64,000 nucleotides of DNA. Origin: Octopus sinensis (lineage: Eukaryota). Of the stretch, positions 1 to 64,000 are shown piece after piece (positions within the stretch are counted from its first letter, which is position 1; each line of letters starts with the position of its first letter). A model generated the notes under the pieces. That model saw nothing but the letters and a program-made list of their open reading frames with translations, made no database searches and had not been told where the DNA came from. Location: contig NC_043008.1 of NCBI RefSeq assembly GCF_006345805.1, forward strand, positions 51,770,001 through 51,834,000. Direction: 5' to 3'. The translations under genes were made by a program, and so were the position numbers.

Positions 1-149
1 CCTGGTTTTCAAAAATGGAGACACACAGCATGTTATATACATCTGCCAAATTATTGTATCTCAACAGCATGAAACTATTAGTAGCTCTTTTTCAAAATGT
101 GTAATTAAAATGACATTTATCTCTCATTAGATAGAACATTTTCTTTGCT

Positions 150-2330
150 GAATCTACCTAGAATGGAACAGTAACTTGTGGTGAGCGAGAACTCAGGGTG
201 GACTTCAGTGTCTACCTTCACAGCTTGCCACGACTCTTGGCAAGAGAGGCAGAGTGCTGTGAAGGTGCCATCATGGTGGTGGAAGTGAGGGATGCGATGG
301 CAGGATACTTGAGGGACAAATCGCTGGGTTTGGATGGTCTGCCCTACAAGTTTTACAAATGTATGCCAGACTTGTTTGGAAATGTCTTGGCAGCAGTGTA
401 CAGCAACTGGCAGTAGAATGGGAGCATCCCCAGTTTTGTGAGCTGAGGAGCCGTAATGCTGCTGAAGAAAGATCCAAACAAGGGGGACGTAATAGATAAC
501 TTTCAGCCCATCACTCTGCTCAATGCAGACTTGAAAATTTTGGCCAAGAGGTTGGTGCATGTAATCGAGAAACTGGTCAACAAGGTGCAAAAGTGTGCCA
601 TGCCAGGCTGGAGCATCCATGAAAACCTCCATCTGATGTGCTACATCGTAGACAGGGTATTTAAGGAATCTTTATGGGTGGGGCCCTGATCAATTTAGAT
701 CAATCCAAAGCTTTCGATAGGGTAGACCATCAATACTTGAAGGCTGTCCTCAGCAGCCGGTTTTGGTCCTGTATTCTGCAGCCAGATGGCTGCTTTGTAC
801 AGAGGCATCCATTTAGTAATTCGCATGAATGGGCATCTATTGAGACCTTTCGACATTGCACGTTTGGTCCGTCAGGGATGCCCCCTCTCACCACTTCTGT
901 ATGTATTGACTCTCAAGCCACTACTGTGCAAGCTGCTGACACTGAGGGGTATACCGTGAGAACTGGGGTGCAGGATGAGTGTGTCCACATATGCGGACGA
1001 CGTCACTGTCATAGTGTCTAGCCACGAGCAGATCAAGCTGGTTGGTGAGACACTGAAAGACTACAAAGAGATGACAGGAGTGAAAATCAACCTGGAAAAG
1101 TTGGTGGGCTTGTGGCTCGGCACCTGGAGAAGCAAGCCCATGCTGTCCAGCAGCACCACAGTAGTGGGATGCTGGATGGACGGGCCAGTCAAGTTGCTTG
1201 GGGTCTGGTTCGGTCCGGACCTGCAAATGGAGAAGAACTGGGATGAGATAATGAGTATGGTGGCCACTCTCTCCCCACAATGGGCCAAGAGGAAGCTGTC
1301 CCTAAAAGGTCATCTACTACTGCCTCCCCGTCGTGCCTTGTCCCGACCCTACCATCACCAAACTGGAACACATCCTCTTCTGCTTCTTGTGGAAAGGAAG
1401 CGTTCAATGGTCAGGTGATCCGTTTGTTGTCAAAACCATCTGAAAGGAGGGCTGGGCATGCCATAGTTGATGATACGCAGACACGTGCTGAGAGTGCAAC
1501 ATCTCCGGCTCTACGTAGACGATGGTGAACAGGTGTGATGCGCTTTCCCACATCTCATGTCATGGATCAAGAAGAGCTCAAGGAAGGGCAAATGGCACCA
1601 CGAGTGTCGCGTTGCTCTTGAGCAACTAAGCCATCCCGGGTTGACCTTGAGCGACTGCATCACAACCAAAGCATTCTATAGGGGATTAGTAGAGGGGAGC
1701 ACCTATTCAAGACGACTTTTGGGCCGGGATCTATGGGCAACTTCCAGAGATCTCTGGCCTGGCATTGCTACCGAGAAGCGCTACCCATTCAGGATAAGCT
1801 CTATAGATACGGCTCGAGAAACACGGACACATCTGAATGGATTAGAGACAAACACTTTCCTCTCTGGTCAATCTCTCATCAACTTTTTCAAGTATCACTT
1901 GAAAAGGAAGGTGAGAGTAGAGAGGCAAGTTTTGTCTAGCGAATGTTTCAAAACAGATGGCTGAATGTAGCAAGGATGGCATGTATGAATGACAAAGCCA
2001 CCTTGAGCATGATCCTATCAACTGGAAAAAATTTAAAACAGAGAGTTACTTGTAAATAAATATGTTAATACGTGACATTATTTCCCAAGGTTACCGTGGT
2101 CTTTACATAGGTTTTTCTTTCCACGGATAAACCTCCCAATTTCTTAGGAAATTTTTGTACTATTTTGATTATAATTTTGTGTATATCCCAAACGATTTCG
2201 ATCCCTTTCAATCATTGTCCCTATTTTTGTTTCTTTTTTTACTTTGTTTTCACCCACTTCGAAAAGAAAAACTCGACATTGTATTTGTCCCCTCTGTGTT
2301 AAGCCCTGTGTGGCCAATAAAGAAAGTTAA
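150..2330 (+). mobile_element. Degenerate 5'-truncated Tx1/L1-clade LINE (RT pseudogene + 3' UTR)
   Basis: Fragments GLDGLPYKFY, FQPITLLNADLKILAK, LDQSKAFDRVDH, VRQGCPLSP, YADDVTV, VKLLGVWF across frameshifts; ends with AATAAAGAAAG. Confidence 0.85.
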
Positions 2331-2342
2331 TTATCTATCTAT

Positions 2343-3345
2343 CTCATCATCATCATCATCGTTTAACGTCCACTTTACATGCTAGCATGGGTTGGACGAT
2401 TGACTGAGGGCTGGCAAACCAGATGGCTGCACTAGTGCCAGTTTTTGATCTTGATCTGGCAGAGTTTCTACAGCTGGATGCCCTTCTTAACGCCAACCAC
2501 TCCGAGAGTGTAGTAGGTGCTTTTACATGCCACCGGCACGGGGCCAGTCATGCGGTACTGGCAACGACCTTGCTCGAATCTTTTTACACATGCCACCGGC
2601 ACGGGTGCCAGTAAGGCGATGCTGGTAATGATCACACTTCATTGATGTCTTTTACGTACCTCCGGCACGGAGGCAAGATAGCCGCTTTGGCAATGATCAT
2701 GCTCGGATGGTGCTCTTAATACCCTACTAGTACGGGGCTCAAGTGCCAGTAAGGTGACGTTGGTAATGATCATGCTCGAATGGTGCCTTTTAAGTGCCAC
2801 TGGCATGGAAGCTGGTTAGCCACTCTGTCAATGATCACACTCGTATGGTGCTCTTTGCACCCTGCTAGCACGGACGCCAGTCATCGAATTTGATTTTGAT
2901 TTTGATTTCACTTGCCTCAACAGGTCTTCGCAAGCAGTGTTTTAGTGTCCAAAGAAGGAAAAGGTATGCATAAGTGGGCTGGTTACGCTCCTGGCATAGG
3001 CCACGAGATTATGGTCTCATTTGGCTTACCGGGTCTTCTCACGCACGGCATATTTCCAAAAGTCTCGGTCAGTAGTCATTTCCTTGGTGAGGCCTAAAGT
3101 TCGAAGGTCATGCTTCACCACTTCATCCCAGGTCTTCCTGGGTCTACCTCTTCCACTAGGGTGTGGCACTTTTTTACACAGCTGACCTCATCCATTCTCG
3201 TCACATGACCATACCAACGCAGTCATCTCTCTTGCACACCACATCTGATGCTTCTTAGTTTCAACATTTCTCTCAAGGTACTTACACTCTGTTGAGTATG
3301 CACACTGACATTACACATCCATCGGATCATACTGGCTTCATTCCT
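2343..3345 (-). mobile_element. RTE-clade LINE 3' fragment
   Basis: (GAT)n tail on minus strand, GGAAGGGCATCCAGCTGTAGAAAC 3' motif, 3' UTR repeats, RGRPRKTWDEVVKHD C-terminus. Confidence 0.85.
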
Positions 3346-4780
3346 ATCTTTATATATATATCAGTTTGTTAGCTATATATTTGTTCTTCTATGATTGCAT
3401 GAGTTAGATGAATACCTATTACGAAGGCATTGCTTTACAACTGGGTGTTCTTCTTGTCAATCCTTACTTGTGTTTTAGATGAGAGAAATTTCATTCCACT
3501 TGTCTTAGAAAGTGCAGAGATACTGGACAACTTTCTGGCAAAGAATAGTCAACAAACCTCACCATATCTAGCTCACCTCTGTGCAGAATGTAATCAGTTA
3601 CATGGACACACACATGATAGGGAGACTCTCATGTTCTTCATAAGACTAAGAGGTCATCTTCACCCTATGCTATCTTCAGTTAATTGCTAATCCAATTAAA
3701 AAGTACGCTAGTTGCATTTTGTCATATTACCAAAATTAATGAGATTTCCTAGTTTATGCTGTGTGTCTGTTCACTTAATGCAATGTGAGAAAGCGGGTGA
3801 ATGATAGAGCGGTGGTGGGAGAAACTAGGATGTGTTTGCGTAAAGGAGAAGTGTATGGTGGCAGTAACAGAAAGACTAAGGTGAAAGGTGGATGAAGAGA
3901 AGGTGAAGAGGAGAAGGAAGAGTGATGGGTGGGTGAAGAGAAGAGTGAGAAGACTGAAGAGAAGAGTGAAGGAAGAGTGACTGTATAGAAAGGAAGGATG
4001 GGATGGTTGTAGGTGGGATTGAGACTAGATGGTTCCAGTGTCATCTTTCATAAGACAGGCTGAATGGCACAGAGTAAGGAGAGAGGGTGAGTATCTGAAA
4101 GACAAGAGGCTAGACAAAGCCAACAGCATCCCTACATTAGCTGCTTGGTACAAAGAAAAGGAAGGATTCACTACTATCCTTAGTTACACATACACCAGAG
4201 CAGAGTGACTAAAAGAAATGAATGGTGAACTGAGTGTGAGTAATAGAGAGATGAATGGGACAGAGCTGATAAAGAGGTGAGATGGTATATAAAAAGGCAG
4301 GGTAGATAGCCTATGTAGACACAAAAGGGGATATAATAGGGAAACGACCCAAATGTAGACATATTATATCTACCAGACTCCATCACTACCTCTGTTTCTA
4401 CATTCAGTTCTATATGAATTTATGATTTAGAATAGAGTAATATTTTCAAGTTGAATATACTCAGATGACAAGACCAGGCTCCTTCCCTGCTGCCATTATT
4501 TGTGAATTTATATAATTCTTCTATGTTGTTTTAATTTCTTAATGAGTAAATCTGAACAGCTCAGCTCCTGTAAACACGGTCTTGCTTGACTATAAAGCTA
4601 TCAATATTTGGGGAAAAAAAAGACTTTATGTGAAGTAGAGATAGAATTGCTGAATGGATGGATAAATTAGATATTTCTCATCTTTGTAATTACAAGATCA
4701 AGAACAAATTGACTCATCTCCAAACTCATGTAATTCCTGGACACATAATTTTATATTTTTCTATTTTCCTTTTACTTTAG

Positions 4781-4877
4781 GTCACACTGAAGAACATGGA
4801 AACTTCCAAAATATATTCCTGTCTATATCTTAATTATACTTCTCAAATTCCTTTCCACGAGTGTTCATTGATAAATG
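4781..4877 (+). CDS. Exon a (first visible exon) of a multi-exon single-pass membrane protein; C-terminal half of a PLAT-like repeat
   Basis: Acceptor tttactttag, donor G|gtaag; 97 nt, phase 0->1; VTLKNMETSKIYSCLYLNYTSQIPFHECSLIN; similar to exon 13850-13943 (two Cys, nearly the same spacing). Confidence 0.75.
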
Positions 4878-5094
4878 GTAAGTTGATGAAAGATATTTCT
4901 TATTTCACTTTATTAGAAATTATGAAATAGGTCTGCCTTTCTGCCTGTGTGACTTTTACTTGATGTTATTGTTAAAAAGGTGAGTGAGCAAAATGAACTA
5001 TAAATGACTGTATTGATGTTACCACAAAGAATTAAATCCTCCCATTAATGCCAGTTTCCAAAGCCACATTCATGATAATATTTCCTTAGTAGAA

Positions 5095-5305
5095 GGAAGC
5101 AAGCTGGCAGAATCATTAGCACATTGGGCAAAATGCTTAATGGCATTTCGTCTACCTTCTGAGTTCAAATTCTGCCATGGTTGACTTTGCCTTTCATCAT
5201 TATGGAGTCAATAAAATAAGTACCAGTTGCAGACTGGGGTCAATGTAATTGACTTATTCCTCCTCAGAATGTGCTGGCCTTATGCTAAAATTTGAAGCCA
5301 ATATT
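5095..5305 (+). mobile_element. tRNA-derived SINE (GGCGGCGAGCTGGCAGAA-head family)
   Basis: AGCTGGCAGAA head, GAGTTCAAATTC B-box, GCCTTTCATC...AATAAGTACCAG core; flanked by aatatttcctt(a/g)gtag direct repeat. Confidence 0.75.
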
Positions 5306-5324
5306 TCCTTGGTAGTGTTTGGAA

Positions 5325-5485
5325 TTTTGCTTCTTAAATACATGATTTCATGTTCAATCTCACAGTCTGGTACATTGGACAAGTGTCTTCTACTATAACC
5401 TCAGACACACCAAAGACTTGTGAGTGGATATGGTCAACAGAAACTGAAAGAAGCCCATTGTATATATGTATATACATACATATAC

Positions 5486-5522
<37 letters not shown>

Positions 5523-5810
5523 CAACCCATGCCAGCATGAGAAACATGTTAAATGGTGATGATGAGGATGAAGATGATACATATGTATGTGTGTGTGTGT
5601 GTGTGTGTGTGTGCATTCCCCAGCAACAGTTGATGTTGGCGTGTTTACATCTCCATGGCTTAGTGGTTTGGCAAAAGAGACCTATCAAATAAGTACCAGG
5701 CTTATAAAAAATAAATAAAGTATTAGAGATAATTTATTCAACTAAACTTTTACAAGGTGGTACCCCAGTATGGCCATAGTCTAGTGTCTGAAACAAGTAA
5801 AAGATAAAAA
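5325..5810 (+). mobile_element. tRNA-derived SINE (GTGGCTGTGTGGTAAG-head family) with internal TA/TG microsatellite
   Basis: CAAGTGTCTTCTACTAT, TTGTGAGTGGAT..ACAGAAACTGAAAGAAGCCC, tail GGTACCCCAGTATGGCC...CTGAAACAAGTAAAAG. Confidence 0.7.
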
Positions 5811-6959
5811 AAATAGTGAGACATATACTTACATCAGATTTGAAATGAAGAACACCACTTGTATGACAGTGGTGGTCATTTACAGTTATTGCTCAGACAA
5901 GGAAACACAAGCACCCTTTCCACACACACACACACATGTATACACATATATATATGTCAGTTTTCTTTCACTTTCTGTCTACCAATTCTACTCTCAAGTC
6001 TTTGCTTGGTCAGAGGCTATCATAGAAGGCATTTGCCCAAGGACCCACCCAAATAACCTTCCTCAAATCTGAACCTGGAATATTTAAGTTTAAAAGTCAA
6101 AACCACTGATGAATAACAGTATTTTTGGTAATAATAACCAGAGCTATTTTGATTAGATTCCTGAACTCTATTATAATACCCCTCTAACATTTTTTCCAGT
6201 TAATTATCTTTGACATTAGTTTATGAGAGGCAGAGAGAGCGAAAAACAAAGAAGAAACTTTATTTTAGCACCTAAAGGCATCATGGAATATTCTAAAATG
6301 TTTTGGTGGACTTACAAAAATCCTAGAATTCAGCTCTCTGTAGAGACCCTTCTTGTTGCTACTGAAAGCCTTTTGTCTTTGGATCCTCAATGAAAACTAT
6401 TTTATTGAAGATAATTTTCCTTCCTCAACTTCCTCTCCAAGAAATTATTCTTATTGTAACTGACAACTATGTTTTAATTTATATGAGATATTCTTGCTTC
6501 CATTTTTTGACATATTCATTAGATGTCTTGCAAACAACTTGTACATGCAAGTGCTACCAGTCAAAAACCCCACATACCGGAAGCCAGCATGTTTACATAA
6601 GGTTTACATAACGGTCAGTCTTTTGAGCCTGAGCAGCGACCATATTATGAGGAACCGTTAACTCGACTAGATTTACAACTTACCTTCTTTCACACTCAGT
6701 AGCAGAAAGGATTGACAAAAGCATAAATGACAAACTCTTCTTGCTCCCTTTCATTTATAGTCGTTGTTTGGATGAAGCAGAGAACACTTAGCTATAAAGA
6801 TCATGTTTTAACCATTTGCTCTGATTGGTTACTTTTTAGGTGCAATTTGTCCCTTAGACAATAATGCCAAATTAACCGGTCAGCCAATCAAATACTCTCA
6901 AATGGATGGAAAATCCTTACATATCACTGTGGAGCCTAGCAACTTGAAATGAAATAATA

Positions 6960-9350
6960 ATGAAATTTTTGTATACAGTGCTTGGGTGCACCACAACTTG
7001 TCAAAAGTGCATATAAAACATATGCAGTTATGTACAAATGTCTGGGAAATGAACAGTGTATGAGTCAGATACAGGCTTGCATGTGTATGGAGGGGAGAAA
7101 ATCAGGTGTAGTGCTGGCGAATCTCAGGAAGCATGGAAGTTTTGATGGATGCAGTGCTCCGACAACTAACAACTGATGCTGGCAGTTTGTTCCTTGCTTC
7201 AGCAACTCTTAGCGTGAAAAAGTGGGAGTTGTGCTGTTTTCTGACTTTGTAAACATGTCCATGGGTGTTAGACAGGTGGAGTTTGAAAAGGTGCTCAGAG
7301 TTATTGTTAGTAAGAGGGTTATTAATTTTATGGGTGTCTGCCAAGTCAACTGCCAGACGTCGGAGATTCAACATATCCATGCCCAGGGAAGTAAGGCATT
7401 CAGAATATGGCAAATGCCTGATGGAGGTTATTCTCTTTGTTGCACGTCGCTGAATGGTTTCCAGATGATTAATATCCTGGGCAAGATAGGGGTTCCAGAC
7501 CGGTGATGCAAATTCCAGGTGAGGCCGCACCATAGCTATATAAAGCCTCAGATAAATAGCTGGAGATCAACTCACAAAGGACTTAGTAAGTGATGCCAAG
7601 ACACCCTCAGCCTTCTTGGCAATTTTAGCAATGTGTTTTGTCCAACGCAAATCGCTGTCGACAATAATGCCCAGGTCATGTTCACAAGAAGACTTTTTGA
7701 GATTAGTGTTGTAGAGGGAGTAAGTAGATGCTGGGTGGTTTTTCCTCCCAAAATGCATGGTGGTACATTTGTCCACAGCCAGCTTGAGTTGCCAGTCCAT
7801 GATCAACTTTCGCATTGTGTTCAATTCTGATTGCAATAAAGATCTATAGTGTACAGGATCTGTCCTCTTTATTTCAAGGTACAGCTTGATATCATCTGCT
7901 TATTTCAGCAGTGTGGAATTCTTTAAGTTGGCATCTATGTCATTAACATATGCAACAAATAAAAGGGGGCCAAGAACAGATCTCTGTGGTACACCAGATG
8001 TCACCTCATAGTGTGAAGAGTGCTCTCCTAGAACTGTGACGACCTCTTTTCAGCCGATAATGGACTTCAACCAGTTATAGATATAATCTCTTACACCCAT
8101 TTCAGAGAGTTTCACCATAAGTCTTTTGTGTGGCACAGAATTAAAAGCCTTAGCAAAGTCCAGGCAAACAACATCCACCCAGGATCCACGATCAGTGTTA
8201 TGGGTAATGTCCTCAAGAAACTCGATGAGTTGATTACAGCAGCTGGAGTTAGGAATAAATCCAAATTGTGACGGCTGGATGAGGCTATGAGACTTCCAGA
8301 AGTTCCAGAGGGTTTCCCTGATACAGGATTCCATCAGTTTGGCGATGCAGCTAGTAAGACTGACAGGGCAATAGTTGACAGGTGATGTTCGGTCACCTTT
8401 TTTGAACAGAGGGATAACACTGGACGTTTTCCACTGCTCTGGAGTAACACCATTGCCAAGACAGAATTGAAAGAATAGTGAAAGTTGGTTTAGAATAAAG
8501 TACCCACTGTGTTTGAGAAGTAGTTATGTAACACCATCAAGACCAAGAGAGGCATAGTTACATTTATTCTGAAGGTGGTGTTGTAGGTTACAGAGTCCAG
8601 TGTCAGAGGTGATGGAGATGGAACATTTTGATCTTCGACAGTAAAGATGCCTGCATAGCATCCAGCAATGATTTCTGCACATTCTTTGGGATTGTCAGTA
8701 ATCTGGCCTGTGTGGGGATTGTGAAGGGGGCTAGCTGGAGAGTGAGGTCTCTGTTTTGAATGTACATACTTCCAGAACACTTTGCTGTCAGGCTTGGTTG
8801 CTATGCGCTGTTCAAATTCAAGCACTACCTTTTTTTGTCACCTACTTGAGATGGTTGGATGATCTATTGTGCTTTTTCCTGTTGATCTCTGATTTATGCA
8901 TCTTGTATTCCTGTTCAGCATTACAGCATTCTTTCCTGGCACGTCGGACTGCTGCAGTCTCCCAAATTGCACTATTGGGTGGTTTTTTGTGCTTGCGTGG
9001 TACTGATGCTGCTCATGCCATCTATACTGAATTCAGAATGTTCTGAAGTATAGTGTTCACATCTCCAGAGGAATAAAATTCAAGCCAGTTTGGGAATTGC
9101 AGCTCGATACTATAAGAGCTCCAGTCTGCTTTATTCCAGTCAAAGCGAGCAGTTTGAAGATGGTTGTGGTTTTTGTTACAACCAATCAGAGACAAGTTGG
9201 CCATGATCATGGAATGATCAGAGTCACCTAAAGGTTCTTCAGTAGTGACACTAATAAATGTTTCAGGAGAAGCAGTAAATAGCAGATCCAAAGTGTTGTT
9301 ACCCCTTGTGGGGGAGGTAACGACTTGGGACCAATTTGAATTCAGCACCA
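6960..9350 (-). mobile_element. Degenerate CR1-group LINE (APE C-terminus + RT + 3' end)
   Basis: PTRGNNTLDLLF, LDFAKAFNSVPH, GVPQ.SVLGPLLF, VRPHLEFASPVWNPY, FFTLRVAEARNKLPASVV. Confidence 0.85.
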
Positions 9351-10045
9351 GTTCAAGTTAAATAGAAGAATTTCTCTCCGTTTAGGGAGTCTAGCTTGCG
9401 TTTGCACCAGGAAACTATTTGCTCACTTTCTGCACATTCCAACACAATGAAATTCATCACCGCTGATATCACTGCTACCAGCTCTTGCTGTATCTAATGC
9501 TGACATCGACAACATCATAATTCATCCTCACATATGTAAACTCACAAAGTGAATATAACTTCTAGTGTTCCCACAGAAACCTTCATTTACCTTATATGAT
9601 GTTTAATGTTGTTTTACATTCATGTTGAATTATGCATCAATCTTATGTTCTCTTCAGAGAACACTTGTAATGTATGTATTACCAGTTCTTTTGGTGTAAT
9701 AGATTTTTGCTATTCTTGTTTATGTCTCCTCACTTACATGTATATTCTAACAAGTCGCTCCTTAAATTTCGCACCTCTCTTGTTCGATAAACACTGAGTT
9801 AAACTTGCAAAGCTGTTTATTTTCTTCTTTCAAATTTTAATGTTTAGTTTAGCAGATTATCAAGCTCTCAGTTTGGTCTCCCTGCTAAAATTCATTATTC
9901 ATTATTCATAATTGTATATTACATATATTATAAATGTTTAATGTTATTAAACATTGTTGATGATAATTCTTTCTTTTATCAATTATTTGACTCACTAAAG
10001 ATAACACAACCATAAATGTTACAACTACCATTTCTTTATTTCTTT

Positions 10046-10270
10046 ATTCTTTTGATACCAACCTGCCTGAAACTATTTAAGTTCTATGATACAAATTCCT
10101 TATTTTAAAGTGATCTGAATGAAACTCTTCTGTCAAAATTTCATATTAATTTATATTCCAAATAAATGCTTAAAAGAAACAAAGTTACTTAATAAATTCT
10201 TCATTATTCTCAAAATTAATTGAAACCAAGACATTGTATTTCAACAGAAACATGGTAAGAAAAAGGTTGA
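10046..10270. mobile_element. MITE-like non-autonomous DNA element; related copies at ~24780-25201 and ~49803-49900
   Basis: Degenerate termini resembling TTAACCCTTT..TTACC / GGTATCAAAA..GTTAA (piggyBac-like TTAA ends); internal sequence shared among three copies. Confidence 0.5.
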
Positions 10271-10430
10271 TGTTAAGAAAATCAGTCATCTTTTGTTGAG
10301 AAATAACTCAAATCTCAAAATATCAAGTAATTCACCCTTTTTCAAAGCACATTTCTTTTTTTTTTTAATGTATTACAACTACTACACCATCTTTTTTATT
10401 GCTTTGTTTATTTTATTCTTTCTTTTCTAG

Positions 10431-10663
10431 ATACTGTGTGGAAAATAGAACTAACTTCTCGCCAAGAACTAATTGGAGATATAAAAGAAGTACAAATGTT
10501 TGTTAGAGTGACTGGCAGAGAAACAAACATTTCACGAAGTCTGATGTTCAAAAAGTTAGCTTATCTCCCAACATTTTCTGCTTTTACCAATATTGGAAAT
10601 ATAAACATTGGTGAGATTGAAATATCCTTTGGAAACAAAAACAAATATTTTGACATATCCAAA
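10431..10663 (+). CDS. Exon b; N-terminal part of a PLAT-like beta-sandwich repeat
   Basis: Long polypyrimidine tract + ctag acceptor, donor AAA|gtgaga; 233 nt, phase 1->0; DTVWKIELTS...MFVRVTG...GEIEISF...FDISK. Confidence 0.8.
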
Positions 10664-11199
10664 GTGAGAACTTTTACCTTCTTGAATTCCATTAATATTT
10701 TAAAAAATTTTAATTGTTTATTTATTATTTATTATTTATTTATTTATTTATTTATTGTAATTGTTGCTATTATTAATGACTCCCTAGGTTTTCTCAGCCT
10801 TGACTGAGAAAACCTAGGGATCAAAGACTTTCCAGACATGGACATCAAGTTGTTTTCTCAGATGCATATACCTAAAGTCTTAATTCAGTCAGTCCTTTTT
10901 TCCTAAGACAATAATGGTGAATCTTAAAGGAGATTTGGTACCTATTTCTAGTAAGTCTAATAATCACATACAGGCTTACCTTATTTCCTGGAGTTATTTT
11001 GCATGTATCAGTGTGTGTGTGCATATATATATAGGAAGGTGTACTATCATCACCACATCAGCAGTGTCTTCACCACCACCATCATCATCATCATCATTCC
11101 CTCTTTGGATGCTGAGATATTTTGGATGGGTTTATCATACTATAAGACAATTATTATTCACAGTTAGTGTTCTCATTACATATGTGTGTGTGTGTGTGT

Positions 11200-11557
11200 G
11201 TCATCCGAACGTGGCTGTAGCCAGCACCGCATCGACTGGCCTCCGTGCTGGTGGCATGTAACAAACACCATCCGATCGTGGCTGTTGCCAGCCTCGCCTG
11301 GCCTCCGTGCCAGTGGCACGTAAGAAGCACCATCCGAGCGTGGCCGTTCGCCAGCCTCGTCTGGCACCTGTGTCGGTGGCACATAAAAAGCACCCACTAC
11401 ACTCACGGAGTGGTTGGCATTAGGAAGGGCATCCAGCTGTAGAAACACTGCCAGATCTGACTGGCCTGGTGCTGCCTTCGGGCTTCCCAGATCCTCAGTC
11501 GAACCGTCCAACACATGCTAGCATGGAAAGCGGACGTTAAACGATGATGATGATGAT
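11200..11557 (+). mobile_element. RTE LINE 3' UTR fragment
   Basis: Tandem GTGGCAC..AAAAGCACC units, conserved 3' block and (GAT)n tail followed by (TA)n. Confidence 0.85.
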
Positions 11558-11716
11558 ATATATATATGTGTGTGTGTATATGTATATGTATTTATATATA
11601 TACATACATATATATATATACATATATATGTACATATATATACATATATGTATATGTATTTATATGCATACATATATATATATATGTATACATACATGTA
11701 TATATATATATACATA

Positions 11717-11759
<43 letters not shown>

Positions 11760-11801
11760 CTATATTATGGCCTATTATGGCCGTTCCTTAATTTTCCTTA
11801 A

Positions 11802-11894
<93 letters not shown>

Positions 11895-11934
11895 GTGTAT
11901 ATATATATATATATATATATATACATACATATAT
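11558..11934. repeat. (TA)n/(TATG)n microsatellite
   Basis: Direct inspection. Confidence 0.95.
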
Positions 11935-13205
11935 CATCATTATCATCGTCAACGTTTAACATACGCTTCCCATGCTGGCATGGCTTGGATGCTTTGACTA
12001 CAGACTGGCGAGCCAGATGGCTGCACCAGGCTCCAATCTGATCTGGCAAAGTTTCTACAGCTAGATGCCCTTCCTAATGACAAGCACTCTGAGGGTGTAG
12101 TGGGTGTTTTTATGTGCTGCTGGCACAAGATCCAGTTTGGTAGTACTGGCAATGACCACGCTCAAAGGTGTTTCTTACGTGCCACCTGCACAGGAGCCAG
12201 TCTGACGGCACTGACAACAACCACACTTGAATGTTGTTTTTCACATGCCACTGGCACATGTACCAGTAAGGCGATGCTGGCAACGATCATGCTTAAATGG
12301 TGCTTTTTACATGCCACCAGCACAGGAGCCAGTCAGCAGCCCTGGCAACGATCACACGCGGATGGTGCTTTTAATGTTCCACTGGCACAAGTGCCAATCA
12401 GGCGGTACTGCCATCGGCCATGTCAGTGATTTTGATTTCACTTTCCTCAACAGGTTTTTGCAAGCAAAGTTTATTGTCCAATGAATGAAGGTTACTCATA
12501 AGTAGGCTGGGTATACACCACTGCCATAGCCCATGAGAAATGGCTTCACTTGGCTTGCTGGATCTTCTCAAGCACAGCATATCTCCAAAGGTCTCAGTCA
12601 CTAGTCATTGCCTTTGTGAGGCCCAATGTTTGAAGGACATGCTTCACCATCTCATGTCAGGTCTTCCTGGGTCTACCTCTTCCACAGGTTCCCTCAACAG
12701 CTGTCCTCATCCATTTGCAACACATGACTATACCAGCACAGTTGTCTCTCTTGCACACCACATCTGATGCTTCTTAAGTCCAACTTTTCTCTCAGGGCAC
12801 TTGCACTCTGTCATGTATGCACTCTGACATTGCACAGCCAGTGGAGCATACTGGCTTCATTCCTTGCAAGCTTACGCATGTCCTCAGCATTCATGGCCCA
12901 TGTTTCACTGCCATGTATCATGGCTATTCATACACATGCGTCATACAGTCTACCTTTTACTCTGAGCGAGAGGCCCTTTGTCACCAGCAGAGGTAGGATC
13001 TATCTGAACTTTGCCCAAGCTATCCTTACTCTAGCACCTACTCTTTCACAGCATCCACCTCCCACTACTGACTTGGTCACCTAGGTAATGGAAGCTATCA
13101 ACTACTTCTAGTTTTTCTCCTTGGAATGTTGCCGAAGTTGTTCTCTGCACATTTTCAGTGTTTATTGCTCCTGAGCATCTACCACATACAAAAACTGTCT
13201 TCCCA
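11935..13205 (-). mobile_element. RTE-clade LINE 3' fragment
   Basis: (GAT)n tail, 3' UTR repeats, RLYDACV..AMIHGSETWA, GEKLEVVDSF. Confidence 0.85.
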
Positions 13206-13575
13206 GTTAGTCCCAGTTAGTATTTGGTCTTGATAGCCATTCATAACTTCCTCAACAAGTTGGCATAGTACTCTCCATTGATGGTGTGGCCCTTTTGAAG
13301 ACAGTCTCTGACTCAAAGCAGTAAAGCCAAGATTTCACGGCTCTAGCATCACTACTGCATAGACAGCCTATGGATTTCAACCCACCTTCATAGCAGAAGA
13401 CACTTGTCCAAGGTGCCATGTTGTGGGACTGAACCCAAAATCATGCAGTTGGCAAACTTCTTACCATACTGCCACATCTGTGCTCAGACAACCCATTCTA
13501 CAAGTCCTAAATGATGGGACAAGTTATGTGTGCCTTGGATGAATGGTATAAATGCATAATTTAGTGTCTTACAAA

Positions 13576-13664
<89 letters not shown>

Positions 13665-13849
13665 ATAAATGTCATAGTTTTTGAATTTATATTCCAAGCA
13701 TAAATTGGCTGTTGAAATGGATGAAATATTGATCATAACACCTGATTCATAAAGGCAAAAACTGACAGTCTATCAATGTAAACATTTTCTGTTAATTTAA
13801 ATATATAATAAAACTAATCTGCTTAAAATTTTCTTTTATAATTTTTCAG

Positions 13850-13943
13850 ATTGTCATGACAAGAATACTTACTGGTGAAGAATATGGTTGTGCTAACATA
13901 GACAAGACAAATTCTCCTGAATATTCTTGTAAACTCCTGAACA
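13850..13943 (+). CDS. Exon c; C-terminal half of a PLAT-like repeat
   Basis: tttttcag acceptor, A|gtaag donor; 94 nt, phase 0->1; IVMTRILTGEEYGCANIDKTNSPEYSCKLLN. Confidence 0.8.
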
Positions 13944-14619
13944 GTAAGATTTCATTTAACAACTAAATCAACCACATGTAATCTCTCTAATGGGTACAGC
14001 TATTACAAGGGAGCAAATCATTTTGTAATAATTCAAAGCAGGCTTAGAAATTTGAAATTGAAATTAATGAAACTAAAAGAAATAGATGCATAGAATTCAT
14101 GTTTACTGTTTTGTTTACTTGATACAAATTTCTTAAAATTTTGAGTCATTTGGTAATCATGGATAGACTGTTTCGTTCCTTTGATAAATAATCTGTATGA
14201 CATGATGCCACATGAAGAACTTGTGTGGGATTTTGTGTTAGTTTCTGTGTAATCAATGAAAATAGTGAAGAAATAAAAGGGATCTTTTGTATGACTTTTC
14301 ATAAATTAACACTTCAGATTAGGGGTTGAGAATCTTGCTAGTATTAGGGGTGCATGTAAACCTGTGGATCACATTTCTGCTGTAAAGCTAAAAAGAAGCA
14401 ATGAATGTTAAATTTTTTAAATTCACAAGTATATATCTTAAATTACTGAATAGGTCTTAGAGTGTATGTACATATATACATGCATATATGTATATATATA
14501 TATTTATATAATATATATGTTAATAATATTAGGGAGTATAACTCCAAACTTACAGGGAAAAATTCAATTTAGTATTAAATCAAATTTCACAATTTATATA
14601 TATATATATATATATATAA

Positions 14620-17206
14620 ATTAGAGAAAAACCACTATTATGTAATTCAAACAATGATAGACGTAAATCATATCATATAGAAAAAATATAATTTAAGATA
14701 AAACATTTACCTAGATCACAATAAAGTACATGATAATAAATAAATAGTATATAATTAGTAAATAGACTAAATATGGTCATGCTGGAGCACCACCTTTATT
14801 CAAACAATTCAACCCTAGGACCCATTCTATGCAAGCCTGGTACTTATTCTAGCGGTCTCAATTTTTGAACCACTAAGTTAATTTAAAAAACTATAATTTA
14901 ATCAATATTCATTAATTGAATTATATGCTTATTAATTAAATAAAGATCTAAAATTAATCTAATTCCAAATATTAAATAAACCCTATACAAACTCATATTG
15001 ACATATATACAAAACACTACCATGAAACCAAAACTACATCACTAATAAAAAATTTATTTTATATATCAAATAAATATTCCTAAATAAATCCTCACAAATA
15101 AGTTAAACTTATTATATAAGTAAATTAATTTATGTCTAGATCTAATATTTCACTCATTAAGGGAATAAACAAAGTACTTATTATTATTATTAAATTAAAT
15201 AGTACATAAAAAAAATCTTATTACTACCTATTCAATAATATTTTACGTTACAAACTATTTCCCAAAGTAATTACACTTAATACTTTTAGATTTTAGTTCA
15301 CATATAATAATAATAATAATAATTAAATAAACATCTAATTTTAATCTAATTCTAACTATGTAATAAACCCTATAAAAACTCGTGTTGAATTATATTCAAA
15401 ACACTACTACAAAACTACAATCACAACACAATATTAATTTATTTATTTATTTAATAATAATTATTTAATTTAAACTTATTCAATTATGTAATATACAATA
15501 TACAATCACATGCTAACTTATAGAATTAATACTACTACAAATTATAACTACAACAAATGAGTAACAAAAATAGGGTTTAAATATACTCGCTATTTATCTA
15601 AAAACTTATATGAGTAAAGTAATTTATGTCTACATTTAATTTTATGCTCATCTAATAAATTAGTTAATTTATTATGATTATTAAATATTATTTCCTTAAA
15701 TTCACTAGTACATAATAAACAAGAATTACTACCTATACTATAAGATTTTGCCTTACAAACTATCTCCCAATTTAAATTATACTTAATACGTTTAGATTTA
15801 AGTTCCCATATATATTTACTAAGCCCAGTAGAATTAATTAAAATTCTATTCTTGAAGAAATTTATATGTTGAGCCACCCTTAATTTAATTTTATTTGAAG
15901 TCGACCCTATATAGATTGCGTTTAAGTTATAATCATTCATATTATTACCAATTAAAGTAACTATACATTTATAAACTACATCATGCAAATTACATTTATT
16001 ATTAAATTTACATTTATTTTTATCTCTACATGTACAATTAATTGTTTTGGTCTTTCACAACAATATCTGGTTTATTGGCCTTGATGGTTCGGTCTGTATG
16101 TACTGGAAAGTCCCACAGAATGGTTACATTTTCTCCTTCAGTTACAGCCTCAGGGTGGTGATTATACCACTTGTCGGCAGTTTTGATATTGTAATGCCGA
16201 CTTATTAGCCAGTGTAGATATTGGCCAACTCTGTCATGTCTTAATTTATACTCCACTGGTGCTAAGACTTTACATCCAGAGATTAGGTGGTCCACTGTTT
16301 CAATCATGTCGTTGCAGAATCGGCATTCTGGGTCTGCTCCATTTTTCATCACATTGGCCTGGTAGTTCCGGGTTAATAAGCTTTGATCTTGAGCAGCCAG
16401 GATGAAACCTTCGCTCTCTGCTTTTAGCCCTGAGCTCCGTAGCCACTGATGGGTTTGCTTCTGGTCAACATCAGCTTGTTTGCTGCGGGCCACATATTTG
16501 CCGTGCAGAGGTTTCTCCTCCCACCTATCAGCCAATTGCTCGTGCGCTTTTTTCGTTGCCATTATTTTCACCTTCTTTGCAACAATAGTTGCCGTACTTC
16601 CCTCGGGTTGTTCAGTTTGGGTATCCTGCACGAGATCAATAGCAAATTTTTATTTTTTCTTCGATTATTATTCTTATGATTTGTATTATTGTAATATCTA
16701 TTTTTAAGAACATAATTATCTAAGTAAAACTTATCATAATTTTTAACATTATGTTTATTATAATCTTTTATATTATAATTACAACTATTATTATTAAAGA
16801 ATTTGATATTATTATTATATCCTGCCTTTCGCAGGGCTTCATTATAATAAGGTGCATGTTCATTGAAAATCTTTAAATGATAACAGAGTAATGATATTCT
16901 TTTACCAATGTTATTCATCAGCGATTTTTAATTGAGAGTGGGTGATTACTATTAGCATTTATATATCTAAGGTTTCCATTAAATTTGTGATATGGTTGGG
17001 TTTTACCCGTTATTAAATTCAAATTAACATCTAAATAATTAATATTATAGTTCTCCTTATATATAGTAATACTTAATCCATATCTTTTAAAGAAACTATA
17101 TAGTTTCTTCTTATATAATTCAAGTGTTCTATTGGCGCAATTCTTAGTAATAAAAGATCATCCCTATATAAACCACCCTCCAACTTAAAATTTTCTAATT
17201 GAAGTT
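14620..17206 (-). mobile_element. Penelope-like element (RT C-terminal part + GIY-YIG endonuclease + 3' repeats), 5'-truncated
   Basis: GLYRDD near 17160; GIY-YIG ORF 15590-15988 IYIGSTSNKIKLRVAQH...GLSKYIWELK...NWEIV..CLLCTSE; highly similar to + copy at 20790-23100. Confidence 0.85.
16039..16648 (-). mobile_element. Internal fragment of an R4/Dong-clade non-LTR element (CCHC finger + start of REL endonuclease) nested in Penelope
   Basis: KPLHGKY, ESEGFILAAQDQSL.TRNY, CRFC...ETVDHLISGC, RHD.V, ILWDF...ANKPDIVV. Confidence 0.85.
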
Positions 17207-17228
17207 CAGTACATATATATATATATAT

Positions 17229-19985
17229 CGGACATAGAAGGCAGCTGGAAATTCCTACGGGACAGCTTGCTGAGTGCCACAGACCAAATCTGTGGATGGT
17301 GCAAAGTTCCTTCCAGACCTAGAGTTACGTGGTGGTGGAATAGTGCAGTAGACAAAGCCATTAGTTCAAAGAAACAGGCCTGGAGAGCCTGGAGGGATGG
17401 GGGTAGCAGGGAACCATACCAAGTAGCCAAAAGGGAGGCCGGGCGGCAGGTATACATAGCCAAAGATATAGCAGAAAAGAAGAAGTTTGCCAATGTCCAG
17501 CGACGTAAAGGAGCAAAGAACTGAGGTATTTCGTATTGCTAGACAGTGTGTGAGAGAAAATAGTGATGTTACAGGAGAGAAATGTGTCCGCATGGATGAT
17601 GGGGCACTTGCTTTTAATGTTGGTGAAAAGAAAGAGGCTTGGAGAAGCCATTATGAAAGACTGCTGAATGTGGAGAATGAATGGGAGGAGGAGAGCCTGC
17701 CAAATGTTGACCCAGTAGAGGGACCAGCTATCCAAATAGACAGCTCCCTTGTAGTTAAGGCAATTAAGGATATGAAACCAGGTAAAGCCCCCGGCCCATC
17801 AGGTATCACTGCTGAGATGCTTAAAACAGCTGGTTATGTGGGCTATGGCCTAGTCACCCGTATTGTTAACCAGGTAGTTCATAATGGAGTCATACCCAAT
17901 GACTGGCATAGCAGCACCATAGTCAACTGCTACAAGGGTAAGGGTGATGCTCTAGATAGAAATAACTACAGGGGTATTAAACTGTTGGATCAGGTGATGA
18001 AAGCCACAGAGAGGGTCATAACCCATCTCATTAGGGAGAGAATTTGCTTAGATGAGATGCAGTTCGGTTTTGTGCCGGGTAGAAGCACCACTGATGCTAT
18101 ATTCCTGGTCCGACAACAGCAAGAGAAGTACCTAGCTAAAGATAAACCCCTCTACATAGCTTTTGTGGACTTGGAGAAAGCCTTTGACAGGGTCCCCGAT
18201 CCCTTATCTGGTGGTCGATGCGTAAACTGGAGATTGACGAATGGCTAATAAGGGCTGTACAGGCTCTATACAGAGAGGCTGTCAGCAAGGTTAGGATTGG
18301 TAACGAATATAGTGAAGAATTCCGGGTAGAAGTAGGTGTACACCAGGGCTCAGCCCTCAGTCCCCTTTTATTCATCATAGTCCTCCAGGCAATAACAGAG
18401 GAATTCAAAACAGGTTGCCCCTGGGAGCTCCTCTATGCTGATGACCTGGCCCTCATAGCAGAATCACTACCGGAACTAAAAAATAAATTTTAGGTGTGGA
18501 AACAAGGGTTAGAATCAAAGGGCCTTAGAGTAAATGTAGCGAAGACCAAAGTTATAGTATGCAGAAAGGCGAACTCAGCACACACCCCATCGGGCAGGTG
18601 GCCCTGCTCGAGTTGTAGGAAAGGTGTAGGTAGAAACTCCATAAGATGCACCCAGTGTAAGCTATGGATGCATAAGAGGTGCAGCAACATCAAAGGGAAT
18701 GTAAACTGATAAGATAGCTTTCATGTGCGGCAGATGCACAGGGACAATAGACACCACAAATACTCAGAAAACAGATTCCATCACACTCCAGGGGGAGAAA
18801 CTAGAAGTAGTTGATAGTTTCCGCTACCTGGGTGACCAAGTTAGTAGTGGAGGTGGATGCTCAGAGAGTGTCACCACTAGAATACGAATAGCCTGGGCAA
18901 AGTTTAGAAAGCTCCTACCCCTACTGGCGACAAAGGGTCTCTCACTCAGAGTGAAAGGTAGATTGTATGATGCATGTGTGCGAACTGCCATGCTTCACGG
19001 CAGTGGAACATGGGCCGTGACTGCAGAGGACATGCGTAGACTTGAAAGAAATGAAGCTAGCATGATCCGCTGGATGTGTAATGTCAGTGTGAATGCACGA
19101 CAGAGTGTAAGCATCCTGAGAGAAATGCTAGGCATAAGAAGCATCAGATGCGGTGTGCAAGAGCGACGCTTGCGATGGTATGGTCATGTACTGCGGATGG
19201 ATGAGGAGAGATGTGTGAAGAAGTGCCACTCTCAAACAGTTGAAGGAATCAGGGGGAGAGGTAGACCCAGGAAGACATGGGATGAGGTAGTCAAGCATGA
19301 CCTCAGAGCGTTGGGCCTCAGTGAGGCATTGGCGAAGGACCGGGATCTCTGGAGATGTGCTGTGACTACTAAGACCCGGGATGCTTCCGGCACCAGTTCT
19401 GCATACCCCCTGCCCATTCAAAGTACCTTGGATCCCGGAACATCTCGCTGTGCTTGAGGAGACCTGTCGAGTCAAGTGCATGTACATGAACATCGAACCA
19501 AATATCAATGGAAACAGTAGTTGTGATACCTGTGCCGGTGACACATAAAAAGCCCCATCTGAACGTGGCCGTTGCCAGTGCCGCCTCGACTGGCTTCTGT
19601 GCCGGTGGCACATAAAAAGCACCATCCGAACGTGACCGATGCCAACCCTGCCTCGAATGGCTTCTGTGCTGGTGGCACATAATAAGCACCATCCGAACGT
19701 GGCCGATGCCAGCACCACCTCGACTGGCTTCTGTGCCGGTGGCACATAATAAGCACCAACCGATCGTGGCCGATGCCAGACCCCTCTGGCACCTGTGCAG
19801 GTGGCACGTAAAAAGCACCCACTACACTCGCAGAGTGGTTGGCGTTAGGAAGGGCATCCAGCTGTAGAAACACTGCCAGATCAGACTGGAGCCTGGAGCA
19901 GCCCCTGGCTCCCCAGACCCCGGTCGAACCGTCCAACCCGTGCTAGCGCGGAAAACGGACGTTAAACGATGATGATGATGATGAT

Positions 19986-19987
<2 letters not shown>
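17229..19987 (+). mobile_element. RTE-clade LINE, 5'-truncated, with frameshifts/stops, flanked by (TA)n
   Basis: KAPGPSGI, NYRGIKLL, QFGFVPGRSTTDAIF, FVDLEKAFDRVP, GVHQGSALSPLLF, LLYADDL, RLRWYGHV, GRPRKTW; (GAT)n tail. Confidence 0.95.
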
Positions 19988-20035
<48 letters not shown>

Positions 20036-20321
20036 TTTTTGCGTAATAAGACAAAAAAAAAAGGCTGCATAGATATTAGACCATTTATAGATAGAAGGTC
20101 TTACAGCTGTTTCTAGAATATTAATTAATAATAATCCCTTCACCGGAGAATGTGTGAGAGGAAAAGTTAAGTAATAGTTAGTTTCGATGTGATATAAATA
20201 GAGAGTGAGGTGGAGGAAATATATATATATATATAAATCAGAAATGGAAAAGCAAAATAAATTGGACAATTATAAATTCAATTCAATTTCAATATTTTAT
20301 AGAAAACAAATGGCACATCTC

Positions 20322-20416
20322 ATAAACTACAGCTGTTTCCACTTCATTAATAAAACGATGTTTTACAAGAATAATCAAATCCGTTTAACTATGTAATGAT
20401 GCTTCATCAGATTGAC
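20322..20416 (-). ncRNA. Degenerate minimal type I hammerhead ribozyme (Penelope pLTR-type)
   Basis: Minus strand CTGATGA...long imperfect stem II...GAAAC-AGCT-GTA; weak stem I. A second, more decayed copy (CCGGTGA..GAAACAGCTGTA) at 20098-20150. Confidence 0.5.
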
Positions 20417-20789
20417 ATATCTTTTTAACTATTTGACAAAAAATATCAAATGAAAATATTTTTAATTTTAAAAATCTTTACAAAGATGCTATATAAGAGC
20501 GAGCTTGATCGTAAATAAGTAAATGATCTAACTAAAATTTTTATATATTCATAACTTTAAATCTAAAATAATTCTGTCCTATAACTAATTTATTTGCACA
20601 ATACAGACGCTTATGTATACACATATTTATATATACTTATATATACACACATATACCTATCATTTATGTATGCATACATACAGACATATGTACGTATACA
20701 CAGATGCATATACACATACACAAGTTTAGTTATTCATCTATATAATAATAGTGGGGAATATAACAGGCACAATGAATATTTAAGAAATC

Positions 20790-23100
20790 TAGCTATTGGA
20801 ATAAAAGAAATGTGAAATATGGAAGGAATTATAGTACAATCAGTTAAAATTAAGAACCTGTATAAATTAGATGTTAAATTATATGATAATCTATTAGAGA
20901 AATATATAGATAAATAATGTAAAATTGTTCCTGAAAATACTCTTTATAATATAAATAATGTCTCTAAATTAATCATGATGAAATATGAGTTAGATAATAA
21001 AACTGAACCTTATATACCTATGCACCCTAGAATTACTTTAAAAAATCATAAAGATAATTTTTATTCTGACCCAAAAGTTAGACATGTTTGTCCATGTAAA
21101 TCAGCTCTAGGTAAATTAAGATTATTTTAGATAAATAAATTAATAGATTAAATGAACTTAATTATCTAAAACTTTGGAGTAGTACTAATGATACTTTAAA
21201 ATGGTTTAATAATACTAAAAATAAAAATAGATATAAATTCATTCAAATAGATATAGATAATTATTATTCTTCTATAAATGAGATTGTACTCAATAAGGCC
21301 CTAATTTTTGCAAAGAATAAGGTTGGAATGACTTATGATGAAAATGTAGTTAAAGAGGCTAGGGAATCGTTGATTAGATATAATAATAAAGTGTGGGCTA
21401 GGAAGGATACTAGAGACTATTTTGATATACCTATGGGGGCCCCCGATCCTGCCCAGGTAACTGATTTAGTAGGTATTTAATTATTATCAGAACTTCAATT
21501 AGAAAAATTAAAGTTGGAGGGTGTATTATATAGGGATGAACTTTTATTAAGAATTGCACCAATAGAACACTAGAATTATATAAGAAGAAACTATATGTTT
21601 TTTTTTTAAAGATACAGATTAGGTATTACTATATATAAAGAGAACTATAATTTTAATTAGTTAGATGCTAATTTTAATTTAATAACAGGTAAAACCCGAA
21701 CATTCCATAAAATTAATGAAAACCTTAGATATATTAATGCTAATAGTAATCACCCACCCTCAATTAAGAAATCGTTGATAGATAATATAGGTAAAAGAAT
21801 ATCGATGCTTTCTTCTAATTTTGAGATTTTCCAAAAACACATCTTATTATAATGAAGCCTTGCAGGAGGCAGGATATAATATTAGTATTAAATTCTTCAA
21901 TAATTATAAATATAATCATAATATAAAAGTTTATAATATAATAATTTCTATGATATTTATAATAATAAACCTAATATTAAGAATTATGAAAAGTTTTATT
22001 TAGGTAACTATGGTTTTAATAATAGGTATTATGATAATACAAAAAATGAATATAATAATAGACTAAAAGATAAGAATAAATTTAATTTGCTTAATGATAA
22101 TTATAAATATAATAATATAATAAATAAAAAATAATGTTAATAATAAGAACAAAATTTGGTTAATTATTCTTTATAGGGCTCAAGTTAAAACAAACTTTAT
22201 TAAAGAAATATTAAAACTAATTGAAGTATTCATTATAGATAATAAAAAATAACATTCTTTTCTAGTAATAATTTTGGAATTGGTTATTCTAATACAAAGA
22301 ATGCTGGTAACATTATTTCTTCTTTTAATAGATTTAAGCTTAATAAGTTTTACAGTAACATGCTAAATAATTATTCTAATAATAATAAAGACCAGAGTAT
22401 AATTAATTATACATGTAGAGATAAGACAAAATGTAAATTTTAAAGTAAATGTAATTTGGATGTTATGTTACTTGATTGATATATTAATACAAATAGTTAT
22501 AATTTAAATGCGATTTACGTGGGGTCAACTTCTAATAAATTAAATTAAGGGTGGCTCAACACATGCATTCATTTGAGAATAAAACATTGATTAATTCTAC
22601 TGTCCTTAGCAAATGTATATGGAAATTGAAATCTAAAGGAATTAAGTATATTTTAAATTGGGAGATAGTTTGTAAAGCTAAATCTTATCGAATAGGTAAT
22701 GATTTTGTTTACTATGTACAAATGAATTTATGGAGATATTACTATCTAATAATATAAAATTGTTTAATTACCAAGATGAGAGAAAAATTAAATGTAGACA
22801 TAAGTTAAATTACTTATATAGTAAGTTTAGCTAATTTGTGTATGTATATATTTAACCACGATTTATGTTACTAATTTTTGTAGTTATAATTTGTAGTAGT
22901 ATAATGAGTATAAATTAACAGTAGATTTTGTAGTGTATATAACATAAGTAGAATAAGATTAAACCAAAGTGTTTATAAAATAAATAAATAAATTGATGAA
23001 TATAGATTAAGTTATCGAAATTTAGTTTGTTTTACGTATTTTACGTATTTTAGTTTTAAATTATTCTTCACTGATGAGAATGACAATGTACAATTTTTAT
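20790..23100 (+). mobile_element. Penelope-like element pseudogene (RT + GIY-YIG)
   Basis: FIQIDIDNYYSSI, DIPMGAPDPAQVTDLVG, LYRDE, SNHPPSIKK, IYVGSTS..RVAQHMHSF...IWKLK...NWEIV. Confidence 0.85.
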
Positions 23101-23231
23101 AATAGTAATACTAATTAATTATTATTTTTTACATATTTGTATTGTCTTTTTTTCTTTGGGGGGGGATCCTTCAAAACGTTTGAATTGTTCTTTTTGAACT
23201 TATTTTTTCATACACACACACTACACACATA

Positions 23232-23267
<36 letters not shown>

Positions 23268-23810
23268 CTTTTTACAATTTACATACATACACAATTCATG
23301 CACACATGTATCTATTTATGTTAGAACATTATTTCATACATACTAATTTAAAACTAGGTATTTTTAATTTGACTATTAGAATGCAAGGGAGATTTTTCCG
23401 TTTATAGAAACAAAGCGAAAAACAAAATCAATTCAAAACGGTCAACAAAAAAAAAATATTTACATATGATTGATTGATTGATTCTAGTTTCAGCTTATGA
23501 GCTGTGGCCATGCTGGGGCACCGCCATTTATATATTCATACATACAACAAAAACAAAGTAATACAATGCAAACGAAATGCCCCACATATTAACAATGATC
23601 CAAAACAACAAATTAAATAAGATAAATATGCTATATCTACATATATACCCCATTATTTCTTTACTCACATACATATGTATATCTATACTAATGAAACAAA
23701 ACAAAAACGAAACCAACTCTATATGGACATGGAAAAATAAATTGTGTATATACATCAAAACCAAAATGATACCAATATAAAACAATTTATATATATATAT
23801 ATATATATAT

Positions 23811-24152
23811 ATAAAGTGGTGGTTTGTTGCCAACTGAATATGGCAGTCCCAGGAAAGGGAAGAATGCTACTGCTATTTAGGCGCAGGAAACATCGTTTCC
23901 AGTTGGCTATGTGACACAAGCATTGTGTGTCCTTAAATTTTCAAACAGGGGAGATAAGCACCTCCACCCAGCAAAGCCCACTTTCAGAGACTAGTTTCAG
24001 AATCATTGCTCTTCATCAGTCTGGAGTTGCTTGGCTTGCTAGCTGTCAATGCTTATTCACATTTGAAGTTTCCTGGGGCTAAATAGCAGTAACAATCTTC
24101 CCTTTCCTGGGACTGCCACATTAAGTTGGCAACAAACAAACCATCACTTTAT
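23811..24152. repeat. Fold-back element: ~85-bp inverted arms (23811-23894 / 24066-24152) around a hammerhead-containing spacer
   Basis: TTTGTTGCCAACT..TGGCAGTCCCAGGAAAGGGAAGA..CTGCTATTTAG matches its reverse complement on the right arm. Confidence 0.85.
23984..24024 (-). ncRNA. Minimal type I hammerhead ribozyme
   Basis: Minus: CAGA-CTGATGA-AGAG(caatga)TTCT-GAAAC-TA-GTC^TCTG; intact core, palindromic ACTAGT stem III, GUC triplet, stem I extendable with bulges. Confidence 0.75.
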
Positions 24153-24199
24153 TGTGCTGCTACTGTATAAGTCTCTCTGAGAGATTTAGAAATGCAATA

Positions 24200-24244
<45 letters not shown>

Positions 24245-24843
24245 TGAAGTTGGTAGAACTATTGATCTTGCAAGTGCTAGTGACAAACGTTATGGAATTT
24301 GAAAGCAGGTGAAATTTCTCTATACCTATTTTATATAGGACCAGATGTACTGGGCTAGCAACAGGATATGCAAACAAGGCTCCAGTGTATTGAGACAGAC
24401 TGTTAGAAGTAAGTGTTAGGTTCTGCCATCTTAGCTAAGCAACATACAAATAATTGAGCCTAAGCTAGTAATAACATCAGAGCTAAGGTTAGATGAGGGA
24501 GTCAAAGATATTTCAAGAACTACTCTTTAAGCATTTAAGTACAACAATCAAAGGCATTAGTCAACCTGAAGGTAAAGCAAAAGACATATGCCCAAGGTGA
24601 CACATGGGGGGATTGAACTTAATGTCACTTGATTCCAAACCACACTTCTTAACAACATAGCCATGTCAACATTTATTAATTAGACCAATTAAAATGTCTT
24701 CATATTAATTATATATTAGTGTCCATTTTACATTGGAAATAAATATTATCACTCAGTCTTGAATGGAAGTTCACAGATAAATTCTTCAGTTACCGTATTT
24801 TAATAGAAAAAGTTTTAATTTTGAAAATAATGAAGAATATATT

Positions 24844-25036
24844 CTTTTCTACTCAAGGCACAAGGCCCGAAATTTTTTGAGAGGGGGCCAGTCGATTAGA
24901 TTGACCCCAGTATGCAACTGATACATAATTTTTTGATGAAAGGCAAAGTTGACCTCAGTAGAATTTGAACTCAGAACATAAAGACACAAAATACCACTAA
25001 GCATTTCACCTGGCATGCTAACATTTCTGCCAGCTC
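24844..25036 (-). mobile_element. tRNA-derived SINE inserted in a MITE, 15-bp TSD
   Basis: TSD AATGAAGAATATATT at 24829-24843 and 25037-25051; GAGCTGGCAGAA head, GAGTTCAAATTC B-box. Confidence 0.85.
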
Positions 25037-26215
25037 AATGAAGAATATATTAAAATGACTTTGTGGTTATTAAAATGATTTTTGAAACATAAATTAACAT
25101 TGAATTTTATTCGAAGGTTTTAATTTCAATCACTTTAAAACTGGAGTTTTGTATGATAGAACTAGGCGTGATATTGAGAGAGTTGGTATCAAAATAGTTA
25201 AGGAGGTAGTTGAAGGTATAGTAGCTAATGTAGTTTTGAGAGATAATGAGGTGTACAGCTTAAGTAATCCAAAAGATTGAAACAATCAACCATCCCAACA
25301 AATTCTACAGGTTTTCTGCAAACTGAGCCTTTGGATATTTTATTGGTCTCAAGATATTTATGAGTGTGCATGAAATGACAATGTAATGTCATAGAGTGCA
25401 GACTTGGTAACACTGTGTGTGTGTGTGTGAGCGAGTACACATACACACACACATTGTCTGTTTCCATGCTGGCATGGGTTGGACAGTTTGACATGGGCTG
25501 GTGAGCCAGAGGACTGCACCAAGCTCCAGTTGTCTGTTTTGGCAGGGTTTCTATTGCTAGATGACTTCCTAATGCCAACCATTTTACAGAGTGTATTGAG
25601 TGCTTTTCCCATGGCACCAACACCAGTGAGGTTACTGAAGAATTTGTATCCCAAAAACCCCTCAACTGGGAGGGAGAGTGATATTGAGAGAGGTGGCTTT
25701 GTGCCAGACGATGAGGGTTACCCCAGTCTGTGGGAAAGAGAGAGAGATGGTGGCAACGTGCCAGTGTGTGCCTCTAGATATTAGGAGATGAATGTAAATG
25801 GGGTAGAAGAGAGGACTGGATTGGGATAGTGAGCAAACAGTTCATGAGAGTGCAAAAGAGATGAAGGGAGGAGAACGGGGATGCAGTGAGTGGTGAGACA
25901 CAAGTATATAGGGGACCAGCAGGATAGCAATGATACAGCTGGCTGAGGGAAGACAGATGAGATAGATGACAGAGCAGAATTGGATGGTAGGAGTGATAGG
26001 GAGTGAAAGTATAGTGCATGAAGAGATGAAGTTTGGTTCATTGGGGTGGAGTTTAAGAATTAATGTTGAGTATGGGCAGAATAACACAGAGTGCTTCCAG
26101 AATTCAGTTTTGTTTTGCTGGATGAGTCTTCTCAACAACCTCATATTGCCATACACCTTGGTCCATTGTCATCTCCTCACTACTTTCTCACAGGATTTGC
26201 AAATAACATTCGCTA

Positions 26216-26521
26216 TCTTTATATATAAAACTAAAGTTGTGTGTGTGTGTGTCTGTCTACTCCGATTTAGATTCCTAACTACTCCCACATTTTGCGGTGC
26301 AGTTTAACCAAAAGCGGGTATCTTATAGTCGTGATTCATATCGAGCCCTTCTGGGTATTAGCGCGCGTCTACGATGAGTCTATGATTTAAAAAAAAAATT
26401 ACCATCATTTTTCCGCATTTTAATGATTTTTACTCTGGTTATATAAGGGAAGTAACTCTCTAAAAATGCTTATATAGTTATTTCCCTTACAAACCCGAGC
26501 AACGCCGGGCGATACTGCTAG
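26216..26521 (+). mobile_element. Non-autonomous Helitron
   Basis: 5' TC(TTTATATATAAAA) after host A, subterminal hairpin CCCGAGCAACGCCGGG (26494-26509), 3' CTAG followed by host T, no TSD. Confidence 0.85.
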
Positions 26522-27035
26522 TTTAATTTATAGTTAATCATCAATCATCCATCACCAAGTGGTGAACACAATAATTGTTTTCCTGAGTGGTGGCAATTGC
26601 AAATCATTCAGACATTGAGCCATCTTCAAGACTATCTCTTCCCCTCAGATGCTCACTTTTGCACTCTCATTAAAGCTGGAGCATTATCCATTAATGTAGC
26701 AATCATGTCTGTATGACAGTTCTTGGGGTCTAATCACTTTTTCTACAAATACTTGATAATACCACGATGCCAGACTTTGTCCCTTTCCAAGAGAAGTGGC
26801 AAGCTCTTACGTTTGAAGTCTTCCTTGAACAGTCAGATGTCAGTTTCGATGGAAAGAAACTATTTCTTTATTAATAGGAAGATTTGAAATTAATGCATGC
26901 AAGATTTCACAACTGTAGCATCTCTCCTTCATACACAGCCTATGAACTTTTCAGACCACCCTGATAGTAGAAGACACATGGCAAAGGTGCCATACAGTGG
27001 GAATGAATCCCAAACCATGCAGTTGGCAAGCAAAC

Positions 27036-28025
27036 TTCTTACAACACTGCCACATCATTACTCCTTACCACACTGCTACATTATTAATTATTACCACACA
27101 GCCACATCATTACTTCTTAGCACATTAATATGTCATTACTTCTTACCACACTACCAGATCTGTACTTCATACCACACTGCTACATCAATACTACTTAACA
27201 CATTCACACATCATTAATTCTTGCAAAACTAGTAAATCATTACTTCGTACCAGACGGCCGCATAATTATTACTACTTACTTCACTACCACATTACCACAT
27301 CTTTACTTCTTACAATACTGTTACATCATTACTTCTTACCACACTGTCACACCAGTATTCTTACCACACTGTATCACCATTAATTCTTGTCACACTGCCA
27401 CATCATTACTTCTTACCGCATTCCCAAATTATCACTTGTTACCAAACTACCACATCGTTAATTATTACCAAACTGTCACATCATTACTTATTACCAACTC
27501 ACACATCATTACTTTTATTACACTGCCACATCTGCACTTCTTACTTCTTACCACACCTCCATATCATTCTTACCTCACTACCACATCGTGAATTCTTAAC
27601 ACAATGCTACATCATTATTTCTTACCATCTGCCACATCATTACTTCTTACCACACCGCAACATCTGTACTTCTTACTACACAACCACATCGTGAATTCTT
27701 AACACAATGCTACATCATTATTTCTTACCATCTGCCACATCTGTACTTCTTACTACACAACCACATCGTGAATTCTTACCACACTCCTACATCATTTCTT
27801 CTTATCACACTGCCACATCATTACTACTTACCACACTGCCACATTATTACTTTTACTACACTGCTACCTCATTACTTCTCACCTCATTACCACATCATTG
27901 CTTGTTACCACACTGACACATCATTATTACTTAATACTCTCCCACATCATTACTTCTTACCATGCTGCACTTCTTACCATACTGCCACATCTCCACTTCT
28001 TACCACACTTCCACATCATTACTTC
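27036..28025. repeat. Degenerate ~26-bp minisatellite (CCACACTGCCACATCATTACTTCTTA) contiguous with a SINE head
   Basis: Roughly 35 imperfect units directly following the minus-strand SINE 5' end at ~26967-27053. Confidence 0.85.
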
Positions 28026-28133
28026 CACAAATCCAAAATGATGTAACAAATTATGAGTACTTTAGGTGAACGATATAAATGCATCACTTAAGGGTCTTAC
28101 AGATTTAAATGTATATGTATTTAGGTGTGCATA

Positions 28134-28168
<35 letters not shown>

Positions 28169-28202
28169 ACACTAAAAGACATTTTCTGAATTTATATTTC
28201 AG

Positions 28203-28429
28203 GCAAAGATTGGGTGTTGAAAGTTATTTCTCCTGAAGAACATGAACGAAATTTCACCGTAGAAATAAATCAAGACGGGTTATCTTCTTCCTCTAGAAAG
28301 TTGTTTTGGAAACATCTAGCTATATATGGAGATTACTATGTTAAATATTTTAATCTGAAGACATATGAAGACAGTGAAATCACAAGCCTAAGATTCAATT
28401 TCTTTGATAAATCTCTGAGGATCAGTGAA
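28203..28429 (+). CDS. Exon d; N-terminal part of the next PLAT-like repeat
   Basis: tatttcag acceptor, GAA|gtaaaa donor; 227 nt, phase 1->0; SKDWVLKVIS...NFTVEI...EITSLRFNF...LRISE, parallels exon b. Confidence 0.8.
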
Positions 28430-29317
28430 GTAAAATTATATTTTTATTCTAGTTTAAAATATCTAAAGATGATAGGGAGGCAGGCTGCATGTTTTATGAG
28501 AATGCATTTGATACTTCAAAATGGCTGGGTCCACACTCTCAGTGGAACCAAGTTTACTTCTCATTCTTTTCTAAAACATACTTATAATGATGGATAGCCC
28601 TAGACCTGTCCCCCACTAAACTCATTCTCTTTTCAATTCTGATCCTCCTTTTTTCTCAACCTTATAACTAACCCTTCTCTTCTCTGTTCCCCACCTTATT
28701 CCCTTCATCCTCCCCATATACTTACCATCCCTGATCTCTGGTGGTGGTGGTGGTGGGGATGATGATGATTATGATGATCATGATGATGATCTTTGTGTCA
28801 GTGTAATCAACTAAACCCCTCCCTCACAAAGTGTTACCCTACCACGTGAATAACTGAAAATTCATCTCCAACGTTGCTCACTTCTTTCTGGTCTATTCCA
28901 CTACAGTGCATATAGGTACCCCATATGATACATCTTACAGCTGAAAGCAATGAGAGCAAAGTAAATTGTTGACTGTTCTACTGAGCCTCTGTACTAAATC
29001 CACATTCACTCTTTTAATTAAAAAGAAAAATGTTAATAACCCATTGACAGTAACATCTGGTTAGGAGAAAAGTCCATCAGTGGATCTATTCATCGGGCTT
29101 TTATGATATAAATATTATTGGCTATTTGATTGATTAATTTATTGATTTATTGATTGATTGATTCGGAGGGATGGAAAATATTTGAAGTGTCTTCCCTACA
29201 GAATGTTGACACCAATAGAGAATGCAAGGACAAACAACATCAACACCTTGACAATGAACTGAAGCAAATCATAATCAGGTGGGTTATATTAATGAAATTT
29301 CAAATCTATCATTTCAG

Positions 29318-29417
29318 ATAAGTTTGATCAACAATTTCACAGAGTATAAATTCAAAACAACTGGAGGAAGCAAAACTCAGGATAACTTGATGCCAGAATT
29401 TATCCCAATAACAAAAG
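29318..29417 (+). CDS. Exon e; end of the last repeat and juxtamembrane linker
   Basis: atttcag acceptor, AAG|gtatat donor; 100 nt, phase 0->1; ISLINNFTEYKFKTTGGSKTQDNLMPEFIPITK. Confidence 0.7.
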
Positions 29418-29445
29418 GTATATGGTGTATCTGAAATTGTTTAAT

Positions 29446-29674
29446 TTAATCCTTCAGCATTTTAACTGGCCATATCCAGCCAAAATATTCTACCTGTTTT
29501 ATGTTCAAACTGGCCAGATTTGGCTTCACACATACCCTTACAATGTCATTCTAACGATAAATAGTTTCATCATCAAAATCTTAAAGCTACAAGATATTGC
29601 ATGATTAATTCAAAACAATGTGAATAAAAAAAGCATTACTTTTGACAGAATAATGTGAATGTTTAAAGATTTAG
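29446..29674. mobile_element. MITE-like element with degenerate TTAA-C(C)CTT..AGCATT termini
   Basis: ttaatccttcagcatt ... aatgtttaaagatttag imperfect inverted termini, ~230 bp. Confidence 0.4.
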
Positions 29675-30039
29675 ATATTGTTGTTTTAAATGTCACACAT
29701 CAACATCATTATAAATAGGCACACCTATGCATATACAGACAAATACAGTCACATACATACACACATATTTCTATTACATATATACAAACACAAGCTGGTT
29801 GGGTGGATAATGTAGTAAACAGCCAACATGAATATATGATTTTTAACTGTATGTCTATTAAATATCTTTCTATCCACCCCCCAGTTGAAAAGCCTTTATC
29901 CATAAACATCTGAAGACTCAGATATGTCCTGGATGTACATGAAGAGATAAATCTAAATATCCTCTAGGGCAGGCAGGCAATATATCATCAGTTGCATATG
30001 AAGTGCTGGTATCAGCAAACTATGGCAATGGCTGGACAG

Positions 30040-30330
30040 AGACTAAGTGTTATATTGAATCAGTGTAAGGAAAATTTAAATCCAGATATAAAAACCATCT
30101 TTCAAAATTTAGACATGCAACAAGCCCCGTGGCATTCGTCTGGAAGCTTCAGGATGAGAACATCAGCTACAACATTAAATGGAAGAGCCTTTCCAAGACC
30201 AAACCTTATGTTAACAGGTCAAAATACATTTCATATGCTTGCATGAATAACTGTATCTTTAAAAAAAAAACTAAGAACCTCCAATGACTATAAATACCAG
30301 AAGTGAGAATATTTCTTCTTATCTGCATTT
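30040..30330 (+). mobile_element. Penelope-like GIY-YIG remnant
   Basis: YI.S..GKFKSRYKNH...FVWKLQDENISYNIKWKSL..TKPY. Confidence 0.55.
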
Positions 30331-30619
30331 TACAAAATGCTTCTTAGTAGAAATTAAGGATAAACCACTGGAAACATAATAAACCATTACAGTGTTGGTA
30401 TGTGTAATTCTGATACTCATAAGACACTGGCTATGATTATAGTAAAGTTAATTATTTCCCTGTGTTTCTCTGTCTTTTTCTAGATGTGTGTGCTCATTTA
30501 AACATCAATTCCACCAAACACAGTTGCTTTTAACAGCTTGATAAATGTTAAAATATGAATATTTCAACCAAGAAATCCTGAGTAGCTGTAATTTCTGAGG
30601 CTTATTATATTTGCTATAA

Positions 30620-30675
<56 letters not shown>

Positions 30676-30688
30676 GTGTGTAAAAGGC

Positions 30689-31057
30689 ATCATCTAAATG
30701 TGGCTGATGCCAGTACTCCCTGATTGGCTCTCATGCCAGTGGCACATAAAAAGCATCATCCAAATGTGGCCAATGCCAGTACCCACTGACTAGCCCCAGT
30801 GCCAGTGGCATATAAAATGCACTATCTGAATGCGACCGATGCCAAGCCCGCCTGACTGGCCCCTGTGCCAGTGGTATGTAAAAAGCATCCACTACACTCT
30901 CGGAGTGGGTGGCATTAGGAAGGGCATCCAGCTGTAGAAACATTGTCGGATCAGACTGAAACCTGGTGCAGCCACTGGCTGTCCAGACCTCAGTCAAACC
31001 ATCAAACCCATGCCAGTATGGAAGACGGATGTTAAACGATGATGATGATGATGATGA

Positions 31058-31061
<4 letters not shown>
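30689..31061 (+). mobile_element. RTE LINE 3' UTR fragment within (TA)n
   Basis: 3' UTR repeats, conserved 3' block, (GAT)n tail. Confidence 0.85.
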
Positions 31062-31105
<44 letters not shown>

Positions 31106-31559
31106 TATGTTCATCTACTAGAGAGACAAGGACCATCCAATCATCCTTGAAATGACTGATGACTTGAATGGTGACTTGGTTTAAAATGAAGTAGAGTTGA
31201 GCATCATTATCTTCACTCTCTTGTCCATGACCATCTTCAGTCCAGTGAGGATTGAAACAGATGCGGTGGATGACCAAAATGTTTTAGTTGCCCATCCTCC
31301 TCTTTGCATTTCACAATGTGTTGCTGCAGGCACCTTCTCTATTGAACCATGACATTTTCTATGGTGTTCTTGAATTTGTATGTTGAGGTTGTACATGAAC
31401 CCACATATATGCACATAAGCATACATATAAGGCATGCACATACAAGTATATGTACACACACGCACGCACACACATGTACATAGATATATATATCTACATA
31501 TATTGTAACAACTGTGGATGGATGTGTTATGCATGTTGATTTTGTTTGCATTTGGATCT

Positions 31560-33260
31560 ATAGAAGAATTTTAAGGTGTGATAGAACCTATAACAACATG
31601 TAGAAAAAGGCTTTGTGTTGTTTATTAACAATTGTGGTGAATTATGTATTAATATTTGCATGGCTTCTTTTAGGTATAGTCTACAAGGGGATCGCTAGCC
31701 TTGGTAAGGGACCCTGGAGTCTATTATGGCCTAGGATTTCTTGTATGGCATCTTTCTATTTATTAGATGGTGTATATAGTTGGGTAGGGAGATCAATTTG
31801 CTATACTCCTCATACTTAAATGAGTTCATATGTGCAGAATATCTCTGTTTAAAATTAATAGTAGACCTGATATAGTAGTTAGCAGAATTATGTGATATGT
31901 TGTGGACCATGCATTTGTATACTACGTTAAATCTTATAGAGTGGGCTTGCAATGGGCATTCGGTTATGGATTAGCAGTTATATCTATTTGTCCTATGAGT
32001 GTTATTATTTATGGAGAAATTAGAATTAAAGGTGTTGTTAGGGGATTAGCCCGTATTATAATTATTGTTGTTGTCATTATTATTATTATCATTAGTAGTA
32101 GTAAAATTATTATCACTGTCAATAACACTAGCAATAGTAGTAATGGTGGTATCAGTCATATTGGAGTTGTTAATATTAGTATTAGTGGTGGTGCTATTAG
32201 TATCCACACTCATCTCAGTTACACTTTGACCTTCATAGGAGGCAGGGATGTTTGTATCTTGGTTAATTCTGATTCTAGTGGGTGTGGTGTATGCCATCAA
32301 TGTTATTAGTGTTTTTGTAGCTTTGACCTTTGTTATGATTATGTATATTTAGGTAGTAGGAATTATATTTATGTTTATTGGAGGAAGTAACAATAGATTC
32401 TATAATGAGCAGAGAGGAGTAGGATAATTTGGGGGTGTCAGTCTATTAAAGATTGAATGGTACTTATGGTGATATGGGAAGTTAGCATCTACTATTTGAA
32501 AGAATGTTTTGGCTAAGCCCTTAATGTTTAAGGTGAATGGAGGTATAAACCAGAGAATTGATTTACCCAACTTTTGTTAGGCAAAATAGGGGAAGTATAA
32601 TCTGCAGTATTTGTTAGAGGTGAGTTGTAAGCTTTATTGTCATTCATAGTGGAATGGTTTATTTGTCTAGTAGTGGGGCATGCCTTTTGGGATTGAGATT
32701 AGCAATGTTTTTTTTTAAGCCTAGTGTTTGCCATGAATTTAATTTGCTGGGAGAAGCTGCTAGCAGTTAGTGCCTGGTTATAGTATGTAGCATGGATATT
32801 GAAGATTTCCTCCATGGCCGAGAGATCAGATATCTAAATAGATATACCTTTGATTACTCTATTGAAGGTAGATTTATTGTGCTTAGCATCTGTATTAATG
32901 TATCTGAAGTATTGATTCGGTTTATGGAAAGGGGGAGTGTAGCGAAGATTCTAAATCTAAAGTAACATCTACAAAGTGAGCCTTTTTGTAAGTGTTTTCA
33001 AAGGAGATAGACGAGTTAAAATTAGCAAAGAATTTATGTGAGTTTTTTTTAGTTTTCTCTAATTCAGATTTACTTATTTTCGTAGTAACCAGCAATGCAT
33101 TGTTCCTATACTAACAGCTCCCAAAGTTAGAGAAATACATGCGAAGTTGTTGGAAAAGGTATACTTCAAACAACTCTGTGACCTGAGTAGAGTTGGAGGA
33201 GCCCATGGTTATATCTTAGAAGTTATTATGGGTATCCTGGCACCAAAGTTAATCATCGTA
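31560..33260 (-). mobile_element. Degenerate Penelope-like element (second family)
   Basis: DITMGSSNSTQV (RT motif), ILWFIPPF-like segment, GIY-YIG YYIRSTINFKQRYSAHMNSF. Confidence 0.7.
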
Positions 33261-33328
33261 GGAGATGAGTGTCTTTCTGGCAGTTAGAATGATATCTATT
33301 TCTAAGGGAAGAAGTTAGTTTTATTAAA

Positions 33329-33376
<48 letters not shown>

Positions 33377-33413
33377 ATGTATGTATGTATGTATGTATAT
33401 GTATATATATTAT

Positions 33414-33451
<38 letters not shown>

Positions 33452-33468
33452 ATATATATATATATATA

Positions 33469-35035
33469 AGTTTTTGTATGTGGCAGATGCTCAGGAGCAT
33501 TAACCTCCGAAAATCTGCAGAAAATAACTTCCGTCACTTTCCAAGGGGAAAAACTAGAAGTAGTTGATAGCTTCCGTTATCTAGGTAACCAAGTCAGTAG
33601 TGGGGGTGGGTGCGCTGAAAGTGTAACTGCTAGAATAAGAATAGCCTGGGCAAAGTTTAGGGAGCTCTTACCTCTGCTGGTGACTAAAGGCCTCTCGCTC
33701 AGAGTAAAAGGCAGACTGTATGATGCATGTGTACGAACAGCCATGCTACATGGCAGTGAAACATGGGCCGTGACTGCCGAGGACATGCGTAAGCTCGTGA
33801 GGAATGAAACCAGTATGCTCCGATGGATGTGTAATATCAGTGTACATACTCGACAGAGCGTTAGCACCTTGAGAGAAATGTTGTACCTAAGAGGCGTAAG
33901 TTGTGGTGTGCAAGAGAGACGATTGCGCTGGTATGGTCATGTGGCGAGAATGGATGAAGATAGGTGTGTGAGAAAGTGCCAATCCTTAGCAGTTGAGGGA
34001 ACCCGTGGAAGAGGTAGACCCAGGAAAACCTGGGACGAGATGGTGAAGCACGACCTTCGAACTTTAGGCCTCACTGAGGAAATGACCAGCGACCGAGACC
34101 TTTGGAAATATTCTGTACGTGAGAAGGCCAGGCAGGACAAGTGAGCCCAGTCCACTTATGAATGCCTTTCCTCCCTTGGATACAAAGATCTGTTGAGGCA
34201 AGCGAAGTCGATATAGAACCTCATCCGACGACAGGCACCCATGCCAACCCCCTTTGCTTGCGAAGACATGTTGGGGCAAGCGAAATCAAAATCGAATTGA
34301 ACCAGCCAGGATCCCTGGTCTGGTGGTACGTAAAAAGCACTATCCGACTTGTGGCCGATGCCAGCGCCACCTCCACTGGCTTCCGTGCCGGTGGCACGTA
34401 AAATACACCAATCTGACCGTACGACAGGCACCCATGCCAACCCCCTTGCTTGCGAAGACATGTTGGGGCAAGCGAAATCAAATCAAATCAAATCGAATTG
34501 AACCAGCCAGGATCCCTGGTCTGGTGGTACGTAAAAAGCACTATCCGACTCGTGGCCGATGCCAGCGCCACCTCCACTGGTTTCCGTGCCGGTGGCACGT
34601 AAAATACACCAATCTGACCGTACGACAGGCACACATGCCAACCTCCTTGCTTGCGAAGACATGTTGGGGCAAGCGAAATCGAAATCGAAATCGAATTGAA
34701 CCAGCCAGGATCCCTGGTCTGGTGGTACGTAAAAAGCACTATCCGACTCGTGGCCGATGCCAGCTCTGCCTCGTCTGGCTTCCGTGCCGGTGGCACATAA
34801 AATACACCAATCCGACCGTGGCCGTTGCCAGCCTCGCCTGGCACCTGTGCAGGTGGCACGTAAAAATCACCCACTACACTCAAGGAGTGGTTGGCGTTAG
34901 GAAGTGCATCCAGCTGTAGAAACACTGCCAGATAAGACTGGAGCCTGGTGCAGCCTTCTGGCTTCCCAGATCCCCGGTCGAACCGTCCAACCCATGCTAG
35001 CATGGAGAACGGACGTTAAACGATGATGATGATGA
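33469..35035 (+). mobile_element. RTE LINE 3' fragment with triplicated ~195-bp 3' UTR block
   Basis: ORF 33680-34144 RTE C-terminus; near-identical units starting ~34226, ~34422, ~34623; (GAT)n tail; (TA)n on both flanks. Confidence 0.9.
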
Positions 35036-35051
35036 TATATATATATATATG

Positions 35052-35097
<46 letters not shown>

Positions 35098-35216
35098 TAT
35101 ATGTATGTATATATATATATATGTATATGTATATATATATATGTATGTATATATATATATATATGTATGTATATATATATATTTGTATGTGTATATATAT
35201 ATGTATGTATGTATAG

Positions 35217-35247
<31 letters not shown>

Positions 35248-35261
35248 TATATATATATAAT

Positions 35262-35312
<51 letters not shown>

Positions 35313-35341
35313 GTATATATATGTATCTATATATGTATAGA

Positions 35342-35375
<34 letters not shown>

Positions 35376-35533
35376 TATATATATAGATATATATATATAT
35401 GTATATATACAAAAAGCAATAAAGATTCAAGTTAATTTAAATGAATTTACTTGAATATGGTACCTAACTTAGATGCACCAAAAAAAAAAAAAAAAAACTA
35501 TACTGTTTTAACAATACAGTAATGTGGGGTGAT

Positions 35534-36381
35534 TATAAGTGAGAAAGAAGCAACAAGAATGGATAGGTTTTTAGTACAATCGTTTCATACAAGGACAGGC
35601 TTTATTAAAAGTTGCAAAAATTACAGCATATAAACGTGTCCCGTACTATCAGCTAAAATACATGTGAGTTCTCTAGACATCCTAGTGGTGAGGCTATACT
35701 CATGAAGTAATGAAGATAATTAAGTAACATAAACATAAACAGATATCCAAAGTTCATTAAAGTTCTTTAAAGATGATGTACAGTCTTATCACAGAATTTT
35801 AAAAAAGTTTTAATAGCAACCCAGAGAAGGTGACCTAATCCATAGTGCACATATGAATTTCCAGAGATATGATGAGGGATTACATACTCACAGAAGACAA
35901 ATTTATCCATTGTTAATCACAACGAGGTGGGTCTCAATTCCTGCTTATTAGCATTACAGAGAGGGTGAATTAATCCTTGTATAGATGCACAATTCCAATG
36001 GTGTAGATGTAAATTTCCAGAGAAATGAAGAGGAATTTCATATTCACAGGCGATAAATTATCAATGGTTGAACACAATGAGGTAGGTATCAATTCTTGTT
36101 ATATGATTAGGTATTTGCCACATTAATCATATTACTGCTATTTACAAGAGGCTGTAGCTATTAACTTTTTGGATATCTGTTTATGTTTATGTTACTTAAT
36201 TATCTTCATACTTAAGTATAGCCTCAACCACTAGGATGTCTAGAGAACTCACATGTATTTTAGCTGATGAGTACGGGACACGTTTATATGCTGTAATTTT
36301 GCAACTTTTAATAAAGCCTGTCTTGTATGAAACGATTGTACTAAAAACCTATCCATTCTTGTTGCTTCTTTCTCGCTTATA
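35534..36381. repeat. Fold-back element: ~215-bp inverted arms (35534-35751 / 36168-36381), each carrying a hammerhead motif
   Basis: Arms nearly perfectly complementary; spacer contains an imperfect ~140-160-bp direct repeat. Confidence 0.9.
36258..36346 (+). ncRNA. Minimal type I hammerhead ribozyme with long stem II
   Basis: TTTTAG-CTGATGA-GTACGGGACA...TGTCTTGTAT-GAAAC-GATT-GTA^CTAAAA: 6-bp stem I, 10-bp stem II (with G-U), GUA triplet. Confidence 0.8.
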
Positions 36382-36560
36382 TGTATATATATATATGTAT
36401 ATATATATATATGTATATATACATATGTATATATATATATATTTATATGTATATGTATATATATTTTTATATATATATAAATAAATATATATATGCATAT
36501 ATATATGTATATATATATGTATATATATATATATGTATATATATATGTATATATATATAT

Positions 36561-39500
36561 TCTCAGGTGAGAAACCTGCCCGGGAAGTAAACCCAAGTGC
36601 AAGTGCTCCTACCAGCACCAAAAGCCAAAGCCAAAACCATGGAGATGAAAGAGCCAAAAAAGAAATAAAAGGAGGAAAAACTAAAAGAAAAACAAAAGAT
36701 GAAACAGCCAAGGATAGAAGCAAACCTGACTATCCATGTACCAAAAAGGATAGAAACAGACAGTGCACACGAATGTGTAAATTCCACCTGAAAGGTGTCT
36801 GCTAGCATGGAGAGGAAGGTGCAGGCTGCCATTTTGCACATCAAAGACCCTGCCAGATAAACACGAAACAGGTCAGAAACCAACTACCAAAAGGGAAAGG
36901 AATGGACCACGCACCACCTGCCCCAAAACGGAGGTACGCAGATGTGGTGCATGCTACAAACCGCCAACATGTTATTGAAAGGGCAGCTGCTGAACGAGAA
37001 TCTTTTTTGTGCATGGCACAAAAGATTGTACAGCAGCTAACCTGGCTCCATCAAACTCAAACTCGCAGATGGGACTATCCACAATACACAAGACCGCCAC
37101 AGCAAATAGACCCAAGGTGGACACCGCCGGCAACAACATACACCTCACCTCGATGCTCCTACTAAACATCAGAGGACTGCTAACACTCAGTAATAGGACA
37201 AAAATCCCATTCTTGAGAGACTTTGTTGCATGCAATCAAGCCTTATGCATAGCACTTACGGAAACACACCTGAAACCGGACATAGCAGATGCGGAAATAC
37301 ACATACCACAGTATGTTGTACTACGGACTGACAGAAAAGAAAGGAGTCATGGAGGAGTTGCTATGTACATCCGTGAGGACCTCACACCCCAGGTCCTTTT
37401 GTCATACTCAAATTCGGTGTGTGACACACTAATTGTACATATAAGGCAACTTGGTGTAGTTATATGTGCTACATATCGCCCTCCAGATGCTCCAAGCCAT
37501 GTAGGCAAGTTTGAAGACTGCCTTATAATAATAGAAGAAGTTCTAGTCACATTAGAACAACACATAAGTGTACTTCTTATGGGAGACTTCAATCTACCCA
37601 ATGTCAGATGGCCCGAGGGCCTTTCTCTCCCAGGAATGACACAATGTGAACGAGGACAGGCGATGTCCTTCCTGAATCTCATCAACACTGTACATGGAGC
37701 AAGTAATACTCCAACCAACTAGGGCAGGTAACATACTGGATCTCTGCTTCACAAATAATATGGATCTCATCCATAATGTGAAAGTGACGCCGATACTACT
37801 CTCGAATCACAACATGGTAGAGCTGACCATGTACGGGCCAAAGGAAAGCATGGACATGCAGCCTACAAGAAACTCTCAGAATCTTTCCAGCTTGAACTTC
37901 CATAAGGCAAACTGGAAACAAATTGAGAAAGAGATCCTCAAACAAAACTGGCCTGAATGTCTATCCTCGCCAGACATCGACGTGAAACTTCAACAATTCA
38001 TGTCTGTAATGCAAGCCCTATGCTACAAATGTGTCCCAGAGAGAAAGGCCACTGTACACAAGAGCAAAATCCCCAGAGAGAGGAAAATTCTAATGAGACA
38101 GCGTACAAAAGTTTCAAATCGCCTAAACAAACAAATTGAAAGCGGTGAAAAGTCCCGCCTGAAAATAAAACTGTTGGAAATTGAAAAATGTCTGCAACTC
38201 TCCCATGAAAAAGAAAGAGCAGACAAAGAAGCTTGGGCTATTGACAACATAAAATCTAACCCCAGAGCTTTCTACAGGTATGCCAAAGAAACAGTTACGG
38301 TGCACTGTAGGATAGGGCCACTCCTTGAAAAGGATGGTACACTCACAGGAAATCCAATGAGAGTAAGTGAAATACTAAATGAGCAATTCAAGAGTATTTT
38401 CACTCCACCCCTAGGGTATTTTCAAGTCAGCAATCCAACTGACTTCTTTACCAATGCAGATATAAAATCAGAGGCAGCGATGATTAATTACATCAATATA
38501 AAGGAAGACGATGTAATAAAGGCTATTGATGAAATGAAAACAAACTCTGCTACTGGCTCCGATGGATTCCCAGCAATCCTTCTAAAAGTATGTAAGAGAG
38601 TCCTAGCAAGACCACTGCAGTTCCTCTCTCAGAGCTTCCTTGCAACTGGCAAACTTCCAAGAAAACTGAAAGATGGTAAAATATGCCCTATTCATAAAGG
38701 AGGTAGCAGAGCGGAGGCCCAGAACTACAGACCTATCTCTCTGACCTCACACATCAGCAAGGTCATGGAACGAATAGTCAGAAGGAAACTAATCACCTTC
38801 CTTGAAGAAAATGACTTGCTGCCTGACACCCAACATGGTTTCCGACCAGGCAGAAGCTGCTTAATTCAGCTCCTACAACACTATGACTGGGTGTTGAAAC
38901 GACTGCTCAACCACTCAAATGTGGAAGTCATATATCTCGGCTTTGCAAAGGCCTTTGATAAAGTCGATCATGGAATGATATGTCACAAACTGCGTGATCT
39001 TGGCATAGTTGGAAAATTGGGAGAATGGCTTCATGACTTTCTGAAGGATAGAAGTCAGGTGGTAGTAGCCAATGGGGCCACTTCCATTAACACGCAAATA
39101 GTGAGCGGTGTTCCGCAAGGCACTGTTCTGGGACCACTACTGTTCATAATGGCCCTCTCAGACATGCCCTCAGCCATGCAGAGAGCCACGATCACAAGTT
39201 ATGCAGATGATACAAAAGTTTCACAGGCAATGCAGAACCCTGAAGACACTAAGCACCTGCAATGTGAGCTGGACAAAATATACAAGTGGGCTGAAAAGAA
39301 TAGCATGCAGTTCAATGCTGAAAAGTTTCAAGCTTTATACAATCAGCATGCAAAACTAAGTGCAATACCCAATAAATACACTGGACCTGGAGGGATTGCA
39401 ATCCCAGAGGCACAATCAGTGTGAGATCAGGGTATTTACATGAGTGATGATGCAACCTTTCATGTGCATGTTGCTAAATTGGCAATGAAATGTAGGCGGC

Positions 39501-40190
39501 TGACCAGATGGATTCTTAGAACCTTTAGAACAAGAAACCAGGAAACCATGATGGTCCTCTGGAGGACACTTGTCCTAAGCCACTTTGACTATTGCTCTCA
39601 GCTATGGTCACCATCCAGTGTCAAGTTAATCACAGAACTTGAGGCGATCCAACGAAGCTACACGAAGAAGATAGCCTCTGTGCAGCATATAAGCTATTGG
39701 GAAAGACTCAAGAGATTTAGACTCTATTCCTTAGAGCGTAGGCGAGAAAGATATGCCATAATATACATCTGGAAGATCCTAGAAGGACTTGTCCCAAACT
39801 TTGGCATCGAGAGTTACACAAATGCCAGAACTGGGCGCCACTGCATAGGGCCAAGGCCTCCAAATTTACCATCAAGATGTAGGACAAGATACTGTGATAG
39901 CCTAGGGTTCCGAGGCCTACAGCTCTTCAAATTCCGCCCGAAGAACCTAAGAGACCTGCATGGGGTGGATGCAGATGCCTTTAAAATGAAACTGGATCTC
40001 TTCTTGTCAGGTGTCCCAGATGAACCAACTTCACGACAGGAGGTGCAGATGAGGGCAGCTGCATCGGACTCTCTCATGCACCAGATGGCATTTGCCAAAA
40101 AGCATTCGTGAAGTAAAATCATGTAGCAACACCAAATGGCGGTGCCCCAGCATGGCCACAGCTTGTGAGCTGAAGCTAAATAAAATTAAA
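36561..40190 (+). mobile_element. Near full-length CR1-group LINE (ORF1 remnant with CCCH-type finger, APE endonuclease, RT), few disablements
   Basis: CKFHLKGVC*HGEEGAGCHFAH; LNIRGL, IALTETHL, YRPP, MGDFNLP; NYRPISLTS, QHGFRPGRSC, SGVPQGTVLGPLLF, YADDTKV, DYCSQLWSP. Confidence 0.95.
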
Positions 40191-40331
40191 AAAAAATTTT
40201 TTAATAAAATAAATATACATATATATACAGTTCAAATTTACAGAAAAACAAGAATGCAGACAGATATAGGAACAACAAGCAGGTGCATGATTTTAATGCT
40301 TGGGAAGAATGGAAAATTCTTTTACCCACAC

Positions 40332-40413
<82 letters not shown>

Positions 40414-40531
40414 TAATATATGCTTATCATAAATACATATATATTTAAGAAATATTATTGTACTCTATATAAGTATTGATTGTTAAATATGAATTTATAA
40501 TTTTTTTATTTGTTAATGATAACTTAAATAT

Positions 40532-40946
40532 TACTCTTTACTCTTTACTCTTTTACTTGTTTCAGTCATTTGACTGCGGCCATGCTGGAGCACCGCCTTT
40601 TAGTCGAGCAACTCGACCCCGGGACTTATTCTTTTTTTATAAGCCCAGTACTTATTCTATCGGTCTCTTTTTGCCGAACTGCTAAGTGACAGGGACGTAA
40701 ACACCAGCATCGGTTGTCAAACAATGCTAGGGGGACAAACACAGACACACAAACACAACATATATACATATATATACATATATACGACAGGCTTCTTTCA
40801 GTTTCCGTCTACCAAATCCACTCACAAGGCATTGGTCGGCCCGGGCTATAGCAGAAGACACTTGCCCAAGATGCCATGCAGCGGGACTGAACCCGGAACC
40901 ATGTGGTTGGTTAGCAAGCTACTTACCACACTGCCACTCCTGCGCC
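40532..40946 (-). mobile_element. Full-length tRNA-derived SINE (GTGGCAGTGTGGTAAG head), 7-bp TSD
   Basis: A-box-like TGGCAGTGTGG, B-box GGTTCAGTCCC, CTTGGGCAAGTGTCTT core, tail GGTGCTCCAGCATGGCCGCAGTCAAATGACTGAAAC(AGAGTAA)n; TAAATAT on both sides. Confidence 0.9.
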
Positions 40947-41689
40947 TAAATATGTACATTTATTTAAATATTATTATCTTATAATTATTATATTTGAACG
41001 TAAATTTTAAAACATTAATCACTTTGGGATCTAGATCGTAAAAATGTTTTAATTTAACAAAAAATTCTTATTACATTTCTAGTCTTATTATATTTCTAGT
41101 ACTATTACATTTAATAATAATAGTAATAAGTATTTTATAAAGATAAGTTATACGTATTTACTTTGGAATTTTTCAATTCTTATTTTTTATTTCATAAATA
41201 TTTTTGAAAGATTTCTATATTTATGTAAGTAATAGTGGACTAATATATTTATTGTTTATGTGTTTATTGATAGAAAAAATATAGATTTTTAATTACTACA
41301 TTTTTTGATTATCATTAGATACTTATTTTTATATATTTATTATTTTATAATTATTATATGTGAACTAAAATTTTAAAATATTAAGAGTGATTGTTTTGTA
41401 AAATAGTTTGGTAATTAAATATTAGAGTATAAGTATGTTAAAGATATTCTATAGTATATTAATGTTTTTTATTAAGCTAAATTATATCTTCACAGATAAA
41501 TACATTTTTCTATCTACTCTATTTTTTACCTTAAATTTTAGCATAATAAATGTATTGTGGGCAACTGATCCTAATGTTTTAAGTTTCAAATTTAGTTAAT
41601 GGAGTTTCTTCTATAAGAAAAATCATTATTTTATTCTTTTAATAAATATTGTTTAACTCTATTTACTTATTTATTTCACTATTATCATT

Positions 41690-41789
41690 AACCTGAAGAG
41701 TGACTATAATTTTAAATTGAATTGATTTGGATTAAATTTAAATTTAATTGTAATTCGAATTTAATTATAACCATGAAACATATGTAGTT
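41690..41789 (+). ncRNA. Minimal type I hammerhead ribozyme in a Penelope 3'-end remnant (~41000-41945)
   Basis: AAC-CTGAAGA-GTGACTATAATT...AATTATAACCAT-GAAAC-ATAT-GTA^GTT; flanks match the 3' end of the Penelope copy at 14620-14770. Confidence 0.6.
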
Positions 41790-41974
41790 TTTTTACTTAT
41801 TATATATTTATTATTCATTTTTATACTTTTTGTGATCTAGTTATGTTTTACAAAAATATATTTTATTATTTTTTATTTATGATTTTGTTTTTGTCTATCA
41901 TCGTTTGAATTGCATAATAGTGGGGTTTTTTTCTCTAATATATATTATATATATCATATATATATATATATATA

Positions 41975-42530
41975 TCATTATCATTATCAACATCGTTAAC
42001 ATCTGCTTTCTATGCTGGCACAGGTTGCAGCGTTTGACTGCAAACTGCTAAATTGGGGGATGCACCAGTTTCCAACCTTATGTGGCAAGGTTTCTATGGC
42101 CAGAGGCTTTTCCTAATCCTATATATATATCATCCTTATCATCATCAACCTCGTTAACATCTACTTTCTATGCTGGCACAGTTTGCAGGGTTTGTCTGGA
42201 AACTGCTAAGTCGGGGGCTGTACCAGTTTCCAATCTGCTTTGGCAAGGTTTCTATGGCCGGAAGCTTTTCCTAATGCCAACCACTCCAAGCATGTAGTAG
42301 GTGTCTTTCATGTGCCATTGGCATGGGTGCCAATAAGCTGGTACCAGCATCAGCCATGACCCCAGCCTCACTTGACTTGACAGGTCTTCATAAGCATGGT
42401 CTATCACCAAAGGTCTTGGTCACCTGTCACTACCCCCCCATGAGGCCCAATGCTCAAATGGTGCTTTTTACATACCATCGACAATGGGTGCCAGTCAGAC
42501 AGCACTGGCATTGGCCACGACTATGATTTA
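41975..42530 (-). mobile_element. Two tandem degenerate RTE 3'-end fragments
   Basis: Duplicated CGTTAACATCT.CTTTCTATGCTGGCACA blocks at ~41993 and ~42152. Confidence 0.7.
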
Positions 42531-42532
42531 CG

Positions 42533-42560
<28 letters not shown>

Positions 42561-42565
<5 letters not shown>

Positions 42566-45500
42566 AGGTCTGGAGAGATTGTTGAGCTGCTTGAACGGAG
42601 CTGTGTGGATTTATGCTGCATTCAGGAAGTAAGGTGGAGAGGAGGTTCCGCTAGGCTCCTCACAGGCAAGGAACACAGGTACAAGATTTTCTGGGCAGGG
42701 AACACTGACGGGGTCGGGGGCGTGGGTATACTTCTAGCGGAGAAATGGGTAGATAAGGTAATCGAGGTAGTCAGAGTAAGTGATAGAGTACTTAAGATTA
42801 GATTAGTGCTTCACCATATGTTAGCTACCATCATCTCGGCCTATGCCCCTAAACCAGGGCTACCGGAAGGACAGAAAGACCAATTCTACAACACCCTATT
42901 GCGGACTACCTCGTTGACAAATGACAGTGACCTTCTCTTTGTGGCAGGTGATTTCAATGGACATGTTGGACGGCATGTCGGGGGCTTCCATGGCGTTCAT
43001 GGAGGCTACGGTTTTGGCTCTCGAAATGAGGAGGGAACCAGGCTGCTGGAGTTCTGCGATGCAAATGACCTTATGGTTTGCAATACCAACTTCAGGAAAC
43101 CCACCTCTCACCTAGTCACCTACCGTTCTGGCAGACACACTAGCCAGATTGACTACATCCTCGCCAGAAAGAAGGAAAGAGGGCTGCTTATAAATGCCAA
43201 AACCTTTCCAGGCGAAGAATGTACTCCTCAACATAGATTAGTAGTTAGCGACATCAGGATCAGAGCTAAATGGTTGCCCAGAAGAAGACCAACTTGGAGG
43301 AGAAGGGTCTGGAAGCTTAAAGATCCTGCAAATGGACAGAGATTTAGAGACATACTACTTGAAGCCTTTGACGAAATAGAAGGGGATATAGCTTCACTCA
43401 ATGTGGAAGACAACTGGAGAGTTCAACGGGACAATCTGCTGACAGCCACTGACCAGATCTGTGGATGAAGCAAAGTCCCATCTCGACCCAGAGTAACGTG
43501 GTGGTGGAACAATGTGGTTGACAGGGCTATTAGACAAAAGAAACAGGCTTGGAGGGACTGGAAGAACGGTGGTAGCAGGGAATTGTATCAGACAGCCAGA
43601 AGGGAAGCTAGGAGACAGGTTTATTTAGCCAGAGGGGAAGCGGATAAGATAAAATTTGCCAATGTTCTGCTCCGTGAGGATGAAAGACTTGAAGTATTTT
43701 GTGTTGCAAGACAGTGTGTGAGAGAGAATCGTGATGTGGTAGGAGAGAAATGTGTCTGCATGGATGATGGTTCACTTGCGCTAAATGAGGATGCAAAGAG
43801 AGAGGTTTGGAGATGCCACTATGAAAGGTTGCTGAATAAAGAAAATGAATGGGATAAAGAGAGTCTGCCAAATGTCAACCCAACAGAGAGACCAGCCATC
43901 CAAGTTGACAATTCTTTGATAGTTAAAGCAATTAGAAGCATGAAGACAGGGAAAGCCCCAGGCCCATCAGGAATTACTGCAGAGATGCTCGAAATATCTG
44001 GCAGTGTTGGCTATAACCTAGTCACCCGTATAGTTAACCAGGTGATACACGGAGTCATACCCAATGACTGGTGTAGCAGCATACTAGTCAACTGCTACAA
44101 AGGTAAAGGAGACGCCCTAGATACAAATAATTACAGAGGTATCAAGCTGTTGGATCAGGTAATGAAGGTTACAGAGAGGGTCATAGCCCAACTGGTTAGG
44201 GAGAGAGTCAACTTGGACGAGATGCAGTTTGGTTTCATGCCAGGGAAAAGCACCACTGATGCCATATTTCTGGTGAGACAGCTGCAGGGAAATACCTAGC
44301 CAAAGATAAGCCCCTGTACCTGGCTTTCGTTGACATGGAGAAAGCCTTTGACAGGTCCCCCGATCCCTTATCTGGTGCCCAATGAGGAAACTAGGGATAG
44401 ATGAATGGCTGGTGAGGGCTGTGCAAGCCATGTACAGGGATGCCATAAGTAAGGTTAGGGTTGGCAACATGTACACAGAAGAATTCAAAGTAGAGGTTGG
44501 GGTCCACCAGGTTCAGTACTCAGCCCTCTCCTATTTATCATAGTCCTCCAGGCAATAACGGAGTAATTCAAGACAGGTTGCCCCTGGGAGCTCCTCTATG
44601 CTGACAACCTTGCTCTAATTGCTGAGTCACTATCAGAACTGGAAGAGAAGTTCCAGGTGTGGAAGGAGGGTTTAGAATCGAGGGGTCTTAGAGTCAACCT
44701 AGCTAAAACCAAAGTACTAATAAGTAGGAAGGTAGACAATCCACAAATGTCGTCAGGAAGATGGCCCTGCTCGATCTGTAGAAAAGGTGTAGGTAGAAAC
44801 TCTATAAGATGTACCCAGTGTAAGCTATGGACACATAAGAGGTGCAGCAATGTTAAAGGAAGGCTAACTGGGAAGATAGTTTTTGTATGTGGCAGATGCT
44901 CAGGAGCAATAAACTCTGAAAATCTGCAGAAAACAACTTCCGTCACTTTCCAGGGGGAAAAACTAGAAGTAGTTGATAGTTTCCGTTATCTAGGTGGCCA
45001 AGTCAGTAGTGGGGGTGGGTGCATTGAAAGTGTAACTGCTAGAGTAAGAATAGCCTGGCCAAAGTTTAGGGAGCTCTTACCTCTGCTGGTGACTAAAGGC
45101 CTCTCGCTCAGAGTAAAAGGCAGACTGTATGATGCATGTGTACGAACAGTCATGCTACATGGCAGTTAAACATGGGCTGTGACTGCTGAGGACATGCGTA
45201 AGCTCGTGAGGAATGAAGCCAGTATGCTCCGGTGGATGTGTAATGTCAGTGTGCATACTCGACAGAGCGTTAGTACCCTGAGAGAAATGTTGTACCTAAG
45301 AAGCATCAGTTGTGCAAGAGAGACGATTGCGCTGGTATGGTCGTGGTGAGAATGGATGAAGATAGGTGTGTGAAAAAGTGCCAATCCCTAGCAGTTGAGG
45401 GAACCCGTGGAAGAGGTAGACCCAGGAAAACCTGGGACGAGGTGGTGAAGCACGACCTTCAAACGTTAGGTCTCACTGAGGAAATGACCAGCAACCGAGA

Positions 45501-46154
45501 CCTTTGGAAATATGCTGTGCGTGAGAAGACCAGGCAGGACAAGTGAGTCCAGCCCACTTATGCATACCTTTCTTCCCTTGGACACACAAAGACCTGTTGA
45601 GGCAAGCGAAGTCGATATCGAACCTCATCCGATGACAGGCACCTATGCCATCCATCCCCACTTTGCTTGCGAAGACCTGTTGGGGCAAGTGAAATCGAAA
45701 TCGGAATTGAAATTGAACCAATCCTATGACTGGCACCTGGCAGATACCAGGACCCCTGGACTGGAGGTACGTAAAAAGCACAATCCGAATCGTGGCCAAT
45801 GCCAGCGCCACCTCGACTGGGTTCCGTGTCGGTGGCATGTAAAAATCACCATCCGAATCGTGGCCGAAGCCAGTGCCGCCTCGACTGGCTTCCGTGCCGG
45901 TGGCACGTAAAATGCACCAATCCGACCGTGACCGACGCCAGCCTCGCCTGGCACCAGTGCAGGTGGCACATAAAAAGCACCCACTACACTCATGGAGTGG
46001 TTGGCGTTAGGAAGGGCATCCAGCTGTAGAAACATTGCCAGATAAGACCGGAGCCTGGTGCAGCCTTCTGGCTTCCCAGATCCCCGGTCGAACCGTCCAA
46101 CCCATGCTAGCATGGAGAACGGACGTTAAACGATGATGATGATGATGATGATGA
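42561..46154 (+). mobile_element. Near full-length RTE-clade LINE pseudogene (APE + RT + Cys/His finger)
   Basis: CIQEVRW, ISAYAP, AGDFNGHVG, SQIDYIL, QHRLVV; RT motifs; CSICRKGVGRNSIRCTQCKLWTHKRCS; (GAT)n tail. Confidence 0.95.
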
Positions 46155-46405
46155 GTCCACAGATGAAATCCAAAGATTCTCTACAAAGATGACAGTAGAG
46201 CTCAAAAGATTCAAACCTAATGTCTATTCCACAAGGTAAAGAAAGTAGTGGTATTGTTGAGGCAATTAGGCAGATAAGCAAATTAAATATATCAAATATA
46301 TTATATATAATAGTTTGGGTATGATTTGAGCTCAGAACGTAAAGCAAGATGAAATACCGCTAAGCATTTCACCTGGCATACTAATGTTTCTGCCAGCTCA
46401 CCACC

Positions 46406-46443
<38 letters not shown>

Positions 46444-46447
<4 letters not shown>

Positions 46448-46817
46448 GTTATCCCATCAATAATGCAGTATTTTCAATTGCATGAACTAAAAGTCTAGCT
46501 GTATCAACTTGCTATAAAAGCAGGTAGTAATTTTTTACCTTGTACTTATTTTTAGTGCAAGTTTTGAAGAGTGCAGTTCGATTTTAACAATTATTTTTTT
46601 CAAAGCTATAATGGAAATGACAAAGGAGTATATTTGGCATATTTTTCTTTATGCGGTCAATAAAAGAAAGAACACAATGGAAAGTGTGAGGAATAGTAAT
46701 GCAGTATATGGAGATTGGACAGTTAGTGTAAACCAGTGTCAGTGGTGGTTCCGGAGATTCTGTGCTGGAAACTACAGCCTAGAAGATGAGCCTCATTCTA
46801 GAAGATGAGCCTCATTC
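46444..46817 (+). mobile_element. Mariner 5' fragment (TIR + HTH region of transposase)
   Basis: TA-TTGGGTTATCCCAT TIR; ...AVYGDWTVSVNQCQWWFRRFCAGNYSLEDEPHS. Confidence 0.8.
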
Positions 46818-47274
46818 TCACGTAAAAAGCACCATCCGAATGTGGCCGGTGCCAGCGCCGCCTTGACTGGCTTCTGTGCCAGTTGCATGTAAAAAGCACC
46901 ATCTGAACGTGGCCGATGCCAGCGCCACCTAGACTGGCTTCTGTGCTAGTGGCATGTAAAAAGCACCATCCGAATGTGGCCGATGCCAGCGCCGCTTTGA
47001 CTGGCGTCTGTGCTAGTGGCACGTAAAAAGCACCAACCGATCGTGGCCGGTGCCAGACTCCCCTGGCACCTGTGCCGGTGGCATGTAAAAAGCACCCACT
47101 ACACTCATGGAGTGGTTGGCGTTAGGAAGGGCATCCAGCTGTAGAAACACTGCCAGATCAGACTGGAGCCTGGTGCTGCCTCCTGGCTTCCCAGACCCTG
47201 GTCGAACCGTCCAACCCATGCTAGCATGGAAAACGGACGTTAAACGATGATGATGATAATGATGATGATGATGA
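46818..47274 (+). mobile_element. RTE LINE 3' UTR fragment
   Basis: Tandem ~62-bp units, conserved 3' block, (GAT)n tail. Confidence 0.85.
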
Positions 47275-47295
47275 TATATATATATAGATAGATAT

Positions 47296-47334
<39 letters not shown>

Positions 47335-47665
47335 TGCATACACATATTCATGTACTGGACAGGAAGGGCACCCTGTCCTAACAAATCTGCCTCAACGAAT
47401 TCCATTTATCCCATGCAAATATGGAAATGTAGACATCAAAATAATGATGATGTTATCAGTTCATCATTTGTTATTGTCATCAGCTAATTTTCATGTCTAA
47501 GAATATATTCCTGGCTAAATGGTTCCTTCAGATTGATGGTATCAATGTCTGAGATGGACAATCCTCTCATTATGCAGGATTAGACCCCTCAGATCAATAA
47601 TAATGTTTGTGTGTTTCAAAGATATTTTGTCAATTTTTAATTAAAATTTATTCTTTACTTCTTAG

Positions 47666-47734
47666 GGAAACAAGATGAAGAAGAGAAACAAGAGAAAATA
47701 CATTCTACCAAAACAATTCCCATCATGGGAACAG
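47666..47734 (+). CDS. Exon f; charged stalk and start of the TM helix
   Basis: ttctttacttcttag acceptor, CAG|gtaatt donor; 69 nt, phase 1->1; GKQDEEEKQEKIHSTKTIPIMGT. Confidence 0.75.
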
Positions 47735-49904
47735 GTAATTATTTTGTGTGTATGTGTGTGTGTGCATGAGTACTTGAGTGTGTGTGATAAATGTATGCAA
47801 GTGTTTATATACATATATATATATGTGAGTGTGTATATGTATCTATCTCTCAATCTATCTGACAATGTATGTGTGTGTGTGTGTGTGAAGATGAAGAGTT
47901 TAGGTCACAAGTGATCTCAACTAATAGATATGCACTCCGTGTGCTCCAATTGACTAGGATACAAGTACTCAATGGGGGCTGGAGTTGTGGTGGCCACTGT
48001 CCAGTAGGCAGAGAATAGGAAATCTGTAAACTACCTCCAAGTCTGCAGTTATAATTTAAAGAAGAGGAAAAAAAACCCAAGGCAGGACAAGCTTATCGGT
48101 TCATTTAGATTAGTTTAATGGTGAAGTGAACAAAAGTAAATAATAATGTCTTACAGCTGTTTCTAGGATATCATAGGTAGTGGATCAATATGTTGAGTGT
48201 ACAAGCAAGAGAATATATAGGCAGGAAACCGTTATGTAGAGAAGTAGAGAGAATTTGATGAAGGGAAATGTGGAATAAGGTATGAAGTTCAAGGTTCATT
48301 ATAGTTCATAGTTCATTCTGTTCTGGAGGGTATGGGAATCTATCCATATTTCCATGAAGGTGTACCTCCTTATGTATATTCCCAAGTAAATCCATAGTTC
48401 AAAAAGGGGCTTGAGTAATGCATCCAACTGAGAGAAGGGGAGCCCTGCAGATATTACTACAGGATTCAGCACAATTGCTTAATAGGCAACATGGAGCTTT
48501 TTCAACCTCCAAACATAAATGCTTCCATTCATTCAAGATCTTCCACAGGTCTAAATATAAGAGAAATCAACACATGATATCTATAACACCTGTTTCTACA
48601 TATTCACTGTCATTATCTCTGTCTAGACATAAAATAATATTATCTCTTTCAAGACATAGAATCTATAGGCCCATAGTTTCACCAAATTAAATTAAATTAA
48701 ATTCTTTCTATTTTATATTTTACTCCTTTTCTACCTTATATATGTATATTTTTTACCTTGTTTTTCTTACTTCCTTTCATTTTATATATCTTAATTCATT
48801 CAATTTTATTCTTAGTTCTAAGTGTCACTTTAATTCTAGGCTTTGGTTGGTAAATTTAAACCTTACAATTTTAAACTATCCTTTATTTCTAAGTTAACTT
48901 TGCATCTGTTTATTTTTTATTGGTATCTATTCCTTCAATATATATATATTTTATGTACTCTAGCCACATTAATCTCTAAATATTGTACTTAATTATCAAT
49001 CCTGAAATTGTAATGCCTCCCTCTTGAAGTTGGGTATCCATTTCTAGCATTTTAGTTCTCATTGATGACTGGTAGACCACAACAACATAGTTCATTCCAA
49101 CCACATAAGACCAATCCTCATCTGTTTGGCTTTATCTAAGTGGCCTTTTTTCCTATCTCCATTCTATTACCCCTATCCCTGCCCCCTCAAAAGCCTACCT
49201 CCATAATATGTATCTGCTATATTTCTCTGTGATTTTCCAATCTCTGTGAACTCTCACCCCTATCCTACACTGTTGAAAAGTAATACCAGCCTCTCTTAAC
49301 AGAATCTATTATCTACAGTTATCCTCAAAATTACTCATACTCTTGTTAATTTTTTTGTGATTTTTTATATTTTTATGATTAAATGAATGCATTTTCTCAA
49401 GTTTGTTTATGGGCGATATGTGACCAACAAGTGAAAGAATAACAACAATACACAATTCAAGAAATTCTTCATTTCAGGGGTGTATACACATATACACATG
49501 CACATACAAAAATATAGGTCCATACACATATACATACACAGATAAACACCAACACACATATACACATATTTATTTACATATATTCATACATATATACATG
49601 CGCACATAAACATGTATGTATATCAAAAAAGGTGTGGGGAAGAATTAGGTAGATCCACAATGGAAATTAAGAAGATCAAGCGAAAGAAGAGGAAATACAA
49701 CCAAACGAATCATATCTCATCATGAAAATAGATAATTATCAATTTCTTCATGTATCACCAGAGTGACAGTTTAATAACAGCACCAAAAATGTCTGATTGA
49801 GTTTAACCCTTTTTTGTTACCATATTTCTATTCAATTATTTTACCTTTGATTTAATTAATTTTGAAAATAAGGAAGAATTTAGAGTAATAAAATTGTTTG
49901 TAAC

Positions 49905-50125
49905 AAGGTGGTGAGCTGGCAGAATTGTTAGCATGCTGGGCAAAATACTTAGTAGTATTTCATCTACCACAATGTTCTGAGTTCAAATTTCACCAAGGTT
50001 GACTTTGCCTTTTGCCCTTTCGGGGTCAATTAAATAAGTACCAGTTACGCACTGGGGTTAATGAAATCAACTAGCCCCCTCCCCCAAATTTCAGGCCTTG
50101 TGCCTATAGTAGAAAGGATTATTAT
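49905..50125 (+). mobile_element. tRNA-derived SINE (GG.GG.GAGCTGGCAGAA head)
   Basis: Head, B-box GAGTTCAAATTT, GACTTTGCCTTT..CCTTTCGGGGTC..AAATAAGTACCAG core, tail GGCCTTGTGCCTATAGTAGAAAGGATT. Confidence 0.8.
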
Positions 50126-50688
50126 GCTTGTATATGGCAATTTAAAACTGCAGTTAAAATATCTGAATGAAAGACAGAGTTAAGTGAAGTTTACAAATCT
50201 AACATACTAACTTCTCTACTCCAATCTATTTAATTAACTCTGAAAATCATATTGAAAATTTTCCAAGCCAAAAGCACAGTCTTGTAATGATTCTGTAGCA
50301 AAACTAAGCTGGATGAGAGAAGAAGAGATTAGGGATTTTACCCCTTACAAAAGTTCCCTATTGCCCTCCAAATGAAACAAGGTTTGAACATTTCCTTATG
50401 GTACTGGATCATAATACAAGAAGTTAAGAGTTAAAATGACACTCATGATGAAAAGTAAACTCCTGAGTATGAAAAATCATTAGGTGCAGGCATGGGTGTG
50501 TGGTAAGATGCTTGCTTCCCAATCACATGGTTCTGAGTTCAGTCCTACTACATGGTACCTTGGGCAAGTGTTCTCTACTATAGCTTTAGGCTGACCAAAG
50601 TCTTGTGAGTGGATTTGGTTGACAGAAACAGGAAGAGCCCTGTTGCATTTATATATGTGTGTGTGTGTATATATATATACACACAAAA

Positions 50689-50994
50689 TATTTTATAATT
50701 ATATACATAATTATAACAAGGGATTGGCTTTATGCCTCACTACATACTGCAAGAAATAGATACTAAGCCTCTATTACCACTTTAAAATCTCCAAGAATAA
50801 CACACTATATTGTAGGCAAGCAAAGGTTAACTAACTTCATTGATTCATTATTTTCCTTTTGCTTGCCTACAATGTAGTGTGTTATTCTTGGAGATTTTAA
50901 GGTGGTAATAGGGGCTTTAGTGTCTATTTCTTGCAGTGCATGGTGAAGCATAAAGCCAGTCCCTTGTTATAATTATGTATGTAATTATAAAATA
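50689..50994. repeat. Fold-back palindrome, ~137-bp arms, ~28-bp spacer
   Basis: 50689-50826 is the reverse complement of 50855-50994. Confidence 0.85.
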
Positions 50995-51100
50995 GTTTGT
51001 AAAATTTACCAATGAGGCTTTTATTTCTGCACTGACTAGCTAGTAAAATTATTGATTTTACCCTTTTAGTATAATTAATATGAATATACATCATACATAC

Positions 51101-51150
<50 letters not shown>

Positions 51151-51153
<3 letters not shown>

Positions 51154-51950
51154 GCTGTGTGGTAAGTAGCTTGCTTACCAACCACATAGTTCTGGGTTCA
51201 GTCTTACTGCATGGAACCTTGGGCAAATGTCTTCTACTATAGCCTCGGGCCAACCAAAGCTTTGTGAGATGATTTGGTAGATAGAAACTGAAAGAAGCCC
51301 ATTGTATATATCATCATCATCATTTAATGTCTGTTTTCCATGCTGGCATGGGTTGCACGGTTCCACTGGGGTCTGGAAAGCCAAGGGGCTGCACCAGACT
51401 CCAACATGATCTGGCAGCATTTCTACAGCTTGATGCTCTTCCTAACGCCAACCACTCTGAGAGTGTAGTGAGTGCTTTTTACATGCCACTGGCACTGGGG
51501 CCAGAGGGGGCTGGCATCGACCACGTTTGGATGGTGCTTTTACTTGCCACTGGCATGAGAGCCAGTCAAGTCAGCACAAGAACCAACCAAGGTGAGGGGT
51601 GTGGCATCGACCATGTTTGGATTGTGCTTTTTACATGTCACTGACACAGGGAGCCAGACGGGCGGGGCTGGCATATATATATATATATATGTATATGTGT
51701 GTTTGAGTGTGTGTGTGTGCATGTGTATATGTTTGCATGTCTGTATTTGTTGCTCCATCATCACTTGACAACCAATGATGCTGTGTTTATGTCCCTGTAA
51801 CTAAGCAGTTCGACAAAAGAGACTGATAGAATAAGTACCAGGCTTTAAAAAAGTACTGGGGTTGATTCATTCAACTAAAATTAAAATTATTCAAGGCAGT
51901 GCCCCAGCATGGTCGCAGTCAAATGACTGAAACATGTGAAGGAGAAAAGA
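51151..51950 (+). mobile_element. tRNA-derived SINE interrupted at its internal TA tract by a minus-strand RTE 3' fragment (51310-51672)
   Basis: GTGGCTGTGTGGTAAG head; SINE resumes after 51672 and ends in GTGCCCCAGCATGGTCGCAGTCAAATGACTGAAAC. Confidence 0.8.
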
Positions 51951-52437
51951 TAAAAAATTATTAAAGATTCAGAGCCTGGTGCAACCATCTGGTTCGCCTG
52001 TCCTCAGTCAAATCGTCCAACCCATGCCAGCATGGAAAGCGGAGATTAAACGATGATGATGATGATGATGATGCATGCTTGTCAAATTGAGGACTGACAA
52101 TAAATGTGACTATGCAGTAGAGAGAGTGTGTGCGGTCTGGTAAGAATAAATATCACTATATTTTACTGAGGTGGTTTAATATATACCACCAAAATATACT
52201 AATAATCAGACTACTTTCTACAGCATGCCTCCATTAAATTTTTTATAAACTTTGTGGAATTGCCTCTCTTGATTTTGACAGCAATTATCACTAAAACTAA
52301 TACATTTTCTTTTAATTACATTGGTAATGTAGAAATATGATAAATTCATTTTTCATTTTCACATTAAGTATATTAACTTCCACTTAAGTATACATAAAAT
52401 ATTGTTCAACTGAATATCTTATTGTTTTCTTCTGCAG

Positions 52438-52480
52438 TTATTGGCATCTTATTTTTGATAATCATCATTTTCAGTATCAG
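52438..52480 (+). CDS. Exon g; transmembrane helix
   Basis: ttttcttctgcag acceptor, CAG|gtaaaa donor; 43 nt, phase 1->2; VIGILFLIIIIFSI(R). Confidence 0.8.
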
Positions 52481-52587
52481 GTAAAATCATATATTATTAA
52501 TCTTTACTTTCATTTTATTATCTTCTTTTGTTTGCATGTATGTGTGTGTGTATTTGTGTTTTTCTGCATGTATTTATATATGTGTGG

Positions 52588-52627
<40 letters not shown>

Positions 52628-52741
52628 ATCACAAACCAACCAAACCACCAACCATCAGATGTTGTTACACATCGCTGGTCACAATGCGTTCGCATTGTTT
52701 TAGCTTTCGAATGACGCCACCCCATTGGCTAAGCGAGCAGG

Positions 52742-52783
<42 letters not shown>

Positions 52784-52816
52784 ATATATATATACATATA
52801 TATATAACATATATGC

Positions 52817-52981
52817 ACAGGCATGGCTGTGTTTGAAGAAGCTTGCTTCTCAACCACATGGTTCAGGGTTTAGTCCACTGCATGGCACCTTGGACAGGTG
52901 TCTTTTACTACAGCCCCAGACCAACCAAAGTCTTGTGAGTGGATTTGGTAGACAGAAACTGAAAGAAGCCTGTTGTGTATT

Positions 52982-53056
<75 letters not shown>

Positions 53057-53270
53057 TTGTGTGTCTTTGTGTGTGTGTTTATCCCACCTCCATCATTTGA
53101 CAACCGATGTTGATGTATTTATGTCCCTGAAATGTAGTGGTTCGGCAAAGAAGACCAATAGAATAAGTACAAGGCTTACAAAGAATAAGCTCTGGGGTCG
53201 ATTTCTTCAACTAAAGGTGGTTGTCCAGCCTGGCCACAGTCAACTGACTGAAATATGTAAAAGAGTAAAG
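52817..53270 (+). mobile_element. tRNA-derived SINE (GTGGCTGTG-head family)
   Basis: Head, CACCTTGGACAGGTGTCTT core, internal (TA)n, tail CCAGCCTGGCCACAGTCAACTGACTGAAA. Confidence 0.75.
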
Positions 53271-53301
53271 TGTGTGTGTGTATACTTATAGATAAATAGA
53301 A

Positions 53302-53348
<47 letters not shown>

Positions 53349-53356
53349 CATATATA

Positions 53357-54215
53357 CAGTGTGTGGTGAATAAACTGTCATCTAAATTACACAAAAATGA
53401 AAATAACACTAATATCTCATTGTAACTGATGTATTTACTAAAATTAGATAAAAAATATCTTGAAGTACTAAGGAGTAAATTCATTCAATAAAATCGTCAT
53501 TGGCTTCAACCTTGGCCTCCAGAGGACTTCAGAATCTCCTGCATATCTTCTGGATGGTCTCCTTGTTTAAGTTGGTGAATGCTGCCATAGTCCTAGCCTT
53601 TTCTTCATATTTGGTGTGACACAGAGTTTCTTGTTCAACACATAATAAAGAGGGTTGCAGTCTGGGGAGTTAGATAGCCAGATGTTAGGGGTGATGTGGT
53701 TGCAGAAATTATCTAACAGCCATGACTGGGTTCTCCTGCACGTGTGGCATGGTGCAGAGTCCTGTTGCCAGACATAGGATCTTCCCACACCACCCTCTTG
53801 ACCCAGGGCAGCATTACCTCCTTCAGACACTTGATGTAGCCCTTCATGTTGAGTGTGAGGTCATGTGGGAAGATGAATAGAGGCATAATGTTGTCATCAC
53901 AAGTGGTTACTCCAAACACAATTGTGTTGTGTAAATGTCTGATTTTTATCACTCTCAGTACATGGATTCAGATTGCACTGTCCTCAGATTGACACCCAAA
54001 CACTCTGAAATGTTTGTATCAGTGTAAAATATTTGTATCGCTTCTTGTGTGTTTCCAAATTTCTGGTAGAGTGAATTGTGCCATGGTGCTATTTTTCTCA
54101 CAGACAGTACCCAACTGACCCTACTGTATTGTGTAGTTGACAAAATCAAAAACAAACAATGCACATGCATGAAATTAAAAACAGGAAATGGTGACAATTT
54201 ACCCATCGCTCCCTG
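53357..54215 (-). mobile_element. Internally deleted Tc1/mariner-superfamily DD37D (maT-type) transposon
   Basis: TA-flanked imperfect TIRs CAG.G.G.G.TG..TAAA.TGTCA; WQQDSAPCH...W..NSPDCNPL(Y) with 37 residues between the second and third catalytic positions. Confidence 0.8.
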
Positions 54216-55049
54216 TATACACACACATATATATAACATAAATCAAAGTGGAGAACAGATATTTGTAGGTCAAATTCCTTTATCATGGGAATACAAAATG
54301 CATAAAAAGTTCATCAAGGTATCAGATTTCAAGCGCTCCAATATTGCAATCCAAAGAAAAGCATTAGTACAAAACCTTACAATCATTTTGGAGAATACGT
54401 TTGTATTGGGTGAATTTTCCAGCTAACACAAATAGTCACATTTCCCTCATCAGATGTACAAAAAATTGATTAAAATAGTTTTTAAATTTGAGAAAGTTTA
54501 AAATATCTCCTACTTACAGTACTTGAAATCATATCAGATGATGTTATTGTCCTTTTTAAAAATATTATAGTTTTTTAAAAGTTTGCAAGGATATAGAAAA
54601 AAGCATTGCGGAGTGAAAAAAGGTTGTGAAATAAGACATTTGTGTGAATGAAAATAAAAATAAATATATATTATATTTGTAAAAATCAAATGACGGATGC
54701 TATATTGGATAATAGAAAGGAAGACTTAAATCAAGTTAACCATTTAAATGAACTGTTGGATTGTTTATAATTAAAGATAGTTAAATAATTAAAAATAATT
54801 TAAAATAAGTTGAATCTATAGAATGTTGGTGGGAACAGTTTAAAAGTTCACATGATATTTATAATTTACAATGATTGCTGACTTATAACTTATATATATA
54901 AGGTTAATAAGTTCAAATACTAAGCTAAGCCTGTGAAGCACTGAGATGTCAAAGTATATAGAATTTTATGCTTACACTTTAAGTTAGTCATATCGAACGA
55001 GAGCGGAAAATTTTTTTTATTATTTTATTAAGGCAAGTCAATGTTCATA

Positions 55050-55817
55050 AGTTCAGATTCTATCCTTTCTACTCTTTAAAAAACTTAAACGTAGATAAAT
55101 ACTTATGCCTACATACATTATAATGCCTGAGATTTTATTAATTAAAATTTTCTTGCCTGTATGAAATATACGGATTGCTCACTTCCAGTATACCTTCTAT
55201 ATGGGGTGGTTTCTGACATGATTGACCAGTCTAATCTAAATTCCTTATTCCGCATTTTTAGTTTATTAATATACATAGCCAGTGCTGTTGCATTTTTGGT
55301 TTCTGGGTTTGAGAATGAGCTCATGTGTCTTCTATATCTCGTTTTAAAGTCTGTAGTAGTCCCTATGTATACTTTCTTAGGTTGGTTGGCTATTACAACC
55401 TCAGTCTTGTATACCACGTTTTTCCTAAGGGACATAAATTGCAGGCTTTATTCCTGTTATTCATCCCTGTGCATACTTTATATATGTTATTATTAACACT
55501 ACTCGTATTGGGGCTACCCTATTCCATATTCCCATTCCCAAGCTTAAATCTATTATTCCCTGCGAATATCAGTCATAAATTCGGTGTAGTTGAGTATAAG
55601 AGTTTTAGACAGGAGATCTATTAAAAATAGAGCAGTATTTGTGGCCCACAGGAAAATTCTTATCGACAATACTAAAAAACATTTTTGGGAGATTTTTAAC
55701 CTGAAGGGAGAAAGCGGAGTTAAACCATATAACTTCCCGTATTCTCACTGTTTTACTTCCAGTTTGCCACTGTTTATTATTATTTTTTATTACTACTACT
55801 ACTACTACTACTACTAT

Positions 55818-55864
<47 letters not shown>

Positions 55865-56200
55865 TACATGTTAGGATACCTAGGAAATCTCCTAAAATGA
55901 TAGGAGTCATGTTGTTCAGGAGGGTTATTTACATGCAAGATATCAATACCGGATTCCACTAGATTTGGAAAAAGTTTACTTAATCTGTATATGAATAGGA
56001 TACATTTAAAATAGTATATATCTTCTTTAAAACTGCTATTCCTCAAAGCTGCGTTAACAATAGGCACCACATTGTTAAAAACTATTTGGTTTGCCAACAA
56101 ATTAGATAACCTAATTGAAATCCCCCTAATCAATCCATTGATGATACTTTGTGGGTGGTTAGATAGTGTATGAATGTATTAGATTGTTTTATTCAGCTTA
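55050..56200 (-). mobile_element. Penelope-like element 3' part (RT thumb + GIY-YIG)
   Basis: SNHPQSII, VIWFNSAFS, VYIGTTTDFKTRYRRHMSSF..ATALAMYI..WSI. Confidence 0.8.
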
Positions 56201-56746
56201 TAAGTAGGGATAAAATAGCTCATTATCCAAATTTTATTCATCACTTTCAATTTTCTCCTAGGAATAACTAATTAAACGAATTCCGCTGTATGTTTTTAAA
56301 ATTCATTTTATTTTATTTCATTTTAAAAAACTGCTTTTTCCAAAATTAAGTCCATAGGCCAAAATACAGACTTAAATAAATTTGTTTAAATAACTTTTTT
56401 TTTCTGAAAATAATAAAAATTACTGGGGCTAAACACGAAAAGAGTTTCTGAATATAAGCCCACAGACAAAAAACTGGATGGGCTTATTTTTGGAAAAATC
56501 CAGCAATGTTTTTATAATTTTTGTTTTAATAAAATATAGTAAATTTCCAAAATGTTGTTCTTAGCTGTAATACTTTAAGTACAGTAGAATTTTAATTTTA
56601 AGTACATTTAGAGGTGACAAAGTGGGCAAATTCCACTGTAGAAATCTTGTTCTGTATTTTCCCAGGCGTAATAACTAAAGAATTCTAACATGCATACACC
56701 TGCATTTTTCATTGTAATATATATGTATATGTCATCACCATGAACA

Positions 56747-58140
56747 TCATCATTTAATGTCCATTGTCCATGCTGGGATGTGTTGGACGGTTTGACAAGG
56801 CTGGTATACTGGAAGGCTGCAACTAATTCCAGTCTGATTTGGCATGATTTTCTATGGTTGGATGCCCTTCCTAATGCCAACAACGCCAAGAGTGTAATGG
56901 GTGCTTTTATGTGTCACTGGCATGTGTGCCAATTTGTGAGACACCAGTATCTGCCACAACTGCAATTTTGCTTGGCTTGATGGTTCTTCTTCTCAAGTAC
57001 AACATAATGCCAAAGATCTTGATCATTGCCTCCATGAAACCCAACACTCAAAAGGAACTCAGCCACTTTGCCTCCGTGAGGCTCAATGCTCAAAATGAAC
57101 TCAGTCACTTTACCCCTGTGAGGCCCAATCTTTAAAAATGTTCTTTACGTGCCATCAGCATGGCCCTGTCTATCACATCATTTGATTACCACATTACCCT
57201 AGGTCTGGATGGGACTTAGGGTTAGGGTTTGGTCTGTGGCATTCAGCAAGCTGTCCCTCAGGAATTCCCAGTTGCCCTCAAGTCTGTATCTCCTCCTCCC
57301 TTTCATCAAACTTCTCAATTAAGACGTCCCTAAATTTCTGACCATATGAAGGGCCCTTAAACTTCCAAATTCCTCTTTTCCAGATTGATTTACTTCTTGG
57401 CTTTCTTCTGGCCTGGAGTCTAAAGTCACTAATGACTAGTCTATGCTGGGGAGTACATTCTTCTCCAGGAAGGGTCTTTGTATTTAGGAGCAACCATGCA
57501 TCCCACTGTTTGGTGAGAATCTAATCGATCTGGTTAGCACAGACACCTGATTGATAGGTTATTAGGAGGCAGGCTGGCTTCCTGATGTTTGTGTTGCAAA
57601 TCAAAAGGTTATTTGCATCACAGAACTCCAGTAGCCTTGTCCCTCTTTGCTTTGGGAGCCAAATCCATAGCCCCCATGCACACCATAGAAGATACCAGGC
57701 TGTTGTCGAGCATGCCTGCGGAAATTCCCGGCCATAAAGAGGAGATCATTGTAATTTGTATCTAAAGTAGCCTGTAGAAGAATGTCATAAAAGTGTTTTT
57801 CTGTTCATTTGGTAGGCCCGCTTGATGGGCATAGGCAGAGATAATTGTCATTATACTATACTGTAAGACTAGCCTAAGCTTAAGCACTCTATCACCCACT
57901 CTGATTACCTCTATAACCTTATCCATCCATTTCTCTGCAAGAAGTATGACACGCCACCTACTCCGTCACTGTTACCTTCCCAAAAGATTTTATACTTATA
58001 TATCTTGCCTGTGAGGAACCTGGCTGAAGCTCCTCTTCACCTTATCTCTTCGATGCAACATTCATCAACACGCCTCTGTTCAAGCATCTCAACAATCTTG
58101 CTAGACCTACCTCTCAGTGTGCCTACATTGATAGTGCCAA
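56747..58140 (-). mobile_element. RTE derivative: APE region fused directly to 3' UTR (RT missing)
   Basis: TINVGTLRGRSSKIV, GEECTPQHRLVISD at 57170-58140; 3' UTR and (GAT)n tail at 56747-57165. Confidence 0.75.
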
Positions 58141-58658
58141 ATCAGAAAACTAGGAAACGGACGTGGGCAGGAACATGGAAAGAAGTGATTTTATTCAGCA
58201 CCTGAATATATATATTTAAAAATCAAAAAGAGTAGTATAAAATATGGATTCAGAGAAGCTTGTAGATATCACAGTAAGCTCTTCCTACAGTCTTGGCTAT
58301 CAGTTCATGTCGAGATCAATTACAAAACTTATGACATAAAGTTTCTGTGTAACTGGAAAGCCTGAAAATCCGAGTGATAAATTATTCTGTGAGGAGAATA
58401 TGAACCACGAAAGTCAGATGGTGTGAGAGGTGAATATCAATTAATTTAACTGCCTGATGACCAAAGAATTCTGGATGTTTTGCTACCTTCTTCATGTAGT
58501 ATTAATATGTATACTCCATATTACACAATACAATCATATATTCACAAATTAATGCATCTAAACAGAGCTAGCTTATCAGATCACCAGAACCTCATATTTA
58601 TATTGTTCACAGAAAATTCTCTCTTTAGATATGGAAAGTCTGAACTGGAAAAAAATTA

Positions 58659-60335
58659 TTGGGTCATTCCATAGATAACACAATTCTTATACACTTCTTT
58701 TATCTTTCAAAATTGAGATAAACAAAGTTCTTTTTTACTTAAAATATAGTCTCGTTCATATTCTACAATTCTCTTCCATCTATCTAGTACACTTGCAAGG
58801 CCCCTCTTCCAAAATTCACTTGTCCGTGATGAAAAGTACTCCTCCCTCGTACTGTTTTGACCTTGTCTACAAAATTCATATTTTTTCCATCCAAATGATT
58901 TTAAAAACTGCAGAATAACTGTTAATCAGATAGGGCAATGTCTGGCAAATATGAAGGGTGGGGCATCATTTCCTATTCACACTGCTTCAGCCTTTGGAAT
59001 GTCATTCTTAGCTGATCACAGTAGATCTCCTTTGTTATCATTTGGTTTGGGGTTTAAAAGTTCAAAGTAGACTAACCTTTCATATCCCACCAAACAAATA
59101 ACAACACCTTACGTGTGTGAAGATTTTCCTTAGCCTGGGGTCCCACTGTTTCTCCTTTCCCTACCCACATTCTTCAGCTTTTGACATTTTTATAGAGTAC
59201 TCATTTCTCATCACCAGTCACTATTCGATCAAAAAAAAGGTCCATTTGTGATATGTGACAGTAAAGAAGAGTACACATTCACTCTCTGCATGTGATTAGA
59301 CTTGGAATGTTTATGAGGAACTCCTTGACCCAATTTGCTGACTTTTTCAATGGCATGCAGCAGTTGATGAATAGCTGAATGACCAAATCCAAGCTTCTCT
59401 GCTAGTTTCTCAACAGTTACAATGGGATTTTGTTCCACCAGGGTTTGTAGGATGTTCTCGTGAAGCTCTACAGATTTTCCAAGATGTGGAAAATCGAAAT
59501 CGATCAACATCAATGGAAATTGCAGCTGTGATACTAGTGACGGTGAAACGTAAGAGAACCATCTGTGGCGTGGCCAGCCAGCACCGCCTTGACTGGCCTC
59601 GTGCTGGTGGCACGTAAAAAGCACCATCCGTTTGTGGCCGTTGCCAGCCTCACCCGGCCCCCGTGCCAGTGGCACGTAAAAAGCACCATCCAATCGTGGC
59701 CATTTGCCAGACTCGCCTGGCCCTCGTGCCGGTGGCACGTAAAAAGCACCATCCGATCGTGGCTGATTGCCAGACTCGTCTGGCACCTGTGCCGGTGGCA
59801 TGTAAAAAGCACCCACTACCCTCAGAGTGGTTGGCGTTAGGAAAGGCATCCAGCCGTAGAAACATTGCCAGATCAGACTGGGCCTGGCGCAGCCTTCTGG
59901 CTTCTCAGACCCCAGTTGAACCGTTCAACCCATGCTAGCATGGAAAGCGGATGCTAAACGATGATGATGTGGCTCATCTTCTAGGTTGTTGTTCCAAGCT
60001 CAGAATTTCTGGAACTACTGCTGACATTGGCTTATGCATATTGTCCAATCACCATATGTTGCATTAATATTCTTCACATTTTCACTGCATTGTTGCCTTT
60101 ACGTAACTCATAAAACAAAATATGCCAAATATGCTCCTTTGTCACTTCCATTTTAGCTTTGAAGAAATAACTGCTAAAATCGAACTGCACTCTTCAAAAC
60201 TTGTACTAAGAATAAGTATACGGTAAAATTACTCCCTGCTTTTATAGCATGTTGATGCAGGTAGTTTATCCTGCCCCCTCTGACTTTTAGTTCATGCAAT
60301 TTTAAAAAAACCACATAATTTATGGTATGACTCAA
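58659..60335 (-). mobile_element. Degenerate mariner element, interrupted by an RTE 3' fragment (59490-59969)
   Basis: TA-flanked TIRs TTG(G/A)GTCAT.CCATA; motifs GQGVPHK (WVPHEL), IVTGDEK, HPSYLPDIALSD (YSPDLAPSD). Confidence 0.85.
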
Positions 60336-60563
60336 TACTTTGTTCTGGTCAGTAAAAGGTAAACAACAGAACAAGGACATACTGTGGTGCTATTCATTAT
60401 AGAAAAATTTTAGAAATTTTTACTACCAGTGGTCTATCATGTAGAAAAATTAGTCAATAGACTATATATTATTCATATAGAGTGTACATTTAAATACACT
60501 AAGCCACTGGTAGTAAAAATTTCTAAAATATTTTCTCACCCTGATATTATTAATTATATACAT

Positions 60564-60618
<55 letters not shown>

Positions 60619-60691
60619 CACACACACACATACATATACATACATACATATATATATATATCTAATATATATATATATATCTATATACATA

Positions 60692-60734
<43 letters not shown>

Positions 60735-60875
60735 TATGCATACACACAAACACACACACATACATATATATATTAATAATAATAATATGACAACAAAAGA
60801 ATGAATGAGATCTCGATATTGTGTAAATAGAAGAATTTATCTATAATGTAATATGTGACAATTAGTCGGTTGCCA

Positions 60876-60938
60876 TAATAAAACTCCGAGTTTCAGATGT
60901 TGGGGCAGAACTCTACTCAGGCATCTCGTCAGTTATTA
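60876..60938 (-). ncRNA. Type I hammerhead ribozyme (antisense partner)
   Basis: Minus: TAATAA-CTGACGA-GATG...CATC(T)-GAAACT(CGG)AGTT^TTATTA. Confidence 0.6.
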
Positions 60939-60963
60939 AGACAAACAGCATTTTTGTTTGTCT

Positions 60964-61026
60964 TAATAACTGATGAGATGCCTAAGCGGGGTTCTGCACT
61001 GACATCCGAAACTTGGAGTTTTATTA
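60964..61026 (+). ncRNA. Type I hammerhead ribozyme (sense to host gene)
   Basis: TAATAA-CTGATGA-GATG...CATC(C)-GAAACT(TGG)AGTT^TTATTA; 6-bp stem I, GUU triplet. Confidence 0.65.
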
Positions 61027-61083
61027 TGGCAACCAACTGATTGACAAATATTACATTATATATATATCTTTTGTCTATTGCAG

Positions 61084-61282
61084 ATGTATGATGCTCAGAA
61101 ATAGAAGAAGCAGAAGTAATGCATCAACACTTCAAGATGTGGATGAAGATAACTGTATTTCTATGCAAAATAGTACTCCAGTTCATATCAGTGAACCCAG
61201 TCGAAGATTAACATCTTCACAGCCTAACTCTCTAGACGTTAATGAAGATACATATTGCACCATACCAGAACATCCTATTTAG
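61084..61282 (+). CDS. Terminal exon h; cytoplasmic tail with basic stop-transfer cluster and Tyr motif
   Basis: ttttgtctattgcag acceptor, phase 2; (R)CMMLRNRRSRS...NEDTYCTIPEHPI-TAG; the 8 exons sum to 1062 nt with no internal stop. Confidence 0.8.
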
Positions 61283-61552
61283 AGTTAATCTCTGAAGGTC
61301 CATATAAAAAACAGTGATTCAAGAACAGGAAGGTCAGCTAGAATCCATGATAGTGAGGTATATGCAGAACCTTCATGAAAAGAACTCCTCAGCCTGTTGA
61401 TAATCCTGAAACTAAGCAACCTTATTTACAACTAATCAAACATATGAAGATAAAATTTCAATATTTAGCAGTTGGGTGCTTTTTTTAATTTCAGAAACTA
61501 TCTTACTTTTCAGTTAGTAATAATTAACTCCAAGAAAGTTTGAAAAATATAC

Positions 61553-61788
61553 CTATCTTTACTACCCACAAGGGGCTAAACACAGAGAGGACAAACAAGG
61601 ACAGTCAAACGGATTAAGTAGGTTATATCGACCCCAGTGCGTAACTGGTACTTATTTAATCGACCTCGAAAGGATGAAAGGCAAAGTCGACCTCGGCGGA
61701 ATTTGAACTCAGAACGTTTGCAGCAGACGAAATACCACTAAGCATTTCGCCCGGCGTGCTAACGATTCTGCCAGCTCTCCGCCTTCAA
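61553..61788 (-). mobile_element. Young tRNA-derived SINE with 14-bp TSD and Tx1/L1-like 3' tail
   Basis: TSD TTTGAAAAATATAC at 61539-61552 and 61789-61802; CpG-rich head GGCGGAGAGCTGGCAGAA, B-box GAGTTCAAATTCC; absent from the paralogous block at 63494-63780. Confidence 0.9.
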
Positions 61789-61865
61789 TTTGAAAAATAT
61801 ACAACTTAATGAATAATTTTAAAATAGTATATTGAATAATTCCTCATTATTTTTAACTTAAAAAG

Positions 61866-61888
61866 AATAAAAGCAATTTTTTAATAAA
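61866..61888 (+). promoter_or_regulatory. Candidate polyadenylation signals (two AATAAA) for the membrane-protein gene
   Basis: AATAAA at ~61866 and ~61883, about 600 nt after the stop; AT-rich context makes chance occurrence likely. Confidence 0.3.
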
Positions 61889-61895
61889 GTTTCCC

Positions 61896-61926
<31 letters not shown>

Positions 61927-61932
61927 TATTAT

Positions 61933-61973
<41 letters not shown>

Positions 61974-61974
61974 T

Positions 61975-63491
61975 TTATGGTTTCTTTCCATTATAACTTT
62001 ATTTCAGCTACCTTAGTACCAGGCATCCTCTAGAGGCCAAGAGTAGCAAAGGCACTTTTGTTTTGCTATGCATGCTGAAATTATCACCACGTTTATTCCA
62101 TTTTAAATGGAGAGTGCTGTACCCATCAAAGTTATCTTTTGGAAATTGGAGTTGCCAGGAAGTTGCTTAATATACTTCTCAGCTCCCTTCTTTATCATTC
62201 CCAATGCACCAATTACTACTGGTATTATCATTGTACTCAGCTTCCACATTTTTGTGATTTCAATTTGCAGATCTTTATAGTGAGAAAGCTTTTCATATTC
62301 CTTTCTTGAGATATTTTGATCTTGTGGGACAGACATATCTATTAACAGACAAGTTCCTCTGTTGTAGTCCTTCATCACAATGTCTGGTCAATTGGAGTCA
62401 ATTTCTCTGTCTGTTTGTATTGAGAAGTTCCAAAAGATAGTGATGCCCATGCCATTTACTACATCCTCAGAATGGTGCCTGTACCACTTATCATGGGATT
62501 TAATTTTGTAGTATTTACAAGCATTCCAGTGGACGTACTGCCATAGTCCGTCATGTCTTATGAGATACTCCTTTTTAGCAATGACTGGGCAACCAGAAAC
62601 AATTGTCTCTGCGAACTTTCTGAAAATTCTGCATGAGATACAGATCCATCTTTAAGGATGTTTGCATGATAATTTCTGATAGGTAAGCCCTTATCTTGTG
62701 CTGCAATAACAAAACCTTCTGTTTCCCTTTCAGACCTGTCCCTTGTAGCCGTTGGTGTTAGGTTTTGATCAGTATCTGGCTTAGACAAGCGGTTAGGGTA
62801 TTTTCCATGCAGGAGTTTGCCTTTCCAGTTGTCTTCGATATTATTGATGCAATCCTTCTTTGTTTTTTGTTTGATGGTTTTTGCATCAGTGATAGGTTTG
62901 TCAGTATTTGGATCTCATTGGTCTTTTTAATTATTAATTTCTAAATCAGGAGAAGCAATGGTAGGTCTGTCAGTATTTGGGTTTCTTTGGTCATTCTTAT
63001 TGTTAACCTGTAGGCCAAGAGACTTTTTAAAATTTCTTACTAAGATTCATGACTGAAGCTTGCTTGGAATCTTCATGCTTCAGTGCAGTTCATAAGAGCA
63101 CATCTCTTGTTGTATTAAGGTTTATGCTTGTCAATGCCTATCATTGCTGATTTAAAGGATAGTTTGAACTGTATCAGGTCCCTTCCACCTATTTTTCTTG
63201 AGAGATAAATCCTGTTTACATCTGATTTTGGATGGTGCATTCAGTACCTTGTAAGGATTTTACAGATCTTTCCATCCATATTCTGCATGTCAGTGAGACT
63301 TCACTTAATGATGCTGAAACTGTATGAGGTTACTGGTGTGGCCAAGGAATTGATAGCATTAATTCTGTTAGCAGCATTTAATTCTGAGTTTAGGACCATT
63401 CTTACCCTTCAGTAGCATTGCTTGTGGATCTTTTCTTTCATTTTAGTGTGCTGGATAGCATCACCTTCATTGGTTCCCAAATATTTGTATA
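61975..63491 (-). mobile_element. Degenerate 5'-truncated R4/Dong-clade element, 3' end next to (TAA)n/(TAC)n
   Basis: YKYLG, NRINAINSLA, ETEGFVIAAQD, PDIVMKD, LIDMSVPQDQNI..KE.EKL.HYKDL..EI..MW, IPVVIGALG. Confidence 0.85.
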
Positions 63492-63493
63492 CA

Positions 63494-63780
63494 GAAAGGT
63501 CAGCTGGAATCCATGATAGTGAGTTATATGCGGAACCTACATAAAAAGAACTCCTCAGTCTGTTGATAATCCTGATACAAAGCAACCTTACTTACAACTA
63601 ATCAAATATATATGAATATAAGATTTCAATATTTAGCAATTTGGTATATTTTTTTTATTTCAGAAACTATATCTTACTTTTCAGTCAGTAACATCAACTC
63701 CAAGAAAATTTGAAAAATATACCACATAATGAATAATTTCTAAATAATATATTGAATAAATCCTCATTATTTTTAACTTA
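63494..63780 (+). repeat. Diverged duplicate of 61328-61860 (host gene 3' region, without the SINE)
   Basis: Colinear match AGGTCAGCT.GAATCCATGATAGTGAG...TCCTCATTATTTTTAACTTA. Confidence 0.9.
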
Positions 63781-63807
63781 TTCTTGTTGTTGTTGTTGTT
63801 GTTGTTA

Positions 63808-63839
<32 letters not shown>

Positions 63840-63842
<3 letters not shown>

Positions 63843-64000
63843 TTGGCTTTTGCTTTGTATTTGTACAAGTTGACTCTAAGTCTCACCCAGAAACCTCAAG
63901 AGACAACAAGTTAGAAGTTCAAATTAGTGTTGACTAGAATGCCATATATTGTTCTAGAGAATGTCTGTCAAAACATAAGTAAATTAGAAGTTTTCTTTAA
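63840..64000 (-). mobile_element. Probable 3' end of another R4/Dong-type element abutting a (TAA)n tract
   Basis: Minus strand ...TCTTGAGGTTTCTGGGTGAGACTT...AAAGCAAAAGCCAAATATAATAATAAT; family assignment from recall only. Confidence 0.45.

Follow-up and report, generated by a model that had tools for sequence, protein, structure and literature searches.

Fold-back elements with hammerhead motifs in an Octopus sinensis contig as probable head-to-head copies of Penelope-type retroelements

The three fold-back elements studied are very probably head-to-head copy pairs of Penelope-type, hammerhead-bearing retroelements, with the second arm likely made at insertion. They lie in a window of 64,000 nucleotides, the whole stretch of DNA that was analyzed (contig NC_043008.1 of Octopus sinensis, positions 51,770,001 to 51,834,000). 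The hairpins are new members of the published Penelope-type hammerhead insertion pattern, and the finding is ordinary because that pattern has already been published; the self-cutting of the hammerheads is a prediction, as are the circular RNA and the long dsRNA from a host intron put forward originally.

The original prediction placed three sequence-unrelated inverted-repeat elements at 23811-24152, 35534-36381 and 60842-61060. Comparison of the arms showed that all three are real: 23822-23894 with 24065-24137 in element 1 (73 nt, 90% complementary), 35534-35751 with 36168-36381 in element 2 (95%), and 60835-60947 with 60955-61067 in element 3 (113 nt, 86%). Similarity among the elements was indeed limited to words of 9–13 nt. 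A single unit is copied in each arm, its fixed 3′ end facing outward, while in families 1 and 2 the position of the inner 5′ end changes from locus to locus. An extra tail is found on one arm alone, and microsatellites flank the fold-backs. Rather than being transposon terminal inverted repeats, the inverted arms are a second copy of one retroelement, head-to-head with the first. The loci considered per family were 10 to 25, the best-scoring among 113 to 3,112 first-look candidates; they were retrieved by querying with the fold-back or with its flank, which produces a bias toward two-armed copies.

The unit of family 1 is about 317 nt long plus the tail, has no ORF and shows a GC content of 0.44. 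In element 1, the longer copy (23811-24067, minus strand; unit positions ~61–317) is truncated at its 5′ end and adjoins with its 3′ end the (TA)n run at 23786-23810. The inverted copy (24068-24152, plus strand; unit ~237–317), which was the predicted right arm, is also 5′-truncated and is followed by the tail (24153-24200, plus strand), present on this arm only, and then by (TA)n at 24201-24236. Hammerhead cores had been assigned to this element; one motif was found, at the centre of the longer copy and not in both arms. It is a minimal type I hammerhead (23984-24024, minus strand; CCAGA-CUGAUGA-AGAG-CAAUGA-UUCU-GAAAC-UA-GUC-UCUGA), with the predicted cut between 23989 and 23988. The 23 distinct best-scoring loci comprised 14 head-to-head, 3 tandem, 6 solo and no tail-to-tail arrangements, with a tandem array seen at locus L031. 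In the head-to-head pairs, the start of the shorter copy ranges over unit positions 126–261; the truncation point is variable, the 3′ end constant at (TA)n. Unit position 317 is followed either by a (TA)n run or by the tail, YRTGCTGCTACTGTATAAGTCTCT, which measures 37–48 nt and occurs on one arm only. A Penelope ORF lay within 1.5 kb of 2 of these 23 loci.

Element 2 combines the 5′-truncated pseudo-LTR (pLTR) of an autonomous Penelope family with an inverted piece. The truncated pLTR (35403-36169, minus strand; positions ~530–1287 of 1287) stands head-to-head with a partial copy (36184-36381, plus strand; pLTR ~962–1165) that ends at a TA-rich microsatellite. Two motifs are present, the left one (35566-35660, minus strand) with a 1-nt deletion in its CUGAUGA box (CUGAU-AG). 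The other (36258-36346, plus strand) has helix I UUUUAG/CUAAAA, a long helix II and GAAAC-GAUU-GUA, with the predicted cut between 36340 and 36341. Among the matches listed, the inverted partners of family 2 vary in length (query 15-243, 15-314 and 15-650), and a GIY-YIG endonuclease ORF was found within 1.5 kb of 16 of the 25 best-scoring loci. At locus L068, direct repeats of 1,287 bp, 99% identical and 4,615 bp apart, bracket minus-strand ORF pieces that contain a YGDD motif and give Atlas matches named GIY-YIG (scores 0.95–0.96). Neither reverse transcriptase (RT) nor GIY-YIG was found above threshold in this ORF with Pfam, where GIY-YIG reached 19.8 bits, below the cut-off of 22.6. The parent element of family 2 has 1,287-bp direct pLTRs and an ORF with RT/GIY-YIG features, which shares its strand with the motif. 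The claim of several non-autonomous families suits the ORF-less families 1 and 3, for which the label non-autonomous, retrozyme-like is fair, but not for element 2. The proposed packaging of hammerheads in fold-back elements treats the hairpin as a designed unit and is not supported: in families 1 and 2 the second arm is truncated differently at each locus, always head-to-head, and such a hairpin has been published as a by-product of the insertion of Penelope elements.

Element 3 consists of a long arm (60771-60947, minus strand) that includes a tail of ~75 nt (60771-60845) and adjoins a TA-rich microsatellite, and a short arm without tail (60955-61055, plus strand) that ends in ATTACA, followed by (TA)n. 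The short arm carries a hammerhead-like motif (60964-61026, plus strand; UAAUAA-CUGAUGA-G-AUG..CAU-C-C-GAAAC-UUGGAG-UU|UUAUUA; predicted cut 61020|61021), and the other arm a second one (60876-60938, minus strand; CUGACGA ... CUGAAAC). Helix II needs an unpaired C, in or beside it, and helix III is a palindrome of odd length; the minimum-energy folds of the isolated region were not hammerheads. A single arm of this family is about 215–290 nt long, without ORF and with a GC content of 0.34.

It is in family 3 that the reading of the original prediction is strongest, namely that what moves is the hairpin itself, each family being an independent non-autonomous ribozyme retroelement with a long hammerhead-carrying hairpin as its RNA. 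All copies of family 3 are two-armed, with near-constant arm length and, in contrast to families 1 and 2, one near-constant centre where the arms join. The 40 candidates scored, of 2,620, were all near-full-length matches on both strands, and no Penelope ORF was found within 1.5 kb of the 14 best-scoring loci. Against this, the two arms of one copy had 49 same-base variants in common, versus 15.6 ± 4.0 (maximum 29) with permuted partners, and all 14 best-scoring loci had the tail on one side and not on the other. The shared variants and the one-sided tail fit the synthesis of two cDNAs on one single-arm RNA template. Moreover, within a transcript spanning both arms the motif would pair with its own antisense, and in families 1 and 2 the second-arm length varies by locus and solo and tandem copies occur. 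The hairpin as the mobile unit is thus improbable, though a palindromic master copy may exist for family 3, being conceivable because the arms meet at a near-constant centre.

The preferred reading, head-to-head copying by Penelope-type elements, agrees well with published systems. Cervera and De la Pena (2014) located minimal hammerheads in pLTRs and explicitly reported dual motifs on opposite strands, 100–700 bp apart (PMC4209133). For Penelope-like insertions, Craig et al. (2021) described an inverted 5′-truncated copy, (TA)n targets and a 30–40-bp tail, often at one end (PMC8557442), and Frangieh et al. (2024) the cleavage and extension of both target strands, with the tail between two RT start sites (PMC11167929). 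By analogy with this literature, the Penelope enzyme would use both strands of a (TA)n target to prime reverse transcription, giving the second arm, and the tail would be the stretch between the two RT start sites. Families 1 and 3 would be retrozyme-like non-autonomous elements that Penelope enzymes copy in trans. The likeness to the endonuclease-bearing Penelope insertions described in PMC8557442 and PMC11167929 includes the inverted, head-to-head copy and its variable 5′ truncation, the fixed 3′ ends, partial tandems, one-end tail and (TA)n flanks, the hammerhead near the 3′ end and on the ORF strand, and the RT and C-terminal GIY-YIG features of the family 2 ORF. Relative to those accounts, the tails are longer (family 1, 37–48 nt; family 3, about 75 nt; PMC8557442, 30–40 bp), families 1 and 3 lack an ORF, and family 3 pairs join at a near-constant centre instead of at variable truncation points.

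The motif type is, as predicted, that of the Penelope minimal hammerheads of PMC4209133: type I topology, helix I of 4–6 bp, a long helix II in which a bulge or extra nucleotide is common, a short self-complementary helix III, and thousands of dispersed copies, mostly solitary, with dual opposite-strand motifs. It differs from them in that families 1 and 2 have A-U or G.U as the 10.1-11.1 pair, reported there as a conserved G-C; in family 3, the unpaired nucleotide is on the 3′ strand of helix II, and the palindrome is odd, at 9 nt. The motifs are minimal type I hammerheads whose cutting is predicted to be only weak or to occur in dimers. Concerning retrozymes, it has been proposed that those of the non-LTR class in metazoans derive from Penelope elements and are non-autonomous (Cervera and De la Pena 2020, PMC7229834), and a preprint by Li, Clavereau and Pollet (2026) argues likewise for Penelope-derived, non-autonomous retrozymes (bioRxiv 10.64898/2026.07.22.740005). 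The present families resemble the retrozymes of these two sources in being AT-rich, ORF-less and a few hundred nucleotides long, with a type I hammerhead, and in coexisting with Penelope-like elements. However, tandem arrays and an abundance of circular RNAs define retrozymes there, while tandem loci numbered only 3 of the 23 in family 1, most being single or hairpin insertions.

With ordinary DNA MITEs or foldback transposons, whose terminal inverted repeats would be accompanied by TA target-site duplications and in which the hammerhead words would be incidental, the elements share short, ORF-less, high-copy sequences with inverted arms, TA-rich flanks in all three cases and, in family 3, constant arms. 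This reading is already largely refuted because the arms of families 1 and 2 are variable, and it is very unlikely also in view of the 5′-truncation gradients with fixed 3′ ends, the unmatched termini with their one-sided tail, the tandem arrays and the tie of family 2 to an RT/GIY-YIG ORF; no transposase association was seen. Any target-site duplications are masked by the microsatellite flanks. The claim of retroelement products tied to Penelope-like elements, and not of DNA MITEs, was supported.

The four solitary or decayed sites lie within, or adjoining, similar families with sharp, fixed 3′ ends and 5′-truncation gradients. Those at 20322-20416 (minus strand; GAAAC-AGCU-GUA) and 41690-41789 (plus strand; GAAAC-AUAU-GUA, GUAC in most copies) have the complete core, with weak helices. 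The former belongs to a further family with a fixed 3′ end near 20219 and is head-to-head with a Penelope ORF remnant starting near 20765 (plus strand); the latter is near the 3′ end of a longer 5′-truncating retroelement family. The site at 20098-20150 (minus strand) turned out to be a half motif, GAAAC-AGCU-GUA without CUGANGA, outside the unit of the 20322 family. The predicted core at 54375-54458 corresponds to a decayed hammerhead (54371-54459, minus strand; AAAAU-GAUU-GUA) in the 3′ region of a Penelope remnant (56178-55196, minus strand); the family majority reads GAAAC-GAUC-GUA, and an endonuclease ORF lay within 1.5 kb of 3 of its 11 best-scoring loci. The word CAAAC at 54375-54458 (minus strand) was rejected as the core, the family GAAAC being further 3′, where the window reads AAAAU.

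Type I cores had been claimed for all three fold-backs. Elements 1 and 2 passed our strict descriptor (CUGANGA, helix II of at least 3 bp, GAAA, helix III of at least 2 bp, UH, helix I of at least 4 bp), while the element 3 motifs passed only a relaxed one, tolerating one unpaired nucleotide beside helix II and written after viewing them. The strict descriptor gave 3 matches in the window (the family 1 motif, at 23985-24023, minus strand; 36258-36346, plus strand; and 59064-59181, minus strand), a 30-fold excess over the average of 0.09 for 100 dinucleotide shuffles. The relaxed one gave 6, including both arms of element 3, versus 0.05 expected; 2 of the 6 were in unrelated sequence (458-544, within LINE RT coding, and 59064-59181), and therefore descriptor matches alone are no proof. 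That the hammerhead-like words are chance or dead relics, inactive in every copy of a real repeat architecture, is also favoured by the 44 CUGANGA and 160 GAAAC words that the window contains regardless, and by the Rfam hammerhead models, which gave no match at the gathering score or at E ≤ 10 over the window, nor at E ≤ 10 over the 1,332 candidate bases only. The covariation expected across copies was likewise absent in family 1, where 0 pairs changed on both sides, the paired cells (91.7%) were not above shuffles, and hammerhead conservation (0.951) was not clearly above the rest of the unit, 20 of 302 windows scoring higher. Furthermore, published minimal hammerheads were poor cleavers in vitro (PMC4209133), and in vitro insertion did not need hammerhead cleavage (PMC11167929). 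Nevertheless, besides the excess over shuffles, the core, helices I and II and a self-complementary helix III are kept, 100–270 nt from the 3′ ends, in six unrelated families of differing sequences (helix III cores UA, GAUU, AGCU, GUAC, GAUC and UCGGAG). The core and helix III words are present in the majority string of every family and intact in 14/23, 37/39, 7/13, 7/17 and 3/12 aligned copies, and the majority strings have better motifs than the decayed window copies, all of which makes chance or relics hardly credible. The match at 59064-59181, absent from the original list, is probably due to chance.

At least four Penelope copies had been predicted in the window, and tblastn with a Penelope ORF from the same genome located five remnants: 15599-17181 (minus strand; RT end and GIY-YIG), 20765-22819 (plus; N-terminal part, RT and GIY-YIG), 29928-30215 (plus; GIY-YIG only), 31563-33110 (minus; RT and GIY-YIG) and 55196-56178 (minus; RT end and GIY-YIG). 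The two longest RT ORFs of the window (36994-40111 and 42527-45169) were rejected as Penelope and are APE-type LINEs.

The three inverted repeats proposed from the sequence were all present in the window. E1 (23811-24152) has arms of 73 nt that are 90% identical (23822-23894 and 24065-24137), E2 (35534-36381) has arms at 35534-35751 and 36168-36381 that are 95% identical, and E3 (60842-61060) has arms of 113 nt that are 86% identical (60835-60947 and 60955-61067). The sole similarity common to the three elements consisted of words of 9–13 nt. These fold-backs are Penelope-type head-to-head insertion products. Their hairpin form is a by-product of insertion, with arm lengths that vary in families 1 and 2 (the repeat families of E1 and E2), and not a packaged or designed unit as originally supposed. 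The proposal that they are families of non-autonomous ribozyme retroelements survives in part: families 1 and 3 (the latter that of E3) are likely non-autonomous, retrozyme-like units, while E2 belongs to an autonomous family.

The hammerhead motif was searched for with a strict descriptor (CUGANGA, helix II of at least 3 bp, GAAA, helix III of at least 2 bp, UH and helix I of at least 4 bp), which matched three times in the window, at 23985-24023(-), 36258-36346(+) and 59064-59181(-), against 0.09 ± 0.35 matches in 100 dinucleotide shuffles. So, of the three fold-backs predicted to hold hammerhead cores, E1 and E2 passed, with helices I-III and the UH site all in place, whereas E3 failed, a single C being unpaired in helix II or next to it, and was matched only by a relaxed descriptor tolerating an unpaired nucleotide at helix II, which is post hoc, having been written with E3 already seen. 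The relaxed descriptor gave six matches in the window against 0.05 expected. Two of the six (458-544 and 59064-59181) are in unrelated sequence, so that a descriptor match alone is weak evidence and the family evidence is weightier. Both were rejected as probable chance matches: 458-544(+) lies inside LINE RT-like coding sequence, and 59064-59181(-) has a helix II loop of 89 nt and adjoins an open frame of 231 aa. This frame (59229-59924(-), directly upstream of the descriptor match) gave no Pfam match, and its end resembles the helix-turn-helix start of mariner-type transposases.

The covariance-model scan suggested as a check of the hammerheads was negative: no Rfam hammerhead family was found at its gathering score or at E ≤ 10 in the window, nor at E ≤ 10 in nine candidate stretches (1,332 bases in total). 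The rows of Rfam miRNA families were rejected as genes, being TA/TG microsatellites and plain hairpins, all under the gathering scores. At 50780-50902, outside the proposed elements, lies another hairpin that is almost perfect, its arms being ~43 bp long; a plant miRNA model scores both of its strands, well under gathering, and no hammerhead words were seen in it.

CUGANGA and GAAA boxes in the correct order and spacing were found at 23984-24024(-), 36258-36346(+), 20322-20416(-), 41690-41789(+), 60964-61026(+) and 60876-60938(-), and the core is broken at 35566-35660 (1-nt deletion) and 54371-54459 (decayed GAAAC). Helix I of 41690-41789 has just 3 bp. In minimum-energy folds of the isolated RNAs, the hammerhead was approximated for families 1 and 2 and absent for family 3. 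A self-complementary helix III plus loop 3, listed in PMC4209133 as dimer-permitting, is present in the families compared, the palindromes being ACUAGU, ACGAUUGU (with wobble pairs), ACAGCUGU, ACGUACGU (ACAUAUGU in the window), ACGAUCGU (family majority) and ACUCGGAGU (family 3, odd length). For the 10.1-11.1 pair, direct reading gave an extra G and then G-C in the family named 54371 after its start coordinate, A-U in family 1, G.U in both family 2 and the 41690 family, and G-C and then a bulged C in family 3. Pairing is preserved among six unrelated families in spite of differing helix sequences, as judged by direct reading and not by statistics. From these sequence features, the motifs appear to be minimal type I (Penelope-type) hammerheads, with self-cleavage predicted at 23989|23988, 36340|36341 and 61020|61021 for families 1, 2 and 3, respectively.

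Concerning family 1, the search of the octopus genome (2.72 Gb, 13,516 contigs, 37% G+C) yielded 3,112 first-look candidates, and all 40 that were scored matched. The locus counts per family, here and below, come from the 10 to 25 loci that scored best in searches with the copy in the window. The unit is ~317 nt long and, in the sense of the motif, ends in ...CACTTTAT, after which comes either (TA)n or a tail, YRTGCTGCTACTGTATAAGTCTCTCTGAGAGATTTAG, leading back into the unit start; its bounds lie within ~400 bp, the flanks are not common between copies, and its GC content is 0.44. Compared to the majority motif, CCAGA-CUGAUGA-AGAG-CAAUGA-CUCU-GAAAC-UA-GUC-UCUGG, that of the window is poorer, with one G.U pair and one helix I pair lost. 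Among the 23 distinct best-scoring loci, 14 are head-to-head with the 5′ ends inward, the shorter copy beginning at unit positions 126 to 261 (variable truncation), three are tandem (L031, with three units, L039 and L042), six are solo and none is tail-to-tail. The tail, of 37–48 nt, adjoins one of the arms; next to the other is (TA)n or unique DNA. Given these head-to-head pairs, in which starts vary and the tail is one-sided, the segment 24068-24152, the right arm of E1, is a second, 5′-truncated copy with its tail at 24153-24200. The longer copy runs from 24067 to 23811(-), ends at (TA)n and is the only one of E1 that bears the motif.

Stem covariation, also suggested as a check, was not seen in family 1, where 0 of 11 pairs were changed on both sides among 23 distinct rows. 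Nor was the motif a conservation outlier, its identity being 0.951 versus 0.89 ± 0.06, with 20 of 302 windows higher. This is the behavior expected of decaying dead copies, and selection on the copies is not indicated. A Penelope ORF was found within 1.5 kb in 2 of the 23 loci, and the self-comparison of the window gave no similarity of family 1 or family 3 to its Penelope remnants, so that no autonomous partner can be named for these two families.

In the case of E2, window positions 35520-36169 match many genomic places at 96–98%. The reference copy of family 2, L068, has two direct repeats of 1,287 bp (pseudo-LTRs, pLTRs), 99% identical and 4,615 bp apart, around pieces of a minus-strand ORF. 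These pieces are frameshifted and contain a YGDD block and other RT-like blocks, followed in the C-terminal part by GIY...YIG with cysteine motifs, both the RT and the GIY..YIG motifs being recognized by eye. In Pfam, the GIY-YIG part scored 19.8 bits, under the cut-off of 22.6, RVT_1 gave no match and the ORF had zero matches above threshold, while Atlas clusters named GIY-YIG scored 0.95–0.96. A stretch of ~200 residues, asparagine-rich and of low complexity, precedes the GIY-YIG region in protein P0001 (L068:4211-5494(-)). The hammerhead motif occurs in both L068 repeats, on the ORF strand and ~170–245 nt from the repeat 3′ end, and 16 of the 25 best-scoring family 2 loci have an endonuclease ORF no more than 1.5 kb away. 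The pLTR structure, the motif in both repeats and the nearby endonuclease ORF lead us to interpret E2 as a fragment derived from an autonomous family of Penelope-like elements, instead of the separate non-autonomous family that had been proposed.

The pLTR copy of the window (pLTR ~530-1287) runs from 36169 to 35403(-), and an inverted piece at 36184-36381(+) is head-to-head with it; the orientation is repeated at five other places, and inverted partners of other lengths occur. Of 39 aligned copies, 37 retain an intact motif, family 2 copies being nearly identical, and the left copy of the window has a 1-nt deletion in its CUGAUGA box. When 35400-36395 was compared to assembled contigs from four of 23 runs of uncertain type, none recorded as RNA, short family 2 contigs were recovered, with two opposite-strand joints in one run; such contigs, being assembled, are blind to RNA ends, strand and cleavage.

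With regard to family 3, the genome search gave 2,620 first-look candidates, and all 40 that were scored were near full length, on both strands. The copies are ~80% alike, with a GC content of 0.34. Each arm reads outward UAAUAA-CUGAYGA-G-AUG...CAU-C-C-GAAAC-UCGGAG-UU|UUAUUA; helix I has 6 bp, one C is left unpaired in helix II, and a 9-nt near-palindrome makes up helix III. This motif is non-canonical, and would pair with its own antisense in any transcript spanning both arms. One arm always extends ~75 nt to ...TTACTATTAA(TA)n, this tail being on exactly one side in 14 of the 14 best-scoring loci, none of which has a Penelope ORF within 1.5 kb. The tail-less arm stops near ATTACA and abuts several kinds of microsatellite. 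Its end is within ~15 nt of ATTACAGATA (e.g., in loci L009, L011, L014 and L004), and the microsatellites there, which are (GATA)n, (TCA)n, (GT)n, (CA)n and (TA)n, frequently start with the terminal bases of the element itself, as would result from microhomology priming or from an end that seeded the repeat.

The arms of a same copy of family 3 share 49 same-base variants versus 15.6 ± 4.0 for permuted partners (maximum 29 in 1,000 permutations), an excess indicating that both arms of one copy come from one template. The centre of this family is near-constant, unlike those of families 1 and 2, which leaves a small probability that family 3 derives from a palindromic master copy. It seems to us rather improbable that the family is an obligate-hairpin parasite of Penelope enzymes, with a one-arm RNA bearing a variant hammerhead and copied to its 5′ end from both target strands at every insertion. 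The RNA would then be one arm, of ~215–290 nt, in which the variant hammerhead would have the unpaired helix II C and the palindromic helix III of odd length, and every new copy would from the start form a nearly perfect hairpin, its arms ~110 bp long and its tail on one side only. If this were true, the constant centre would mark the RNA 5′ end, and the family would be a natural genome-wide record of two-strand priming and a dispersed source of long hairpin dsRNA.

Another part of the original prediction concerned four solitary or decayed cores. Three of them, at 20322-20416, 41690-41789 and 54371-54459, belong to repeat families (1,817, 2,107 and 113 first-look candidates) whose majority strings contain full motifs, with helix III cores AGCU, GUAC and GAUC, while 20098-20150 is only half a motif, outside the 20322 family unit. 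The three families show sharp 3′ ends and 5′-truncation gradients, with inverted partners at some loci. The window copy at 54371-54459 is decayed, and the CAAAC taken for its core (54375-54458) is not the core. Among the 11 best-scoring loci of the 54371 family, three, including that of the window, have a same-strand GIY-YIG ORF upstream, and the copy running from 20219 to ~20760(-) is head-to-head with a Penelope ORF remnant starting near 20765(+). There are hints that the 41690 family is the 3′ region of the Penelope type seen at 17181-15599.

Cervera and De la Pena (2014, PMC4209133) have described minimal hammerheads in Penelope pseudo-LTRs whose helix I is short, helix II long and in many cases bulged, and helix III palindromic; they report thousands of mostly solitary copies, low cleavage in vitro, and dual motifs ~100–700 bp apart on opposite strands. 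Penelope insertions display a tail of 30–40 bp, often single-ended, and (TA)n targets (Craig et al., PMC8557442). With purified Penelope protein, Frangieh et al. (2024, PMC11167929) obtained cleavage and extension on the two target strands, showed the tail to be what separates two internal sites of RT initiation, and found hammerhead cleavage to be dispensable in vitro. Animal retrozymes have been defined, and argued to be non-autonomous Penelope derivatives (Cervera and De la Pena 2020, PMC7229834; Li et al. 2026, bioRxiv 10.64898/2026.07.22.740005).

The pseudo-LTRs as direct repeats and the ORF-strand hammerhead of endonuclease-bearing Penelope-like elements recur in L068. Their fixed 3′ end, 5′ truncation and adjacent inverted, 5′-truncated copy are also features of families 1 and 2, and their one-sided tail is shared by families 1 and 3, with lengths (37–48 nt and ~75 nt) above those published. 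Their microsatellite targets, often (TA)n, have a counterpart in the (TA)n or other microsatellites that adjoin the outer ends in the window and in most aligned loci; target-site duplications are unreadable in microsatellite flanks. Families 1 and 3 agree with metazoan non-LTR retrozymes, whose units lack an ORF, span ~150–450 bp, are poor in GC and bear a type I hammerhead; those retrozymes form head-to-tail tandems, whereas family 1, tandem in 3 of its 23 best-scoring loci, is mostly solo or in hairpins. MITE or foldback DNA transposons, which have matching TIRs of fixed length, were rejected as an explanation of E1, E2 and E3, given the variable arms of families 1 and 2 and the asymmetric termini of family 3. 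Every feature found is already in print in the cited papers, so that no new question is opened; the departures are the longer tails, the rare family 1 tandems and, in family 3, the constant centre and the odd motif. With no fewer than six unrelated families that bear hammerheads, each numbering hundreds to thousands of first-look candidates, the 64 kb illustrate the density at which Penelope-type elements and their ORF-less relatives occupy a 2.7-Gb genome; this is of use in annotating repeats and supplies natural material on two-strand priming, as modelled for Penelope insertion, and on the insertion tail.

Concerning the Penelope elements themselves, at least four copies had been anticipated and tblastn located five ORF remnants, at 17181-15599(-), 21511-22691(+), 29928-30215(+), 33110-31563(-) and 56178-55196(-). 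Downstream of the first, on the same strand, the 3′ part of the 41690 family occupies 14592-14775(-). The long RT ORFs 36994-40111 and 42527-45169 (+) were rejected as Penelope, being LINEs with Exo_endo_phos and RVT_1 domains; the one at 42527-45169(+) has an extra PHD-finger match after the RT. A segment of ~400–500 bp, ending before an A-run at ~20050, occurs seven times in the window with 72–88% identity (19542-20036, 46819-47306, 34719-35086, 11202-11602, 30681-31102, 13208-11885 and 56931-56717), and looks like the 3′ end of a 5′-truncating LINE family with an RT ORF at 17472-18248(+). The idea of a tRNA-headed SINE was discarded, as ARAGORN found zero tRNA-like genes in the window. Five probes from window positions 20070-24165 and 41600-61060 have inverted copies, 99–100% identical, on the same contig (NC_043008.1) at ~52.19 Mb and ~51.64–51.66 Mb, and in each group the coordinates add up to a constant, a pattern that would fit either two large inverted duplications or haplotype copies misplaced in the assembly.
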